Source: Squalus acanthias (Eukaryota). Taken from it: DNA of 64,000 nucleotides. Below, in pieces: positions 1-64,000 of the stretch; within the stretch, counting starts at the first letter, position 1, and each line of letters starts with the position of its first letter. The stretch is taken from positions 6,076,001 through 6,140,000 of the forward strand of contig CM059432.1 of NCBI GenBank assembly GCA_030390025.1. The letters are read 5' to 3'. The notes beneath the pieces were generated by a model. The model saw only the letters and a list, made by a program, of their open reading frames with translations, was not told the DNA's origin and searched no databases. The position numbers were made by a program, and so were the translations under genes.

Positions 1-2820
1 TATAATTGGGATTACGGAGACATGGCTCCAGGGTGACCAAGGCTGGGAATTCAACATCCAGGGGTATTCAATATTCAGGAAGGACAGACAAAAAGGAAAA
101 GGAGGTGGGGTAGCATTGCTGGTTAAAGAGGAGATTAACACAATAGTAAGGAAGGATATTAGCTCTGATGATGTGGAATCTGTATGGGTAGAGCTGAGAA
201 ATACCAAGGGGCAGAAAACGTTAGTGGGAGTTGTATACAGACCCCCAAACAGTAATGCTGAGGTTGGGGATGGCATTAAACGGGAAATTAGAGACACGTG
301 CAGTAAGGGCACAGCAGTTATCATGGGTGACTTTAATCTACATATAGATTGAGCTAACCAAATTAGTAACAATACTGTGGAGGAGGAATTCCTAGAGTGT
401 ATACGAGATGGTTTCCTGGACCAATATGTCGAGGAACCAACTAGAGATCAGGCCATCTTAGACTGGGTATTATGTAATGAGAAAGGATTAATTAGCAATC
501 TTGATGTGTGAGGTCCCTTGGGGAGGAGCGATCATAATATGATAGAATTCTTTATTAAGATGGAGAGTGAAGTAGTTGACTCAGAGACTAGGGTCCTGAA
601 TTTAAATAAAGGAAACTACGATGGTATGAGGCGCGAGCTGGCTAGGATGGATTGGGGAGCATTACTTAAAGGGTTGACGGTGGATAGGCAATGGCAAACA
701 TTTAAAGATCGCATGGATGAGCTACAGAATTTGTTCATCCCTGTTTGGCATAAAAATAAAACAAAAAAGGTGACTCAACCGTGGCTAACAAGAGAAATTA
801 GGGATAGCATAAGATCCAAGGAGAGGACATATAAATTGGCCAGAAAAAGCAGCAAGCCTGAGGATTGGGAGCAGTTTAGGATTCAGCAAAGGAGGACAAA
901 GGGATTAATTAAGAGGGGGAAAATAGAATATGAGAGTAAGCTTGCAGGGAACATAAGAACTGACTGTAAAAGCTTCTATAGATATGTGAAGAGAAAAAGA
1001 TTGGTGAAGTCAAGCGTAGGTCCCTTGCAGTCAGAATCAGGGGAATTTATAATGGGGAACAAAGAAATGGCAGACCAATTAAATACATACTTTGGTTCTG
1101 TCTTCACAAAGGAGGACACAAATAAACTCCCAGAGATGTCGGGGAACATAGGGTCTAATGAGAGGGAGGAATTGAATGAAATCACTATTTGTAGGGAAAC
1201 GGTGTTAGGGAAACTGACGGGATTGAAGACCGATAAATCCCCAGGGCCTGATAATCTACATCCTAGGGTACTTAAGCAAGTGGCCCTAGAAATAGTAGAT
1301 GCATTGCTGGTCATCTTCCAAAATTCTATAGACTCTGGAACAGTTCCCATGGATTGGAGGGTAGCTAATGTAACCCCACTATTTAAAAAAGGTGGGAGAG
1401 AGAAAACGGGGAATTATAGACCGGTAAGCCTGACATCGGTAGTGGGCAAAATGCTAGAGTCCATTATAAAAGATGTAATAGCAGAGCACTTGGAAAACAG
1501 TGACAGGATCGGACAAAGTCAACATGGATTTACAAAAGGTAAATCATGCCTGACGAATCTACTGGAACTTTTTGAGGATGTAACTGGTAGAATAGATAAG
1601 GGAGAAACAGTGGATGTGGTGTATTTGGACTTTCAGAAGGCTTTCGATAAGGTCCCGCATAAGAGATTAGCGTGCAAAGTTAAAGCACACGGGATTGGGG
1701 GTGAGGTACTGATTTGGATAGAGAACTGGTTGGCAGACAGGAAGCAAAGAGTTGGAATAAACGGGTCTTTTTCCGAGTGGCAGGCAGTGACTAGTGGGGT
1801 ACCACAGGGCTCGGTGCTAGGACCCCAGCTATTCACAATATATATATATATAAATGATCTAGACGCGGAACCAGATGTAATATCTCCAAGTTTGCAGACG
1901 ACACAAAGCTGGGTGGGCGTGTGAGTTGGGAGGAGGATGCAGAGAAACTCCAGTATGATTTGGACAGTTTGGGTGATTGGGCAGATGCATGGCAGATGCA
2001 GTATAATGTGGATAAATGCGAGGTTATCCACTTTGGTTGCAAAAACAGGAAGACAGATTATTATCTGAACGGCAATAGATTGGGAAAAGGGGAAGTGCAA
2101 CGAGACCTGGGTGTCCTTGTGCACCAGTCGCTGAAGGTAAGCATGCAGGTGCAGCAGGCGGTTAAGAAGGCAAATGGTATGTTGGCCTTCATAGCGAGAG
2201 GATTCGAGTACAGGAGCAAGGATGTCTTGCTGCAGTTGTACAGGGCCTTGGTGAGACCACACCTTGAGTATTGTGTGCAGTTTTGGTCGCCTTATCTGAG
2301 GAAGGATGTTCTTGCCATGGAGGGAGTGCAGCGAAGATTTACCAGACTGATACCTGGGATGGCAGGAATGACGTATGAAGAGAGATTGGGTCGATTAGGC
2401 TTATATTCGCTGGAGGTTCGAAGAATGAGAGGGGATCTCATTGAAACTTATAAAATTCTAACAGGACTAGACAGACTAGATGCAGGAAGGATGTTCCCGA
2501 TGGCGGGGGAGTCCAGAACCAGAGGTCACAGTCTAAGGATAAGGGGTAAGCCATTTCGGACTGAGATGAGGAGGAATTTCTTCACCCAGAGAGTGGTGAA
2601 CCTGTGGAATTCTCTACCACAGAAGGCAGTTGAGGCCAATTCATTAAATATATTCAAGAAGGAGATAGATATATTTCTTAAGGCTAAAGGGATCAAGGGA
2701 TATGGGGAGAAAGCAGGGATAGGGTACTGAATTTGGATGATCAGCCATGATCTCATTAAATGGCGGAGCAGGCTCGAGGGGCCGAATGGCCTACTCCTGC
2801 TCCTATCTTCTATGCTTCTA
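1..2820 (+). mobile_element. CR1 (HER1-type) LINE: ORF2 (APE endonuclease + RT) and 3' UTR, young but disabled
   Basis: Motifs [33 protein letters not shown]. Stops at 350-352 and 509-511, frameshift near 1865. 3' UTR hairpin ggagcagg...cctgctcc and a ttctatg tail. Confidence 0.95.
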
Positions 2821-3129
2821 AAGGATTAGGAGCAGGGTTGCATTCACTACTGTCATAAACAGTAGGCTAACAATTAATAAATCTTGCACACACTACTATC
2901 ATTAAACAGTAGTCCTAATAATTAACATAATAGGTTTAAAGGTCAATTGATATCAAATAAAAAGTTCATTTTATTACTGTATTCAGACAGCAATTATTCT
3001 GCTATAGTTGATAACTATCACACATGCAGCCAGGAAATTTTTCATTATGATACATGCACATTTCTTGCTTCCATGGCCAACCACATGCATACATATACAT
3101 ACACATACACATATATGTCTACTCAAATG

Positions 3130-3570
3130 GCAGCCTTAGCTCAGTGGCAGCACTCTTACCTCTGAGTCAGAAGGCTGTGGATTCAAGCCCCATGCCAGCA
3201 CAAAATCTAGGCTGACACTCCAGTGCAGTGCTGAGGGAGGGCTGCCCTGTCGGAGGTGCCGTCTTTTGGATGAAACATAAAACCAAGGCGCCGCTTTCCC
3301 TCTCAGGTGGACGTAAAATATCCCATGGACTATTCGAAGAGGAGCTGGGGAGTTCTCCCAGGTGTCCCGGCTCAAACAACATTACTAAAAAAAAATCTGG
3401 TCATTATCATATTGCTGTTTGTGGGACCTTGCTGTGCGCAATTTGGCTGCCACGTTTCCTACAATACAACTTGTGTTTACACTTCAAAAGTACTTCATTA
3501 GCTGTAAAGTGCTGTGGGACATCCTGAGGTTGTGAAAGGCACTACATAAATGCAAGTCTTTCTTTTTCTT
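3130..3570 (+). mobile_element. tRNA-derived DeuSINE (SacSINE1-like) with L2-type tail
   Basis: A/B-box-like head (tagctcagtgg...gattcaagcc), Deu-like core (ggatgaaacataaaacc...cccatgg...ggtgtcc), tail tgtaaag..tgggacatcctgaggttgtgaaaggc..taaatgcaagt. Confidence 0.75.
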
Positions 3571-4069
3571 TTTTCACATATACATATATCCCTATATACA
3601 CATACATACATGCACACAATATATTTAAAAAAGAGCAAGAGAGAGAAACACACACACACACTCCATTTAAATTCATTTGTTGCACCTTGGCGGCCAAGTG
3701 CACCCAGATGTAAACCCAAGAAAATCCCCCATAACAAGGCCTCAGGAAAGGATACACTGAGCTGCTACATATGGCTAGCATACAAGAGTTGTCAAATGTG
3801 AAACTGCACTGAGATGCAATATTTGCTTTTCCTATTACAGGAAACTTTCGTTTATCCGGCACCCAAATAACCGGAATTCTCGCTTAACCGGCAAAAATCA
3901 TCCTCCGAAAACTCCTCTCAAATAACCGGCAATGTTGCCGATCCCGAGTCCGAGTCCGAGAACGCCGATTTAGTCAGTAGGGGTACTTTTCAAAAGTGCC
4001 ACTACTCGGCCTCCTGGCGCTGTCGCAAGTCCGAAACATTGCAGTAGCATGAGTAGATTCTCCCGCGCT

Positions 4070-4472
4070 GCCTGGAGTCTCTTCGGATCGGCCATTTTGC
4101 TGGGTGTCTCCCACGATGCTGGTAGTCTCTTCTGATCCACCATTTTGCTGGGTGTCTCCCACGCTGCTGGTACTGTAGTCTCTTCTGATCCACCATTTTA
4201 CTGTGTGTCTGCCACGCTGCTGGTACTGTAGTCTCTTCTGATCCACCATTTTGCTGTGTGTCTCCCACGCTGCTGGTACTGTAGTCTCTTCTGATACACC
4301 ATTTTACTGTGTGTCTGCCACGCTGCTGGTACTGTAGTCTCTTCTGATACACCATTTTACTGTGTGTCTGCCACGCTGCTGGTACTGTAGTCTCTTCTGA
4401 TCCACCATTTTGCTGTGTGTCTGCCACGCTGCTGGTAGTCTCTTCCTAGCCACCATTGTTCTGTGTGTCTTT
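4070..4472. repeat. 53-bp minisatellite (about 7 units) in the 5' region of the Tigger element
   Basis: Unit ccacgctgctggtactgtagtctcttctgatccaccattttactgtgtgtctg recurs at 4159, 4212, 4265, 4318, 4371 and 4424, flanked by shorter variants. Confidence 0.92.
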
Positions 4473-4509
4473 CCATCTTCATCGGCAATTATCTCCTCCA
4501 TCTTGCATT

Positions 4510-6262
4510 ATGGAATTCCCAAAAGCTGGTCCAAGCAAAAGGAAGAGAGTGGTCTTAACTTTAAAACAGAAAATCGAGATATGCCAACGACTAGGAAGGG
4601 GAGAGAAGCGTATCAACATTATGAATGAATTCAAAATCGGTTCGTCAACAATCTACGACATCAAATCGCAGAAGGATAAGCTGCTCAAGTTTTATTCAAG
4701 CTCGGAGACATGCAAGAGTGTAGAGAAACGGCATACGCTTCGTAAGCCTAAGCTTGAAGAGCTGGATACCGTGCTTTATGAATGGTTTTCTCTTAAGCGT
4801 TCAGAGGGTGTTCCAATTTCCGGACCCATGCTCATCGAGAAAGCGAAGGAATTCTACGATAGGATGGAGCTCACTGACAAGTGTGCTTTCTCCGATGGAT
4901 GGCTAACGTGCTTCAAGTTACGGCACGGGATACGACGACTCGATATTTCCGGGGAGAAGAAATCAGCTGATCACGAAGCCGCAGAAGAATACTGCAATTA
5001 TTTCAATCGGATTGTGCAGCAACATGATTTGTCGCCAGCACAGATCTACAATGCCGATGAAACTGGCTTGTTTGAGGTTTTTGCCAGAATCAACGCTTGC
5101 TGGGGCTAGTGAGGCTAATGCTTCAGGTTACAAGAAAAATAAAGATCGTGTAACCGTGCTAACATGTGCGAACGCTGCTGGATCACACCGGGTTAAACTT
5201 CTTGTTATCGGGAAGTATAAAAATCCCCGTGCATTTAAAAATGTGAGGCACTTACCTGTTGAGTACAAAGCTCAAAAAAATGCTTGGATGGATAAGGAAA
5301 TCTTCTCCGATTGGTTCCATCATATTTTTGTTCCATCTGTGAAGGAACATTTCCGCAGAATAGGGAAACCTGAAGATAGCAAATGCATTTTATTGCTTGA
5401 TAATTGCAGAGCCCATCCGCATGAATCCCAGTTGGTTTCGGGAAATATTTTCACCATTTATTTGCCACCAAATGTAACTTCTCTCATCCAGCCCATGGAC
5501 CAGGGCGTTATCCAAAATCTGAAGTGTCATTACAAGAAAGACTTCCTACGTAAACTGCTAAGCCAAGATGAGAATATTCAAGATTTGCAGAAGGAATACA
5601 ATATTAAAGATGCCATCTATAATGTTGCATGTTCCTGGAAATTGGTGAAAGGTCACACTCTGAGGCAAGCCTGGCGCAAATTGTGGCCTTCTGTAATGTT
5701 TGCTGAAGGTTCTTCTTCAGAGGAGGAATTTCATGGGTTCAGTGTTCGTCCCAAGAGTACAATAATGGAAATGGCTGGAATGGTGAAAAATGCAGGCCCA
5801 GCAAACCCTTTACGTCACCTCAGTGAAAGTGATATCGAGCAGTGGGTTGATGCAGATAGAGAAGTTGGTGTTGTGCATATGCTAAGTGATGATGAAATAA
5901 TTCAGAATGTTTTGAATCCAAAGAAAGAAAAGGAAAGCGAGATGGAAAGTGAAGAGGATGAGATTTCTGAAGAAGAGAAGATTTCTTGGGCTAAAGCTGC
6001 AGAAGGATTTTCTACAATCCTCAAATTTGCTGAAAGGCAGAATTGCTACACTGCACAAGAAGTTATGCAACTCCATATTCTGCATTCCACCTTTCTACAG
6101 AAAAGGCAAGAGTCCACTAAGCAAACCGACATCCGCAACATGTTTAAGAAAGCTTCCAAAAGAGTCGCAGCAGCGGAAGTGCCTGAAGAATCGGTGGAAC
6201 TGCGTGATCCTGATGACCCAGCTGGCACGGATATTTCTGATGAACCAGATGACTCGGAATAA
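4510..6262 (+). pseudogene. Tigger/Jerky-like transposase (CENP-B-type HTH domains + DD32D catalytic domain) with one frameshift
   Basis: ORFs 4456..5109 and 5012..6262 overlap at [12 protein letters not shown] (~5070). Triad [21 protein letters not shown], with 32 residues between D2 and D3. Confidence 0.9.
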
Positions 6263-6699
6263 GTGTACAGTCAACTACAGTACTGTAGACAGTCGTTTAT
6301 AAGTTTTGTTTTACTGTTAAGTAATTAAAGAGTTATGGATTACCCTCAACTGGCAGTACTGTACTTAATCAAGCATTGTCCACTATCCATTTAACACAAC
6401 ATTCTGTAGGTGAGTACCCAAATACTGTATACTGCACATTTCTTGATTTTTTTAGGTTAAAAATAGCCTCGGTAGATATAACTCTCCGTTATCCGGTACT
6501 TTCGATAAACCGGCACCACGCCGGTCCCGTCGATGCCGGATAAACGAAAGTTTCCTGTACTTTCTTCTGAATTACAGTGACAAAATATTGTCCCACTTTA
6601 ACAAAACAGGACTTGGGTCTGAGTATGAGCCATTCACTAGAAGCAGCTAGCTCGCTCCAGTAAAGCTGTTATCAACAAAGTTATTTAAAACTGGGAAGT

Positions 6700-7150
6700 A
6701 ATTTGAAGACATTTGTTTCTAAGCCTAACAGATTATTTTAACCCTCTATGATTTACTGGTGAGGTCACATTTGAATATACGAGGGATTGTACCTTCAAAA
6801 AGGTGCATTGGAGAGGGTTCAGATAAATGCAACAAGGACAACTCCAGGACTTCAAATTAACAATTTATGAACACAGGTTCATCAAATTAATTCAGAGAAA
6901 AAAAAAACTGAAAAAGGATATTTTCCAGGTTTTTAAAATACTGAGATACAAATATAACATAGATGCAAACAGATTACTTAATTTAAGCAGTGGTCATAGA
7001 AATAAGGGATTAGAAATTAAATGAAATATTTCCCCACATAGTGGATGTATAAAACATGTTCCAGCAAAACTAGCTAAAGCTATGACAATTAATTCCTTTA
7101 AAAAATTGAATGAATGTCTGATTAACACTAGAATTTAAAGTTTTAAGGAT
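6700..7150 (+). mobile_element. Old degenerate CR1 3' fragment
   Basis: Remnants of LVRSHLEY, LERVQ and DIFQVFKIL motifs. Confidence 0.55.
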
Positions 7151-7550
7151 AGAACTAATACTATCAAATTCTTATGTTGCGGAGACTATTACAATATCAT
7201 CTATGGCATGCAACTTGTCGAGAGTAAAAGTGTGGATTGTTAGATTGATAACTTGGAATTTTTGTTACTTTACCTACAGGTGTCAACAAGGAATACTGTA
7301 TCTTTTTGGAAGTTTCACTTATGATTGTTTACTTCTCTAACGTGAGCAAGTGAGATCGGGAGAGCGAGAATATCTTACGTGGTTTGTTGGAAGGAGCAAG
7401 TTTAATGAGTCCAATGGCTCCCTCCTCGTATGATCTTACACACAACATGCAAATAGTGTAATATTTATTAGTACAAACTGCTATGACTAAAATAATGCCA
7501 CTATATCCAATTTTATTCACTTAGAATATTTTTAAACGTGGCAAACTATT

Positions 7551-10500
7551 CATAAAAACATAAGAAATAGGAGCAGGAGTAGGCCATTCGCCCCCTCGAG
7601 CCTGCTCCACCATTCAATAAGATCAAGGCTGATCTTCTACCTCATCTCCACTTTCCTGCACTATCGCCATATCCCTCGATTCCCTTAATATCCAAAAATC
7701 TATCAATCTCTGTCTTGAATATACTAAACAACTGAGCCTCCACAGCCCTCTGGGCTAGAGAATTCCAAAGATTCACCACCCTCTGAGTGAAGAAATTTCT
7801 CCTCATCTCAGTCCTAAATGGCCGACCCCTTATTCTGAGACTGTGACCCCCTGGTTCTAGACTCCCCAGCCAGGGGAAACATCTTCCCTGCATCTACCCT
7901 GTCAAGCCCTGTAAGAATTTTGTATGTTTCAATGAGATCACCTCTCATTCTTCTAAACTCTAGACAAGATAGGCCTAGTCTACTCAATCTCTCCTCAAAG
8001 GACAACCCCCATCCCAGGAATCAGTTTGGTGAACCTTCGTTGCACTCCCTCTATGGCAAGTATATCCTTCCTTTGGTAAGGAGACCAAAACTGTACACAA
8101 TATTCCAGGTGTGGTCTCACCAGGGCCCTATATAATTGCAGTAAGACATCTTTACTCTTATACTCAAATCCTCTTGTAATAAAGGCCATCATACCATTTG
8201 CTTTCTTAATTGCTTGCTGTACCTGCATGTTAACTTTCAGTGATTCGTGTACAAGGACACCCAAGGTCCCTCTGAACACAACATTTCCCAATCTCTCACC
8301 ATTTAAAAAGTACTCTGCTTTTCTATTTTTCCTACCAAAGTGGATAACTTCACATTTCTCCACATTATATTCCATTTGCCATGTTCTTGCCCACTCACTT
8401 AGCCTGTCTATATCCCCTTGAAGCCTCTTTGCATCCTCCTCACAACTTACATTCCCACCTAGCTTTGTATCATCAGCAAACTTGGATATATTACATTTGA
8501 TCCCCTCATCCAAATCATTGATATAGATTGTGAATAGCTGAGGCCCAAGCACTGATCCTTGTGGTACCCCACTAGTTACAGCCTGCCAACCCGAAAATGA
8601 CCCGTTTATTCCTACTCTCTGTTTTCTGTCCGTTAACCAATCCTCAATCCATGCTAGTATATTACCCCAATCCCATGAGCCCTAATTTTGTTTAATAACC
8701 ACTTGTGTGGCACCTTATTGAATGCCTTCTGAAATTCCAAATACACTACATCCATTGGTTCCCCCTTCTCTATTCTGCTAGTTACAACCTCAAAAAACTC
8801 CAACAGATTTGTCAAACATGATTTCCCTTTCATAAATCTGTGTTAACTCTGCCCAATCCTATTATTATTTTCTAAATGTCCTGTTACCATGCCCTTAATA
8901 ATAGATTCTAGCATTTTTCCTACTATTGATGTCAGGTTAACTGGTCTGCAGTTCCCCATTTTCTCTCTCCCTCCTTTCTTAAATAGTGGGGTTACATTTG
9001 CTACCTTCCAATCCACGGGAACCGTTCTAGAATCTATGGAATTTTGGAAAATGGCAACCAATGCATCCACTATCTCTATAGCCACCTCTTTCAAAACCCT
9101 AGGATGTAGGCCATCAGATCCAGGAGATTTATCAGCTTTCAGTCCCATTAATTTCTCCAGTACTATTTTTTTTACTAATACTAATTTCTTTCAGTTCTTC
9201 ATTCTCACTAGACCCTTGGTTCTCCACTATTTCCAGGAGGTTTTTTGCGTCTTCTTCCGTGAAGACAGACACAAAGGGCTGGATTTTCAATGACCCGTGG
9301 AGTCGGGTTTGGAGGCGTGTGGGGGGTTAAAGTTGCAGATTCGGGGGTCCCGACCCCATTCTGCCTCCACGCAATTTTGACAAAGTCGGTCGCGGGGTTC
9401 CCGACTCTGTCCCGCCTCCAAGAGGCGGGAGAGGCCATTAAAGCCCTTAACAAGCCCTAAATTGGCTCTGTAATGCCATTTTGAAACGTTTTAGCTAGTT
9501 TAACCCTTTTCCGACATGAAGTACGCCTGATGTGAAACACGCCAGTGAAACCTGGCGGGAGCACAAGTGGATAGCTGACTATCAGCTGCAGGTCCACTAT
9601 TACAACGGAGATGTGATGAAGGTAATAGTAGTATTGTGATGAAGGTAGTAGTAGTATTAGGTCTGAAAGTCGCCTCTGATGTTGCTGCATTGAATGTCTT
9701 CAGAGACTGCCTGGGAGGACTTGGTTGCAAAAAAAATTCTGTCTCTGTCTCTCTCTGAGATGCTGCTCATTTTGCATCCAGGTCTCTCACAGCAAAGGCC
9801 AGGCAATCTCTGAGACCAGGCAGTCTCTGACCTGCAATGATGACATCATCAGAGGTGACTTCCAGACTGAAACCACTAATTGGTTCATGGGTTCCCACAT
9901 GCTGGAACTCAATTGCCCAATTAAGTGAAAATTGCATCAATCTCCCACATCCAATTGCAGGTGGGTGGATAACACGAAATGCGGATGACACGACCCCAAC
10001 CCGCCCCAGTATCAAAATCCAGCCCAAAGTATTTGTTTAATTTCTCTGTCATTTCCTTATTGCCCATTATAATTGCTCCTGTCTCAACCTGTAAGGGACT
10101 CACGTTTACTTTCGCAAACCTTTTCCTTTTTACATACCTATAGAAGCTTTTACAGTCTGTTTTTATGTCTCTCGCTAGTTTACTCTCATTCTATTTTCCC
10201 TTTCTTTATCAATTTCTTGGTCCTCCTTTGCTGAATTCCAAAATCCTCCCAATCCTCAGGCTTACTACTCTTTTTGGCAACATTATAAGCCTCTTCCTTT
10301 AATCAAATACTATCTTTAATTTCTATTGTTAGCCACGGTTGGACCATTTTTCCCGTGGTGTTTTCATTCCTTAAGGGAATGCATATTCGTTGCGAATTAT
10401 GAATTATTTCTTTAAATGTTTGCCATTGCTTTTCTACTGTCATATATTTTAATCTAGTTTCCCAACCTACCTTAGCCTACTCGCCTCTCATACCTACGTA

Positions 10501-11053
10501 GTTTGCTTTGCTCAGGTTAAGGACCCTAGTTTCGGACTTAACTAAACCACTCTCAAACTCAACATAAAATTCTATCATATTATGATCACTGCTCCCCAGA
10601 GGCTCCTTTACTACAAGGTTATTAATTAATTAATGCTGTCTCATTGCACAGTACTAGGTCTAAAATAGCCAATTCCCTCGTAGGTTCCTTGACATACTGA
10701 TCTAGAAAACTATCCTGAAAGCATTCCATGAACTCTTCCTCTGCACTATTTATGCAAATTTGGTTTGCCCAGTCGATATAAAAGTTAAAATCCCCCATGA
10801 TGACTGTATTACTCCTGTTAAATGTATCTCTAATCTCCTGATTTATACTCTGCTCGACACTACAACCACTGTTAGGGGGCCTATAGACTACTCCCGCTAG
10901 TGTTTTCTGCCCCTTGTTGTTTCTTAGCTCCACCCAAACTAATTCTGCATTTTGTTTTTCGGAGCCAAGATCCTTTCTCTCTACTGTCTTTATTCCCTCC
11001 TTTATTATCATGGCTACCCCTCCTCCTTTTCCATTCTGCCTGTCTCTTCTAAA
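7551..11053 (-). mobile_element. CR1 LINE (EN to 3' UTR), interrupted by a Harbinger-type MITE at 9276-10025
   Basis: ORFs 10622..11155, 8843..9148, 7995..8552 (KFADD) and 7642..8005. 3' tail at 7551-7620. Confidence 0.93.
9276..10025. mobile_element. 750-bp non-autonomous Harbinger/PIF-type element (MITE)
   Basis: TIR gggctggatttt...aaaatccagccc. 3-bp TSD AAA (9273-9275 and 10026-10028). Left end resembles the transposase-bearing element at 29776. Confidence 0.8.
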
Positions 11054-11063
11054 ATATTCATTA

Positions 11064-11200
11064 GCAAGAAAGCAAAATACTGTGGATGCTGGAAATCTGA
11101 TAAGTTCTGATGAAAGGTCATCGACCTGAAATGTTAACTCAGTTTCTCTCTCCACAGATGTTGCCTGACCTGCTGAGTATTTCCAGCATTTTCTGTTTTT
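11064..11200 (+). mobile_element. 137-bp Penelope-derived non-autonomous mini-element
   Basis: 10-bp TSD atattcatta (11054-11063 and 11201-11210). Inverted tail at the left end. Contains a hammerhead core. Confidence 0.75.
11103..11139 (+). ncRNA. Minimal type I hammerhead ribozyme motif
   Basis: Stem I agtt/aact, core CTGATGA, stem II aggtc-atc-gacct, GAAA, loop-less stem III (tgtt; ancestral form probably palindromic AACGTT). Confidence 0.7.
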
Positions 11201-13329
11201 ATATTCATTAATAAAGTTCCTTCCTGCATTATTTATGTGTCATTATAGATCACTGCGGAAGGTTATAAAAGGCCACAGTTATGGGTTTTAGCAGTTAAAA
11301 TATATTCTGGAAGAACAAAATTAGATTCAAGTCCAAAAGATCCACAGGTAGCAGCAAAGAATGAAATGATCAGTTGTCCATTAATTAGGAGATGCAAACT
11401 AAGAGATCTGCTAGATTGGTTAATGTGTAATACAATATACACTACAAAATAACTGGAAAATCCTAAAAGGATTCCACTTGCTACTTTTAACAGTTCTGAA
11501 ATACTGGTGAAAAAATTGTCAAAAGACCTTAGAAACCTGGGCAGAAGGACACACTGCACAATGCTTTCACGTTTTCTTTCCAACATATTATTAAAGAAGT
11601 GTGCAGTTTAAACCACTGCCATTGTAATTTAGTTAGTATTCATTGAAGCAGAAGCATGACAATTCCCAACATGCCAATTTTAAAAGCTTAATCAGAGGAA
11701 ATCACACAGCAAGCATGTTGAAAATTCAAAGAAGTCATTATTTTCTGTTTTGAATACAGAGATCCACAGTTTCCAGTCAGCACATTTCTAAAGAAAACAA
11801 GAAAGTTTGGTCAGAATCCCTCTGGTGTCTGGGAGATCTTTTACAGCATCGCCATAGCCAGAAAAGTTTGGATGAGATGCCAGCAACATCTGATATACAA
11901 ACATCTCACGGCAATACTGAGTAACCTTTTAGCTTACTCATCATACTTCAGTAATTATTTGAACTGGCAAAAAAAATACAAGGGTTGCAAGTGAAAATTT
12001 CAGGGAGAATTACAGCAATAATGTTTCACTTGTACTAATTTCATGTCGAGATTTAAGCCTTCAATTACAGTAATTCGGGGTCTTTGTGACTTGAATTTTT
12101 GTTGTCTTTACTGCTTGAATCGGTTCTTAAAACATGGTATATCTGTAGCAAAGTCTGACAGTGATGGGTAGCTAAGCTTGTTTTTACTGTATTTGCTATT
12201 TCCTGCCTAGTGAAACCCTTGTAGATAATGGTTCCATACAAGGTAAGTGTAGCTAACTGGGAAAACAGCGTACTGACAGTTCAGTTCCTTTGTGAATATG
12301 CCAACAGGCCTCGAGCAAAATAGGACACAAGACTATTCCAGTGTGCATTCTACTGTTACACAGTTTAGCATTAAAGACCACAAACCTTCAACTCGCTCCA
12401 GGAAAAGCACGAAAATTAGCCTGGACTTTCAGGCTTGCCTATGCCAATTGTATATCCTAATTATGACAAAATACAAAAACATTAACATTTTCACACTTTC
12501 TTATGAAGTCAGGTCAAATAACACTGGAAAAACACTGATTGGAAAAAACTGCAACTTGAATTTTTTTAATTTATTTTCTAACCGCGGCATCAGCTTAACA
12601 AATATTGGAAGAAAATGTGTAGCAAATATCACTTTTCAAATAGTGGATTCAAAAACCACTTGTTGGCATCCTGAGACTTTATATCTAAGGATATATACAT
12701 ATTAATTATAACCGATACAAGTTTAATTGTAACCGATTAAAATTGAATTGATTTTCTTCTTTCAATATTAGGCAACATGAAGGCACATGGGTATCCAGCG
12801 CACAACACTCACTTATTACATGATACACAGCATTTTACTATGCCCAACTATCGCATCCCATTGTATTGCTACTCTCGCCACTGATCCAGGATAAAGCACT
12901 ACAAAAATGCAATTTTTAAAGTGTTGCCAGATGTGTGACATCTCCATTTACAGACACGAACACGAACAAAATCACTTCTTAGCTGCTATTTGGTTAACGC
13001 ATTCTGTACATAGCTTTCTAATTTAATCAAGTGTAATTACTTTGAATTAATTGCAATTTCTAATTTCTAATCTCTATTTTTGTAACCAATTCCAAGCCTT
13101 AACAATACAAAAAGTTAAACGCAGGCATTCTACTTGTCAGTTCTACTAATCATTCTGCAATTTCTTCGATTTAGGCCAAAATTCATTTCCAAAAAAATTG
13201 TTTTTACCTTATAAGCATTTATCCATTTATCCTCTTGCCACATATATGGATTCTAACTAATACTGCAGGGTCAACATAGCAAATTATTGCACGTCACATT
13301 CACTAGTGTTAATCTTTTCATATGATCTC

Positions 13330-14668
13330 CTCAATTGTCAGTCTAATCATTTGGCACTCTGCCCCTCAAAAAACTCCTAGACTCACTCGCCCTCCACACG
13401 CATCTCCAAACCTGGGCATTGGTTCGCTGGTGCTACAAGCTGACTTCACTCTCTATCAACAAGTCAACTTCATCCCATCACAGGACCTCGGACTTCAACT
13501 TTGGACTCGCTCTTATTGTCTACTCCCTATCTTCTGTTTACAACCGGGACATATCTATCCCAATCTTTGCCATGCCTATGTAACCTGATTTTCGCCAGCA
13601 TCTATTCGCATGTGCCGCACCGGACCAGAGTCTGTTAATTCTATTTCTTTCTCTTCTCTTTATCCCTCTTGTACCCTCCTCTCCTGTTTCCTCCCTTTCC
13701 TGTTATCCAGTCATACCTCCTTTCATTTCTCTCCCCTCAGGTACTTTTCGACCGCTAAATCCCGACCCCAACCCTTCACTATTCCTTTACCTTCTTACTC
13801 TCCTGCCACCATACCAGGCTTGACTTCTTGCATAAGCCCAAAGGATCCCTGTATGGCTCTCTTGGCATTCTCTGAAGGGCCAATCAAGGGACTCGTCACT
13901 GCCTCCGAAGCAGCAATTCCAACTGCCCCATTCTCTTCTCTTGCTGACCTTCCCACCCATCGCACTCGCTGGAGGCTAATCTTACCAATCTACGTCCCAT
14001 ACCATTCATCCCTCGCACCGCTGACCCTGTGGACTCTGCCATCGGATCAGCTATCACCAGCCCTCTCCGCATCGTCGCCCTCCAGAATGTCTGTTCACTT
14101 GCAAACAAGATCCTTGCCATCCATGACCTTATTGCGGATGATTGCATTGACATCATGGCTTTCACGGAAACTTGGCTCACAGATGACTCTCCTACCCATA
14201 TTCACAGCCATCCCCTCAACTATGCCATCTCACAAAGCATATCTATTCCCATCATCTCAATCACAGACAAAGCCGTCAATGTTTACTTCCTTGTATCCCT
14301 TGCCACTTTCATCCTCCTTTAAACCCCACTTCATTCTGCGTCCACCCCTGGAAAAAACTCTCCCTCAGGTCACTTATAATGGCGCTTTCAAACTCCCAAC
14401 TGTCTCGCTTTTGGCCCTTCATTCGCCACAATACTTCTCCAGCTGTCCATCTGCTCAATCACTCCCTCAGCTTTTGATGCCCTTGTCCCCATTAAAACCT
14501 TACTCTCTCACACCCTGGTTTTTCTCTCTGGTACAAACCCCATCGCATCCCTTAAATCCAAAGGGCTCGGACTTGAACACGTATGGTGCACAACTGGTTT
14601 AGCCATTCATCGCCAGATCTGGCTGGACCACATCAAGTATTTACGGGCCCTGTTCTCTTCTGCCAAGA
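13330..14668 (+). mobile_element. Degenerate L2-clade LINE fragments (endonuclease and linker)
   Basis: LQNVCSLANK...IDIMAFTETWL (ORF 14029..14322). C/T-rich L2-like composition. Confidence 0.65.
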
Positions 14669-17300
14669 TTGAGACCATCCATTCAGGTGTCTTTGCCGGC
14701 GGTGGTATACAGTCGGGAGGGAGTGGCCCTGGGAGTCTTCAACATTGAGGTCTCATGGCTTCAGGTCAAGCATGAGCAAGGAAACCTCCTGCTGATTACC
14801 ACCTACCGCCCTCCCTCAGCTGATGAATCAGTACTCCTCCATGTTGAACACCACTTAGAAGAAGCACTGAGGGTATAGCATATGCACAGAATGTACTCTG
14901 GGTGGGGGACTTCAATGTCCATCACCCAGAGTGGCTTGGTAGCACCACTACTGACCGAGCTGGCCGAGTCCTGAAGGGCATAGCTGCCAGACTGGGCCTG
15001 CGGCAGGTGGTGAGAAAACCAACACGAGGGAAAAACTTACTTGACCTCGTCCTCACCAATCTACCTGTCGTAGATGCATCTGTCCATGACAGTATTGGTA
15101 GCAGTGATCACCGCACAGTCCTTGTGGAGACTAAGTCCCACCTTCACACTGAGGACATCCTCTATCGTGTTGTGTGGCGCTACCACCGTGCTAAATGGGA
15201 TAGATTCAGAACAGATATAGCAGCTCAAAACTGGGCATCCATGAGGCGCTGTGGGCCAGCAGCAGCAGAATTGTATTCTACCATAATCTGTAACCTCATG
15301 ACCCGGCATATCCCTCACTCTACCATCACCATCAAGCCAGGGGACCAACCCTGGTTCAATGAGGAGCGTAGAAGAGCAAGTCAGGAGCAGCACCAGGAAT
15401 ACCTAAATATGAGGTGCCAACCTGCTGCAGCACAGGACTAAACAGCGGAAGCAGCATGCTATAAAAAGAGCTAAGTGATCCCACAACCAATGGATCAGAT
15501 CAAAACTCTGCAGTCCTGCCATATCCAGTCGTGAATGGTAGTGGACAATTAAACAACTTATAGGAGGAAGAGGCTCCATGAATATCCCCTCCTCAATGAT
15601 GGCGGAGCCCAGCACCCAAGTGCAAAAGACAAGGCTAAAGCATTTGCAACCATCTTCAGCCAGAAGTGCCAAGTGGATGATCCATCTCGGCCTCCTCCTG
15701 AGGTCCCCACCATCACAGAAGCCAGTCTTCAGCCAATTCAATTCACTCCACATGATATCAAGAAACGGCTGAGCACACTGGATACAGCAAAGGCTATGGG
15801 CCCCGACAACATCCCGGCTGTCATGCTGAAGACTTGTGCTCCAGAGCTAGCTGCGCCTCTAGCCAAGCTGTTTCAAGCTACAACACTGGCATCTACCCAA
15901 CAATGTGGAAAACTGCCCAGGTATGTCCTGTCCACAAAAAGCAGGACAAATCCAATCCAGACAATTACCGCCCCATCAATCTACTCTCAATCATCAGGAA
16001 AATGCTGGAAGGTGTCGTCGAAAGTGCTATCAAGCAGCACTTACTCACCAATAACCTACTCACCGATGCTCAGTTCGGGTTCCGCCAGGACCACTCGGCT
16101 CCAGACCTCATTACAGCCTTGGTCTAAACATGGACAAAGGAGCTGAATTCCAGAGGTGAGGTGAGAGTGACTGCCCTCGATATCAAGGCAGCATTTGACC
16201 GAGTGTAGCATCAAGGAGCCCTAATAAAATTGAAGTCAACAAGAATCAGGGGGAAAACTCTCCACTGACTGGAGTCATACCTAGCACAAAGGAAGATGGC
16301 TGTGGTTGTTGGAGGTCAATCATCTCAGCCCCAGGATATCGCTGCAGGGGTTCCTCAGGGCAGTGTCCTAGGCCCAACCATCTTCAACTGCTTCATCAAT
16401 GACCTTCCCTCCATCATAAGGTGAGAAGTTGGGAGGTTTGCTGATGATTGCACAGTGTTGAGTTCCATTCGTAACTCCTCAGATAATGAAGCAGTCCATG
16501 CTCGCATGCAGCAAGACCTGGATGACATTCAGGCTTGGGCTGATAAATGACAAGTAACATTCGCACCACACAAGTGCCAGGCAATGACTATCTCCAACAA
16601 GCGAGAGTCTAAACAACCGCCCCATGACATTCAACGGCATTACCATCGCCGAATCTCCCCCCATCAACATCCTGGGGGTCACCATTGACCAGAAACTTAA
16701 CTGGACCAGCCACATAAATACTGTGGCTACAAGAGCAGGTCAGAGACTGGGTATTCTGCAGTGAGTGTCTCACCTCCTGACTCCCTAAAGCCTTTCCACC
16801 ATCTACAAGACACAAGTCAGGAGTGTGATAGAATACTCTCCACTTGCCTGGATGAGTGCAGTTCCAACAACACTCAAGAATCCCGAACCCATTCAGGACA
16901 AAGCAGCCCGCTTTATTAGCTCCTCATCCACCACCTTAAACATTCACTCCCTGCACCACCGGTGCACCGTGGCTGCAGTGTATACCAGCTGCAATATGCA
17001 CTGCAGCAACTCACCAAGGTTTTTTCGACAGCACCTCCCAAACCCGCGACCTCTACCACCTAGGAGAAGGGCAGCAGGCGCATGGGAACACCACCACCTC
17101 CAAGTTCCCTTCCAAGTCACACACAATCCTGACTTGGAAATATATTGCCGTTCCTTCATCGTTGCTGGGTCAAAATTCTGGAACTCCCTCCCTAACAGCA
17201 CTGTGGGAGTACCTTCACTTCACGGACTTCAGTGGTTCAAGAAGGCGGCTCACCACCACCTTCTCAAGGGCAATTAGGGATGGGCAATAAATGCTGGCCT
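14669..17300 (+). mobile_element. Second CR1-group non-LTR retrotransposon family: ORF2 (EN + RT) and 3' end, many stops and frameshifts
   Basis: Motifs [51 protein letters not shown]. Tail ccaccaccttctcaagggcaattagggatgggcaataaatgc. Confidence 0.88.
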
Positions 17301-18139
17301 TATACTAAACAAATAGAACAGCATATCAGAAGATGAGGATTCACAACCTAAAAAAATATCCAGCTGTCTTGTTTCGTACATCCTAAAATCCAGAGAAATT
17401 GGGTAGCACCATAGACAAGAATATTTCCGTCCCAATTTTGGAGTCAAACAAGAGTCGACTCTTTCTCAGAGCTATCAACTGTTCCAAGAGGATTTCCCAA
17501 TAAACAAGTCTAGAGTGTAAAACTCCCCTTAGGTTCAGCACAGTTGCTATTAATGTACCAAGACATGACAAAAAGAGAAAGCATGACAATCAGAAAAGCA
17601 CTGAAAGGGTGCAATACAGGGTGGGAGGGGATTGTTCTGATGTTAAATTTTAGCCACCATATTAGAACAATGTAGGAAACGCAGTGCCTTGTATTGGATC
17701 CATGCATTCCATATCCATCTCGAGAGAGAGAGAGCGCTCAAGCAGTCAGCATTTTCTACCCTCAATCTAATTAACACAACATAAATATATAATTTTGATT
17801 TTTCGAATTGGATTGTCGACAAGCATGGATGCGCACAGCTTCACGCCAGGATGGTAAATTTGCAACATGTTGAGAGCACAAGTGAAAGCATCTGCTTTCT
17901 CAAAAGCATTAAAAAAAAAGACTGACAAGTTTATAATGTGTCCAGGAGGCACAACAATTTATCCAAGTGCTTGTTAAACCCAGTTTGACACGGCACTAGA
18001 ATTATACTCCAGAGTATCAAGCCCAAAGTATGAGACGGCCTCCCGTAGAGGGGGGGTCTCGCACTGCTGCATTCCAGAGTCAGATGTAGACACAGCTGAT
18101 CATCAACCTGAAAATGGCAGTGTAAGTAAAGAACCACCA

Positions 18140-18280
18140 GAGAATTTACAGCACAGAAACAGGCCATTCGGCCCCACAGGCCCATGCCGGTGTTTATGCT
18201 CCACACGAGCCTCCTCCCACCCCTCTTCATCTAACCGTATCAGCATATCCTTCTAGTCTTTTCTCCCTCATGTACTTATT
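18140..18280 (-). mobile_element. CR1 3' UTR fragment (third family)
   Basis: Same 3' UTR as the copies at 50077, 59262 and 62885 (gaatggcctgtttctgtgctgta). Confidence 0.7.
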
Positions 18281-19249
18281 GAGCAACCACGATCCAAAAA
18301 TTGCAAAAGTATACAAATTCCAGGTATTAATCCAAAAGAATACAATAACAGTATTATTTCCCCAATGACTGACAGTTGATTATCATTCAAACTTCCTGAT
18401 CACCTTAAAATCATGGATTTTTCAATGTAGGTAATAATACCCCAACAAAATAAAGCATCCTGACCACTGCCTCCCATTATACCCTCAACTAGAGAGGTAA
18501 ATGTGTAAAGGAATAGCTATATTTCAGAAAAATACACCATCCTATGAACAGAATTCTGATTTTATTAAAATATGACAAACTGGGTTTAAAAATCTAAAAG
18601 CCTCAACGACACAAAGCTGTAAATACAGGCTTCTGAGATAAGATGAGTCACAAAGCTGTAAACACCATACAAGCTTTTGAAATTGGAATTGGTTGTTGTC
18701 ACTAAAACAATGGCTCTATTGAAGAAGCAAAGAGTTTCTTCCAAGAAGTCTGCAGTTTGGAACCAACACAATAGCTATACCCAGTTTAAAGTGTTATAAA
18801 CTAACACTTCGAACAGAAACACAGAACATTAAAAAACCATGTGTCTTTGTAAAAGTAACATCAAATGAAAGACAGGAAACATAAGTTTGTAATATAACCT
18901 ACTAAGATGGCTGGGGAAACAATCAAGTACTCGGTTGAAGTGTTTTTGATTTACATGTTGTAAAAGGTACAAACAGAAGACTTTGTAAATATTACATCAA
19001 TAGATGCACCAAGCAATCACATTGTGTTTGTGTTGAAAATGGAACAACTAGGAGACACGACGTCTGCTTTCAACCAGTTAAAGTGATTTAAGAATTCAAT
19101 AGAAGACCTTCGTAAGAATGGCATCAAATAGATAAATCTGTTATAACCATTTTTTATGATAAGTTTTGAAACACCAACACAGCAGATATAATTATGCATG
19201 CAGCAGCTGAACTGACAGTAAGATTAGAAAGAAGTCAACAGAAAATATG

Positions 19250-20030
19250 ACTGGAGATAATTAGCTTTCATCAGCAGAAAACTTCAAAGGATATGCCACT
19301 GCAAAAAGAGTATAAGATATGGAACTTTCAGATAGGAAGTCAGAAGTCGCTAGAAGGGGCAAGCGATTCTCAACTTCAGAGGCAGGCTCTGTAAGTTTTT
19401 AACTCTTTGAGTCTCGGGGATCAAAAGGTACTTTTATTTGATTTTGGTGGATATCCTGGATTATAAATAAGTACGAAGTGTGGAAATGTAACGAAGTTAA
19501 GATTTGAGAATAACGATCTCTGATAAGAAATATAAGCTATTTGTATTTTGAACTGTTAAAGTTGCGATTGAATCACGAGCTGTTAGCTGCATGTCGGTTC
19601 TTTAATAAATCTATATATTTTTCGAATTGTCTCACATAGTATTTCTGTATCAAACTCGCGAACTCAATTTCTGTACACTCTTTTGTGAGGAGTTGCAGAA
19701 TTCTGGAGGGGTTTTCCAGACCCTCATAATATCCGGAAGATTACAGTCTAGTTAAACTTATTAAAAGTGCTATCTGGAGGACGGTAACATCTTCAAGTCG
19801 TTCCTTTCCTTTAGGGAGAGATAGCCTGGACCTTTAGACCCAATTAAGCATCTCTCGGATTCGGCTATCTCTAACTTTAGTTGAAGGTGAACGTCTGGGG
19901 AATACGCCTGATCTGGGGTAGCCCGAAAAGGGCTAGGACTCGTAATTATCCCTTCAAATGGAGGGAAGTTACAAATGACTCAATTGCTAGATAACGTGCA
20001 AACATCAACAGTAGCAGTTGTGATTTCCAA
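19250..20030 (-). mobile_element. Possible highly decayed L1-type ORF1 remnant
   Basis: Broken minus-strand reading gives CNLRIL*GL, ATL.V, QDIS and PLKLRI, reminiscent of L1 ORF1p. Many frameshifts. Confidence 0.3.
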
Positions 20031-20153
20031 TAGCGCTAGCCTCATTTCTAAAAGTAGATCTGATATTTCATTGTAAGCTATGTAAATTTCCCTCACAAAA
20101 TGGTATTATATCTGGTTTCCGTATCGTGTTCCATTATTAAAACCACTCCTTCA

Positions 20154-20411
<258 letters not shown>

Positions 20412-20680
20412 TCACAATTACAGTTTTATTACTAATTCACAAAGTGCTTAGAAATCTCACTGCATTTTTAAACATTTTCTTTCCTGTATCAACTCCTGAC
20501 TACTGTTGGTCAAATTTTCTTTTCTAATATGCAAAAGTAAAGTAATTAAAAGTAAAAGTACTGCACTATAAGAGGTCACACAATATGAAACTTGGATTTC
20601 TCTTTTAAATGTACAGACAAATCATCTTATTTTATGTTGCTACGTAAAAGAAAATAGCAAATAATTTCATCCAATGAGGG

Positions 20681-20828
20681 TTCCATCGGTCTTCTGCTGC
20701 AACTCTGGTGGGACACTGGCAGAATACCTTGGGAGATGGTGGATATGACCATTTCCATTGTTACCCTGGGGCTTCAGCCAGTGTCCCACTGGAGTTATGG
20801 GAAGGAGATCGTTGGAATTTCAGCCCCA
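20681..20828. repeat. Imperfect ~145-bp palindrome (decayed MITE)
   Basis: ctctggtgggacactggc / gccagtgtcccactggag arms. Right end tttcagcccc resembles the Harbinger-type TIR. Confidence 0.7.
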
Positions 20829-22438
20829 TATGTTTCTTGTTCAGATGAGCCAATACAAATTATAGCTAATAGAGATCCAATTGCTGGGTCTCCACAGAAA
20901 AAACAAATAACTTGATTTTTTTTTAAGCACATCTACCTCAGAACTCCCATCGCTTTGCCCATTGTGAGCTGGACGTGGTGCTATTTTGTAACAATAGTGA
21001 TATTAATACCATGAATGGGAGAACATCAGGGCCACTGACCGACAGTGACTGAATAAGTTAAGTTCAGTTTTTATTGAATGCTGTTCTAGGATTTTTCAGT
21101 GAAAAGTGTAAATGAGTGCCTTTTAGTTTACATATATATTCCTCTATGTATTTAATTTTTATCCCTTACCAGTTTTAAAGTTGAGAATATACCGCAAGAT
21201 TGCATGCAAAATGTATCAGTGGAGTTAGACAACTTATTTAATAGTAATGGACCAGGAGAGTGGGGTGCAGCGGCATTGGCATGATACTTTGCTTTGGCCC
21301 TGGGCTTTGCCAGAACTTGGGTGGGAGTTCTGAAGTTTGGCAGCACTGCAGCGTCTTCCGTTTTTAAAAGTGTTCTTTTTAAAAAGATTCTTGTTTCATA
21401 TCACGTGGACTTAAAACAACCCTCCAATTGTACACCAGAGCAATATGCTCAGAGTTCTAGTGCCTAACCTTGTTCACATTAGCACCTCTCAATTTCCCTT
21501 CCATTTCTCTCTGATAATGACAATGTGGTAAGAAAGAAATTTAGGCTGGTACTGTATATTACTGCTCATTATGGCAGCTTCCTGAAACATGCGTTTTGAG
21601 CTCACATCTTTCTGACGACTTCCCAGTTCAATTACCTTGCTTATTACATCTATCACAAAATTCAGAATGGATCTATCAAAAATAAACACAAAACACATAA
21701 TAGGTATAACAGACGAGGTGGGATGCATTATCCATAGGGATGTAACCATGCATCACCAAATCTAGCACTTTAGGATGGATGGGGCCCACTGTGGAAATGA
21801 CATGTGTGGATTCAGGAGATACACCAGAGCTAATTATTCGAATTTCATACTTTCCTTTATGCATTTTCACTCTGTTTATTCCATATTTTTCCTGTTTGTT
21901 GTAGAATCAAGTAAATACAAGGAAAAAGTATGTAGCCTCAACCACAGCTCTGGGAAAACGATTCAGCATGCCATTTTATAACAGCAATGAACAAATTTGG
22001 GAAATTTGTCTGACAGTAGATGTAATTTTGACTGCTCCCATAGGACATGCAACTTATATTTGGGCCCCATTCTGCAATCAGGAAACTCCTGCTCCTTTAT
22101 TACTAGTATGTACACTGACTCAGTGCAGTCGTCATCACCTGCTTGCCCCCCCCCTTCAATAATCATCTGCTTCCAATTGTAACTCATACAAGGAATTAGC
22201 TTCATCGATATGTACACAAATATGATAGGTGCACAAAGACAATTCAGATGCACAGTATCTATAATTTAGGGACTGTGCAAGTATTTATATTCTGTATTGA
22301 TGAAAGCTGAATTCATGGCAATAGTGTATTATATTAATACTGCTTTATAAATCTTTGTATTGTTAGTTACTAAAAAAGTTTAAGGAATTTTAAAAAGTTA
22401 TATATAAATAAAAACTTAAAACAATTCCAGCAGGGCTC

Positions 22439-22710
22439 CATAAGAACTTAGGAAATAGGAGCAGGAGTAGGCCATTTGGCCCTTTGAGCCTGCTCCACCA
22501 TTCAATAACATCATGGCTGATCTTCCACCTCAACTCCACTTCCCCACCCTATTCCCATATCCCTTAGTTCCCTTAGTATCAAAAAATCTATCGATCTAAG
22601 CCTTGAATATACTTAACGACTGAGCATCACAGCCCTCTGGGGTAGAGAATTCCAAAGACTCACACAAGTGAAGAAATTTCTCCTCATTCCAGTCCTAAAT
22701 GGCTGACTCC
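22439..22710 (-). mobile_element. CR1 3' fragment
   Basis: Same tail as the copies at 7551 and 28074. Confidence 0.85.
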
Positions 22711-23583
22711 AACGGGTGCTTCTGATTCACTGAATGCAACCTTTTATTTTTTGTGCTTATTAAGGTGAAAGATGTTACTGTAATTCTGTAATTTCCCCCA
22801 CCCCCAACTCTCCCATGCCCTCTCGGAGATCATCTCTTCGACTAGAGCCACCTCCTGCTCCCTTTACCCCTCCCCTCATCTCTTGACCACTTAACATCCC
22901 CTCTTTGTTCCTCATGCTAGTTGATATTAATTATTCCCCAGTTCCCTTAGGCACTGTTTCTCTCCTGTTTAAAGCCACTGTCATCAACCCCTCTTCAATA
23001 ACTGATCCTGGACACATCTGACCTCTCCAACTGCAGCCACATTTCTAACCTCTCGGTCCTCTCCAAGGTCCTTGAATGTGTTGTCACCTCCCAGTTTAGT
23101 GCCCATCTCCAAGAACTTCCTGTTCAAATCCCTCCGATCAGGCTTCCCCTATCTCACAACACCAAGACGACTCTGGCAAAAGTCACAAAAGACATCCTCT
23201 GTGATTGTGTCCATGATGTGTTCTCTCTCACCGTTGCAGAATTTAATACTATGCCATCTTCCTTTATCACTTCTCCTCAGTTCTCTAGCTCCATAGAACT
23301 GACCCTACATGGATCCAATCCTATCTGAATGTAACAAATACATATCCAGTAATGGCTTCTTTTCCCACCACTGCACCATCACCCTCCGAGTCCCCCAATG
23401 ATCTATCCTTCAGCTTCCTCTTACTCACCTGCACGCTGCCCCTCAGTGATATCATCTGTCGGCAGTGTTAGCTTCCATGTGTGTACTGATGATCATGATG
23501 CGGAGATGCCGGTGTTGGACTGGGGTGGACAAAATTGAGAGGTCGCACAACACCAGGTTATAGTCTAACAGTTTTATTTTAAA

Positions 23584-23621
23584 TCACAAGCTTTCGGAGT
23601 TACAACTCCTTCGTCGGGTGA
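23584..23621 (-). ncRNA. Mirror-copy hammerhead motif, sense to the STK3 pre-mRNA
   Basis: Exact reverse complement of 24819-24856. Confidence 0.7.
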
Positions 23622-24181
23622 AGTGAGGAGATACAGAATCGTCAAAGCATATATAGATAGAGAACAATGCATGTGTAACTTACAATTGCAGACAACTAAA
23701 TTCAATCATCCTGACTGTTTATCTGCCGAGGTGTGATAAAGTTAATCAGGTCAGCCAGGAAGGTACCACATCAAAGACATAGCAAGATACAACTGAGACA
23801 ATGAGGTGGAATCGCATGGGGTCTAACGTGTCAAAAGCTGCCGTCTGTATGTAAAACGATTAACTTTAAAATTTTTACTTTTTTACTGGGAATCACATCT
23901 GTGAACAAGCCAACGACGACTCGAGTCCGGATCACGTCATGTATCGTGACATAAACCCAAGATCCCGATTGAGACCGTCTTCATGAGTGCGGAACTTGGC
24001 TATCAGTTTCTGCTCGATGATTTTGCGTTGTCGTGTTTTCCTAAGGCCGCCTTGGAGAACGCTTACCCGCAGATCCGAGGCTGAATGTCCTTGACTGCTG
24101 AAGTGTTCCCCGACTGGGAGGTAACAATCCTGCCTGGCGATTGTTGCGCGGTGCTCGTTCATACGTTGTCTCAGTGTCTGC

Positions 24182-24508
24182 ATGGTCTCGGCCAACGTTG
24201 TCTACCTCATACGTTGCAGGAAAGAATGCACCGCGGCATGGTACATCGGCGAGACCATGCAGACACTGAGACAACGTATGAACGAGCACCGCGCAACAAT
24301 CGCCAGGCAGGATTGTTACCTCCCAGTCGGGGAACACTTCAGCAGTCAAGGACATTCAGCCTCGGATCTGCGGGTAAGCGTTCTCCAAGGCGGCCTTAGG
24401 AAAACACGACAACGCAAAATCATCGAGCAGAAACTGATAGCCAAGTTCCGCACTCATGAAGACGGTCTCAATCGGGATCTTGGGTTTATGTCACGATACA
24501 TGACGTGA
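24182..24508 (+). pseudogene. 5'-truncated Penelope GIY-YIG endonuclease domain (mirrored on the minus strand at 23932-24190)
   Basis: NVVYLIRC...WYIGET...RMNEHR...HF...E..LI...GLN motifs, open to the stop codon. Confidence 0.88.
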
Positions 24509-24818
24509 TCCGGACTCGAGTCGTCGTTGGCTTGTTCACAGATGTGATTCCCAGTAAAAAAGTAAAAATTTTAAAGTTAATCGTTTTACATACAGACGGC
24601 AGCTTTTGACACGTTAGACCCCATGCGACTCCACCTCATTGTCTCAGTTGTATCTTGCTACGTCTTTGATGTGGTACCTTCCTGGCTGACCTGATTAACT
24701 TTATCACACCTCGGCAGATAAACAGTCAGGATGATTGAATTTAGTTGTCTGCAATTGTAAGTTACACATGCATTGTTCTCTATCTATATATGCTTTGACG
24801 ATTCTGTATCTCCTCACT

Positions 24819-24856
24819 TCACCCGACGAAGGAGTTGTAACTCCGAAAGCTTGTGA
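24819..24856 (+). ncRNA. Minimal hammerhead ribozyme motif in the Penelope pLTR (core variant CCGACGA)
   Basis: Stem I tcac/gtga, CCGACGA, stem II ggagt-tgta-actcc, GAAA, palindromic AAGCTT stem III. Confidence 0.7.
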
Positions 24857-25613
24857 TTTAAAATAAAACTGTTGGACTATAACCTGGTGTTGTGCGACCT
24901 CTCAATTTTATACTGATGATACCCAGCTCTACTTCTCTTGTCCCCACAATTACCTACATGCTGTCAGATTGCCTGCTCAATGTCAAGTCTCCTCCAACTG
25001 ACCATCGGAAAACTGAATCCATAGTTTCTCCCCTCTGCTATTTTCTTTACACAGCAGGTCAGTCGGCATTCGTAAAAAGAAAAGACAAGGTTATGATATT
25101 TTGGGAGTGTATGCTTCATCAGGTCTACAGTTTTAATGAAGGATACACGCATGCAATGTCATTATCTGTAAAGAGAAATGTCAAGTTCTGACTAACTTGA
25201 TCTGTATTTCCAGCATTTTCTATTTTTATTTCAGATATTTTTTTTAACTTTTTATAAATTGGAGATGGTTCAGAGAAGACTAAAAAGCTGACTGGCTTTT
25301 CAGCTCTAAGATTGTGGTTTCAATCCAGCCAAAACTATAGAAATGAAAGTTTACTGTCGGTAAAAGACATTTGGATACTCTCAGCCCAGCAGGTAGGGGG
25401 ACACTGCATAAAACTGTCCCTAATTCTATTCTTATTGGTAATGTTGCTGAGAAAGGCCACTGGGTAATGTCACAGTGGCACAGTAAAACTTCCCTTTGAG
25501 GCTGGGAATGAATCACATTGTTAGTATTGAGTAAAGGAAGTTTTACTCTGCATCTAACCATGCTGTACCTGAACGACATCAACTATTTAAGTTTAATCTT
25601 ATTGGTTACTTAC

Positions 25614-25778
25614 TGTCAGCTGACCTGCAACACCAAAATCCGCAAGCTTTGCATGACCTTCTGTATTCAGTAGGATATTTCCAGCTTTGATGTCTCGGTG
25701 GATTTTTCTCATGAAGTGTAGATATTCCAGCCCTTTCAAGGTGGATTTAAGAATTGTTGCTATTTCATCTTCTATTAG
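25614..25778 (-). CDS. STK3: STK3 coding exon (exon 5 equivalent): [55 protein letters not shown]
   Basis: 165 bp, translated by hand. Acceptor ttatag, donor gtaagt. Contains the HRDIKAGN catalytic loop and [14 protein letters not shown] is STK3-type. Confidence 0.93.
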
Positions 25779-26424
25779 CTATAATCAGAACATAGCACAT
25801 GCGAAATGTTAGATCACAGCATTAAAATTCAATGCTATTTTAACATCTAAATACATACAGTAAATATTTAAATCCCCTACTACTCTAACTTTAGATACTT
25901 CCATTTTAATGAAACAAACATTGCCCATTTCTGGCACCAGTATCTTGTACATTTTTCCATATTACCACGTAAGGAACTTTAAAATTTATTTCTCATGGAC
26001 ACACTAACATCCAGTACCATAATGCAGAGATACATGCAGATTTGAGTGCCACTCCACTTGGTTGCTGACCAGAGGTTTATCAACTGAAGAAGTTCCAAGC
26101 AGAAGCTGTGGAGACTTCTAATGGGGTAGTGGTGGGAGGGAGGGGAAACAACAAAAAAAATCAGTTACTGGAGTCATTCTTTGGGTGTTCCCACCACCTC
26201 CTAGAAGGGGGCATTGGTGGTGGCCTGACAGCAGGCTGTGTGTGCTCCATCAGATCCAGGACGACAAAGAAAGACATTTAAAAAAAACTCTCATGAAATA
26301 AAAGGCCGAAAAATGCATCTTTCATTTTTACAAGATTTCAAACATAATTCTGAAATAGTTCTTCCAATGACTTGCAGCAACATTTTACATAGTCATTAAA
26401 CCCTTATGACCAAAGAGCAAACCT

Positions 26425-28074
26425 AAGATCGAGTTCTGGAAAATGAAGTGGGGCAAGTGGAGCATGTTTCAGTGAGAGAGCATTTTGGGAACAGTGTTCA
26501 TATTATCATCAGGTTTAGAATAGTTATGGAAAAGGACAAGGTACAATCAAGCGTAAAAATACTTAACTGGAGGAGGGCTAACTTCAGCGAGTTGAAAAGG
26601 GATCTGGCGCAGGTGGATTCAAATCAAAAATTGGTAGGCAAAATTGAACAATGGGAGGCCTTCAAAGAGGAGATGGTTCAGGTACAGAGTAGACGCATTC
26701 CTATGAGGGGGAAAAGGAAGAGCATCCAAAGCTAGAGCTCCCTGAATGACTAAAGATATAGAGGTTAAAATGAGACAGAAAAAGGAGGCCTATGACAATT
26801 TTAAGGTTCATAATACAGTAGAGAACCAAGCTGAATATAGAAAGTACAGAGGAGATCTAAAAAAGGGAATGAGGGGCAAAGAGTGAGTATGAAAATAGAT
26901 TAGCAGCCAACATAAAAGGGAACCCAAAAGTCTTTTACAAACACATAAATAGTAAAAGGGTAGTCAAAGGAAGGGTAGGGCCGATTAGGGACCAAAAACA
27001 AGATCCTCTTGTGCAGGCTGAGGTACTAAATGAATACTTTGCATCTGTCTTCAGTAGAGAAGGGGATGCTCCCAATCTATCAGTAAAAGGAGGAAGGCAG
27101 CAGCGATATTGGTTACGATAAAAATAAAGAGGATGTACTTAAAAGGTTGGCAGTCCTCAAAGTAGAAAAGTCACCCATTCCAGATGGGATGCATCCTAGG
27201 TTACTGAGGGAAGGGTGGAAATTGGGGAGGCTCTGGCCACAATCTTATAATCCTCCTTGGACATGGGGGTAGTGCCAGAGGACCGGAGGATTGCAAATGT
27301 TACACCCCTGTTCAAAAAAGGGGAGAGGGATGAATCCAGCAACTACAGGCCAGTCAGCCCAACTTCAGTGGTGGAGAAACTTTGAGACAATAATCCAGAC
27401 AAAATTAATTGGCATTTGGAAAAGTATGGGTTAATAAATGAAAGTCAGCACGAATTTGTTAAAGGCAGATTTGTTAACTTGATCCAGTTCTTTGATGAAG
27501 TAACGGAGAGGGGTTGCAGTTCTGTGTATGGACTCTCAAAAGGGATTTGAGAAAATACCACAAAATAGACTTGGAAGCAAACTTAAAGCCCTGGGATTAA
27601 AGCGACATGGATAGAAAAATTGGCTAAGGGATAGAAAGCATAGAGTAGTGGTGAATGGTTCTTTTTCAGACTGGAGGGAAGTATGCAGTGATGTTCCCCA
27701 GGGGTCAGTATTAGGACCACTGCTCTTTTTGATATACATTAATGACCTGGACTTGGGTATAAAGGGCATAATTTCAACGTTTGCAGCAGATAGAAAACTC
27801 GGAAATGTAGTAAACAATGAGGAGGATAGTAACAGACTTCAGGAGGACAGACTGGTAAAATGGGCAGACACGTGGCAGATGAAATTTAACGCAGAGAAAT
27901 GTGAAGTGAATCGTTTGGTAGGAAGAATGAGGAGAGGCAATATAAACTAAATGGTACAACTTTAAAGAGGATGCAGGAAGAGAGAGACCTGGGGGTGTAC
28001 GTACACAAATCTTTGAAGGTGGCAGTGCAAGTTGATAAGGCTGTTAAAAAACAAATGGGACCCTTGGCTTTATT
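26425..28074 (+). mobile_element. Degenerate CR1 ORF2 fragment, truncated by the adjoining opposite-strand CR1
   Basis: ORFs 26448..26735 and 27648..27950 ([19 protein letters not shown]). Confidence 0.88.
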
Positions 28075-29775
28075 AAGAACATAAGAACTTGGAGCTGGAG
28101 TAGGCCACTTGGCCCTTCGAGCCTGCTCCGCCATTCAACAAGATCATGGCTGATCTTCTATCTCAACTCCACCTTCCCACACTATCCCCATATCCCTTAA
28201 TTCCCTTCGTCACCAAAAAATTATCAACTTCTGTCTTGAATATACTCTCAACGACTGAGCATCCACAGCTCTCTAGGGTAGAGAATTCCAAAGAGTCACA
28301 ACCCTTTGAGTGAAGACATTTCTCCTCATCTCAGTCCTAAATGGCCTACCCCTTATTCTGTGACTGTGACCCCGTGTTCTAGATTCCCCAGCCAGGGGAA
28401 ACATTTTCCCAGCATTAACCCTGTCAAGCCCCTTAAGAATTTTATATGTTTCAATTAGATCACCTCTCAATCTTCTAAGAAGGAATATAGGCCTAGTCTA
28501 CTCAATCTCTCGTCATAGGGCAATCCCCTCATCCTAGGAACCAGTCTAGTGAACCTTCGTTGCACTCCCTCTAAGGCAAGTATGTCTTTCCTGAGGTAAA
28601 GAGACCAGAACTTTACACAGTACTCCAGGTGTGACCTCACCAATGCCCTATATAATTGTAGGAAGACTTCTTTACTCTTATACTCTAATCCCTTTGTAAC
28701 AAAAGCTAACATACCATTTGCTTTCCTAATTGCTTGCTGTACCTGCATGTTAGCTTTCTGTGATTCATGTACAAGGACACCCAGGTCACTCTGAATGCAA
28801 ACATTTCCCAGTCTCTCACCATTCAAAAAAATATTCTGCTTTTTTGTTTTTCTTACCAAAGTGGATAACTTCACACTTCCCCACATTGTATTCCATTTGC
28901 CATGTTCTTGCCCACTCAGTCAACCTGTCTATATCTCTCTGCAGCCTCTTTGCGTCCTCCTCACAGATTACTTTCCCACTTAACTTTATATCAGCAGCAA
29001 ACTTGGATATGTTACACTCAGTCCCTTCATCCGAGTCATTAATATAGATTGTAAATAGCTGAGGCCCAAGCACTGATCCTTGCGGTACCCTGCTAGTTAC
29101 AGTCTGCTAACCTGAAAAAGTCCCATTTATTCCTACTCTCTGTTTTCTGTCCATTAACCAATCCTCAATCCATGCTAATATATTACCCCCAATCCCATGA
29201 GTTCTAATTTTGTGTCATAACCTCTTGTGTGGCACCTTATCGAATGCTTTTTGAAAATCCAAATACACTATATCTACTGGTTCCCCCCCTTATCCATCCT
29301 ACTAGTTACATCTTCAAAAAACTGACAGATTTGTCAAACATGATTTCCCTTTCATAAAACCATGTTTACTCTGCCTAATCATATTATGATTTTCTAAGTG
29401 CCCTGTTACCACATCCCTAATAATAGATTCTAGCATTTTGCCTACTACTGATGTCAGGCTAACTGGCCAATTGTTCCCCGTTTTTTCTCTTCCTCCTTTC
29501 TTAAATAGCGGGGATATGTTTGCTACCTTCCAATCCTTGGGAACTGTTCTAGAATCTAGGGAATTCTGGAAGATTAATACCAGTGCATCCACTATCTCTG
29601 CAGCTACCTCTTTTAAATCCCTAGGATTCAGGTCCAGAGCATTTGTCGTCACTTAGTCCCATTAATTTCTCCAGAACTATGTCTTTACTTATACTGATTT
29701 CATTAAGTTCCTCAACTAAGTTCCCCATTATTTCCGGAATGTTTTTTGTGTCTTCTACCGTGAAGACAGACACAA
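28074..29775 (-). mobile_element. CR1 3' portion, ending at a Harbinger insertion
   Basis: ORFs 28273..29652 with RT motifs. 3' tail at 28074-28160. Confidence 0.9.
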
Positions 29776-32267
29776 GGGGCTTGATTTTATCAGCCCTGAG
29801 GAGGCGGGTTTGGAGGCGGGTCAGGTGGTAAAATGGCTAAAAATGGCGGCGGGTTCCGATCCCGCCGTCAACCCGCCTCCGTGCAACTTTTCCAAAGGTG
29901 GGCTTGCAGACTCTCGTTCAGTCCCCCCACCAAGCGGCAGGATAGGCCCTTAAGGCAGTTAATTGGTTGTTAACTGCCTGTGTAATTCCTATTTTGCCTG
30001 CCGTTTTAAATTTTAGCACATTTTCAGGGTGTTCCACGTCGTTCCCAAACCACGCCAGCTAATTGTGTCGGGTTCATAAGTGGCTGGCTTCTTGACAGCT
30101 GCAGCTCCAGCATAAAAACGGAGCTCTCAACAAGGATCAGTTGCAGGTGGCAGAACTTTGTTTTTTCAGGTCCTGGAAAACTTTTTGCAGGTCTACTGAT
30201 CTTGGAAGTGGTGAAGCTGAGATCCATCTCCACTGTCACCTCCTGGGAAAACCCTCTCCCCACAATGACTGAGCGCTTTTTCAACAGAGACATCTACCAG
30301 CAGTATGTGAACCATTTATTTCCTTTCATCCTGGTCCTCAGATTCGGAGGGCGAGCAGCCGCGGCAGCAACAGAACCAGGCATAACAGCAGCACCAACAG
30401 CAGGAGCGGCAACCTCCTGCTAAGCCACCTGATGGTGCACAGGGCAGAAGGCTGCACCTCGCCGCAGGAGATACCCGCAACACAGGGTTTACAGGCCGAG
30501 GATGATCTTCCTCAACATGACTGAGCAGCAGTGCCAAAGGAGGCTGAGACTTTCACGAGAGGTAGTCGGTGACATCTGAGCAATGCTGCACCAACACCTG
30601 GAGCCCAGAGAGCGGGTGGACAACCCTTTACCAGTGGCTGTCAAAGTCACCACCGCCCTCAATTTCTTTCACTTCAGGGTCCTTCAGCAGACATCAGCGG
30701 CATCTCCCAGTTGGCCGCACACACTTGCATCATGCAGGTAACCGATGCCCTCTTTGCCAAGGCGCAAAATTATATACACTTCTCCACGGATCAAGCAAGT
30801 GTAACCGCGCTTGCGGTTGGCTTTGCAAATATGGCAGGCTTGCCAAGGGTGCAGGACGTCGTAGACTGCACACGTGGCCCTTAGGGCACCCCATCACAAC
30901 CCAGCTGTTTCTGTCAACTGCAAGGGCTTCCACTCCCTCAACGTGCAGCTGGTGTGTAACCACAGGAAGGACATTTTGCATGTTTGCGCAAAGTACCCTG
31001 GCAGTTGTCATGACTCGTTCATCCTGCGCCAGTCTAGTGTGCCTCCGCTCTTCAATCCGCCAAACCAACTTTCCAGGTGGCTACTCGGAGACAAGGGCTA
31101 TCCCCTGAAGACGTGGCTGATGACGCCATTGAGGAGGCCATCTAACGAAGCTGAGGAGCGCTGCAATGCCAGCCACATTTCCACCAGATCCATTTTCAAG
31201 CAAACCATCAGATGCCTTGATAGATCAGGTGGAGCCCTACAGTATTCAGCAGCCAGGGTCTCCAGAATCATCGTGGTCTGCTGTGCACTGCACAACATCA
31301 TAGCTTGCAGCTGCCTGAGGAACAAGTGGCTCAGCGCATAGCCTCCTCAGATGAGGAGGAGGAGGAGGAGGGCCTTGCAGAGGCGGATGCGCCAGTTCCA
31401 GCAGCACGCGAGCACATTGCTGCCCGTGATGCAAGGGATTCACTAATCTTTGCCAGATTCGCTTAAGCAGACAAATCAAACAAATGTGGCTGGCACCTTC
31501 TTAGCACACCATACATAATGTACAAGAACCTGTGGGTTCCTATCACTCTGACCACCATCATTCCGAGATCACACAGGCCAGAACTTCAACTGTTTGCCAT
31601 CACTTCTGTTTAATCCATTCACAAAAGGATGACAATGTCAAATATTAAAGAAAACAAAAGACAACAGAACAGAACACCCAAGTGACTACCCTTGTGACTA
31701 ATTGTGCTTTATCTTCCTCTTACGCGTGCTTCTACGTGGTGCCTCCCCTGTGGCTTCAGCAGATGTGGAGGCACCTTGCTCACTTTCATGCTGCTCCTGC
31801 TTCGACACCTTTGGCGGGCGTCCTCTGTGTTTGCGAGCCTGTGAGGGCTTGGCAACAGTCTGCTCCTCCTGCGTCTGTGCAGGGACTGAGACGCCCATCT
31901 CAGTTGGGTGAGGACTCTGGTGGGGCTCTGACCAAGAGCTACTCAGTGGCATGAGAATGTGAGCACTTGGAGAGCAGCCCCCACTTCCTTGTTGCCTGCC
32001 ACCAACATCCCTCTCATGGGTCAGCCCCACTTCAGTGCTAGCAAGTGGCTGGACAGCATCTTGCTATACATCAGGGGGGCCATGAGGACCCATATCTGCA
32101 CTGGCAGTCCTACTCAAAAGGACTTCCATGAAGCTCTGGTTTCTCTGCACAATAGCTCCTCCAGAGATGTCAGTCTATTCTGAACATTCACCATGTTTTC
32201 CTGACTGGCGACTTATTTCCTCCATGGCCGTAGTCAGCCTTTCCACGGAGGTCGCCATCCTTTCCAT
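29776..32267 (+). mobile_element. Decayed autonomous Harbinger/PIF transposon, right end lost
   Basis: Left terminus ggggcttgatttt homologous to the 9276 MITE. Plus-strand transposase. A convergent minus-strand ORF remnant (31698-32267) sits where the Myb/SANT gene is expected. Confidence 0.85.
30300..31468 (+). pseudogene. Harbinger (HARBI1-like, DDE_Tnp_4-type) transposase pseudogene
   Basis: [50 protein letters not shown] and CCALHN motifs, with stops, frameshifts and deletions. Confidence 0.88.
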
Positions 32268-33497
32268 GGTTCCACCACAAACCCAATTCACGTACGAACC
32301 GGGGTCAAGCAAGGCTGTGTCATCGCTCCAACGCTCTTCTCGATCTTCCTTGCTGCAATGCTCCATCTCACCCTCAGTGAGCTCCCCACTGGAGGGGAGC
32401 TAATTTACACAACAAACGGGAAACTGTTCAACCTCCGTCGCCTCCAGTCCAGATCCAAGGTCATCCCATCCTCTGTCGTCGAATTACAGTATGCAGACGA
32501 CGCTTGCGTCTGCGCTCACTCGGAGGTCGAACTCCAAACCATCGTCAACACCTTCACCGAAGCGTACGAGAGCATGGGCCTTACACTAAACATCCGTAAG
32601 ACAAAGGTCCTCTACCAACCTGCCCCTGCCACACAGTACTGCCCCCCGATTATCAAAATCCACGACAAGGCCTTGGACAACGTGGACTACTTTCCATACC
32701 TCGGGAGCCTACGGTCAACAAGGGCAGACGTCGACGACGAAGTCCAACACCGCCTTCAGTGTGCCAGTGCAGCCTTCGGTCGCCTGAGGAAAAGAGTGTT
32801 TGAAGACCAGGATCTCAAACCCGGCACTAAGCTCATGGTCTCCAGAGCAGCAGTGATACCCGCCCTGCTGTATGCCTCACAGGCATGGACCATGTACAGC
32901 AGGCACCTCAAAGCACTGGAGAGGTACCACCAACGCTGCCTCCGCAAGATCCTGCAAATCCATTGGCAGGATAGGTGCACCAACGTCAGTGTTCTCGCTC
33001 AGGCCAACATCCCCAGCATCGAAGCTTTGACCACGCTTGATCAGCTCCGATGGACGGGTCACATTGTCCGCATGCCTAATACAAGACTCCCAAAACAAGT
33101 GCTCTACTCAGAGCTCCGGCACGGCAAGAGAGCCCCAGGTGGGCAGAGGAAACGCTTCAAGGACACCCTCAAAGCCTCCTTGAAAAAGTGTAACATCCCC
33201 ACCGACACCTGGGAATCCCTGGCGCAAGACTGCACAAAGTGGAGGAGAAGCATCCGGGAAGGCGCCGAACACCTCAAGTCTCTTCGCCGGGAGCAAGCGG
33301 AAGCCAAGCGCAGGCAGCGCAAGGAGCGCACGTCAACCCAAGCACCCCACCCACCCGCCCTTTCAACCACCGTCTGCCCCACCTGTGACAGAGACTGTAG
33401 GTCCCACATTGGACTCATCAGTCACCTGAGAACTCATTTTTAATGTGGAAGCAAGTCATCCTCGGTTCCGAGGGACTGCCTAAGAAGAAGAGAAGAT
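32268..33497 (+). mobile_element. RTE-clade LINE, 5'-truncated, open frame 32268-33443
   Basis: GVKQGCVIAPTLF, LQYADD, YLGS, QLRWTGH, C-terminal CPTC...HLRTH zinc finger, short 3' UTR and a (GAA)n tail. Confidence 0.92.
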
Positions 33498-33539
33498 ACA
33501 GTTCTAGCATAACTTCCCTGCTATTATATTCTATGCTAT

Positions 33540-33775
33540 CCCTGGTGTCCTGGCCAATATTTATCCCTCAATCAACATCACTAAAACAGATGATCTGGTC
33601 ATTATCACATTGCTGTTTGTGGGAACTTGCTGTGCGCAAATTGGCTGCCGCGTTTCCTACATTACATCACAACTTTAACTACACTTCAAAAAGTACTTCA
33701 TTAGCTGTAAAGCACCTTGGGATGACCGGTGGTTGTGAAAGGCGCTATATAAATGCATGTCTTTCTCTCTTCTTT
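33540..33775 (+). mobile_element. DeuSINE 3' half
   Basis: Homologous to 3360-3570. Confidence 0.78.
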
Positions 33776-35678
33776 CAACAGAATACAGACATCAGCGCAG
33801 CATTTTTTTTTTAAAAGGGCTCCACTCAAGAAATGTCCACACCCACACATAAAACACATTTGTGTACTGCATCGGCTCCACTCATTCTCCGTGTACGAGT
33901 AAAAAAAAAGCACCGCCCACTCACTCTCAAGTTCAACCAAAAGGCAACTAAACACAGGGGACCACAGCTACCATTTGTTGTTTGATGTGGTAATCACACA
34001 ATACCAAGTTGCAATAACTGGAATGCACAACACCACTGGAAGCCAAAATTATAGGAGACAAAAAAAAATTGATCTTTCAGATTCATAGTAAGATACAACA
34101 ATAACAAACTCCACATGTAACCAGATCAACTGGAATCATAAGGAGCACATCCCAGCATAATCATTTGCAAAGCTCGAAGAACCGCAAAAATGTAACAATA
34201 TTGTTTGCTTCCACTGAAATAAAAATTGTCATTTAAATTATTCAGTGCATTTATAGTTCTAAGTCTACAGATCACAATTTGAAATTTCATGTCCGCAGCT
34301 TAATGACTGCTCTAATCATGGTAATGTAGCTCTTGTGTCTTGTACAACATTACATGACATTGAAATAACTTTACTGAATAATGTGAAACAGTTATTAGTT
34401 TTGGACCCCTTAAATAGACAATTTACAAATTGCATTGTGCTTTTGAGAAATAAGTTATATAAAAATGTGTAAGATAATGAATGGGAAGACTGATGAAATA
34501 GGATTAGAGCCATACTCATGTATATGTATAAATTTCATACTATACTTTAGCATGGTTGCTTGCCATTAACAAATTTACAAAATGACTGAAGTAATTCTGC
34601 AGAATAATTGTGTAATAAACCAATTTAGCAGTAAAGACAAAATGCAACATTTTCTTGTTTACCTGAAATTGAATTGATACACAGTAAAGATTTTAAAAAT
34701 AATTATTTTAAGATTAAATTAAATCAAAAATATTCTTAAACAGTCACCAACTAAGAAGATACAGTGTAAGACCAGTGTTTGTGCTCAAGTAGATTAGGGG
34801 CAAACTAGATTAGTCTCTTCTGTATGAAGCAGAACCCATTGCAAACAACAGGATCAGATTACCAAATTATCATACCAACAAGCATTAATAAGCATGCCAC
34901 ACAGCATTAATGTGGAATTGGCAAAGCAATAGACTTAACAAAATAAAGGAAACTTCCTCTAATCAAGAATAAATCAATTTCTGCAATACAGCATAAAAAT
35001 TCAAAGGCTGATAAGATTATTATTAACATCTGTACAGCATTCCTGCTTTAAAATGCTAAATCACGCATAGCAAAAATGAAAGCAGAGGAAACTACTGACA
35101 GGGAATATCACTTCAGAGTCCTTCACTAAAAAGTGAATTTCATCTGTCCCAAAACAAAGCTTCACTTTTAATCAAACAGATTATTTACAGCAGGTGAAAG
35201 CTTTCCAACTTTTACATTTACAATAATAAACTGTAAAAGAAAAACAATTGATCAAGAAGAATCACAACTGTAGCTTGTTTTTTAACATACTACACATTTT
35301 GTATTTTAATATAAGAAACATAAGAATTAGGAGCCGGAGTAGTCCATACGGCCCCTTGAGCCTGCTCCGCCATTCAGTAAGATCATGGCTGATCTTCTAC
35401 ATCAATTCCACTTTACATCCCTATCCCGATATCCCTTGATTCCTTAAGTGCCCAAAAATTTATTGATCATGGTCTTGAATATACTCATCGATTGAACATC
35501 CACAGCCCCCTAGGGTAGAGAATGCCAAAGATTCACAACCCTCAGTGAAGAAATTTCTCCTCATCTCAGTCCTTAATGGCCGACCCCTTATCTGTGACTA
35601 TGATCATAGTTCTTGACTCTCCAGCCAGGGGAAGCAGCCTCTCAGCATCTACCCTGTCAAGCCCTCTAAGAATTTATT

Positions 35679-36421
35679 GGCCGAGAAATTCCGTTCCCTA
35701 CGGGTGTGTACGCGCTGTGTACTCACCCGTATGGCCAACGGAAGTGCCGGTTTTACGCATGCACTGTGCATGCGCTGGAAACCGGAACTTCCGTTCTCTG
35801 CAGAAAGGGCTTCACAGGTCAAACGCCTGCGCCGGATAGGCAGTGCGTACGGCAGAAACTTCCATTTTTTTCCACAGTTGCTTGAGTCCAGGTAAGTCGG
35901 GAACAGCTGCGCCTAGAAAAGCAGGCGCAAGGCCTGCTTTTACCAGGCTAATAGTTTAAGAAAGTAAAAAAAAATGTTTTTCCTCTGATTTATCATTTTA
36001 AAATACTTTAAAGAAAGGTAAGTTTATTTTTAGCTCCGTTAAAAACTTAATTTAAAATTTTTGTTTAAAATAGTTAATTTATGTAATTTATAGTCATTTT
36101 AAAAATGTGATGTTTTTTTAAAATTTATTTGAAATTTTACTTATGTTTTGGGGCTGATCTCTATTCATAGATTTGACAGGTCTTCCTGTCAAATTTCTGA
36201 ATGGAGATTCCCTGCTCTGATTGGCTCCCCATGGCCCACGTGATCCCAGGGACACTGCGAACTAGCTGCGCCCCTGGGATACGCGTGCCCTGCACACCGG
36301 CAGTTTGAAGAGGCACAGCAACGGAATTCTGCACCTCCCGGGAGCCCTCCGGTCCAGGCGCAGATTTTTCCAAATCGCAGCCCTCCGCCCGCGGGAGGGC
36401 TGCGAACGGAATTTCTGGGCC
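35679..36421. mobile_element. 743-bp MITE (probably Harbinger-type)
   Basis: ~18-bp TIR ggccgagaaattccgttc / gaacggaatttctgggcc. Probable TAT TSD. AT-rich centre. Interrupts the CR1 at IETY|KIL. Confidence 0.75.
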
Positions 36422-36863
36422 TATATGTTTCAATGAGATCACCTCTCATTCTTCTGAACTCCAAAGAATATATGCAAATTCTACTCAATCTCTCCTCATA
36501 GGACAGCCCTCTCAGCCCAGAAATCAATCTAGTGAACCTTCGTTGCATCCCCTCCAAGACATGTATATCCTTCCTTAGGTAAGGAGACCAAATCTGTACA
36601 CAGTACTCGAGGCATGGTCTCATCAAAACCCTATATAATTGCAGCAAGACTTCCTTACTCTTATACTCCAATCCCCTTGCAATAAATGCTAACATACCAT
36701 TTGCCTTCCTAATTGCTTGCTGTACCTTAATGTTAACTTTGTGTACAAGGACCCCCAAATCCCTCTGAATACCAACATTTATTAGACTCTCACCTTTTAA
36801 AAAATATTCTGCTTTTCCATTCTTCCTGCCAAAGTGGATAATTTCACACTTCCCCATATTATA

Positions 36864-36912
36864 GCAGGCTCGAGGGCCTTATGGCCTACTCCTGCTCCTA
36901 ATTCTTATGTTC
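36864..36912 (+). mobile_element. 49-bp extreme 5'-truncated CR1 tail insertion
   Basis: gcaggctcgagggccttatggcctactcctgctcctaattcttatgttc in opposite orientation to the host CR1, with flanking tata duplication. Confidence 0.75.
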
Positions 36913-39233
36913 TATATTCCATCTGCCACTTTCTTGCCCAATCACCTAACCAGTCTCTATCCCTTTGCAGCCTCTTTGCATCCTCCTCACAACTTACTTT
37001 CCCACCTAGCTTTGTATCACAGCAAAATTGGATACTTTACACTCGGTCCCCTCATCCAAGTTAAATGATATACATTGTAAATAGCTGAGGCCCAAGCATG
37101 AGCCTTACGGCACTTCACTAGTTACAACCCGCCATCCTGAAAATGGCCTAGTTTATTCCTACTCTCTGTTTTCTGTCCACTAACAAATCCTCAATCCATG
37201 CTAATATATTACCCCCATCCCATGAGCCCTAATCTTGTGTAACAATCTCTTGTGTGGCACCTTATCGAATGCCTTCTGAAAATCCAAATATACTACATCC
37301 ATTGGTTACCCCTTATCTACCCTGTTAGTTACACCCTCAAAAAACTCTAATAGATTTATCAAACAATTTCCCTTTCATAAAACTGCATTGACTCTGCCTA
37401 ATCATAGTGATTTGTCCTATTACCACGTCGTTAATAGATTCTAGCATTTTCCCTACAACTGATGTCAGGCTAACTGGCCGAAAGTTCCCTGTTTTCTCTC
37501 TCTCCTTTCTTGAACAGCAGGATTACATTTGCTACCTTCCAATCCACGGGGACCATTCTGGAATCTAGGGAATTCTGGAAGATCAAAACCAATGCATCCA
37601 CTATCTCTGCAGCCACCTCTTTTAAAACCCTAGAGTATAGGCCATCAGGTCCAGAGGATTTGTCAGCTTTTAGTCCCATTAATTTCTCCAGTACTTTTTA
37701 TTTACTAATATTAATTCAAGTTCCATACTCTCATTAGACCCTTGGTTCTCCACAATTTCCAGTATATTCTTTGTGTCTTCTACTGTGACTGTCAAGAATT
37801 TTAATAAAGTGATCACAACAAAATTTGTCCCCCTGAAAAACACCTCATACCCCTTGTATTGGAAAGTCTTTGGTCTCATTTTTCTATCTATGAACAGCAA
37901 GAGATAAAACATAGAAACAGGGTGCTGTGCAGGCAGTTACGTTTTTTGGGATCAGAAGACAGCGAAGCAACGAGTCGTCAAAAAAGCTGAAAAAAAGATA
38001 CAAGGCAAGGGGAGTTAGAAATCAGTTTGCGTAAGTAATGCATTACCCAATAATAAGAGGAAGTGTTGTAATACTGTATAAATAATGAATTTGCGTGAAG
38101 AAAAGTTGTACTAATTGAACCTGATCATAACTGTTGCTCTGTATGTTTATTAACTGTAAAGTAAAGTGGCTTAATAATTTGTACCAAGCCTCTTCGCACC
38201 AAGTGTTTTCTCAGTCCTTCTGTGGAGAAATTGAGTAAGTGTGAAAACCATAAATATGCAGTCCTGGTTATAAGGGAGGGGGCGGGTGCGTGCGTCGGGA
38301 GGGCGGGGAGTGGGGGAGGTTATTGTTACACCCCAGGTAACACTACTTTGCAAGTATATATAGGACAGCAAGAGTCAATTTCCACAAAAGTAAGATGCCC
38401 AGACTGCTTACAGAAGCAACTGACGTCACAAAACCCAAGAATGTAGCAACAACAGACTCGAATTTGTAACACTCCTCCTCTCTCTCATATACAATTACAT
38501 ATGGCGAGTATATGTACATCATCCTGGTGTGCCATTTTTATATATCTTCTAACTCCTGTTCCAAGCAACGTCTACCTGTATTAGGGGAATTGTTCCACCG
38601 AAGTGCGCTGTGCTGCAGTGATGTAGGCTGTGGTAAGCAGAAAAAGACCAAGAGAAAAAAGTAACACATAATGGAGAGGAAAGGAAACTAACGGGAGGAA
38701 AAACCTAACGTCCCTTTTCTGTTGAATTGGAAGAAGATTTGGCAGTTCCGAACAATGATTTCTGAAGTGAGTTTACACCATATGGAGATAAATTTGTTAT
38801 GAAATATCACAAGTAAGCAATAATCTCACCTCCGTCTCTTTGTTAAGTGTCTCTTTTTGATCTCACTCTCTGAGATAAGCCAAGTCTACTTATATTCCTC
38901 AATCTCCTGCAACTTTATTCTTAGATACTTCAGCGCTATTCACATAGTTCATCTGTCTACTTTTCTTCCTGTGTGTGGTTTATATTTCTCTATATTAAAT
39001 TTCATCGACCACTAACCTATCCACTTACATATTTTGTAGATCTGTGGCTGCCTCTGCAAATTTTACTAGCCCTCCCCAGGTTGGTATCATATGCTAACTT
39101 TGCCAGTTTGCATTAAGTTTCTGAACCCATGTCACTAATGTAGAAACAATAGGAGTCCCAACATTAATCTGGTCTTTGAAGTATTTGATTAATTATATCG
39201 CAACCATTTTATGCAGCAGCTATCTGCAAGTTG

Positions 39234-41455
39234 CATAGAAACATAGAAGATAGGAGCAGGAGTAGGCCATTCGGCCCCTCGAACCTGCTCCGCCATTCAA
39301 TGTGATCATGGCTGATCATCCAAATTCAGTACCCTGTCCCTGCTTTCTCCCCATATCCCTTGATCCCCTTCGCCTTAAGAAATATATCTAACTCCTTCTT
39401 GAATATATTTAATGAATTGGATTCAACTGTCTTCTGTGGTAGAGAATTCCACAGGTTCACCACTCTCTGGGTAAAGAAATTCCTCCTCATCTCAGTCCTA
39501 AATGGCTTACCACTTATCCTTAGACTGTGACCCCTGGTTCTGGACTCCCCCGCCATCGGGAACATCCTTCCTGTATCTAGTCTGTCTAGTTCTGTTAGAA
39601 TTTTATAAGTTTCAATGAGAGCCCCTCTCATTCTTCTAAACTCTTGTGAATACAAGCCCAATCGACCCAATCTCTCTTCATACGTCATTCTTGCCATCCC
39701 AGGTATCAGTCTGGTGAATCTTCACTGCACTCTCTCCATGGCAAAAGCATCCTTCCTCAGATAAGGCAACCAAAACTGCACACACTACTCAAGGTGTGGT
39801 CTCACCAAGGCCCTGTACAACTGCAGCAAGACATCCTTGCTCCTGTACTCGAATCCTCTCGCTATGAAAGCCAACATACCATTTGCCTTCTTAACCGCCT
39901 GCTGCACCTGCATGCTTACCTTCAGCGACTGGTGCACAAGGACACCCAGGTCTCGTTACACTTCCCCTTTTCCCAATCTATTGCCGTTCAGATAATAATC
40001 TGCCTTCCTGTTTTTGCCACCAAAGTGGATAACCTCGCATTTATCCACATTATACTGCATTTGCCCAATCACCCAACCTGTCCAAATCATACTGGAGTTT
40101 CTCGGCATCCTCCTCACAGCACACACGCCCACCCAGCTTTGTGTCGTCTGCAAACTTGGAGATATTACATCTAGTTCCCTCGTCTAGATCATTAATATAT
40201 ATTGTGAATAACTGGGGTCCTAGCACCGATCCCTGTGGTACCCCACTAGTCACTGTCTGCCACTCGGAAAAAGACCCGTTTATTCCAACTCTTCGCTTCC
40301 TGTCTGCCAACCAGTTTTCTATCCAAGACAGTACCTTACCCCCAATCCCGTGTGCTTTAACTTTGCATGCTAATCTCTTATGCGGGACCTTATCGAAAGC
40401 CTTCTGAAAGTCCAAATACACCACATCCACTGGTTCTCCCTTATCTATTCTACCAGTTACATCCTCAAAAAATTCCAGTAGATTAGTCAAGCATGATTTA
40501 CCTTTTGTAAATCCATGTTGACTTTGTCCGATCCTGTCACTGTTTTCCAAGTGCTCTGCTATTACATCTTTTATAATGGATTCTAGTATTTTCCCCACTA
40601 CCGATGTCAGGCTTACCGGTCTATAATTCCCCCTTTTCTCTCTACCACCTTTTTTAAATAGTGGGGTTACATTAGCTACCCTCCAATCCATGGGAACTGT
40701 TCCAGTGTCTATAGAATTTTGGAAGATGACCAGCAATGCATCTACTATTTCTAGGGCCACTTCCTTAAGTACCCTAGGATGTAGATTACCAGGCCCTGGG
40801 GATTTATCGGCCTTCAATCCCATCAATTTCCCTAACACCATTTCCCTACAAATACTGATTTCATTCAGTTCCTCCCTCTCATTAGACCCTATGTTCCCCG
40901 ACATCTCTGGGAGGTTATTTGTGTCCTCCTTTGTGAAGACAGAACCAAAGTATGTATTTAATTGGTCTGCCATTTCTTTGTTCCCCATTATAAATTCCCC
41001 TGATTCTGACTGCAAGGGACCTACGCTTGACTTCACCAATCTTTTTCTCTTCACATATCTATAGAAGCTTTTACAATCAGTTTTTATGTTCCCTGCAAGC
41101 TTACTCTCATACTCTATTTTCCCCCTCTTAATTAATCCCTTTGTCCTCCTTTGCTGAATCCTAAACTGCTCCCAATCCTCAGGTTTGCTGCTTTTTCTGG
41201 CCAATTTATATGTCCTCTCCTTGGATCTTATGCTATCCCTAATTTCCCTTGTTAGCCACAGTTGAGTCACCTTTTTTGTTTTATTTTTATGCCAAACAGG
41301 GATGAACAAATTCTGTAGTTCATCCATGCGATCTTTAAATGTTTGCCACTGCCTATCCACCGTCAACACTTAAAGTAACGTTCCCCAATCCATCCTAGCC
41401 AACTCGCGCCTCATACCATCGTAGTTTCCTTTATTTAAATTCAGGACCCTAGTCT
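39234..41455 (-). mobile_element. CR1 LINE, same young subfamily as 1-2820
   Basis: ORF 40050..41369 is nearly identical in protein to ORF 518..1924. Same 3' UTR. Confidence 0.95.
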
Positions 41456-42704
41456 GGTGCAATTCACAGTTGGCAAACCCAAGTCTGACTAGCACCAAGA
41501 TGATGCAACAAGGTCCTACACAGATTAGGTTTTGACACACGCACAGATCTCGCTCCACTAGCGTTGCCAACTCTGGTTTGGCATATTCCTGGAGGTCTGG
41601 TCACGTGGTATTCAGTATTGCCCCATAGTTTTTAATGCAACCTTGACAAGTAGATGGCGCATACAGTTTGTAAATTTAATCTTTGTTTCTTATTTCAAAA
41701 CTCAGACATTGATAACATATGAGAGTAAATACTTCGGGTCTAGCACCTGAGACAATAAAATTGTCTTCCAAAATCAGACAAACAGTGTTGTCAGTTAATC
41801 AGGCTGTGCTATTTCAATGCTATGCTTAATTTATTTCCTGAAACTTAGAGCAGGATTAACATTCTTGGCCATTTTTTTTTTAATAGTTAAATGGCCATCA
41901 AACCATTTGAGAAGTGCAAAATGAGTGTTATTGCAGTTGAGTCCTGATTTCTGCCAGCAAGACTGAAGAAATCCTCTTGTAGACCAAACTCGCCCAGCAG
42001 AAACTGAAGTTAGCATTTGTATGCGTTATCATATAAATAAAAGTGGAAAGATAACATCCCCATTTCTAAAAGTGGAAAACATGTCAGTGAAATTTCAAGA
42101 GCTGGGCTTTCAAAGATTTTGGGGGTTTTCTCTCCAACATCAGCCTCTCAGAGTCAGTCACTGTGGGTTCAAGAAAAAGACCGTCAGCTATTCAGATATC
42201 ACAGCACCAAGAACAACTGTCTTACCTTTCCTAAATGCCCATTGAAGCCATTAGCAGTCTTTTCTAAGAGTAAATTTAAATGCTTCTCTAAGTTTGAAAT
42301 TCTCTTTCTTGATATACATTTTCCTTCGATATTATATTGTAACAATATTCACTGCATTTTTTGACATGCAAGGTTTAACTGGCAACTTATTCTCTGTCAA
42401 CAGAGGGGCTGTTGAGTGAAGAAAAATAACTCACTAAATTCACCAGACATACATACATAGTTGTGTAGTGTGAAGTCTGAGTGTGATAAATAAGACTAAC
42501 TATGCTTTATCCACCATAATTGTAAAAAGATTACCAGAGTATGTTGCATTTTAGTCAATACGGGTTGTTGCATATTTCGTGAAGTTGTCAGTGTGATCAA
42601 TAAATTACTTGCTGCACTGGTGAAATGCTTGTTTCTTCCACATACAAAGGATCGCATCTGTGGCTATGCGCCAAATGGTTAGGGTGAATTCTGGGTCGCA
42701 GTAC

Positions 42705-42852
42705 AAGGCCAGCATTTATTACCGACCCTTAGTTTAATGTAACAGGGGCTTGCGAGGCCATTTCACTGGGCAGATAAGAGTCAACCACATTGGTGGAGTC
42801 ATATAGGCCTCACTGGGCAAGGATGGCAGGTTCCTTCCCTAAAGGACATTAG
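42705..42852 (-). mobile_element. SINE fragment sharing its 3' tail with the 14669-17300 LINE
   Basis: ggccagcatttatt tail plus gagtcaaccacatt...ccttccctaaaggacattag. A related degenerate copy lies at 44245-44470 (+). Confidence 0.5.
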
Positions 42853-43059
42853 GAATGAAAAAAATAGAAAGCATCCTAGACATCTCCTAAGCATTAATTA
42901 ATATTATTCTGGGTAAGAGCCAAAAGGTGTTTCTACTCAGCGAGCTGCCCAGTACCTCTTCAGTGGGATCTGCGATAGTACAGTACTGGTTTCATTAAAA
43001 TTCTAACCGACCAAGCAGCAGAACCTATAACATGTTTCAGAGATATAGACAAATGTACA

Positions 43060-44140
43060 GACAACATAAGGAGGACCACTAGGTTCATACCTAGTTTAAA
43101 AGCCTTCAGTTAGCATGATAGACTTAGGAAGCTGGGGCTTTTTTTAAATTCTATTAGAGTGTAGGCTTCAAAAAGATTTGATTTATGTCTTTAAAGTAAT
43201 TAAAAGATTTGACTCAATCCATATGGACAGGCTATTAAAGCTGGACAGGTTAGGGAAGACCAGGGTGCACAAGTATAAGTTACGCAAGCATAGAACACTA
43301 GGTCCGATATTAGGAGGTACTTCTTTTCACAAAGAGTTATTGACCTGTGGAACAAGTTGCCAGCACGTGTGGGTTCACTGCCAGAATTTAAATTGGAGCT
43401 AGATGTGTTCCTGGGTGCGGCCAACATAACCTCATGTAGAAGGTACGTGGATGTGTCTCCTAGTCACTGTAGTGTGGAACCTGTTTGATCGCCTTCGGGG
43501 AGGTTCAGACATGAGATTCCCCCAGTTTTTTTCCCGCTAAAAATTGGCCTACGTTTTTTTTTGCCTCCCCCAGGAGATTGCATAGCTGGTGGGCGGGGTG
43601 GACAGATGGGGTTGATCATGTGTCGAAGTCATACCATGACAGCATAGACAGGCGCGATGGACCAGCTGTTTTTTTTTCCTGTCCTTCATTTTCATATGTT
43701 CATAACCTTGACTAAGAAGGCTTTGGCTCAAGCCCAATTCCAGGACTGGAACTAATCTAAGCTGACAGAATGCAGTACAGTATTGAGGAAGTGCTGCGTT
43801 CTCAAAGGTCCGGAGGCCTTATCTGCCTGGTTCAGGTGGCTATTAAAGATCTCCTGGCATATTTAACAGCAAGGATTCCTCAGCCAACACTACAAGAACT
43901 TATTAACTCGTCATTCCTCTCATTGTCTGTGGGACTTTACTCCTCATAAAATGGATGCTGCATTTGCCTACATGTATTTTACTTGGATATGCACTTGAAG
44001 TGCCGTAACCTACAAGGCTACGGACCAAGAGCTGGAAAATGGAATTAGGCTGGCTAGCCCTTTTTTGGCTGGCAAAGGCATGATAGTCCGAATGGCTTCC
44101 TTCTGTGCCATAAATTTCTATTATTGTATGATTCTATGAT
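43060..44140 (+). mobile_element. Cluster of old CR1 3' fragments and a degenerate DeuSINE (43740-43990)
   Basis: DLIYVFKVIK...KTRVHKYKL remnant, SINE core motifs, gaatggcttccttctgtg...attctatg tail. Confidence 0.55.
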
Positions 44141-44879
44141 ATAAGTCACTGTGCTTCAAACTAATTGATTGTGTGAAGTGCTTTAACATCTTATATAAAG
44201 GCAAGTCTTTCTTATTTGTACATTTTGAAATCAACATTTTCTTTGCAGGAGGTACTTTAGACTACTGGTTACAGCACTGGATGAACAAAACTAGAGGTCA
44301 CAAGTTCAAATCCTGCCATGGCAAATTGTAAAACTGATTTAAATAAAAGAAATCTGCTCATTATCATAAAAACCCAACTGATTCTTCAGTACATTCTTCA
44401 AGGAAGGGGACCTACCACCCCAATATGTGACTACAGTCCCACACCCTGTGGTTGACTCCTATTGCTCTCTCCAACTTCTAACCAACAGCACTTGCAAAAT
44501 TGTATCAATACAAGTTAATTACAAGTTCTTTTCATCAGTTTTTAAATTGCTTACATACAGAGACTGCAGTTAAAAGGGATAGCCACTTAATCAGAACTGG
44601 ACAATGAATGCAGAATTTTTTCCACAAATGTGTACAGAGTATTCAGCATCATTTGTATGGAATAATTTGCACATCAATCATATTAAATTTTTTTGGAGAT
44701 TTTCATATTTGTTTGAGTGCCAGTTTGTATGGTGGTGGAAGACTATGTTCTTTTATGTTAGTGAGTGTCCGAACATCATTGTTTCATGAGGAGGAGGTTG
44801 GGACAGTGTTCAAGTGGAAAACTAATTCGAAAAAGATGGGATCATCTAACTTTCCACTACCTCTCTCGACCCCTCCACT

Positions 44880-45180
44880 GCCTCTGTGTTATCAGACTGC
44901 TTATCCTGAACATCAACTCATGGCTGAACTGTAATTTCCTCCAGCTAAACATTGGGAGATCAAAGCCATCGTCTGCAGCCCCCACCACAAACTTTGTACT
45001 CTTCCCACTGATACCATCCTCCTTCCCGGCCACTGTCTCATGCTCAAACAGACTTTTTGCAATCTCGGCATTTTATTCAACCAAGCCAAGTTTCCAACAC
45101 CATATACCCTTCCATCACAAAGACTGCTTACTTCCAACTCATTAAGAACGTCTGCTCCTTCTCAGCCCACTGCTGCTGAA
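44880..45180 (+). mobile_element. L2 RT fragment
   Basis: NFLQLNIG...NLGILF remnant. Confidence 0.55.
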
Positions 45181-45324
45181 ACCTACCACCATGCTCCCAA
45201 AGAGATTCTGAAACCAGCACAACAGCAGCTCAGAATGATCCTACTTTTGTTTTTTTCCTCCCTGTGGGGAAGTGCTCAAAGTCTCTCTATTAATACAAAA
45301 ATAGGTTGTAAACTCAGCATGTAC

Positions 45325-45540
45325 AAGAAAGAAAGACTTGTATTTCTATATCGCCTTTCACGACCACCGGACGTCTCAAAGTGCTTTACAGCCAATTAAG
45401 TACTTTTGGAGTGTAGTCACTGTTGTAATGTGGGAAACGCAGCAGCCAATTGTGCACAGCAAGCTCCCACAAACAGCTATGTGATAATGACGAGATAATC
45501 TGTTTTTGTTATGTTGAAAGAAGGATAAATATTGGCCAGG
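45325..45540 (-). mobile_element. DeuSINE 3' half, followed by a G22 run (45544-45565)
   Basis: Reverse complement of the SINE tail seen at 3360-3570. Confidence 0.78.
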
Positions 45541-45873
45541 AAAGGGGGGGGGGGGGGGGGGGGGGAGTACAAGCCGCTCTAATGGCATATCATGCTGAAA
45601 GTCAAATAGTCAAATGCACTAGATCCCAAAGGGATGGGAAGTTTTTCAATATGTACCTTGAGCACATCAGCACAACTGTAAGATCCAATGAATTATACAC
45701 GCATATTTCTTTAATGGAAATTACATTTTCGATGCTAGAAATACTAAAATACAGATTTACTACCTTAGAATTTTTTTCAGGTCGGCATGTTATCAGCTGA
45801 AGCAAAATTTAAAGAGGCAGGGAGTTTTCGCCATTGGGTAACCAACGGCACATTGTGACAAGCTGTAAATTAA

Positions 45874-46590
45874 TGGTCCAGAATTTGCCATTATTAAAGC
45901 GTAAAAAAAAAGCAATTTGTGGCAAGGAAGAGATACACTGTGAGTTGCAAATCGGCACAAGTTGCTGGATGATTTGTGCCACTCCACCATTAGCCTCGCA
46001 AAAATGGGATTTCGCCGCGAACGTCCCCATGAGCGTCAAGAAATTGCTGCATTTGCGGTGTAAATATGAAGTGAAACTCACCGCAGATATTTAGGGCTGC
46101 TATTTCATGGCGCGAGGACTCCGTTAATAATGCGATTTATGGTCCTGACATGCCACTTTGGAAGCCCAGAAAGGGAACAATTGAAACTGTGAAGTCTCAC
46201 TCCTGCAGGTAGCAAACTGTTACCAGAGGTTTTTTTTAAAATTTTAAATGTTTTTCTTACTTTTCCTTTCTGTCTCTTATTTGCTCTCTCTTAATCCAAT
46301 CTTTCTTTCCCTCTCTTTCTATATCAAATTTGACTCTAATTCACCCTATCGCCTTCTCTGCCGTTCACTCAGTTTCTTTCTCAATCCTTAAATTTTATTA
46401 GTTAAAGAGATAGACTGTTGGTCCAGTCGTTCACCAAGGTACCAGATGCCCTGTTGACCTCGCCACGCTGTTGTTAATTTGCACTTCCAGCAATTTGCAG
46501 CGCAAAAATAACTGGAGCTGAGGGGCAAGGAAGAAAATCCAACTCACAGCGCATGCAGCGAGATGCCCCACTCCAGCAAATACTCAGCCA
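45874..46590. mobile_element. Possible degenerate MITE
   Basis: Weak inverted termini ggtccagaatttgcc / gcaaatactcagcc. CpG-rich subtermini around an AT/pyrimidine core, like 35679-36421. Confidence 0.35.
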
Positions 46591-46614
46591 ATATTTATTT
46601 ATTTTTTTTAAATT

Positions 46615-46932
46615 TGTTTATGGGATCAGGGCATCGCTGGCAATGCCAGCATTTATTGCCCATCCCTAGTTGCCCTCGAGAAGGTGGTGGTGAGCCGCCT
46701 TCTTGAACCGCTGCAGTCCATGTGGTGATGGTACTCCCACAGTGCTGTTAGGTAGGGAGTTCCAGGATTTTGACCCAGCGACGATGAAGAATCGGCAATA
46801 TACTTCTAAGTCAGGATGGTGTGTGACTTGGAGGGGATCTTGGAGGTGGTGGTGTTCCCATGCGCCTGCTGCCCTTGTCCTTCTAGGTGGAAGAGGTCGC
46901 GGGTTTGGGAGGTGCTGCCGAAGAAGCCTTGG
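46615..46932 (-). mobile_element. 3' fragment of the second CR1-group LINE family
   Basis: Matches 17025-17300 (RQHLPNPRPLPPRR...HHHLL). Confidence 0.88.
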
Positions 46933-48159
46933 CTTATATCTTGATATTAACCAACAAGTTGTTCTCTGTTCTAACAGATAAACTTTTTTTGTTGTGGATT
47001 TATTAAAATAAAAGACATTAAAAGGGTAGATGTTATGAATTAGCACTCCCAGGACAGTTTCACACAATGGGAGCACACATCAGGAATTCTGACAGAGATC
47101 AGCACAGACTGCATGATTTTCCATTAATTAATTTGGACAAGAAATCTCGAGGGGCATCCTGACCAACTCACCTGAATTCCTGATGTATACTCTGATCACG
47201 TAAAGCTCTGTGCCAGGATAGCCAATTTGGAAAATGTACCCCTAAATTTACTGGTGTGTAGCTGGTTTATTGAAGAAGGTCTTTGTGATGGACATGTAAA
47301 GGATTAAATTTACTGGTCTTTCCCATTTTATAAACTTAATTTTCTTAGAGTTTAGGTATATAGGAACATTTCATAAATGGTTTCCCTTTTTTGTAAGTTA
47401 TGAGGTTTTTTTAAAGGTAACCTTTCCATGTTTGCTAAGGTCATCCCTTGGCATGATTTGATACCACATTTTTCCATAACTGAAACACCATATGCTGCTT
47501 TGAAAACTGCAATTATGGCATTGGCTCCAGGCACGAACCCAACACCAAAAAATCAGTATAGGATGAATAAATGTGCTCAGGTGTTGAAATCTGTGCCAGT
47601 CTTCCACCTATAACAATGCAAATCAGCTGCAATATACAGGCAGCTAGTCCAAAGCCTGCCCAAACATGATGTAATAAAGGTTCAAACACAGATGCTATTA
47701 CATGGCCTACATTACTGACTGAAAGAAGAGCTTAATATCACATCAGCTTTTTTTCCTTCCCCACTCCCCCGCCATTATCATAAACCACACTAACAATTAA
47801 AGACCAATCAACAGTTCTCCCTTCCCAACTTTACAATGAGAGTAAACATTGTAAATCTCCATGCTCACATCACCCTCAAAAACAAATTTACACCATTTTG
47901 TTTTATACAACAGGAATATTCGTTTTTTTGAGCTCAACAATAAAGATTTTAAAAAAGAAATAAAGCATCCTGAATATACTCATCTTCTGTCACTGTATAC
48001 TAGATTTGATCAACCCACAGCTCTCAGGCCACATGTGGATCTTCTGCTCCTTAAGTGTGGCTCTTTTCCCCCTGTATTCAAATTGCCAGTGGTTCAGCTT
48101 CCCATCTCAGATTAGCTGAACTGATTAAATTCCGACCTACCTACCAAGGTGTCATTGTC

Positions 48160-48580
48160 ATCTCAGAGTCAGAAGGTTCTGGGTTCAAGCCTCACTCCAG
48201 AGACCTGAGCATATAATCTCGGCTGACACTTCAGTGCAGTACTCGGAGTGCTGCACTGTTGGAGGTGGCATCTTTCGGATGAGACATTAAACCGAAGCCC
48301 TGTCTACCCGCAGATGAACGTAAATAATCCCAGAGCATAATGCGAATAAGAGCAAAGGAGTTCTCCCGGTTTCCTCGCCAACATTCATCCCTCAACCATC
48401 ATCACTGAAACAAATCATCTGGTCATTTATCGCATTGTTGTTTGTGGGAGCTTGTTGTGCGCAAATTGGCTGCTGCATTACAACAGTGACTACACTTCAA
48501 AAGTACTTCACTGGCTGTAAAGTGTTTTGCGACTTCTTGAGGATCTGAGAGGTGCTATAAAAAACAAAAGTTCCTTCTTT
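48160..48580 (+). mobile_element. DeuSINE
   Basis: Head ctcagagtcagaaggttctgggttcaagc, core ctttcggatgagacattaaaccga, L2-type tail. Confidence 0.8.
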
Positions 48581-50076
48581 CATTACTGCGAGCTGTTGTT
48601 GATTATAGCAGTTGCATGTGCAACTCTGAGAAATGGTAGCAGGAAGTGCTTTCAAGGGATGTGTGGTGAAGAGCAAATTGGAGCAGAAGGGAGGGTGGTC
48701 CAACAGAAACAAACTGGTGAGTCAGACATACATAGTAAAAATAAAATTTTGTGCTGAATATTATGAAGGGAAAGGACATTTTTAACATCAACAATTTGAA
48801 TAATCAGATCTGAACCTCAAGGAAGATTGTAAACAGAAAGAAGATTTTTGTGTATTTCAACTGCAAAGCCCTGGCTGTGCCACACACGTGTTAGAAATGA
48901 AAACTTATTTTTTGAAAGTACTAATTTTCCTAACTGCATGGAGATTCTCATGTAGTCACCCTCCATGCTAGGCCACTCTAGTAACATGAATTATGGGGTG
49001 TTCTATTGCATACAGCGGGGGCATTAAACCAACCTGAAGGCCACTTCAGAGCTAGTTGTACCTCGGAAACCGTGCTACACGCTAGATTTATTTAAGCCAC
49101 TTTGACCTTGCTGAAGGGCTCACTATTTCAGACTGGGCCCGTTTCCTATGAAATCAGGTGACGATTCTGATAAAGTCACACAATGGAGCCCTATGTAAGT
49201 GATCCTCGGACACAAGGTTTACGATGCATTTTAAATCCACTTCAGTGTCAAATTAAGCCCACCGTTTCACCTTAAGTGAGAGTGACTCATAATTCACGTA
49301 ACTTTAATATCAGTACTTCTCGCATTCAGAATTACATTTTTGACATTTTTCAACTTTGTGCAAAAAGAACCATTTCATCTATAAACTTACTTATGGCATA
49401 AAAATCCTGTTTGCCTTAACAAAACAATTAAATTGATGAGTTACATCAATAAAATCCACTTCAAAAGACAACTTGGTATTTAAACGTACAACATATGTGC
49501 TCTGAGGCTATTTAGGTGCTTCTGACATTTAAAAGATAGCCTTGAATTTACTTGGATTGAGCCAGTGTTTGTGTATACACCATCAGTGTAGTCTATAGAA
49601 CATAATGATCACACAGAGTAGTAGAAACATGGAGAAATAAACAATACCATGCAGTGGGCTTCATGTGAACTGGTATCCATTCTTTGACAATTTATTGTCA
49701 TATCCCTCTAAAAACAAACATGGTGCAAAGACCATTTCATTTATTAGTGGCAGTATGCTTACATAGCAGAAGGTCACAGTTATAGCTGTTTACTGAAAAT
49801 CTGCTACAACAGCCGAAATCTAATCCCATAGGATAGCTCAAAAATGTTATTCATTCACACATTCTAATTATCAAGACAGATGTCATTTACAAATACCATA
49901 TGATTACATAAGGCTCAAGAATATTTTTTTTTAAAAGCCTTTTAAAATGTATAGACAGAACATTTAATGTAAATATTAAATAGGAAATTAGATTTTTGGA
50001 ATGTAGATAAATTTACACCAGGAATTATTATGGTGTCATCAGGTTTTTATGAAAGCTTCAAACATGTAAAATACAG

Positions 50077-50344
50077 AAATCAAATAGGGAATTCAGAAAA
50101 AACTTCTTTACCTAGAGAGTGGTGAGAATGTGGAACTCGCTACCACAGGGAGTGGTTGAAGCGAATAGTATAGATGCATTTATGAGGAGGCTAGATAAGC
50201 ATATGAGGGAGAAGGGAATTGTTCGTTATGCTGATGGGAGTTAGATGAGGAAAGATGGGAGGAGCCTCGAGTGGAGCATAAACATGGACAGGTTGGGCTG
50301 AATGGCCTGTTTCTGTGCTGTATATGCTATGTAATCCTATGTAA
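50077..50344 (+). mobile_element. CR1 3' fragment (third family)
   Basis: NFFT.RVVRMWNSLP plus 3' UTR. Near-copy at 59262-59626. Confidence 0.82.
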
Positions 50345-53204
50345 TTTATACAAAAGAATGATGTCCCATTGGGCTGCTTGCAGATAACGAAGTACAGGGG
50401 GTTTAGTACTCGGGTTTGAAGCATACTTATTTGTACTTCTTGCATGAACCATCCAGATCACACTATATCTGTGCCACAGTCATGCAAGAATTGAAAGCAC
50501 CAATAACATAATTTGCAAGTCATCACACTGGCATCCTGTGTTGCCTACAAGGAGGTGCAGAAAGGTCAAATGCTTCCATCGGTGTGAAACCAGGTTCTCA
50601 CTTGTACTGGACTGAAACCGGTGGTTGAATGGTGTGTGGGTGGGGAAGTTAGTGTTATGCTGCCAAGATAATTCTGGAATGGAACTCATTCACTTTATCA
50701 GGACCTTGTGCCAGTATGAAACAAGATTATAAGTCCTCACAGCAAATTTATCAAAAAAAATTCAGTTCCAGTTTTTACAACCAGTTTAATTCAGGTTCCA
50801 AATTTAAACATTTGATTTGTAATATAAAATATTTTTTTTTAATTGGGAAAACTACTTAAAAATCCAGGAATGGAAAGTTTCCCACTTACAGTCTGTAAAT
50901 TATTTAACAAAATCACAAACATTACAGAGATGTACTTCTTCACTATTTGAAATGGGATGGAAAGGCATCTAACTGCGTTTACAAAATACTATTTAATCGA
51001 GTTAACCGAAAAATATCTAACACAGCAAAGCTTCAAAATACAGGATGATGTTAATCATTGGTAATCAGATAGTCGCTTCACATCACTATGATCACAAGTT
51101 CAAATCCCCAGGACAGGCTGACATTTAAGCACCAAGTCTGCTTTGTGCAATTCGAAGAACCTAGCTTGCCACTAGTATCTACTGCTGCTATCTCCTGCCC
51201 CAACATCAGCAATTTCATCCCAAAATAATAACCACTCCTGCAGGCCAAAGATTGGAAATACACTTTTTAAAAAATCTTAGGCACTTCTCATAACTGAATA
51301 GAAATTCTACTTCACGGACAATAAAATAAATTATTGAACAACAATTACCAAAGTAACTAGATAAGCTTTGCCAAATCAGTGTCTAATTGCAGAAACAATT
51401 CCAATATAGCATCCAAATATTTTTTTCCTAATCTAAAACCAGTATGGATTCATAATTTATTTTCTTCTATTAGTGTCCAACGTTTCCATTTCCATCCCCT
51501 CCCCACCCGCCTCCCTCTCCTCCTGACAGATTCTGTGATTTTTGCTCTCAGAACAGCAGCATTAACTCAACACAGCTGCTTTCAAACAGTTTCATGTTGG
51601 AGTTTATTTGTTTTTAGTCCTTTGTAAAACATGAGGATAATTTTTTTCCTCCATTTTTCTCTCTACGGGACACTGGACCAGAACTGTCCAAACTAATTTC
51701 AACAGCCATCAGAGAGATTATACCCACACTTTGCCTATCTGGCCTGGATTTGAATGAAGGCTATAAGTTCTAAATTCATCCAAGTGTTTTTTGTGATCAT
51801 TTTGCTACAAACTGTACTGATCCATGCATTTCCGAATAAATAAACCATTTACCAAAAAGAAGGCCAACACAAGGTTTTACTTTTAAAATTGTAAAGTAAA
51901 TACCAACTGTGTGTTGTAAGAAATATTAACACCCATTGTGTTAATAGAAAAAAATGGAGCATGCAAAACAAAGGATCCAATGCATGTCAGACCAGCATTC
52001 CAAGATCCAGAGGTAAATTTATGGGAATTAAGCTGTTACTACAAAAGAAAATCTATGTGAGAGTATACCAAAAATACAGTTGTCTTACTAATAAGTGTCC
52101 ATCTCTAATTTTTTCAGTCAAAGCATTAAAACTACTGAAACACTGCAATAACCAGAAATGAAGGCAAAACTTCATTTGTGAAGTTACAAAAGCACCAGGA
52201 CAATGTACAAGTCTACGTTAGTCAGCTGTCCGAGGAATATTATACGTTAAGTGATCAAGAGCACGTGAGGAATCCATTTTGTATTAAGCCCCAAGGTTAA
52301 ATGCCTGCAGCACTGTGCTGACAGTGGCAGTCTTCACGGGGGTCACAAACAGCCTGATCTTGAGGTTAACCACCACATTGATTATATTCAATTCTGAACT
52401 TCCTCACAAATTCATGAATGCTTAAGAGATTAACTTATCTGTAGTATAGCCAGAATAGGGTACATTCTATGCTTTACTTACCCTTAACGCTAGCAGTTTC
52501 CATTAGCCTGTGGGACCACAGCTAAAACTTCTTGATAAAAACTGGTCCAAGCTGGTGTAGAGTGTTTAAAGGTAATGGAACGTATGTGAAGTAATATAAT
52601 TACTAAAATATAAAAAGGACGAGATTGTAATGCAAATTTAGAAGTTAAAACAGAAGGAAGAGGTCTAGAAACTTGAGCTCAATGACTATTGTGTAATCTT
52701 CTACAGCAAAGCATTGACGGGTGTTATCTGTGAACATGTTCAGTTAACCCTTAAAAAGCTTGTAAAGGTTTGACCCCCCTACGTCAAGAACCCTCATTTC
52801 TGGTACATAGTCAAGGTCGCAGCCACTGTCCACTTACATCTTGGCACTTCAGGTAGGACGTGAATTCTTATGCACGACAAATTAAAAGGAGTAAAGGCTT
52901 TGTCGGTACTCCCAGCATTGCAGTTTATTTTATTTTGTTTTGAAATAGTGTGAAATGGCCAAATGAAATGTAGTGTTGATCGTTTTTTTCCTCTCACTCA
53001 TTGGCTTTTGAGGAAAGTAGATATATATATATATATATATGGTTGATGAACTTTTCAATTGTTAGCTACCATGGTAGGGAAACCTATTAACCATGCCCTC
53101 AGTGTAGCCATGCTAACTCAACTGTTCCACAACAGACTAAAATGTAAAAAAAGAGAATTAGGACCCAACGTCCAGCAGTCTCACAACATGGATAATGTTA
53201 TTAA

Positions 53205-53390
53205 AGAAAGAAAGACTTGCATTTATATAGCGCCTTTCACAACCTCAGGACGTCCCAAAGTGCTTTACAGCCATTGAAGTACTTTTTGAAGTGTAGTCAC
53301 TGATGTAATGTGGGAAACACGGCAGCCAATTGTGCACAGCAAGCTCCCACAAACAGCAATATGATAATGACTAGATAATCTGTTTTTGTT
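53205..53390 (-). mobile_element. DeuSINE 3' fragment
   Basis: Nearly the same as 45325-45510. Confidence 0.8.
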
Positions 53391-54489
53391 ATTACAGAAA
53401 TCTATATAAAGCAGGAAGGGTGATAAAACTACTTGTTAAAAAGACTTCCATCAATAAGCTCTTAAATATTCTAAAATATATAAGCATCATCGATGAAAAA
53501 AAGCAAAGCTCTTTCCACAGTACACAAAAATTTAGGCAAATAGAACGAATACAGTTTTGACAACCTGAATGCATTAAATCTGTGGTTAACCACACATATT
53601 TAGAAGTGCTTGATCAATGTCACATTTTAAGAAGTGTACCACAGAAAACTGGTGCAATACACTGTGGAATAATGAGGTTCACAACAATCAGTTAACTCTT
53701 CTGTACAAATTGCTGACAAGTTTCTTAATTATGTACTTCACAAATTATATGAACGGCAACTGCAACTTTTAAATTATGGCTTATATATGCCAGGCTGACG
53801 AACAAAGCCTCAGGTAAACCTGCACAGAATAATTCAAGAGGGGTTTCAGCAACCAAACAGAATAGTGTGGAACCCAGCATTCCGCACATTTCTCCGTTTC
53901 CAGAGTGTGGAACATGCAATTGCGTTACTGATTATAAATTACCCACAGTCTTAAACAGACGGAAATGATTTTGCAAAAAAATACCTTCAGAGTCCTATCT
54001 GTTGAATTATCTATTCACTCAAACAATCAGCAGTATTCAGGAAAATAATTACAAATTGATTCTCTCAGAGTTCACGGTCAGTGAATGATTTACAGTATGT
54101 GTTAAGGCTTGGTGCCAATTTCCATGATCAAGAAACATCTTTTATATGAATTTTTCATAACTTTTTACAGAAAAATACATTTTTGCATTGCTGAAGTTGA
54201 AAGAAATGATGTTTCCCAATGTTGTGCAATTGGTAATTTTTCCTTATGGGTCAGTATATGATGGCTTGGTTTTATGCCCTCCATAATTAGCATCCAGATA
54301 AGCACTGACATCTTAACATTCATTAATGACTAGTCAATTAGTGGGCACACTTTCCTGCACAGTGAATGTTTACCTACAGCTTGCATTTGTCACTGTATAT
54401 CCCACATCAGAAGGCAAAAAATGCATTACAGAAAACTTTTTAAATTAACACAAAACAATAATGTAAATCACATTGAAATTTATACAATC

Positions 54490-54910
54490 TGTGTCTCTCA
54501 TCCCCATACAAATTCTCATCCTTGTTTTCAAATCCCTCTATGGCCTTGCCCCTCCCCATCTCTGCAACCTTCTCCAGCCCTACAACCCTCCGAGATTTCT
54601 GCAGTCCTCCGATTCTGGGCTCTTGTGCATTCTCACTTTTCATCGCTCCACCACTGGCGGCCGTGCCTTCACCTGCCTCGGCCCCAAGCTCTGGAATTCC
54701 CTCCCTAAACCTCTCTGCCTCTCTACCTCTCTCTCCTCCTTTAAGATGCTCCTTAAAAGCTATCTCTTTGACCAAGCTTATGGTCACCTGTCCTAATATC
54801 TCATGTGGCTCGGTGTCAAATTGTGTCTGATAACACTCCTGTGAAGCGTCTTGGGACATTCTACTGTGTTAAAGGCGCTATATAAATGCAAGAAGTTGTT
54901 GTTGTTATTG
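54490..54910 (+). mobile_element. L2 3' end
   Basis: ILILVFKSLYGLAP...GGRAF...PKLWNSLP...FK..LK.YLF, followed by the tail aaaggcgctatataaatgcaag(ttg)n. Confidence 0.85.
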
Positions 54911-55057
54911 TATGAAAATAATTTTGAGATGCTTCTGTAGGCATAACAAGGTGCTACAAAAAAGTGAGATTTCATTTGTACACGAGAAATTCCGCCCACT
55001 GAATTAACGAGTTTGTGGCAGCTGAAGGAAGGGGTAGCTGGTATGGGGAGCTTTCCA

Positions 55058-55475
55058 GAAATCAATTCTGGAAAGGGCGCTTGAGAAGGCATGGATGGAA
55101 AAGACAGAGAAATATAAGCATCTGGAACCCCAGATCATCGACATGACCAAGGGTTTGTCAATCCAGTTCTTTGGCTTCGTAATGGGCACTAGAAGTAAGT
55201 GGCTCGAGAATAACCACTCTCTAATACAATACCTGAAGATCGAGAGATACAATGCCTTCTTCAAAACACATATCAAGATCAACAATTGTGCTAACACTGG
55301 AAATATTACAGATCTTTAATGATCAGTAATCGCTGGTGTATTGTCTGTGCTTAAGAACTAGCTAGTCTATGTAAATAGTCCCTGCATGTGTTATTACTAT
55401 CGTTGTTAGAGATTAAACTGTACTTGCTGTGTTTTTTAATCATTGAAATGTAAAATATTATTAGTAATAAAACAC
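55058..55475 (+). mobile_element. R2-clade (restriction-like endonuclease) non-LTR retrotransposon 3' remnant
   Basis: LEKAWMEKTEKYKHL...FFGFVMGTRSKW..NN, then a frameshift to SRSTIVLTLEILQIF*. Fits the K..KY / G..G.R.W pattern of the R2 C-terminus. Confidence 0.6.
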
Positions 55476-55836
55476 ATCAGATGATGATTATGGGTATGGC
55501 TCTGCGAGCGATTGGCTCTATGAGCACGAACCAGATGACATGGCAACTCAGCTGCGTCTCCCCTTCGGTGGTGAAATCCATGCTGGGTGAAACAGGAAGC
55601 CATCTGTACTGTCAATCATAGATCAACCCAGTCCTCCCCAACACCTGAGAACCCGGCCCTCCCATGGCCTGTGCATACTCGCCGGACATGACCTCGTGGA
55701 CGAGCCACGTTAAGACTCAAAACAGACACTCATTTAATGGGACCCATCCCAAGAGTGTATCCAAATAGCAAATGATGAAAGCATTGTTGAAGGTGCTAGC
55801 TTGGAAGAGTTATTGAGCCCAGAAATGTGGAGGGAA

Positions 55837-55976
55837 CGAGAGAGAGAGAGGGAGAATGAGAGGGAACAAGCGAGAGAGAGAGAATGAGCGTGAGAGAGAA
55901 AACGAGAGAGAGAGACAGAGAAAAAGAGAGAAAGAAAAAGAGAGATAAAGAGAAAGAGAGAGAAAAAGAGAAAGAA
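55837..55976. repeat. (GA)n/(GAAA)n purine microsatellite grown from a SINE tail
   Basis: Directly visible; contiguous with the DeuSINE tail. Confidence 0.85.
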
Positions 55977-56700
55977 AGACTTGCATTTATATAGCGCCTT
56001 TCATGACCTCAAGACGTACTTTACAGTCAAAGAAGTACTTCTGAAGTGTAGTCACTGTTGTAATGTAGGAAACACGGCACCCAATTTGCACACAGCAAGC
56101 TCCTACAAACAGCAATGTGATAATGACCAGATAATCTGTCTTAGTGATGTTGATTGAGGGATAAATATTGGCCAGGACACCAAGGAGAACTCACACAGAA
56201 TCCCCACAGTGCAGATAGAGGCCATTTCGGCCCATCGAGCCTGCACCTACACATATCCCACCCTATCCCCGGAACCCCACGTATTTAATACCCCTAACAC
56301 TAAGGGTCAATTTATCATAGCCAAATCAACCTAACCCGCACATCTTTGGACTGTGGGAGGAAACCGGAGCACCCGGAGAAAACCCACGCAGACACGGGGA
56401 GAATGTGCAAACTCCACACAGACAGTCACCCGAGGCCGGATTCGAACCCGGGTCCCTGGCGCTGTGAGGCAACAGTGCTAACCACTATGCCACCTGTGCT
56501 TCTTCAAAATAATGCTGTGGGATCTTTTACATCCACCTGAGAGAGCAGACGGAGCCTCGGGGTTGAACGTCTCATCTGAAAGAGGGCACCTCGGACAGTG
56601 CAGCGATTCTTCAGTACTGCCTAGGTATTGTGGTCAAGTCTCTGGAGTGGAACTTGAACCCACAACCTTCTTAGAGGCAAGAGAGCTACCAACTGAGCTG
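55970..56700 (-). mobile_element. Full-length DeuSINE interrupted by an HE1 SINE
   Basis: Tail at 55970-56192, head at 56500-56700 (cagctcagttggtagc...gggttcaagt on the minus strand). Confidence 0.8.
56193..56499 (-). mobile_element. HE1-type V-SINE (tRNA head, V domain, CR1-like tail)
   Basis: A box tggcatagtgg, B box ggttcgaatcc, V domain gtgtggagtttgcacattctccccgtgtctgcgtgggtttt, tail gggccgaaatggcct. Confidence 0.88.
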
Positions 56701-57430
56701 CAGGTGACACTAATTAACATGCATAACTGAAGCTAAGGCACTGAAGGATGCTGAATGATATTAATTCGGCTTCCTCGGACTGTCGAGCTGACCCTCTAAG
56801 TCAGTATTCCCTGTGCTGCGTTCAGCACACACTCAGTTTAAAAAGATGTTTTCCTTCAGTCAGAAACAAAACACTGTTAAGGCTAAACAAAATCCTTTGT
56901 GATAGTTTTTAAAAAGGGTAGAAGCTACAAGAATAGCTTCACAAAATTGCAGATTGATGTAAACAATTTTTGATTTCCGAGCAAAACAAAGACATTTGCA
57001 ATATTTAACGAAATGTAATGACAAATATAAATCAGAAGAGGGCACTGTAATATTGAATGTTTCTCCTGCTTTTAACAAGGCTCCTCAAAAAAGGTCTTGA
57101 ATTTTTTTTTAAAACCATCTTTACCACATAATGCCTGTAAATTCTGACCTGCCAAAATAAAACAGCAGTCATCCAGCACACATATCCAGTGTGTGCAAAT
57201 AAGTTATTTCAACAGTGGATTACAAGGAACGCTATTCCATTTCAGAACACGTGTGATTTAATAGACATAATCACAAAATATCATTTTGCAAAAACACAGG
57301 CTAAAGCAAAGTTTCTCAGATTTGTCACTCAATAAAGTCATCACTCCTTTCAATGTTCTGCAAAGGAAACAAAACCACAATTTCAGTTACATTACTTTAA
57401 TCATTATGTTAATAAACTTAATACACTTAC

Positions 57431-57545
57431 TGTTTTGTTTCGTAGTCGAATAATATCAGACACGGACCCAGCTCCACAATATTCCATAACTATCCAGAGG
57501 TCTGTATTTTTAAAATAGCTGCCATAGTAATTCACTACATAAGCA
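57431..57545 (-). CDS. STK3: STK3 coding exon (exon 4 equivalent): (S)AYVVNYYGSYFKNTDLWIVMEYCGAGSVSDIIRLRNKT
   Basis: 115 bp, translated by hand (absent from the ORF track). Acceptor tttttttcag, donor gtaagt. Phase joins the upstream exon (AG+T = Ser). Confidence 0.93.
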
Positions 57546-59261
57546 CTGAAAAAAAGCACAAAATTAGTGTTAAAAATCATAACTTTCCCGTCATTCGCAC
57601 AAATGCTCCCCGACTCTCTTTTAAGATGAGCAATAGATAGCTGTGACAGTCAGCTATAGTCCCGTCCCCCTCCTTGCCCCTCAACAGCTTTGTCCACAGT
57701 GCTATTGACCTACCAGGCATCCACCCTATTCCCCTACATTACAGAACAAATACCAAAGGGTTTCACACAACGCTATTCAACCCTGGTTCACCCTTTGTAC
57801 AGAACATTGCACTGATAACAACTACCCTGCCGCATTGTTTAATGTCACTATTATACTTCAGGTTTTGGTTTGATCAGAGTAAGTAACTTGAAAGTTTGCG
57901 TAAAATAAAAAGTCTAATCTACGATGATCATTTAGTTATTAACATACAAGTTTATGCGAATATAGTTTTACATTGATTAAAAAAAACAAGCATCATTTCT
58001 TTTAAATTTGTTATTACAGGGACATATGGCTTCTTACCGTTTGTGGAACTCAGGGATGGGCAGCATGTTTCAAGATTAGCTTAGAGTCGTTTGAAAACAC
58101 ATTGCAAGGCAATCAGCACATGCAACTTGACATAAATGGGCCCATCCATTGTGTAAGTATAATTGTGAGTGCCATAAAACACACAATGTAGATCGGACGT
58201 TAGTGCTAACACTGTGCTATCAAAGCTAGCTACTGGTCTGTAACCACTGAGGAATTAAGTCCAGCTTTTTAAAAAATAAAATTCCGGTCTCGAGGGGCAC
58301 AGTCATCTTGAACATCCATTTGAGTGGCCAGAGTTGAACTAGGTTGCATATTTTTAATGAATGGGACCCATATGTTATTAAAAAAAATAGTAAGGACTAA
58401 CCACAGTGCATACAGAACCTTTTCAATGGGGTCAGTCCCAAAGATCCTTTACCATGTTGTCCCAGCGGGACTATTGGCCGACTTCCAGAAGAGGCGGATG
58501 CACCTGCATGCATTACATAATCAAAATTTTAAGAAAATACCTTCAGGTGGATTAAATTGTATGTCTTTGGATAATCCTGGCAGGCAGATGGCTGAATAAT
58601 ATTACTGACTAAGGATTTGATTGTGTGAAGTATTACATTCCAGCCTGAGACAATATGAAGACAGGAACAGAGCACACGGAACTAAATGCCCGACTTCTCA
58701 TACGCTCAGTAGCATATGTTAGAAATAGCACAGCTGAGGTTATACAAACCAAGAGAGGACAATACATGGGCAATGCAGCATTTTCAACTGGCTTTGCTTT
58801 CCTAGTTAAATAAAAGATGCATATCTCTTTGCCTATTGGTCTATAGAGAAATTTGCCCATATATACGAATACCTCAAAGCCTGTACTTTTAGTATTATTT
58901 TAATAGATTACACAATGTAGAAATGAATTTCTAAGTCTATGGACTCCTGTTGCTAGGGCAAAATATACGAGATAACATTTTTTTAAATTTCATTTGGCAA
59001 TCAAGGAGCGGGATATTAATGTAGGGCAATGGAACATTTTCCTAATTCAAACACCCATGAGCCTAATTTCGTCTACTGGTGCTAGTCATGTCTAAAAGAT
59101 TAAGAACTGGTGGTAACCTCACCTAAATGGTGTTTGCAATTAACTGCTCAAATTTCCTCAATCAGCTTATTTACATAATTATTCACAGATTCAAGTGGAA
59201 CAAATGTAAGGAGCATGCTAGTAGTTGAAGAGAAAGATTGCATTGAACTGAAATTTAAAGG

Positions 59262-59626
59262 GACTCAATAGAGGTCTTTAAAATTATGAAAGGTTTTGAT
59301 AGAGTAGACAAGAGAGAGTGTTTCCACTTGTGGGGAAGAGCAAAATTAGAGGCCATCAATATAAGATAGTCACCAAGAAACCAAATAGGGAATTCAGAAG
59401 AAACTTCTTTACACGGAGAGTGGCGAGAATGCGGAACTCGCTACCACAGGGAGTGGTTGAAGTGGATAGTATAGATGCATTTAAGGGGAGGCGAGATAAG
59501 CATGAGGGAGAGGGTTATGCGGAGAGTTAGATGAGGAAAGACGGGAGGAGGCTCGAGTGGAGCATAAACGCCGGCATGGACTGGTTGGGACGAATGGCCT
59601 GTTTCTGTGCTGTATATCCTATGTAA
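59262..59626 (+). mobile_element. CR1 3' fragment (third family)
   Basis: ORF 59318..59530 (RGHQYKI...RNFFTRRV) plus 3' UTR. Confidence 0.85.
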
Positions 59627-61318
59627 TAAATACAAAATTGTGAAAGCCTGCAGGAAAATCTCAAAAATGTATCTCAACGCATTAGCCACCTTTCACATGG
59701 GTGAAGTGACAGATGATTACAAAGTGACAGATAGAAATTGAAGGGAAAGGAAGTCCCGTGTGCAAGCTGACGGCTGCAGCGACCAGGTCAGTTACTGGCT
59801 ATGCCAGCCCTATGGTGCATGTTATCAGCTCTGGTTAGCTTTGTCTATACAGGCAGGTGAGCACAGAGCACCTCATGAATCCTGACCGAAACAGAATCCC
59901 CTCTGTGGACCTTCTCTCCCAGCACCTTTCATAGGGCCATTCCCATTGGGACACACATTGATGGCAATAGTGGTGTAGAAAAAAGTTTAAACTATTGGCA
60001 CAAAGATTCAAGACAACCCAAACACCAGGAAAAAGAAAATTAATAAAATCAGATCAGAAACAGAAAAAGTTGAAAGAAGAATCTTCTTTCTGGCCCTTTA
60101 GATGCGCTGCCTAATCGACCAGTTATAGTGGGCACTGATTCCAGTTGCTTTAGACATGTAATTAAGAGCAGACTAAGAAGCCAGAGTCAGCAGAATTTTC
60201 CCACATCATTTAAACATGACAACGAAGCTCCTACCTGTTCCAGCAGCTGCCAGCTTTTGAACAGCCTAATTGTTCAAATTTATTGTCAAAAATTACTCTC
60301 AATTTGAAGAAACTTTGAGCCAAGGTATGTGTTTGGAGCATTAACGTTAGCAGACCACCTCCCCAGCATTTTGTCAATGATTCCACCTATGCCTGGGCGT
60401 ACTACCTCAATGATCTGCGACAATGTGACCATCTTGAATTTTTCCTATTTTAGGAATCGGTTTATGAACCCAAGTTCTTCTATTGGCCAGAGTACCTCCA
60501 TCTTTTGGAGACAAAGACATTTCTGGAGTGGAAGCCCGTTCTCTCTTGTTCGGGTTAAGCTCTTTCTTCACTCCTAAAGCGAATACATTCTCCACCTCTG
60601 CTGCCAGATTACAGTCCCAAACCAACTCCGAAGAAACAGCAATAGGAGCCCTCTGTCCCAACCCTCAAGCAAATCTGTTGTATACAACCTGGATATAAAA
60701 CCATATGGAGAACAAGTCTAGCATCAAACTGAGTCACCTGAGCACTTCCGAAACTTACACAAAAATTGTTTGAAATGCTTTGAGACTCTCAAACGATTTA
60801 AAATTTAACAATGGGTGGAGCTCAGTGCCTAGAAGCAGGCATGTGAAAAGCCATAAGAATTTAATTCAGCACCAGGCAGCATAAACAAGGTACTGCCTGT
60901 CCGGAACAGATTCTCAGACCGGTAGCTACGGGATTAACGCATTCTTTGATAGCCAGAGTCAGCAGTTCATCATTAAAATTGGCTAATGGTGGAACAGCTC
61001 TTAATTGCAATCCCAAAGAAGTGTACTAAAAAAAAAAGCCACGAAAAAAATAATTGTTCAAAATGCCAATCTCAAAGGCATCTGTGAAAGAGAAGCACGA
61101 CTAAGAAGAACAGCAAGAGATCGTGGACAGATATTCTGAACCCATGTTGCAACTCTTCTACTTCTATGCAGTGGGCTTGATCCAAAAATAGTATGACAGC
61201 AGTACAGTTCATTGAAACATTCTGGTTTTACATGCTTACTAAATTATAACACTTGAGGTTGAACATCTGTAAATGCACTATGCTGTTAAGTGAAATTGCC
61301 ACATTCCACTGCTCATAC

Positions 61319-61447
61319 CTATCACATTGTTGCATTATTGAAATTTCCTTAATAATTTCCTGTAGGTCAGACTCCACTGGCACTTGCTTTATGGCAACCA
61401 CTTGGCCAGATTCTTTATGGATTGCTTTAAAAACACTGCCATAAGAT
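61319..61447 (-). CDS. STK3: Hippo/MST kinase coding exon (exon 3 equivalent): (G)SYGSVFKAIHKESGQVVAIKQVPVESDLQEIIKEISIMQQCD(S)
   Basis: 129 bp. Acceptor ttctttttccag, donor AG|gtatga. Contains the Gly-loop end and the VAIK lysine. VFK/ESGQVV residues match STK3 rather than STK4 (VYK/ETGQIV). Confidence 0.93.
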
Positions 61448-61769
61448 CTGGAAAAAGAAAAAAAGATGTTTTTCAAATACATTCCAAACAAGTTAATATT
61501 TTAAAGCAAACATTTAAATACTGTATTAGCTAAGTGCATCTCCTAATTATAATGGGTAAATTCCATTCACTGCGAAAGACTGCCATGTATCTCAACTAGC
61601 CCTCTTCTATCAAACAATTTACCATTTGTCAAAGTGATAGAGGATTACAGCAAAACTCAAAACATAAATGTGATTGTATGAAAGTAAATTATTAAGCTAC
61701 TATATTGCACATTATTTATTTAAAATGTTATAAAATTAATTTGAATTATTCCAGCTGACCTGCTACAAG

Positions 61770-62760
61770 AACAACTTGCATTTATATTGCACCTTTAATG
61801 TAGAAAAACGAGCACGTCACAGAGGTGTAAGGAAAAGCAGACGCTGAGCCAAAAGAGGAGAGATTAGCAAGGGTAACTAAAAGAGGTAGATTTTAAGCAG
61901 CATCTTAAAGAGGAGAGAGAGACGGAGAGGTGGAGGGGATAAGGAATGGAATTCTAGAGCACTGAGCCTAGGTGGCTGAGGCACAAAAGTATGAGGGAAA
62001 TTGAGAATGCACAAGAGGCTGGAGTCAGAAGAACAGAGTTCCAATGCTAATGGGGAGTTGCAGCACTGGAGAAGATTAGAGATAGACATGAGTGAGGCCA
62101 TGGAGGGATTTAAATACAAGTACGAGGCACTGGGGGAGTGGGTGCCAATGCTGGTCAGTGAGGACGGGTGATGGGCGAGCAGGAAGGATGCAGCAGCAAA
62201 GTATTGGATGAGCTGATGTATATTGAGGATGGGAGGCTGATCATGAGAAAATTGAACTAATCAAGTATGGAAGTGATAAAGGCATAGATAAGACCTTCAG
62301 CAACAGATGAGGTAAGGGAAGCAAGCTGTCTATATGATTGAGAGAATATGGGGTTGAAAGCGCAGCTCAGGGTCAAACAAAATGCCAAGGTTGCCAACAG
62401 GCTATTTCAGCCCCAGACAGTGGCTGCGAAGGGAATAGTCAGTGGCAAGGGTACAGAGTTTTTCCCTCCCTAAACCCCTCAACCTCTTCGCTTCCCTCAC
62501 CTCCTTTAAAGCCCTCCTTAAAACCCACTCCAAGTTTTTAAGTTAGCCCTCCTAATACTTCCTCCTTTGGCTCAGCATCTATTTATTTTTAATTACGCCA
62601 CTGTGAAGACCGAATCTATCATCTTCACAACATTCAGTTGAAGGAAATTATGGCTAGTCCAAGCCTGGAGGTCAAACAATCAGTCTGATAGTCCACATTG
62701 AAGCAGTGGATGGGTCAAGAGAGATGATGGAGAGGTGGAGCTGGGTTTCAATCAGCATAC
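61770..62760 (-). mobile_element. L2 3' fragments (includes a short plus-strand L2 piece at 62460-62610)
   Basis: Tail aacaacttgcatttatattgcacctttaa and similarity to 54490-54910. Confidence 0.65.
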
Positions 62761-62884
62761 ATGTCGAAGCTGGCCTCATGTGTGTGCAAGATGTTTCCAA
62801 GGGTACTAAAGGGTTTATATGAGATTCATACTTCATTTCCTATGCTAACAACATGGGATTTAGTTTCTCCAGCCAGGTAATCAC

Positions 62885-63495
62885 ATGGAATCTACAGTAC
62901 AGAAACAGGCCATTCAGCCCAACTGGTCTATGGCGGTGCTCACACTCCACACGAGCCTCCTCCCACTCTAATTACCTCTCACCACCTTGCCCCATATCCC
63001 TCTATTCTCTTCTCCCTCTTGTATGCGTCAAGCACCACCACCCCCCCCATTAAGTATATCAATGCTCTCTGCTTCAACCACTCCATGTGGCAGCGAGTCC
63101 CACATTCACGCCACTCTGTGGAAAGAAATTCCTCCTAAATTATTTATTTGATCTGTTAGTGGCTGTCTTATATTTATGCACCCTTGTTCTGGAAGTGAAA
63201 ACAGTTTCGCCAAGTCCAGCTAATCAAACCCCTTCATAATTTTAAAGACCTCAATCAGGTCTTCTCTTCGTCTCTTTTCCATAGGAAAGAGCCCCAGCCT
63301 GCTCAATCTTTCCTGATAACATCTGGTAACATCTTTGTAAATCTTTCCTGCACTTTCTCCAGTACTTCAATATCTTTCTTGTCGCGTGGAGACCAGAACT
63401 GTACAATGTAACCTAAGCGTAGTCTAACCAAGGTTCTACATAAATTTAACATTATCTCCCGGCTTTTGTATTCTATTCCTCTGGAAATTATATAA
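62885..63495 (-). mobile_element. CR1 3' fragment
   Basis: ISRGIEYKSREIMLNL...VQFWSP (ORF 63303..63731) plus the third-family 3' UTR. Confidence 0.8.
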
Positions 63496-64000
63496 AACTT
63501 TATTTCTTGACAATAACTATTCTCCTCACTCTTTTTCCCCCCACTCTCAGATAATACTTTCTCCCATTCCTGTTTCTGGTGTAACCTGGCACCACACAAT
63601 CCCCAGCTAAAAGGAAGGGAAGGTGGCTCTGCTTTCTGGCCTTCACCGATAACACAAGGACATATCCAAGAGCAGTGCTGGGTGACTATCCCTCCAGTTT
63701 TCTCTTTACAAAACACCCAATGTCCACTCACCAGCTCCCCACATCTGCACAGCTGGCATGAGGGATTCAGCTTGTGATAAGGTTACAGGCACACAGTGAT
63801 ATATTACTGGCACAGCACAAACTCATTTTGAAATGATTGCATTTTTTATTTTTCTCTAAGGGAACTATTAAAGTTTCAGCTCAATTCACTCCTTCTCTGC
63901 TAGTTATAGCTAATATTCAAATCTGGTTTTCTGAAAATTCATATTTGGGATTACTAAATTAATTACACTTATTAAGGACTAACATACATGAAGAACAAAG

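What the first reader, a model, noticed from the sequence alone, without database searches (positions are those of the whole stretch)
9261..29830. Two different Harbinger elements inserted at the same nucleotide of two separate CR1 LINEs: a possible TE-targeting transposon
Seen: the CR1 at 7551-11053 is interrupted after gaagacagacacaaa by a 750-bp MITE (TSD AAA). The CR1 at 28074-29775 is interrupted after gaagacagacacaa(g) by a transposase-bearing Harbinger, at the same site (within 1 nt, in the YF.SVFT.ED codons) and in the same orientation. The two inserts have homologous but clearly diverged termini. The reconstructed target agacacAAAgtattt is quasi-palindromic. Established: zebrafish Harbinger3_DR prefers a similar palindromic site (AAACACCWGGTCTTT). 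Internal controls: CR1 copies with altered sites (agaaccAAAgtatgt at ~40939 and ~1090; agatgcAAAgtattc at ~27035) are empty. Inference: this Harbinger lineage uses the most abundant LINE in the genome as a recurrent safe-harbour target.
Basis: partly seen in the sequence, partly recalled or inferred. Interest (0 to 1): 0.8.

Follow-up and report, generated by a model that had tools for sequence, protein, structure and literature searches.

The report
Harbinger landing hotspot inside a LINE
Two different cut-and-paste (Harbinger) transposons sit at the same three bases of two copies of an older LINE repeat, and about a thousand more do so genome-wide, most likely because that spot is the LINE's best match to the 15-base landing motif these transposons prefer, a known habit of this transposon group.

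Summary
A 750-bp MITE (9276-10025, TSD AAA) and a truncated transposase-bearing Harbinger (29777-32265) abut the same LINE position, ...GAAGACAGACAC|AAA. For the second element only the left junction survives.

Genome-wide this is a real, recurrent hotspot and not one duplicated composite:
- 889 + 196 exact junctions lie on one side of the site and 979 on the other, against 2,024 exact empty sites.
- Orientation is 11:9 among 20 complete sampled inserts, and many MITE subfamilies are involved.
- Host and insert distances are not congruent (Mantel r = -0.11).

The hotspot is most likely motif-driven, not LINE-directed:
- Insertion sites outside the LINE share a semi-palindromic target, RRASWY-NNN-RWSTYY.
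- A matrix built only from those sites ranks the LINE site first of 2,729 positions in the LINE.
- Only about 3-5% of ends lie at this site. Other repeats carry other hotspots.

The half-site equals that of zebrafish Harbinger3_DR (AAACAC CWG GTCTTT). The central triplet here is variable and A/T-rich.

An adaptive "safe harbour" role is untested. Site filling exceeds a simple additive model 3-8-fold.

Earlier notes of this scan reached the same reading at other hotspots of this genome.

Verdict: new member of a known kind, moderate interest.

The parts
7551..9275 (-). LINE copy A, 3' part up to the insertion site (canonical site subfamily)
   Evidence: LINE reading frame on the minus strand (for copy B equivalent)
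9273..9275 (.). [quoted passage not shown]
9276..10025 (+). insert A: 750-bp non-coding Harbinger-type MITE, perfect 12-bp TIRs GGGCTGGATTTT
   Evidence: termini and an internal piece match a 5.1-kb autonomous relative
10026..10028 (.). right copy of the target-site duplication AAA
10026..11053 (-). LINE copy A, continuation beyond the insert
28074..29776 (-). LINE copy B, 3' part ending at the same site (last triplet AAG)
29777..32265 (+). insert B: left 2,588 bp of a 5.1-kb two-gene Harbinger (TIR GGGCTTGATTTT; family consensus GGGCTCGATTTTACCAGCCC), truncated on the right
   Evidence: 89.8% identity to L062 element positions 1-2588
30865..31341 (+). transposase fragment (DDE_Tnp_4), frame-broken gene
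   Evidence: E 1.2e-24; neighbouring frames
32266..33443 (+). unrelated LINE reverse-transcriptase fragment that abuts the truncated Harbinger
   Evidence: RVT_1, E 4e-12
40935..40955 (+). empty altered site gaagacagaaccAAAgtatgt in a younger LINE subfamily copy (39234-41453)
1085..1105 (-). empty altered site, same younger LINE subfamily (copy 79-2820)
27032..27052 (-). empty altered site gaagacagatgcAAAgtattc in a third LINE copy
35311..37788 (-). LINE copy C, ends about 12 bp short of the site (no site present), itself split by another MITE at 35676-36423

Best explanation
Both inserts are PIF/Harbinger elements that landed independently at one 3-bp position of a LINE subfamily, likely because that position is a near-perfect copy of the family's semi-palindromic landing motif (RRASWY-NNN-RWSTYY), which the transposase complex is predicted to read as two half-sites.

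Shown here:
- the junctions, TIRs and 3-bp duplications;
- the transposase domain;
- hundreds of further junctions at the same nucleotide, in both orientations and from many subfamilies;
- the same motif at insertion sites outside the LINE;
- a matrix built from those outside sites picks this position as the best of 2,729 in the LINE.

Inferred:
- a symmetric transposase complex (perhaps with the Myb-like partner) recognises the two half-sites and makes cuts staggered by 3 bp around a largely free central triplet;
- the LINE matters only because it spread thousands of copies of a top-0.002% site through the genome. It thereby became a landing pad that took up roughly 3-5% of all insertions and is filled in roughly 16-35% of its exact-site copies.
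For: Family. DDE_Tnp_4 in the window copy, and both DDE halves in the full-length relative L062. The 3-bp duplication is identical on both sides in 23 of 27 copies that have both flanks.

Recurrence, exact whole-genome counts:
- AGACACAAA+GGGCTGGATTTT: 889.
- AGACACAAA+GGGCTHGATTTT: 196.
- Other side, AAATACTTT+GGGCTGGATTTT: 979.
- Empty GACAGACACAAAGTATTT: 2,024.
- Reversed controls: 0.

Independence:
- Of 30 junction loci taken in genome order, 20 hold a complete MITE with the LINE resuming after an AAA duplication.
- Their orientation is 11 '+' to 9 '-'.
- The 100 listed junctions carry at least 8 recurrent internal sequence types plus about 20 others, by my eye tally.
- Host against insert distances: Mantel r = -0.11, with 1,400 of 2,000 permutations at or above it.
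- In the window itself the inserts are 65% identical and the hosts 85%.

Motif. In 72 unique half-sites outside this LINE site:
- -9 is R in 60.
- -8 is G in 41 and A in 21.
- -7 is A in 63.
- -6 is G in 35 and C in 26.
- -5 is A in 43 and T in 20.
- -4 is C in 43 and T in 21.
Of 23 non-LINE sites, 20 have at most 2 mismatches to the 12 specified positions, against 3,686 of 398,886 background positions.

Prediction.
- The matrix scores the LINE site at 12.3 bits.
- That is rank 1 of 2,729 positions in the emptied LINE copy A; the next best scores 9.0 bits.
- The site is still rank 1 with a matrix from the B-type family alone (25 half-sites) or the A-type family alone (47).
- The second-ranked position is itself an observed insertion site (L004).
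- Only 8 of 398,640 positions in a 400-kb grid sample score as high.

Literature (passages read). Extended target preference, 15 bp in vertebrates, is a hallmark of the superfamily (PMC2836001). The Harbinger3_DR target is AAACACCWGGTCTTT (PMC3016246).
Against: - The additive matrix predicts filled:empty odds of 0.065 at this site, using my rough figure of 49,000 elements. Observed odds are 0.19 (389:2,024 with a 12-nt flank, a lower bound) to 0.54 (1,085:2,024 with a 9-nt flank). That is 3-8 times higher, so an extra preference for this context is not excluded.
- The matrix rests on 72 half-sites from two families.
- The degenerate consensus was derived partly from the same sites it was tested on. 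The cross-family test eases this.
- One probable LINE-site flank (L039) was left in the 'non-LINE' set.
- The altered-site contrast is age-confounded. It is 40:8,705 against 889:2,024, a 96-fold difference where the matrix predicts 234-fold. The altered subfamily is young (median pairwise distance 2.8%, 4 copies, 6 pairs). That is similar to the youngest MITE family (3.4%) and younger than most Harbinger subfamilies.
- Protein-level recognition was not tested.
- For insert B the right junction is missing.
Confidence: 0.8

Rival explanations
1. LINE-directed targeting. The Harbinger lineage recognises something specific to this LINE beyond the 15-bp motif, such as extended sequence context, DNA structure, chromatin or a LINE product, and uses it as an evolved safe harbour.
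For: - The site is filled 3-8 times more often than the additive motif model predicts.
- One nucleotide position holds about 3-5% of all sampled ends.
- In a 400-kb grid sample, 1 of about 5 elements lay at this site.
- The LINE carries a second half-site-like word (GAAGAC) directly upstream.
Against: - About 95% of ends lie elsewhere.
- Other repeats carry equally recurrent hotspots that fit the same motif.
- The motif from non-LINE sites alone ranks this site first in the LINE.
- Other positions of the same LINE copies are rarely hit, except the second-best motif match (L004).
- The excess is within the error of a 72-site matrix and of my estimate of element number.
Confidence: 0.1
2. Survivorship. 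Insertions occur by motif everywhere, but those inside dead LINE copies are neutral and are kept, while insertions at equally good sites in functional DNA are purged. This inflates the LINE share.
For: It would account for a modest excess of filled LINE sites over the model. The LINE copies are old and broken.
Against: Most of a 3.7-Gb genome is likely neutral, so purging can hardly give a several-fold effect. This was not tested with any call.
Confidence: 0.06
3. One ancestral composite. A LINE copy that already carried a Harbinger was multiplied by retrotransposition, segmental duplication or gene conversion.
For: One sampled pair (L089/L090, about 200 kb apart) is a segmental duplicate, with insert distance 0.001 and host distance 0.000.
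Against: - Orientation is 11:9.
- There are at least 8 recurrent insert types.
- Mantel r = -0.11.
- Closely related inserts (3-6% apart) sit in hosts 6-9% or more apart, often in opposite orientation.
- In the window the inserts are 65% identical and the hosts 85%.
Confidence: 0.02

Closest known systems
Harbinger3_DR / Harbinger3N_DR of zebrafish (reconstructed two-gene Harbinger; known to me through passages of PMC3016246 and PMC2836001; the primary paper PMC2290759 is not held)
   Same: - DDE transposase plus a Myb-like partner gene.
- 3-bp duplication.
- A 15-bp palindromic target.
- Its half-sites, AAACAC and AAAGAC, fit the RRASWY half-site found here.
   Different: - The central triplet is CWG in zebrafish. 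Here it is variable and A/T-rich, with CWG in 0 of 27 copies.
- Here there are tens of thousands of mostly non-coding copies.
- Here a large share lies in repeat-borne copies of the motif.
PIF / Ping / Pong / mPing (Tourist MITEs) of plants
   Same: Same superfamily. The insertion preference extends beyond the 3-bp duplication (9 bp in plants; PMC2836001, passages read). MITE amplification is driven by two-gene autonomous partners.
   Different: The plant duplication is TWA (TTA/TAA). Here TTA or TAA occurs in 1 of 27 copies. The target motif is different and shorter.
NuwaII group of the PHIS superfamily (target C|TNA|G; PMC4482050, passages read)
   Same: A conserved pyrimidine before and purine after the 3-bp duplication. 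TIRs begin with GG. The elements carry two genes including a Myb/SANT gene.
   Different: Here the triplet is TNA in only 2 of 27 copies. The conserved flank extends 6 bp on each side. Transposase phylogeny was not done.
Truly site-specific elements that live in other repeats or multicopy genes
   Same: Many copies sit at one nucleotide of another repeated sequence.
   Different: Those families have nearly all copies at the one site. Here about 95% of copies are elsewhere.

Membership tests
PIF/Harbinger (PHIS) superfamily | DDE transposase of the DDE_Tnp_4 type | tested here: met
   window 30865-31341, E 1.2e-24, 87 bits (cutoff 24.8). L062 carries both halves, E 3e-16 and 1e-16.
PIF/Harbinger (PHIS) superfamily | second gene with a Myb/SANT-like DNA-binding domain | tested here: inconclusive
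   L062 3787-4197(-) matches Myb_DNA-bind_5 at E 2.2e-4, 21.5 bits, just under the 21.7-bit cutoff. That part of the element is missing from the window copy.
PIF/Harbinger (PHIS) superfamily | terminal inverted repeats and a 3-bp target-site duplication | tested here: met
   12-bp perfect TIRs. The triplet is identical on both sides in 23 of 27 copies.
PIF/Harbinger (PHIS) superfamily | target preference extending beyond the duplication | tested here: met
PIF/Harbinger group in the narrow sense (PMC4482050) | TWA duplication | tested here: not met
   TTA or TAA in 1 of 27 copies. The 100 listed ends show mostly TAT, ATA, TTT/AAA and ATT/AAT (eye tally).
NuwaI / Harbinger3_DR-like | CWG duplication | tested here: not met
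   0 of 27.
NuwaI / Harbinger3_DR-like | flanking half-sites AAASAC | tested here: met
   consensus RRASWY, compared with the consensus quoted in PMC3016246. Assigning Harbinger3_DR to NuwaI is my inference.
Site-specific, repeat-dwelling transposons | nearly all copies at one site of one host sequence | tested here: not met
   about 5 of 100 and 3-5 of 100 sampled ends are at the LINE site.
CR1 clade (for the host LINE) | phylogenetic placement of the RT, and the CR1-type 3' end | not tested
The C-terminal FFTQRVV..WN.LP motif (neighbouring ORF) resembles chicken CR1 only from my recall.

The most novel reading that the evidence does not exclude
The half-site AAASAC is a deeply conserved recognition element of one vertebrate Harbinger lineage, shared from zebrafish to this cartilaginous-fish-like genome, while the central triplet is free to vary. 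A LINE subfamily that happens to encode a near-perfect site has become a genome-wide landing pad. It is filled more often than the motif alone predicts, so that LINE spread and MITE spread are coupled. If true, these elements would be natural, predictable 15-bp-directed integrases, with tens of thousands of natural events available to learn the rules from.
Probability: 0.3. Interest if true: 0.55.

Novelty: new member of a known kind. Interest (0 to 1): 0.4.

Why it matters
It shows, with whole-genome counts, how a short DNA preference of a cut-and-paste transposon turns an unrelated retrotransposon into a recurrent landing pad. About a thousand exact junctions lie at one nucleotide, and a sixth to a third of the exact-site LINE copies are filled.

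This matters for repeat annotation, because LINE+MITE chimeras will be built as false 'families'. It matters for dating nested insertions. It also bears on how Harbinger target choice is encoded: the half-sites are conserved with zebrafish Harbinger3_DR while the central triplet differs.

It also documents tens of thousands of Harbinger-type elements in a genome that earlier notes of this scan judged shark- or ray-like. That lineage was reported in 2015 and 2022 to lack them, on the basis of the elephant shark (PMC4482050, PMC9179366, passages read). Later shark genome papers list them without analysing target sites (PMC12498223, PMC8455134, passages read).

Tried and rejected
1. One duplicated composite: rejected.

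2. An apparent composite turned out to be a chance match.
- 38 of the 100 listed GGGCTGGATTTTCAA sites share the flank TGTAGTGATCTTATCTTA (eye tally).
- The 15-mer lies inside a long Gag-Pol-like reading frame of a young repeat of about 4.4 kb.
- It has no similarity to the MITE.
- The count of 5,552 is therefore inflated, and I did not use it as a denominator.

3. The altered-site LINE subfamily as a clean natural control: downgraded, because that subfamily is younger.

4. Predicting occupancy from a degenerate consensus proved too coarse. It predicts 0.5% for one-mismatch sites. I replaced it with a position matrix, which still under-predicts 3-8-fold.

5. Right end of insert B, or the rest of LINE copy B, in the window: not found.

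6. The primary Harbinger3_DR paper is not held.

7. Searches for published work on Harbinger target sites in sharks found none among the papers listed. This covers only the held library.

8. No transposase phylogeny, structure prediction or complex prediction was run.
Full report
WHAT IS IN THE WINDOW

The window lies in a 3.7-Gb assembly (G000:C8:6076001-6140000).

LINE copy A (7551-11053, reading frame on the minus strand) is split by a 750-bp insert at 9276-10025.
- The insert has perfect 12-bp inverted ends GGGCTGGATTTT.
- It is flanked by an AAA duplication...gaagacagacacAAA[insert]AAAgtatttgtttaat.

LINE copy B (28074-29776) stops at the same word...gaagacagacacAAG, and is followed by GGGCTTGATTTTATCAGCCC.
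- Aligning 29 relatives shows that the family's TIR starts at 29777 (GGGCTCGATTTTACCAGCCC in most copies).
- The breakpoint is therefore the same nucleotide as in copy A.

Insert B carries a DDE_Tnp_4 transposase fragment at 30865-31341 (E 1.2e-24).
- It equals the first 2,588 of 5,112 bp of a full-length relative (L062, 89.8% identity).
- That relative also carries a weak Myb/SANT-like match on the other strand.
- Insert B ends at 32265 against an unrelated RT fragment.
- Neither its right TIR nor the remainder of LINE copy B is in the window, so only its left junction can be read.

Inserts A and B face the same way.
- They are distant relatives: 64.9% identity over about 340 bp at the left end, plus matches at the right terminus and one internal piece.
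- Their host LINE copies are 84.6% identical.
- This alone rules out a single duplicated composite for the pair.

THE SAME JUNCTION GENOME-WIDE

Exact whole-genome pattern counts:

| Pattern | Count |
|---|---|
| AGACACAAA+GGGCTGGATTTT | 889 |
| AGACACAAA+GGGCTHGATTTT (mostly the C form of insert B's family) | 196 |
| Other side of the site, AAATACTTT+GGGCTGGATTTT | 979 |
| Stricter 12-nt LINE flank, GACAGACACAAA+TIR+10N+B (a lower bound) | 389 |
| Empty site GACAGACACAAAGTATTT | 2,024 |

- Reversed-pattern controls gave 0 in each case.
- The filled:empty odds are therefore between 0.19 and 0.54. About 16-35% of exact-site copies are filled.

For scale:
- GGGCTGGATTTT ends, filtered by one base on each side, number 48,975 (control 94).
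- GGGCTCGATTTT ends number 6,584 (control 33).
- These are tens of thousands of elements.
- In the two genome-ordered lists of 100 ends, about 5 and 3-5 lie at this LINE site, by my eye tallies.
- In a 400-kb grid sample, one of about five elements did.

INDEPENDENCE

Of 30 junction loci taken in genome order (L065-L094):
- 20 hold a complete MITE, after which the LINE resumes with the AAA duplication.
- The other 10 have no LINE-flanked right end within the 1.5 kb held.

Further points:
- Orientation among the 20 is 11 to 9.
- The 100 listed junctions carry at least eight recurrent internal sequence types, both 'left' and 'right' ends, plus about twenty others (eye tally).
- Across 23 complete LINE-borne inserts, host and insert distances are not correlated. 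Mantel r is -0.11, with 1,400 of 2,000 permutations reaching it.
- Closely related inserts (3-6% apart) lie in hosts 6-9% or more apart, often in opposite orientation.
- One pair (L089/L090) is a segmental duplicate.
- Some host distances above 0.3 reflect non-homologous flank sequence in the alignment.

WHY THIS SITE

Flanks of 30 copies of the A-type MITE (both sides where present) and of 29 of the 30 B-type loci (left side; no TIR was located in the thirtieth) gave 86 half-sites.
- After removing those at this LINE site and collapsing identical flanks, 72 remained.
- Reading towards the TIR they show:

| Position | Bases (of 72) |
|---|---|
| -9 | R in 60 |
| -8 | G 41, A 21 |
| -7 | A 63 |
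| -6 | G 35, C 26 |
| -5 | A 43, T 20 |
| -4 | C 43, T 21 |

- An A/T-rich triplet follows. The target is RRASWY-NNN-RWSTYY.
- The two families give the same pattern separately.
- One probable LINE-site flank (L039) remained in this set.
- One non-LINE flank (L037) was excluded by my filter.

Mismatch test:
- Of 23 non-LINE A-type sites with both flanks, 20 have at most two mismatches to the 12 specified positions.
- The same holds for only 3,686 of 398,886 positions (0.92%) in a 400-kb grid sample.
- This test is partly circular, because the consensus came from these sites.

Position matrix built from the 72 half-sites:
- The LINE site scores 12.3 bits.
- Only 8 of 398,640 grid positions score as high.
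- In LINE copy A with the MITE removed, the site ranks first of 2,729 positions; the next best scores 9.0 bits.
- It still ranks first with a matrix from the B-type family alone (25 half-sites) or the A-type family alone (47).
- The second-ranked LINE position is itself an observed insertion site (L004).

This is an age-matched and context-matched control. The motif learned elsewhere predicts where in the LINE the elements land.

The same lists show other recurrent hotspots in other repeats, all fitting the motif.

LIMITS

- The additive matrix, with my rough figure of 49,000 elements, predicts filled:empty odds of 0.065 at this site. That is 3-8 times below the observed odds.
- The gap may come from a crude matrix, an underestimate of element number, extended context, or a real extra preference or retention in LINEs. 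I cannot tell which.
- The altered LINE site is filled 40 times against 8,705 empty copies. This is 96-fold below the canonical site, where the matrix predicts 234-fold.
- That subfamily is young. V1 and V2 are 95.3% identical. Median pairwise distance is 2.8% for 4 copies (6 pairs), against 3.4% for the A-type MITEs sampled. Much of the contrast could therefore be timing.
- How the proteins read the site was not tested.

COMPARISON WITH WHAT IS KNOWN

- Extended target preference is a recognised hallmark of PIF/Harbinger elements: 9 bp in plants and 15 bp in vertebrates (PMC2836001, passages read).
- Zebrafish Harbinger3_DR is 'highly specialized' for AAACACCWGGTCTTT (PMC3016246, passages read). 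Its half-sites AAACAC and AAAGAC fit RRASWY exactly.
- The difference is the central triplet. CWG occurs in 0 of 27 copies here and TWA in 1 of 27; the commonest triplets are TAT, ATA, AAA/TTT and ATT/AAT.
- None of the six triplet-defined groups of PMC4482050 (passages read) fits cleanly. I did no transposase phylogeny and saw no repeat library, so I file this as a new member of a known kind.
- Truly site-specific, repeat-dwelling elements differ in having nearly all their copies at one site.
- Papers from 2015 and 2022 reported no Harbingers in the elephant shark (PMC4482050, PMC9179366, passages read).
- Later shark genome papers list Harbinger/Tourist elements without target analysis (PMC12498223, PMC8455134, passages read).
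- My three searches found no paper on this hotspot.

EARLIER NOTES OF THIS SCAN

Two follow-ups in the same genome reached the same reading at other hotspots:
- e1-7940590, at a CR1 tail repeat;
- e1-9058401, at a SINE site.
The first led me to PMC2836001. They are not independent evidence.

VERDICT

- Recurrent independent insertion is strongly supported.
- 'TE-targeting safe harbour' is not supported as such.
- The best explanation is a sequence motif whose best copy happens to be carried by an abundant LINE subfamily.

Noticed in passing
window 23531-24909: A perfect inverted repeat: two 660-nt arms, 100% complementary, 59 nt apart. Each arm encodes a GIY-YIG nuclease-like stretch (Pfam GIY-YIG, E 7.7e-5), which suggests a Penelope-like element fragment in head-to-head duplicate. 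Perfect identity suggests either a very recent event or an assembly artefact.
   Followed up: partly
window 35676-36423: Another small inverted-repeat element splits LINE copy C. Its ends are GGCCGAGAAATTCCGTTC... and ...GAACGGAATTTCTGGGCC. It belongs to a different family from the Harbingers studied here. Read from the sequence only.
   Followed up: no
window 25600-25780 (minus strand): A protein-kinase exon (...[29 protein letters not shown]) followed by a GT donor. The window therefore lies within or beside a kinase gene. It resembles STE20/MST-type kinases only from my recall. Its GGGCTGGAATAT word is one of the chance near-matches to the TIR.
   Followed up: no
G000:C1 loci L135-L137 (e.g. 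L135 1362-5321): The 15-mer GGGCTGGATTTTCAA also occurs inside a 1,319-codon Gag-Pol-like reading frame of a young repeat of about 4.4 kb. Copies are 98.6-99% identical and some lie in tandem at 4,247-bp spacing. This chance match makes up 38 of the first 100 hits for that word.
   Followed up: partly
G000:C1 listings: Other recurrent Harbinger landing sites in other repeats:
- ...CTTTGCAGACTC|TTT (about 9 of 100 ends)
- ...ATAAATAGAGGC|ATA|GAGTACAAAAGC (a LINE coding region, about 6)
- ...GACCAAAGCC|ATT|GTCTTTGG (about 6)
- ...ATAGAGTC|ATA|GAGTCAT (about 11)
All fit the RRASWY half-site. These are eye tallies.
   Followed up: partly
window 28060-28077: LINE copy B's 3' end abuts an older plus-strand LINE (about 26440-28073) that is cut at ...ggctttattaa, so this is a LINE-in-LINE nesting. 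That older family carries the second LINE hotspot listed above.
   Followed up: no
L103 (G000:C3:90000001-90010000), element about 3135-3866: A LINE-site insertion found by chance in the grid sample has unequal flanking triplets (TGT on one side, AAA on the other). This suggests mutation after insertion or an imprecise event.
   Followed up: no
L089 and L090 (G000:C1 near 258.10 and 258.31 Mb): An identical LINE+MITE pair about 200 kb apart: a recent segmental duplication that includes the composite.
   Followed up: partly

Follow-up and report, generated by a model that had tools for sequence, protein, structure and literature searches.

The insertion at 23484 to 24920 of the window, the whole 64,000-nucleotide stretch of Squalus acanthias DNA that was analysed, is a real, clean and ordinary example of a published type of Penelope insertion. 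It is an endonuclease-bearing (EN+) Penelope-like element, truncated at the 5' end and inverted head to head. In the explanation that we hold with high confidence, the element was dead on arrival when it entered a decayed LINE in an intron of STK3, after the split from the related organism B, and it is probably fixed or common and most likely neutral. The parts of the insertion are as follows.

23484 to 23493, plus strand: left copy of the target-site duplication, 10 bp (direct-repeat script; the match of the organism B contig ends at 23493)
23494 to 23530, minus strand: Penelope tail of 37 nt, at the left end only, ending in ATG in the element sense
23531 to 24190, minus strand: left arm, a 5'-truncated element 3' end (repeat search), sense on the STK3 pre-mRNA strand
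24187 to 24190, no strand: 4-nt overlap common to both copies at the inversion junction (consensus of loose ends "before 24187")
24191 to 24249, plus strand: spacer of 59 nt, additional 5' sequence of the plus copy, in which the first half of GIY-YIG lies
24250 to 24909, plus strand: right arm, a 5'-truncated element 3' end without tail (repeat search)
24910, plus strand: one additional A, either untemplated or from a duplication that was longer and has changed at one position
24911 to 24920, plus strand: right copy of the target-site duplication, 10 bp, identical to the left copy (direct-repeat script)

The repeat search in the window returned arms of 660 nt each with 59 nt between them, and comparison by script counted exactly three mismatches (23566/24874, 23779/24661 and 23811/24629), all three G:C/A:T transitions and one of them at a CpG. 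At an identity of about 99.5%, a chance repeat of such length is far from plausible. The spacer continues the endonuclease reading frame, and loose ends in four of four runs from other samples (X1, X5, X9 and X6) show that the family sequence extends upstream of 24187; therefore the four nucleotides from 24187 to 24190 belong to both copies, and the plus copy, which starts at 24187, is 63 nt longer than the left-arm copy. No other copy of the element was found in the window (best other blastn match 28 nt, E 0.27). The anatomy given in the preliminary description, with its arms, a spacer of 59 bp, a 37-nt tail on one side and a duplication of 10 bp, was borne out by the repeat search and the script, and the plus copy indeed lacks the tail; its excess of "59 nt" becomes 63 with the overlap, and the description had overlooked this overlap, the hammerhead motifs and the LINE remnant at the insertion site. 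A T stands at both 23482 and 24909, and the A at 24910 could therefore also belong to a 12-bp duplication that later changed at one position. The ATG at the end of the tail is possibly the start of a next ORF. An origin from a MITE or another DNA transposon was ruled out, because each arm is the 3' end of a retroelement and the two insertion ends are not alike.

The coding capacity left in the insertion is limited to one feature.

24191 to 24508, plus strand: C-terminal GIY-YIG endonuclease remnant, 105 aa and a stop, without reverse transcriptase (RT) (PF01541, 24.2 bits with a cut-off of 22.6)

The PF01541 match, the shark relatives, the tail and the target-site duplication together support the Penelope identity that had been proposed. 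Among 82 candidates from a search of longer proteins, 52 were homologues of the GIY-YIG remnant, with shark proteins on top at 81-88% identity. The RT, absent from the truncated STK3 copy, was found in all three of the long relatives scanned (P0001, P0011 and P0030), and a Cys-x4-Cys-x2-Cys linker was present in the eight of eight relatives aligned, in a region that lies outside the truncated copy. In the available text of PMC8557442, a CX2-5CxxC linker between RT and endonuclease marks the Neptune and Nematis clades, and the accessible part of 10.64898/2026.07.22.740005 describes Neptune and Poseidon as widespread among vertebrates. As a part of the best explanation, the element would probably be of a combined Neptune/Nematis type, abundant in sharks. 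Metagenome contigs gave no DNA match to the element; an endonuclease relative was encoded in one of 142 metagenome stretches (L001, 394-702, 66% identity), a contig in which no long inverted repeat was found, and in none of 60 viral contigs.

A separate observation concerns shark host-gene isoforms that carry an endonuclease piece. Six of the 13 examined start the piece near residue 10-13 (P0008, P0021, P0023, P0036, P0042 and P0045), and a pyrimidine-AG stretch lies in the spacer at 24205-24230, where the piece of these six isoforms begins. This stretch may possibly be a recurrent cryptic acceptor; at the present locus it is antisense to STK3 and absent from the sense arm.

The host gene and the target site were defined by three features.

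25614 to 25778, minus strand: STK3 exon of 165 nt, in which 55 of 55 residues are the same as in human STK3 chains, with a score above STK4
20232 to 20399, minus strand: next STK3 exon of 168 nt, exon 6 by the same numbering as is used below for the exon before it
23306 to 23410, plus strand: remnant of a decayed LINE reverse transcriptase, on the upstream side of the target (best tblastn E 2.7e-5, queried with LINE frames from the window)

We take the exon at 25614-25778 to be exon 5 by human STK3 numbering; exons 1-2 and exon 7 were not found in the window. From its donor to the element there are 703 nt, in agreement with the earlier placement about 700 nt from exon 5, and from the element to the next STK3 acceptor about 3.1 kb; the intron measures 5214 nt, or 3787 nt with the element removed. 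The weak tblastn match and inspection by eye suggest that the target site is a decayed LINE. At the target duplication we noticed by eye an RT-like DD motif, and, again by eye, the LINE frame seems to run on through the joined empty site; no tblastn match crossed this joined site, and no further copy of the target LINE was found in the window by blastn. Elsewhere in the window, two LINE copies in opposite orientation (585-2820 and 39236-41455; 2237 aligned bases, 95.4%) bracket STK3 exons 5 and 6, which sum to 333 nt (165 + 168) in frame, and this opposed pair could favour back-splicing or skipping of both exons. The window also contains a 451-residue open frame with a DDE_1 transposase domain (4907-6259, plus strand; E 2e-56), presumably pogo/Tigger-like, a 53-nt tandem array at 4069-4490 and a GA-rich microsatellite at 55830-55991.

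How did one 3' end come to be inserted twice in opposite directions? At the junctions, one element 3' end meets the target at the end of the tail and the other meets it 37 nt inside, and the two 5' ends join over the 4-nt overlap. We lean towards a dual-priming route rather than fold-back. The endonuclease would cut both target strands 10 nt apart, each target 3' end would prime a cDNA, one at the end of the tail and one 37 nt inside, and both cDNAs would halt early, anneal over 4 nt and have their gaps filled in. The available portion of PMC11167929 reports a purified lizard Penelope protein, predicted to be a dimer, that cuts and extends both strands and begins reverse transcription at two sites bounding the tail. 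Dual priming by a protein that cuts both strands predicts such a set of features: a tail at one end, none at the other and a 4-nt overlap.

A credible route to which we give less weight makes the mirror half by fold-back self-priming: a cDNA or antisense RNA strand would loop over the 4-nt overlap, leave a 59-nt loop and copy itself, and the endonuclease would later trim one tail. The overlap and the short 63-nt offset suit a hairpin, and the letters at 23541, 23678, 23817 and 23861, a minority in the family yet common to both arms, point to a single template for both. In the accessible parts of the respective papers, PMC3846280 puts forward self-priming with an antisense template, and PMC8557442 resolution of the tail by the endonuclease. 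However, a 4-bp stem on a 59-nt loop would be weak, the would-be template copy has no tail, such that an additional trimming step is needed, and in vitro both target strands were extended from two RT start sites (PMC11167929, available portion). Dual priming and fold-back are not separable from one copy; a genome-wide tally of such junctions could settle the origin of Penelope inversions. A single copy has little weight alone and is a tidy data point for a described insertion type. In a literature that was mostly non-subscription, we found no paper on dual priming for Penelope inversions, on the STK3 locus or on the editing of shark Penelope palindromes.

The age and frequency of the insertion were approached through other samples. 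Among 24 runs screened, five DNA runs from two organism A samples contained more than 0.8 of the words, and contigs of four runs (X1, X5, X9 and X6) were placed on 22400-24249; what follows concerns the 32 pieces listed of about 117,900. Record 3 of X1 covers 23065-23517 with 0 differences, at a depth of 11.1 compared with 12.1 in the adjacent unique contig, and record 12 of X5 covers 23065-23516, also with 0 differences, at 17.3 compared with 19.1. The path from flank through duplication to tail is thus unbroken in two of two organism A samples from two studies, with the limits that the contigs enter the tail by 24 and 23 nt, less than the 31-letter threshold for a bridge, that rare variants are dropped in such contigs, that one sample may be the source of the assembly and that n is 2. 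An empty allele in heterozygous state would be expected to leave a contig break at 23493. From organism B, a 629-nt contig (X6 record 20) matches 23106-23493 with 11 changes and 5 gaps, and beyond 23493 has 212 more letters that were not placed on the insertion; with its direction taken from the numbering of records 2 and 11, this contig apparently fits an empty site, the 212 letters being the putative right flank.

At two of the three arm mismatches the family majority letter is that of the right arm (99% and 95% of the summed X1 depth; the third site lies outside the 40 rows listed), and therefore it is the left arm that changed at these two sites. The summed contig depth over the arms in X1, 0.65-3.8 million compared with 11-12 on the unique flank, is not a copy number. 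X9, which we guess to be RNA, had no cover on the unique flank at 22710-23019, with change types that resemble those of the DNA runs, and X6, with almost no cover at 23640-23887, was left out there. No RNA run was listed as a carrier of the words. As a side observation, in both samples the organism A contigs disagree with the window at 22789 and match it only from 22667; the mismatch and the start near 22665 reflect either small errors in the assembly or another haplotype.

Three changes in 660 bp amount to a divergence of 0.45% between the arms (Poisson 95%: 0.09-1.3%). At the epaulette shark mutation rate of 7e-10 per base per generation (PMC10587355, available part), itself tenfold uncertain, this gives an age of 3.2 million generations (0.67-9.5 million) with a rate taken from another species, an estimate that would be lower if the mismatches were copying errors at birth and higher with gene conversion. 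Set against the flank divergence between organisms A and B, 27 changes in 854 bases, the arm divergence places the insertion at about 14% (3-42%) of the time elapsed after they separated. The insertion probably arose after the split from organism B and is probably fixed or common in organism A.

The preliminary description had taken the insertion for very young and possibly polymorphic, and we regard as unlikely that it is very recent and still segregating, with the three mismatches being reverse-transcription errors at birth. Such a history would agree with the identical duplication copies, with arms 99.5% alike, with at least two of three changes on one arm, as with errors in one cDNA, and with the apparent lack of the insertion in organism B. 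Against it, both organism A samples run unbroken from flank to tail at a depth near that of the unique neighbour, and slow decay likewise gives three G:C/A:T transitions, one at a CpG. An insertion that is recent relative to the species split and probably fixed fits better with the unbroken left junction and the 0.7-9.5 million generations. Near-identical arms in a slowly mutating shark are no proof that an insertion is recent or segregating.

The insertion may also have consequences for the STK3 transcript, on which three further features bear.

23573 to 23578, minus strand: AATAAA hexamer in the element 3' end, in the pre-mRNA sense and within the predicted duplex
23584 to 23621, minus strand: minimal hammerhead motif on the pre-mRNA strand (fold and core pattern), with C instead of U at core position 4
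24819 to 24856, plus strand: second minimal hammerhead motif, identical to the first (fold and core pattern)

By the standard hammerhead numbering, the core C3 U4 G5 A6 N7 G8 A9 / G12 A13 A14 is matched in both copies at every position except U4, which is C; the fold has an extra base before stem II and a palindromic stem III. A search with Rfam gave no hammerhead match up to E 10. Hairpin-shaped Rfam microRNA models appeared below their own cut-offs and were dismissed as a by-product of the palindrome. According to the available text of PMC4209133, hammerhead pairs on opposite strands were already known from metazoan Penelope-like elements.

The duplex of about 660 bp foreseen for the pre-mRNA was supported as a prediction, in an in silico fold that pairs 659 of the 660 arm positions (657 Watson-Crick and 2 G-U pairs, 1 A-C mismatch) at -1349 kcal/mol. 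Across animals, ADAR acts on long near-perfect duplexes, also on those of palindromic repeats (PMC5625713, available part). In this model the duplex probably forms, is edited by ADAR and leaves with the intron; by analogy editing is likely, and editing alone is not a function. The effect of the insertion on STK3 is most likely neutral.

We consider it improbable that the duplex is functional or costly for STK3, that is, that it is hyper-edited or diced, masks the hammerhead and the AATAAA and shifts exon 5/6 splicing. The 659/660 predicted pairing speaks for such a role, as does the order of synthesis: the antisense arm is transcribed ahead of the sense arm and, because it is made first, the sense hammerhead and the AATAAA would be buried. 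So do, in the available part of PMC5625713, the heavily edited palindromic repeats of a frog and the many hyper-edited sites of elephant shark brain. On the other side, the donor is 703 nt and the next acceptor about 3.1 kb away from the element, a crude scan of both strands passed no site resembling a donor or acceptor, the apparent absence of the element in a close relative means no conservation, and minimal hammerheads hardly cleave as monomers (PMC4209133, available text), with a core base changed here in addition. Slightly less probable still is the full version, in which a fixed, lineage-specific 660-bp duplex in the Hippo kinase gene STK3 would be hyper-edited and shift exon 5-6 splicing while the antisense-first arm hides ribozyme and poly(A) signal. 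If true, the inverted layout would be a built-in route to tolerance of Penelope insertions in host introns, and should shark introns hold many such palindromes, much nuclear double-stranded RNA would come from them.

At the DNA level, extrusion of a hairpin or cruciform had been suggested. Fragility through a cruciform is unlikely, because in yeast inverted repeats arrest forks and attract nucleases less once the spacer exceeds 8 bp (PMC8053094, available part) and the spacer here measures 59 bp; hairpins in long single-stranded DNA at the palindrome are possible. That the palindrome is an assembly or library fold-back artefact is hardly credible: none of the contigs listed, which were placed as far as 24249, crosses the centre junction or reaches the right one, but a fold-back chimera is not expected to have a 10-bp duplication, a one-sided tail and three arm differences, the 59-nt spacer carries the reading frame onward, the left junction is present in two samples and the organism B contig departs exactly at the end of the duplication.

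The neutral Penelope-like insertion that we favour can be compared with several known systems. In L1 twin priming, both target strands prime, the second primer starts inside the RNA and the halves do not repeat each other. L1 twin priming and the STK3 insertion are both inversions with a target duplication; unlike in L1, both halves of the STK3 insertion copy one same 3' end. The Neptune and Nematis clades share with the STK3 copy a C-terminal GIY-YIG domain with conserved Cys and His residues, and close relatives have the RT and the zinc-finger-like linker, both of which lie outside the STK3 copy. The minimal hammerheads of metazoan Penelope-like elements, as presented in the available text of PMC4209133, have in common with the STK3 motif a short stem I, a palindromic stem III, an extra base before stem II and the G10.1-C11.1 pair, whereas the putative STK3 hammerhead has C at core position 4 in place of their U. 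Poseidon of Anolis carolinensis (PAc), in the accessible portion of PMC11167929, also has a tail and a hammerhead near the 3' end, and its two RT start points match both ends of the STK3 insertion; however, it belongs to another clade and prefers an ATT cut motif that neither STK3 end has, and its ORF begins inside the hammerhead, where the STK3 motif has ACG. The closest layouts are those of EN+ Penelope-like elements as far as the available parts of two papers describe them: an inverted 5'-truncated copy with a tail of 31 bp and duplications of 9-10 bp in PMC3846280, and an inverted truncated copy with a 30-40-bp tail at one end in PMC8557442, with target duplications of 8-10 bp across both. 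Pen2a_Av and Pen2_Av of Adineta vaga (PMC3846280) share with the STK3 copy the head-to-head inverted 5'-truncated layout, the 30-40-nt tail at one end, the 9-10-bp duplication and a short overlap at the inversion; unlike them, as they are described there, the STK3 insertion has neither RT nor tandem pLTR, and its halves are long (660 bp) and near-equal, such that the insert is almost all palindrome.
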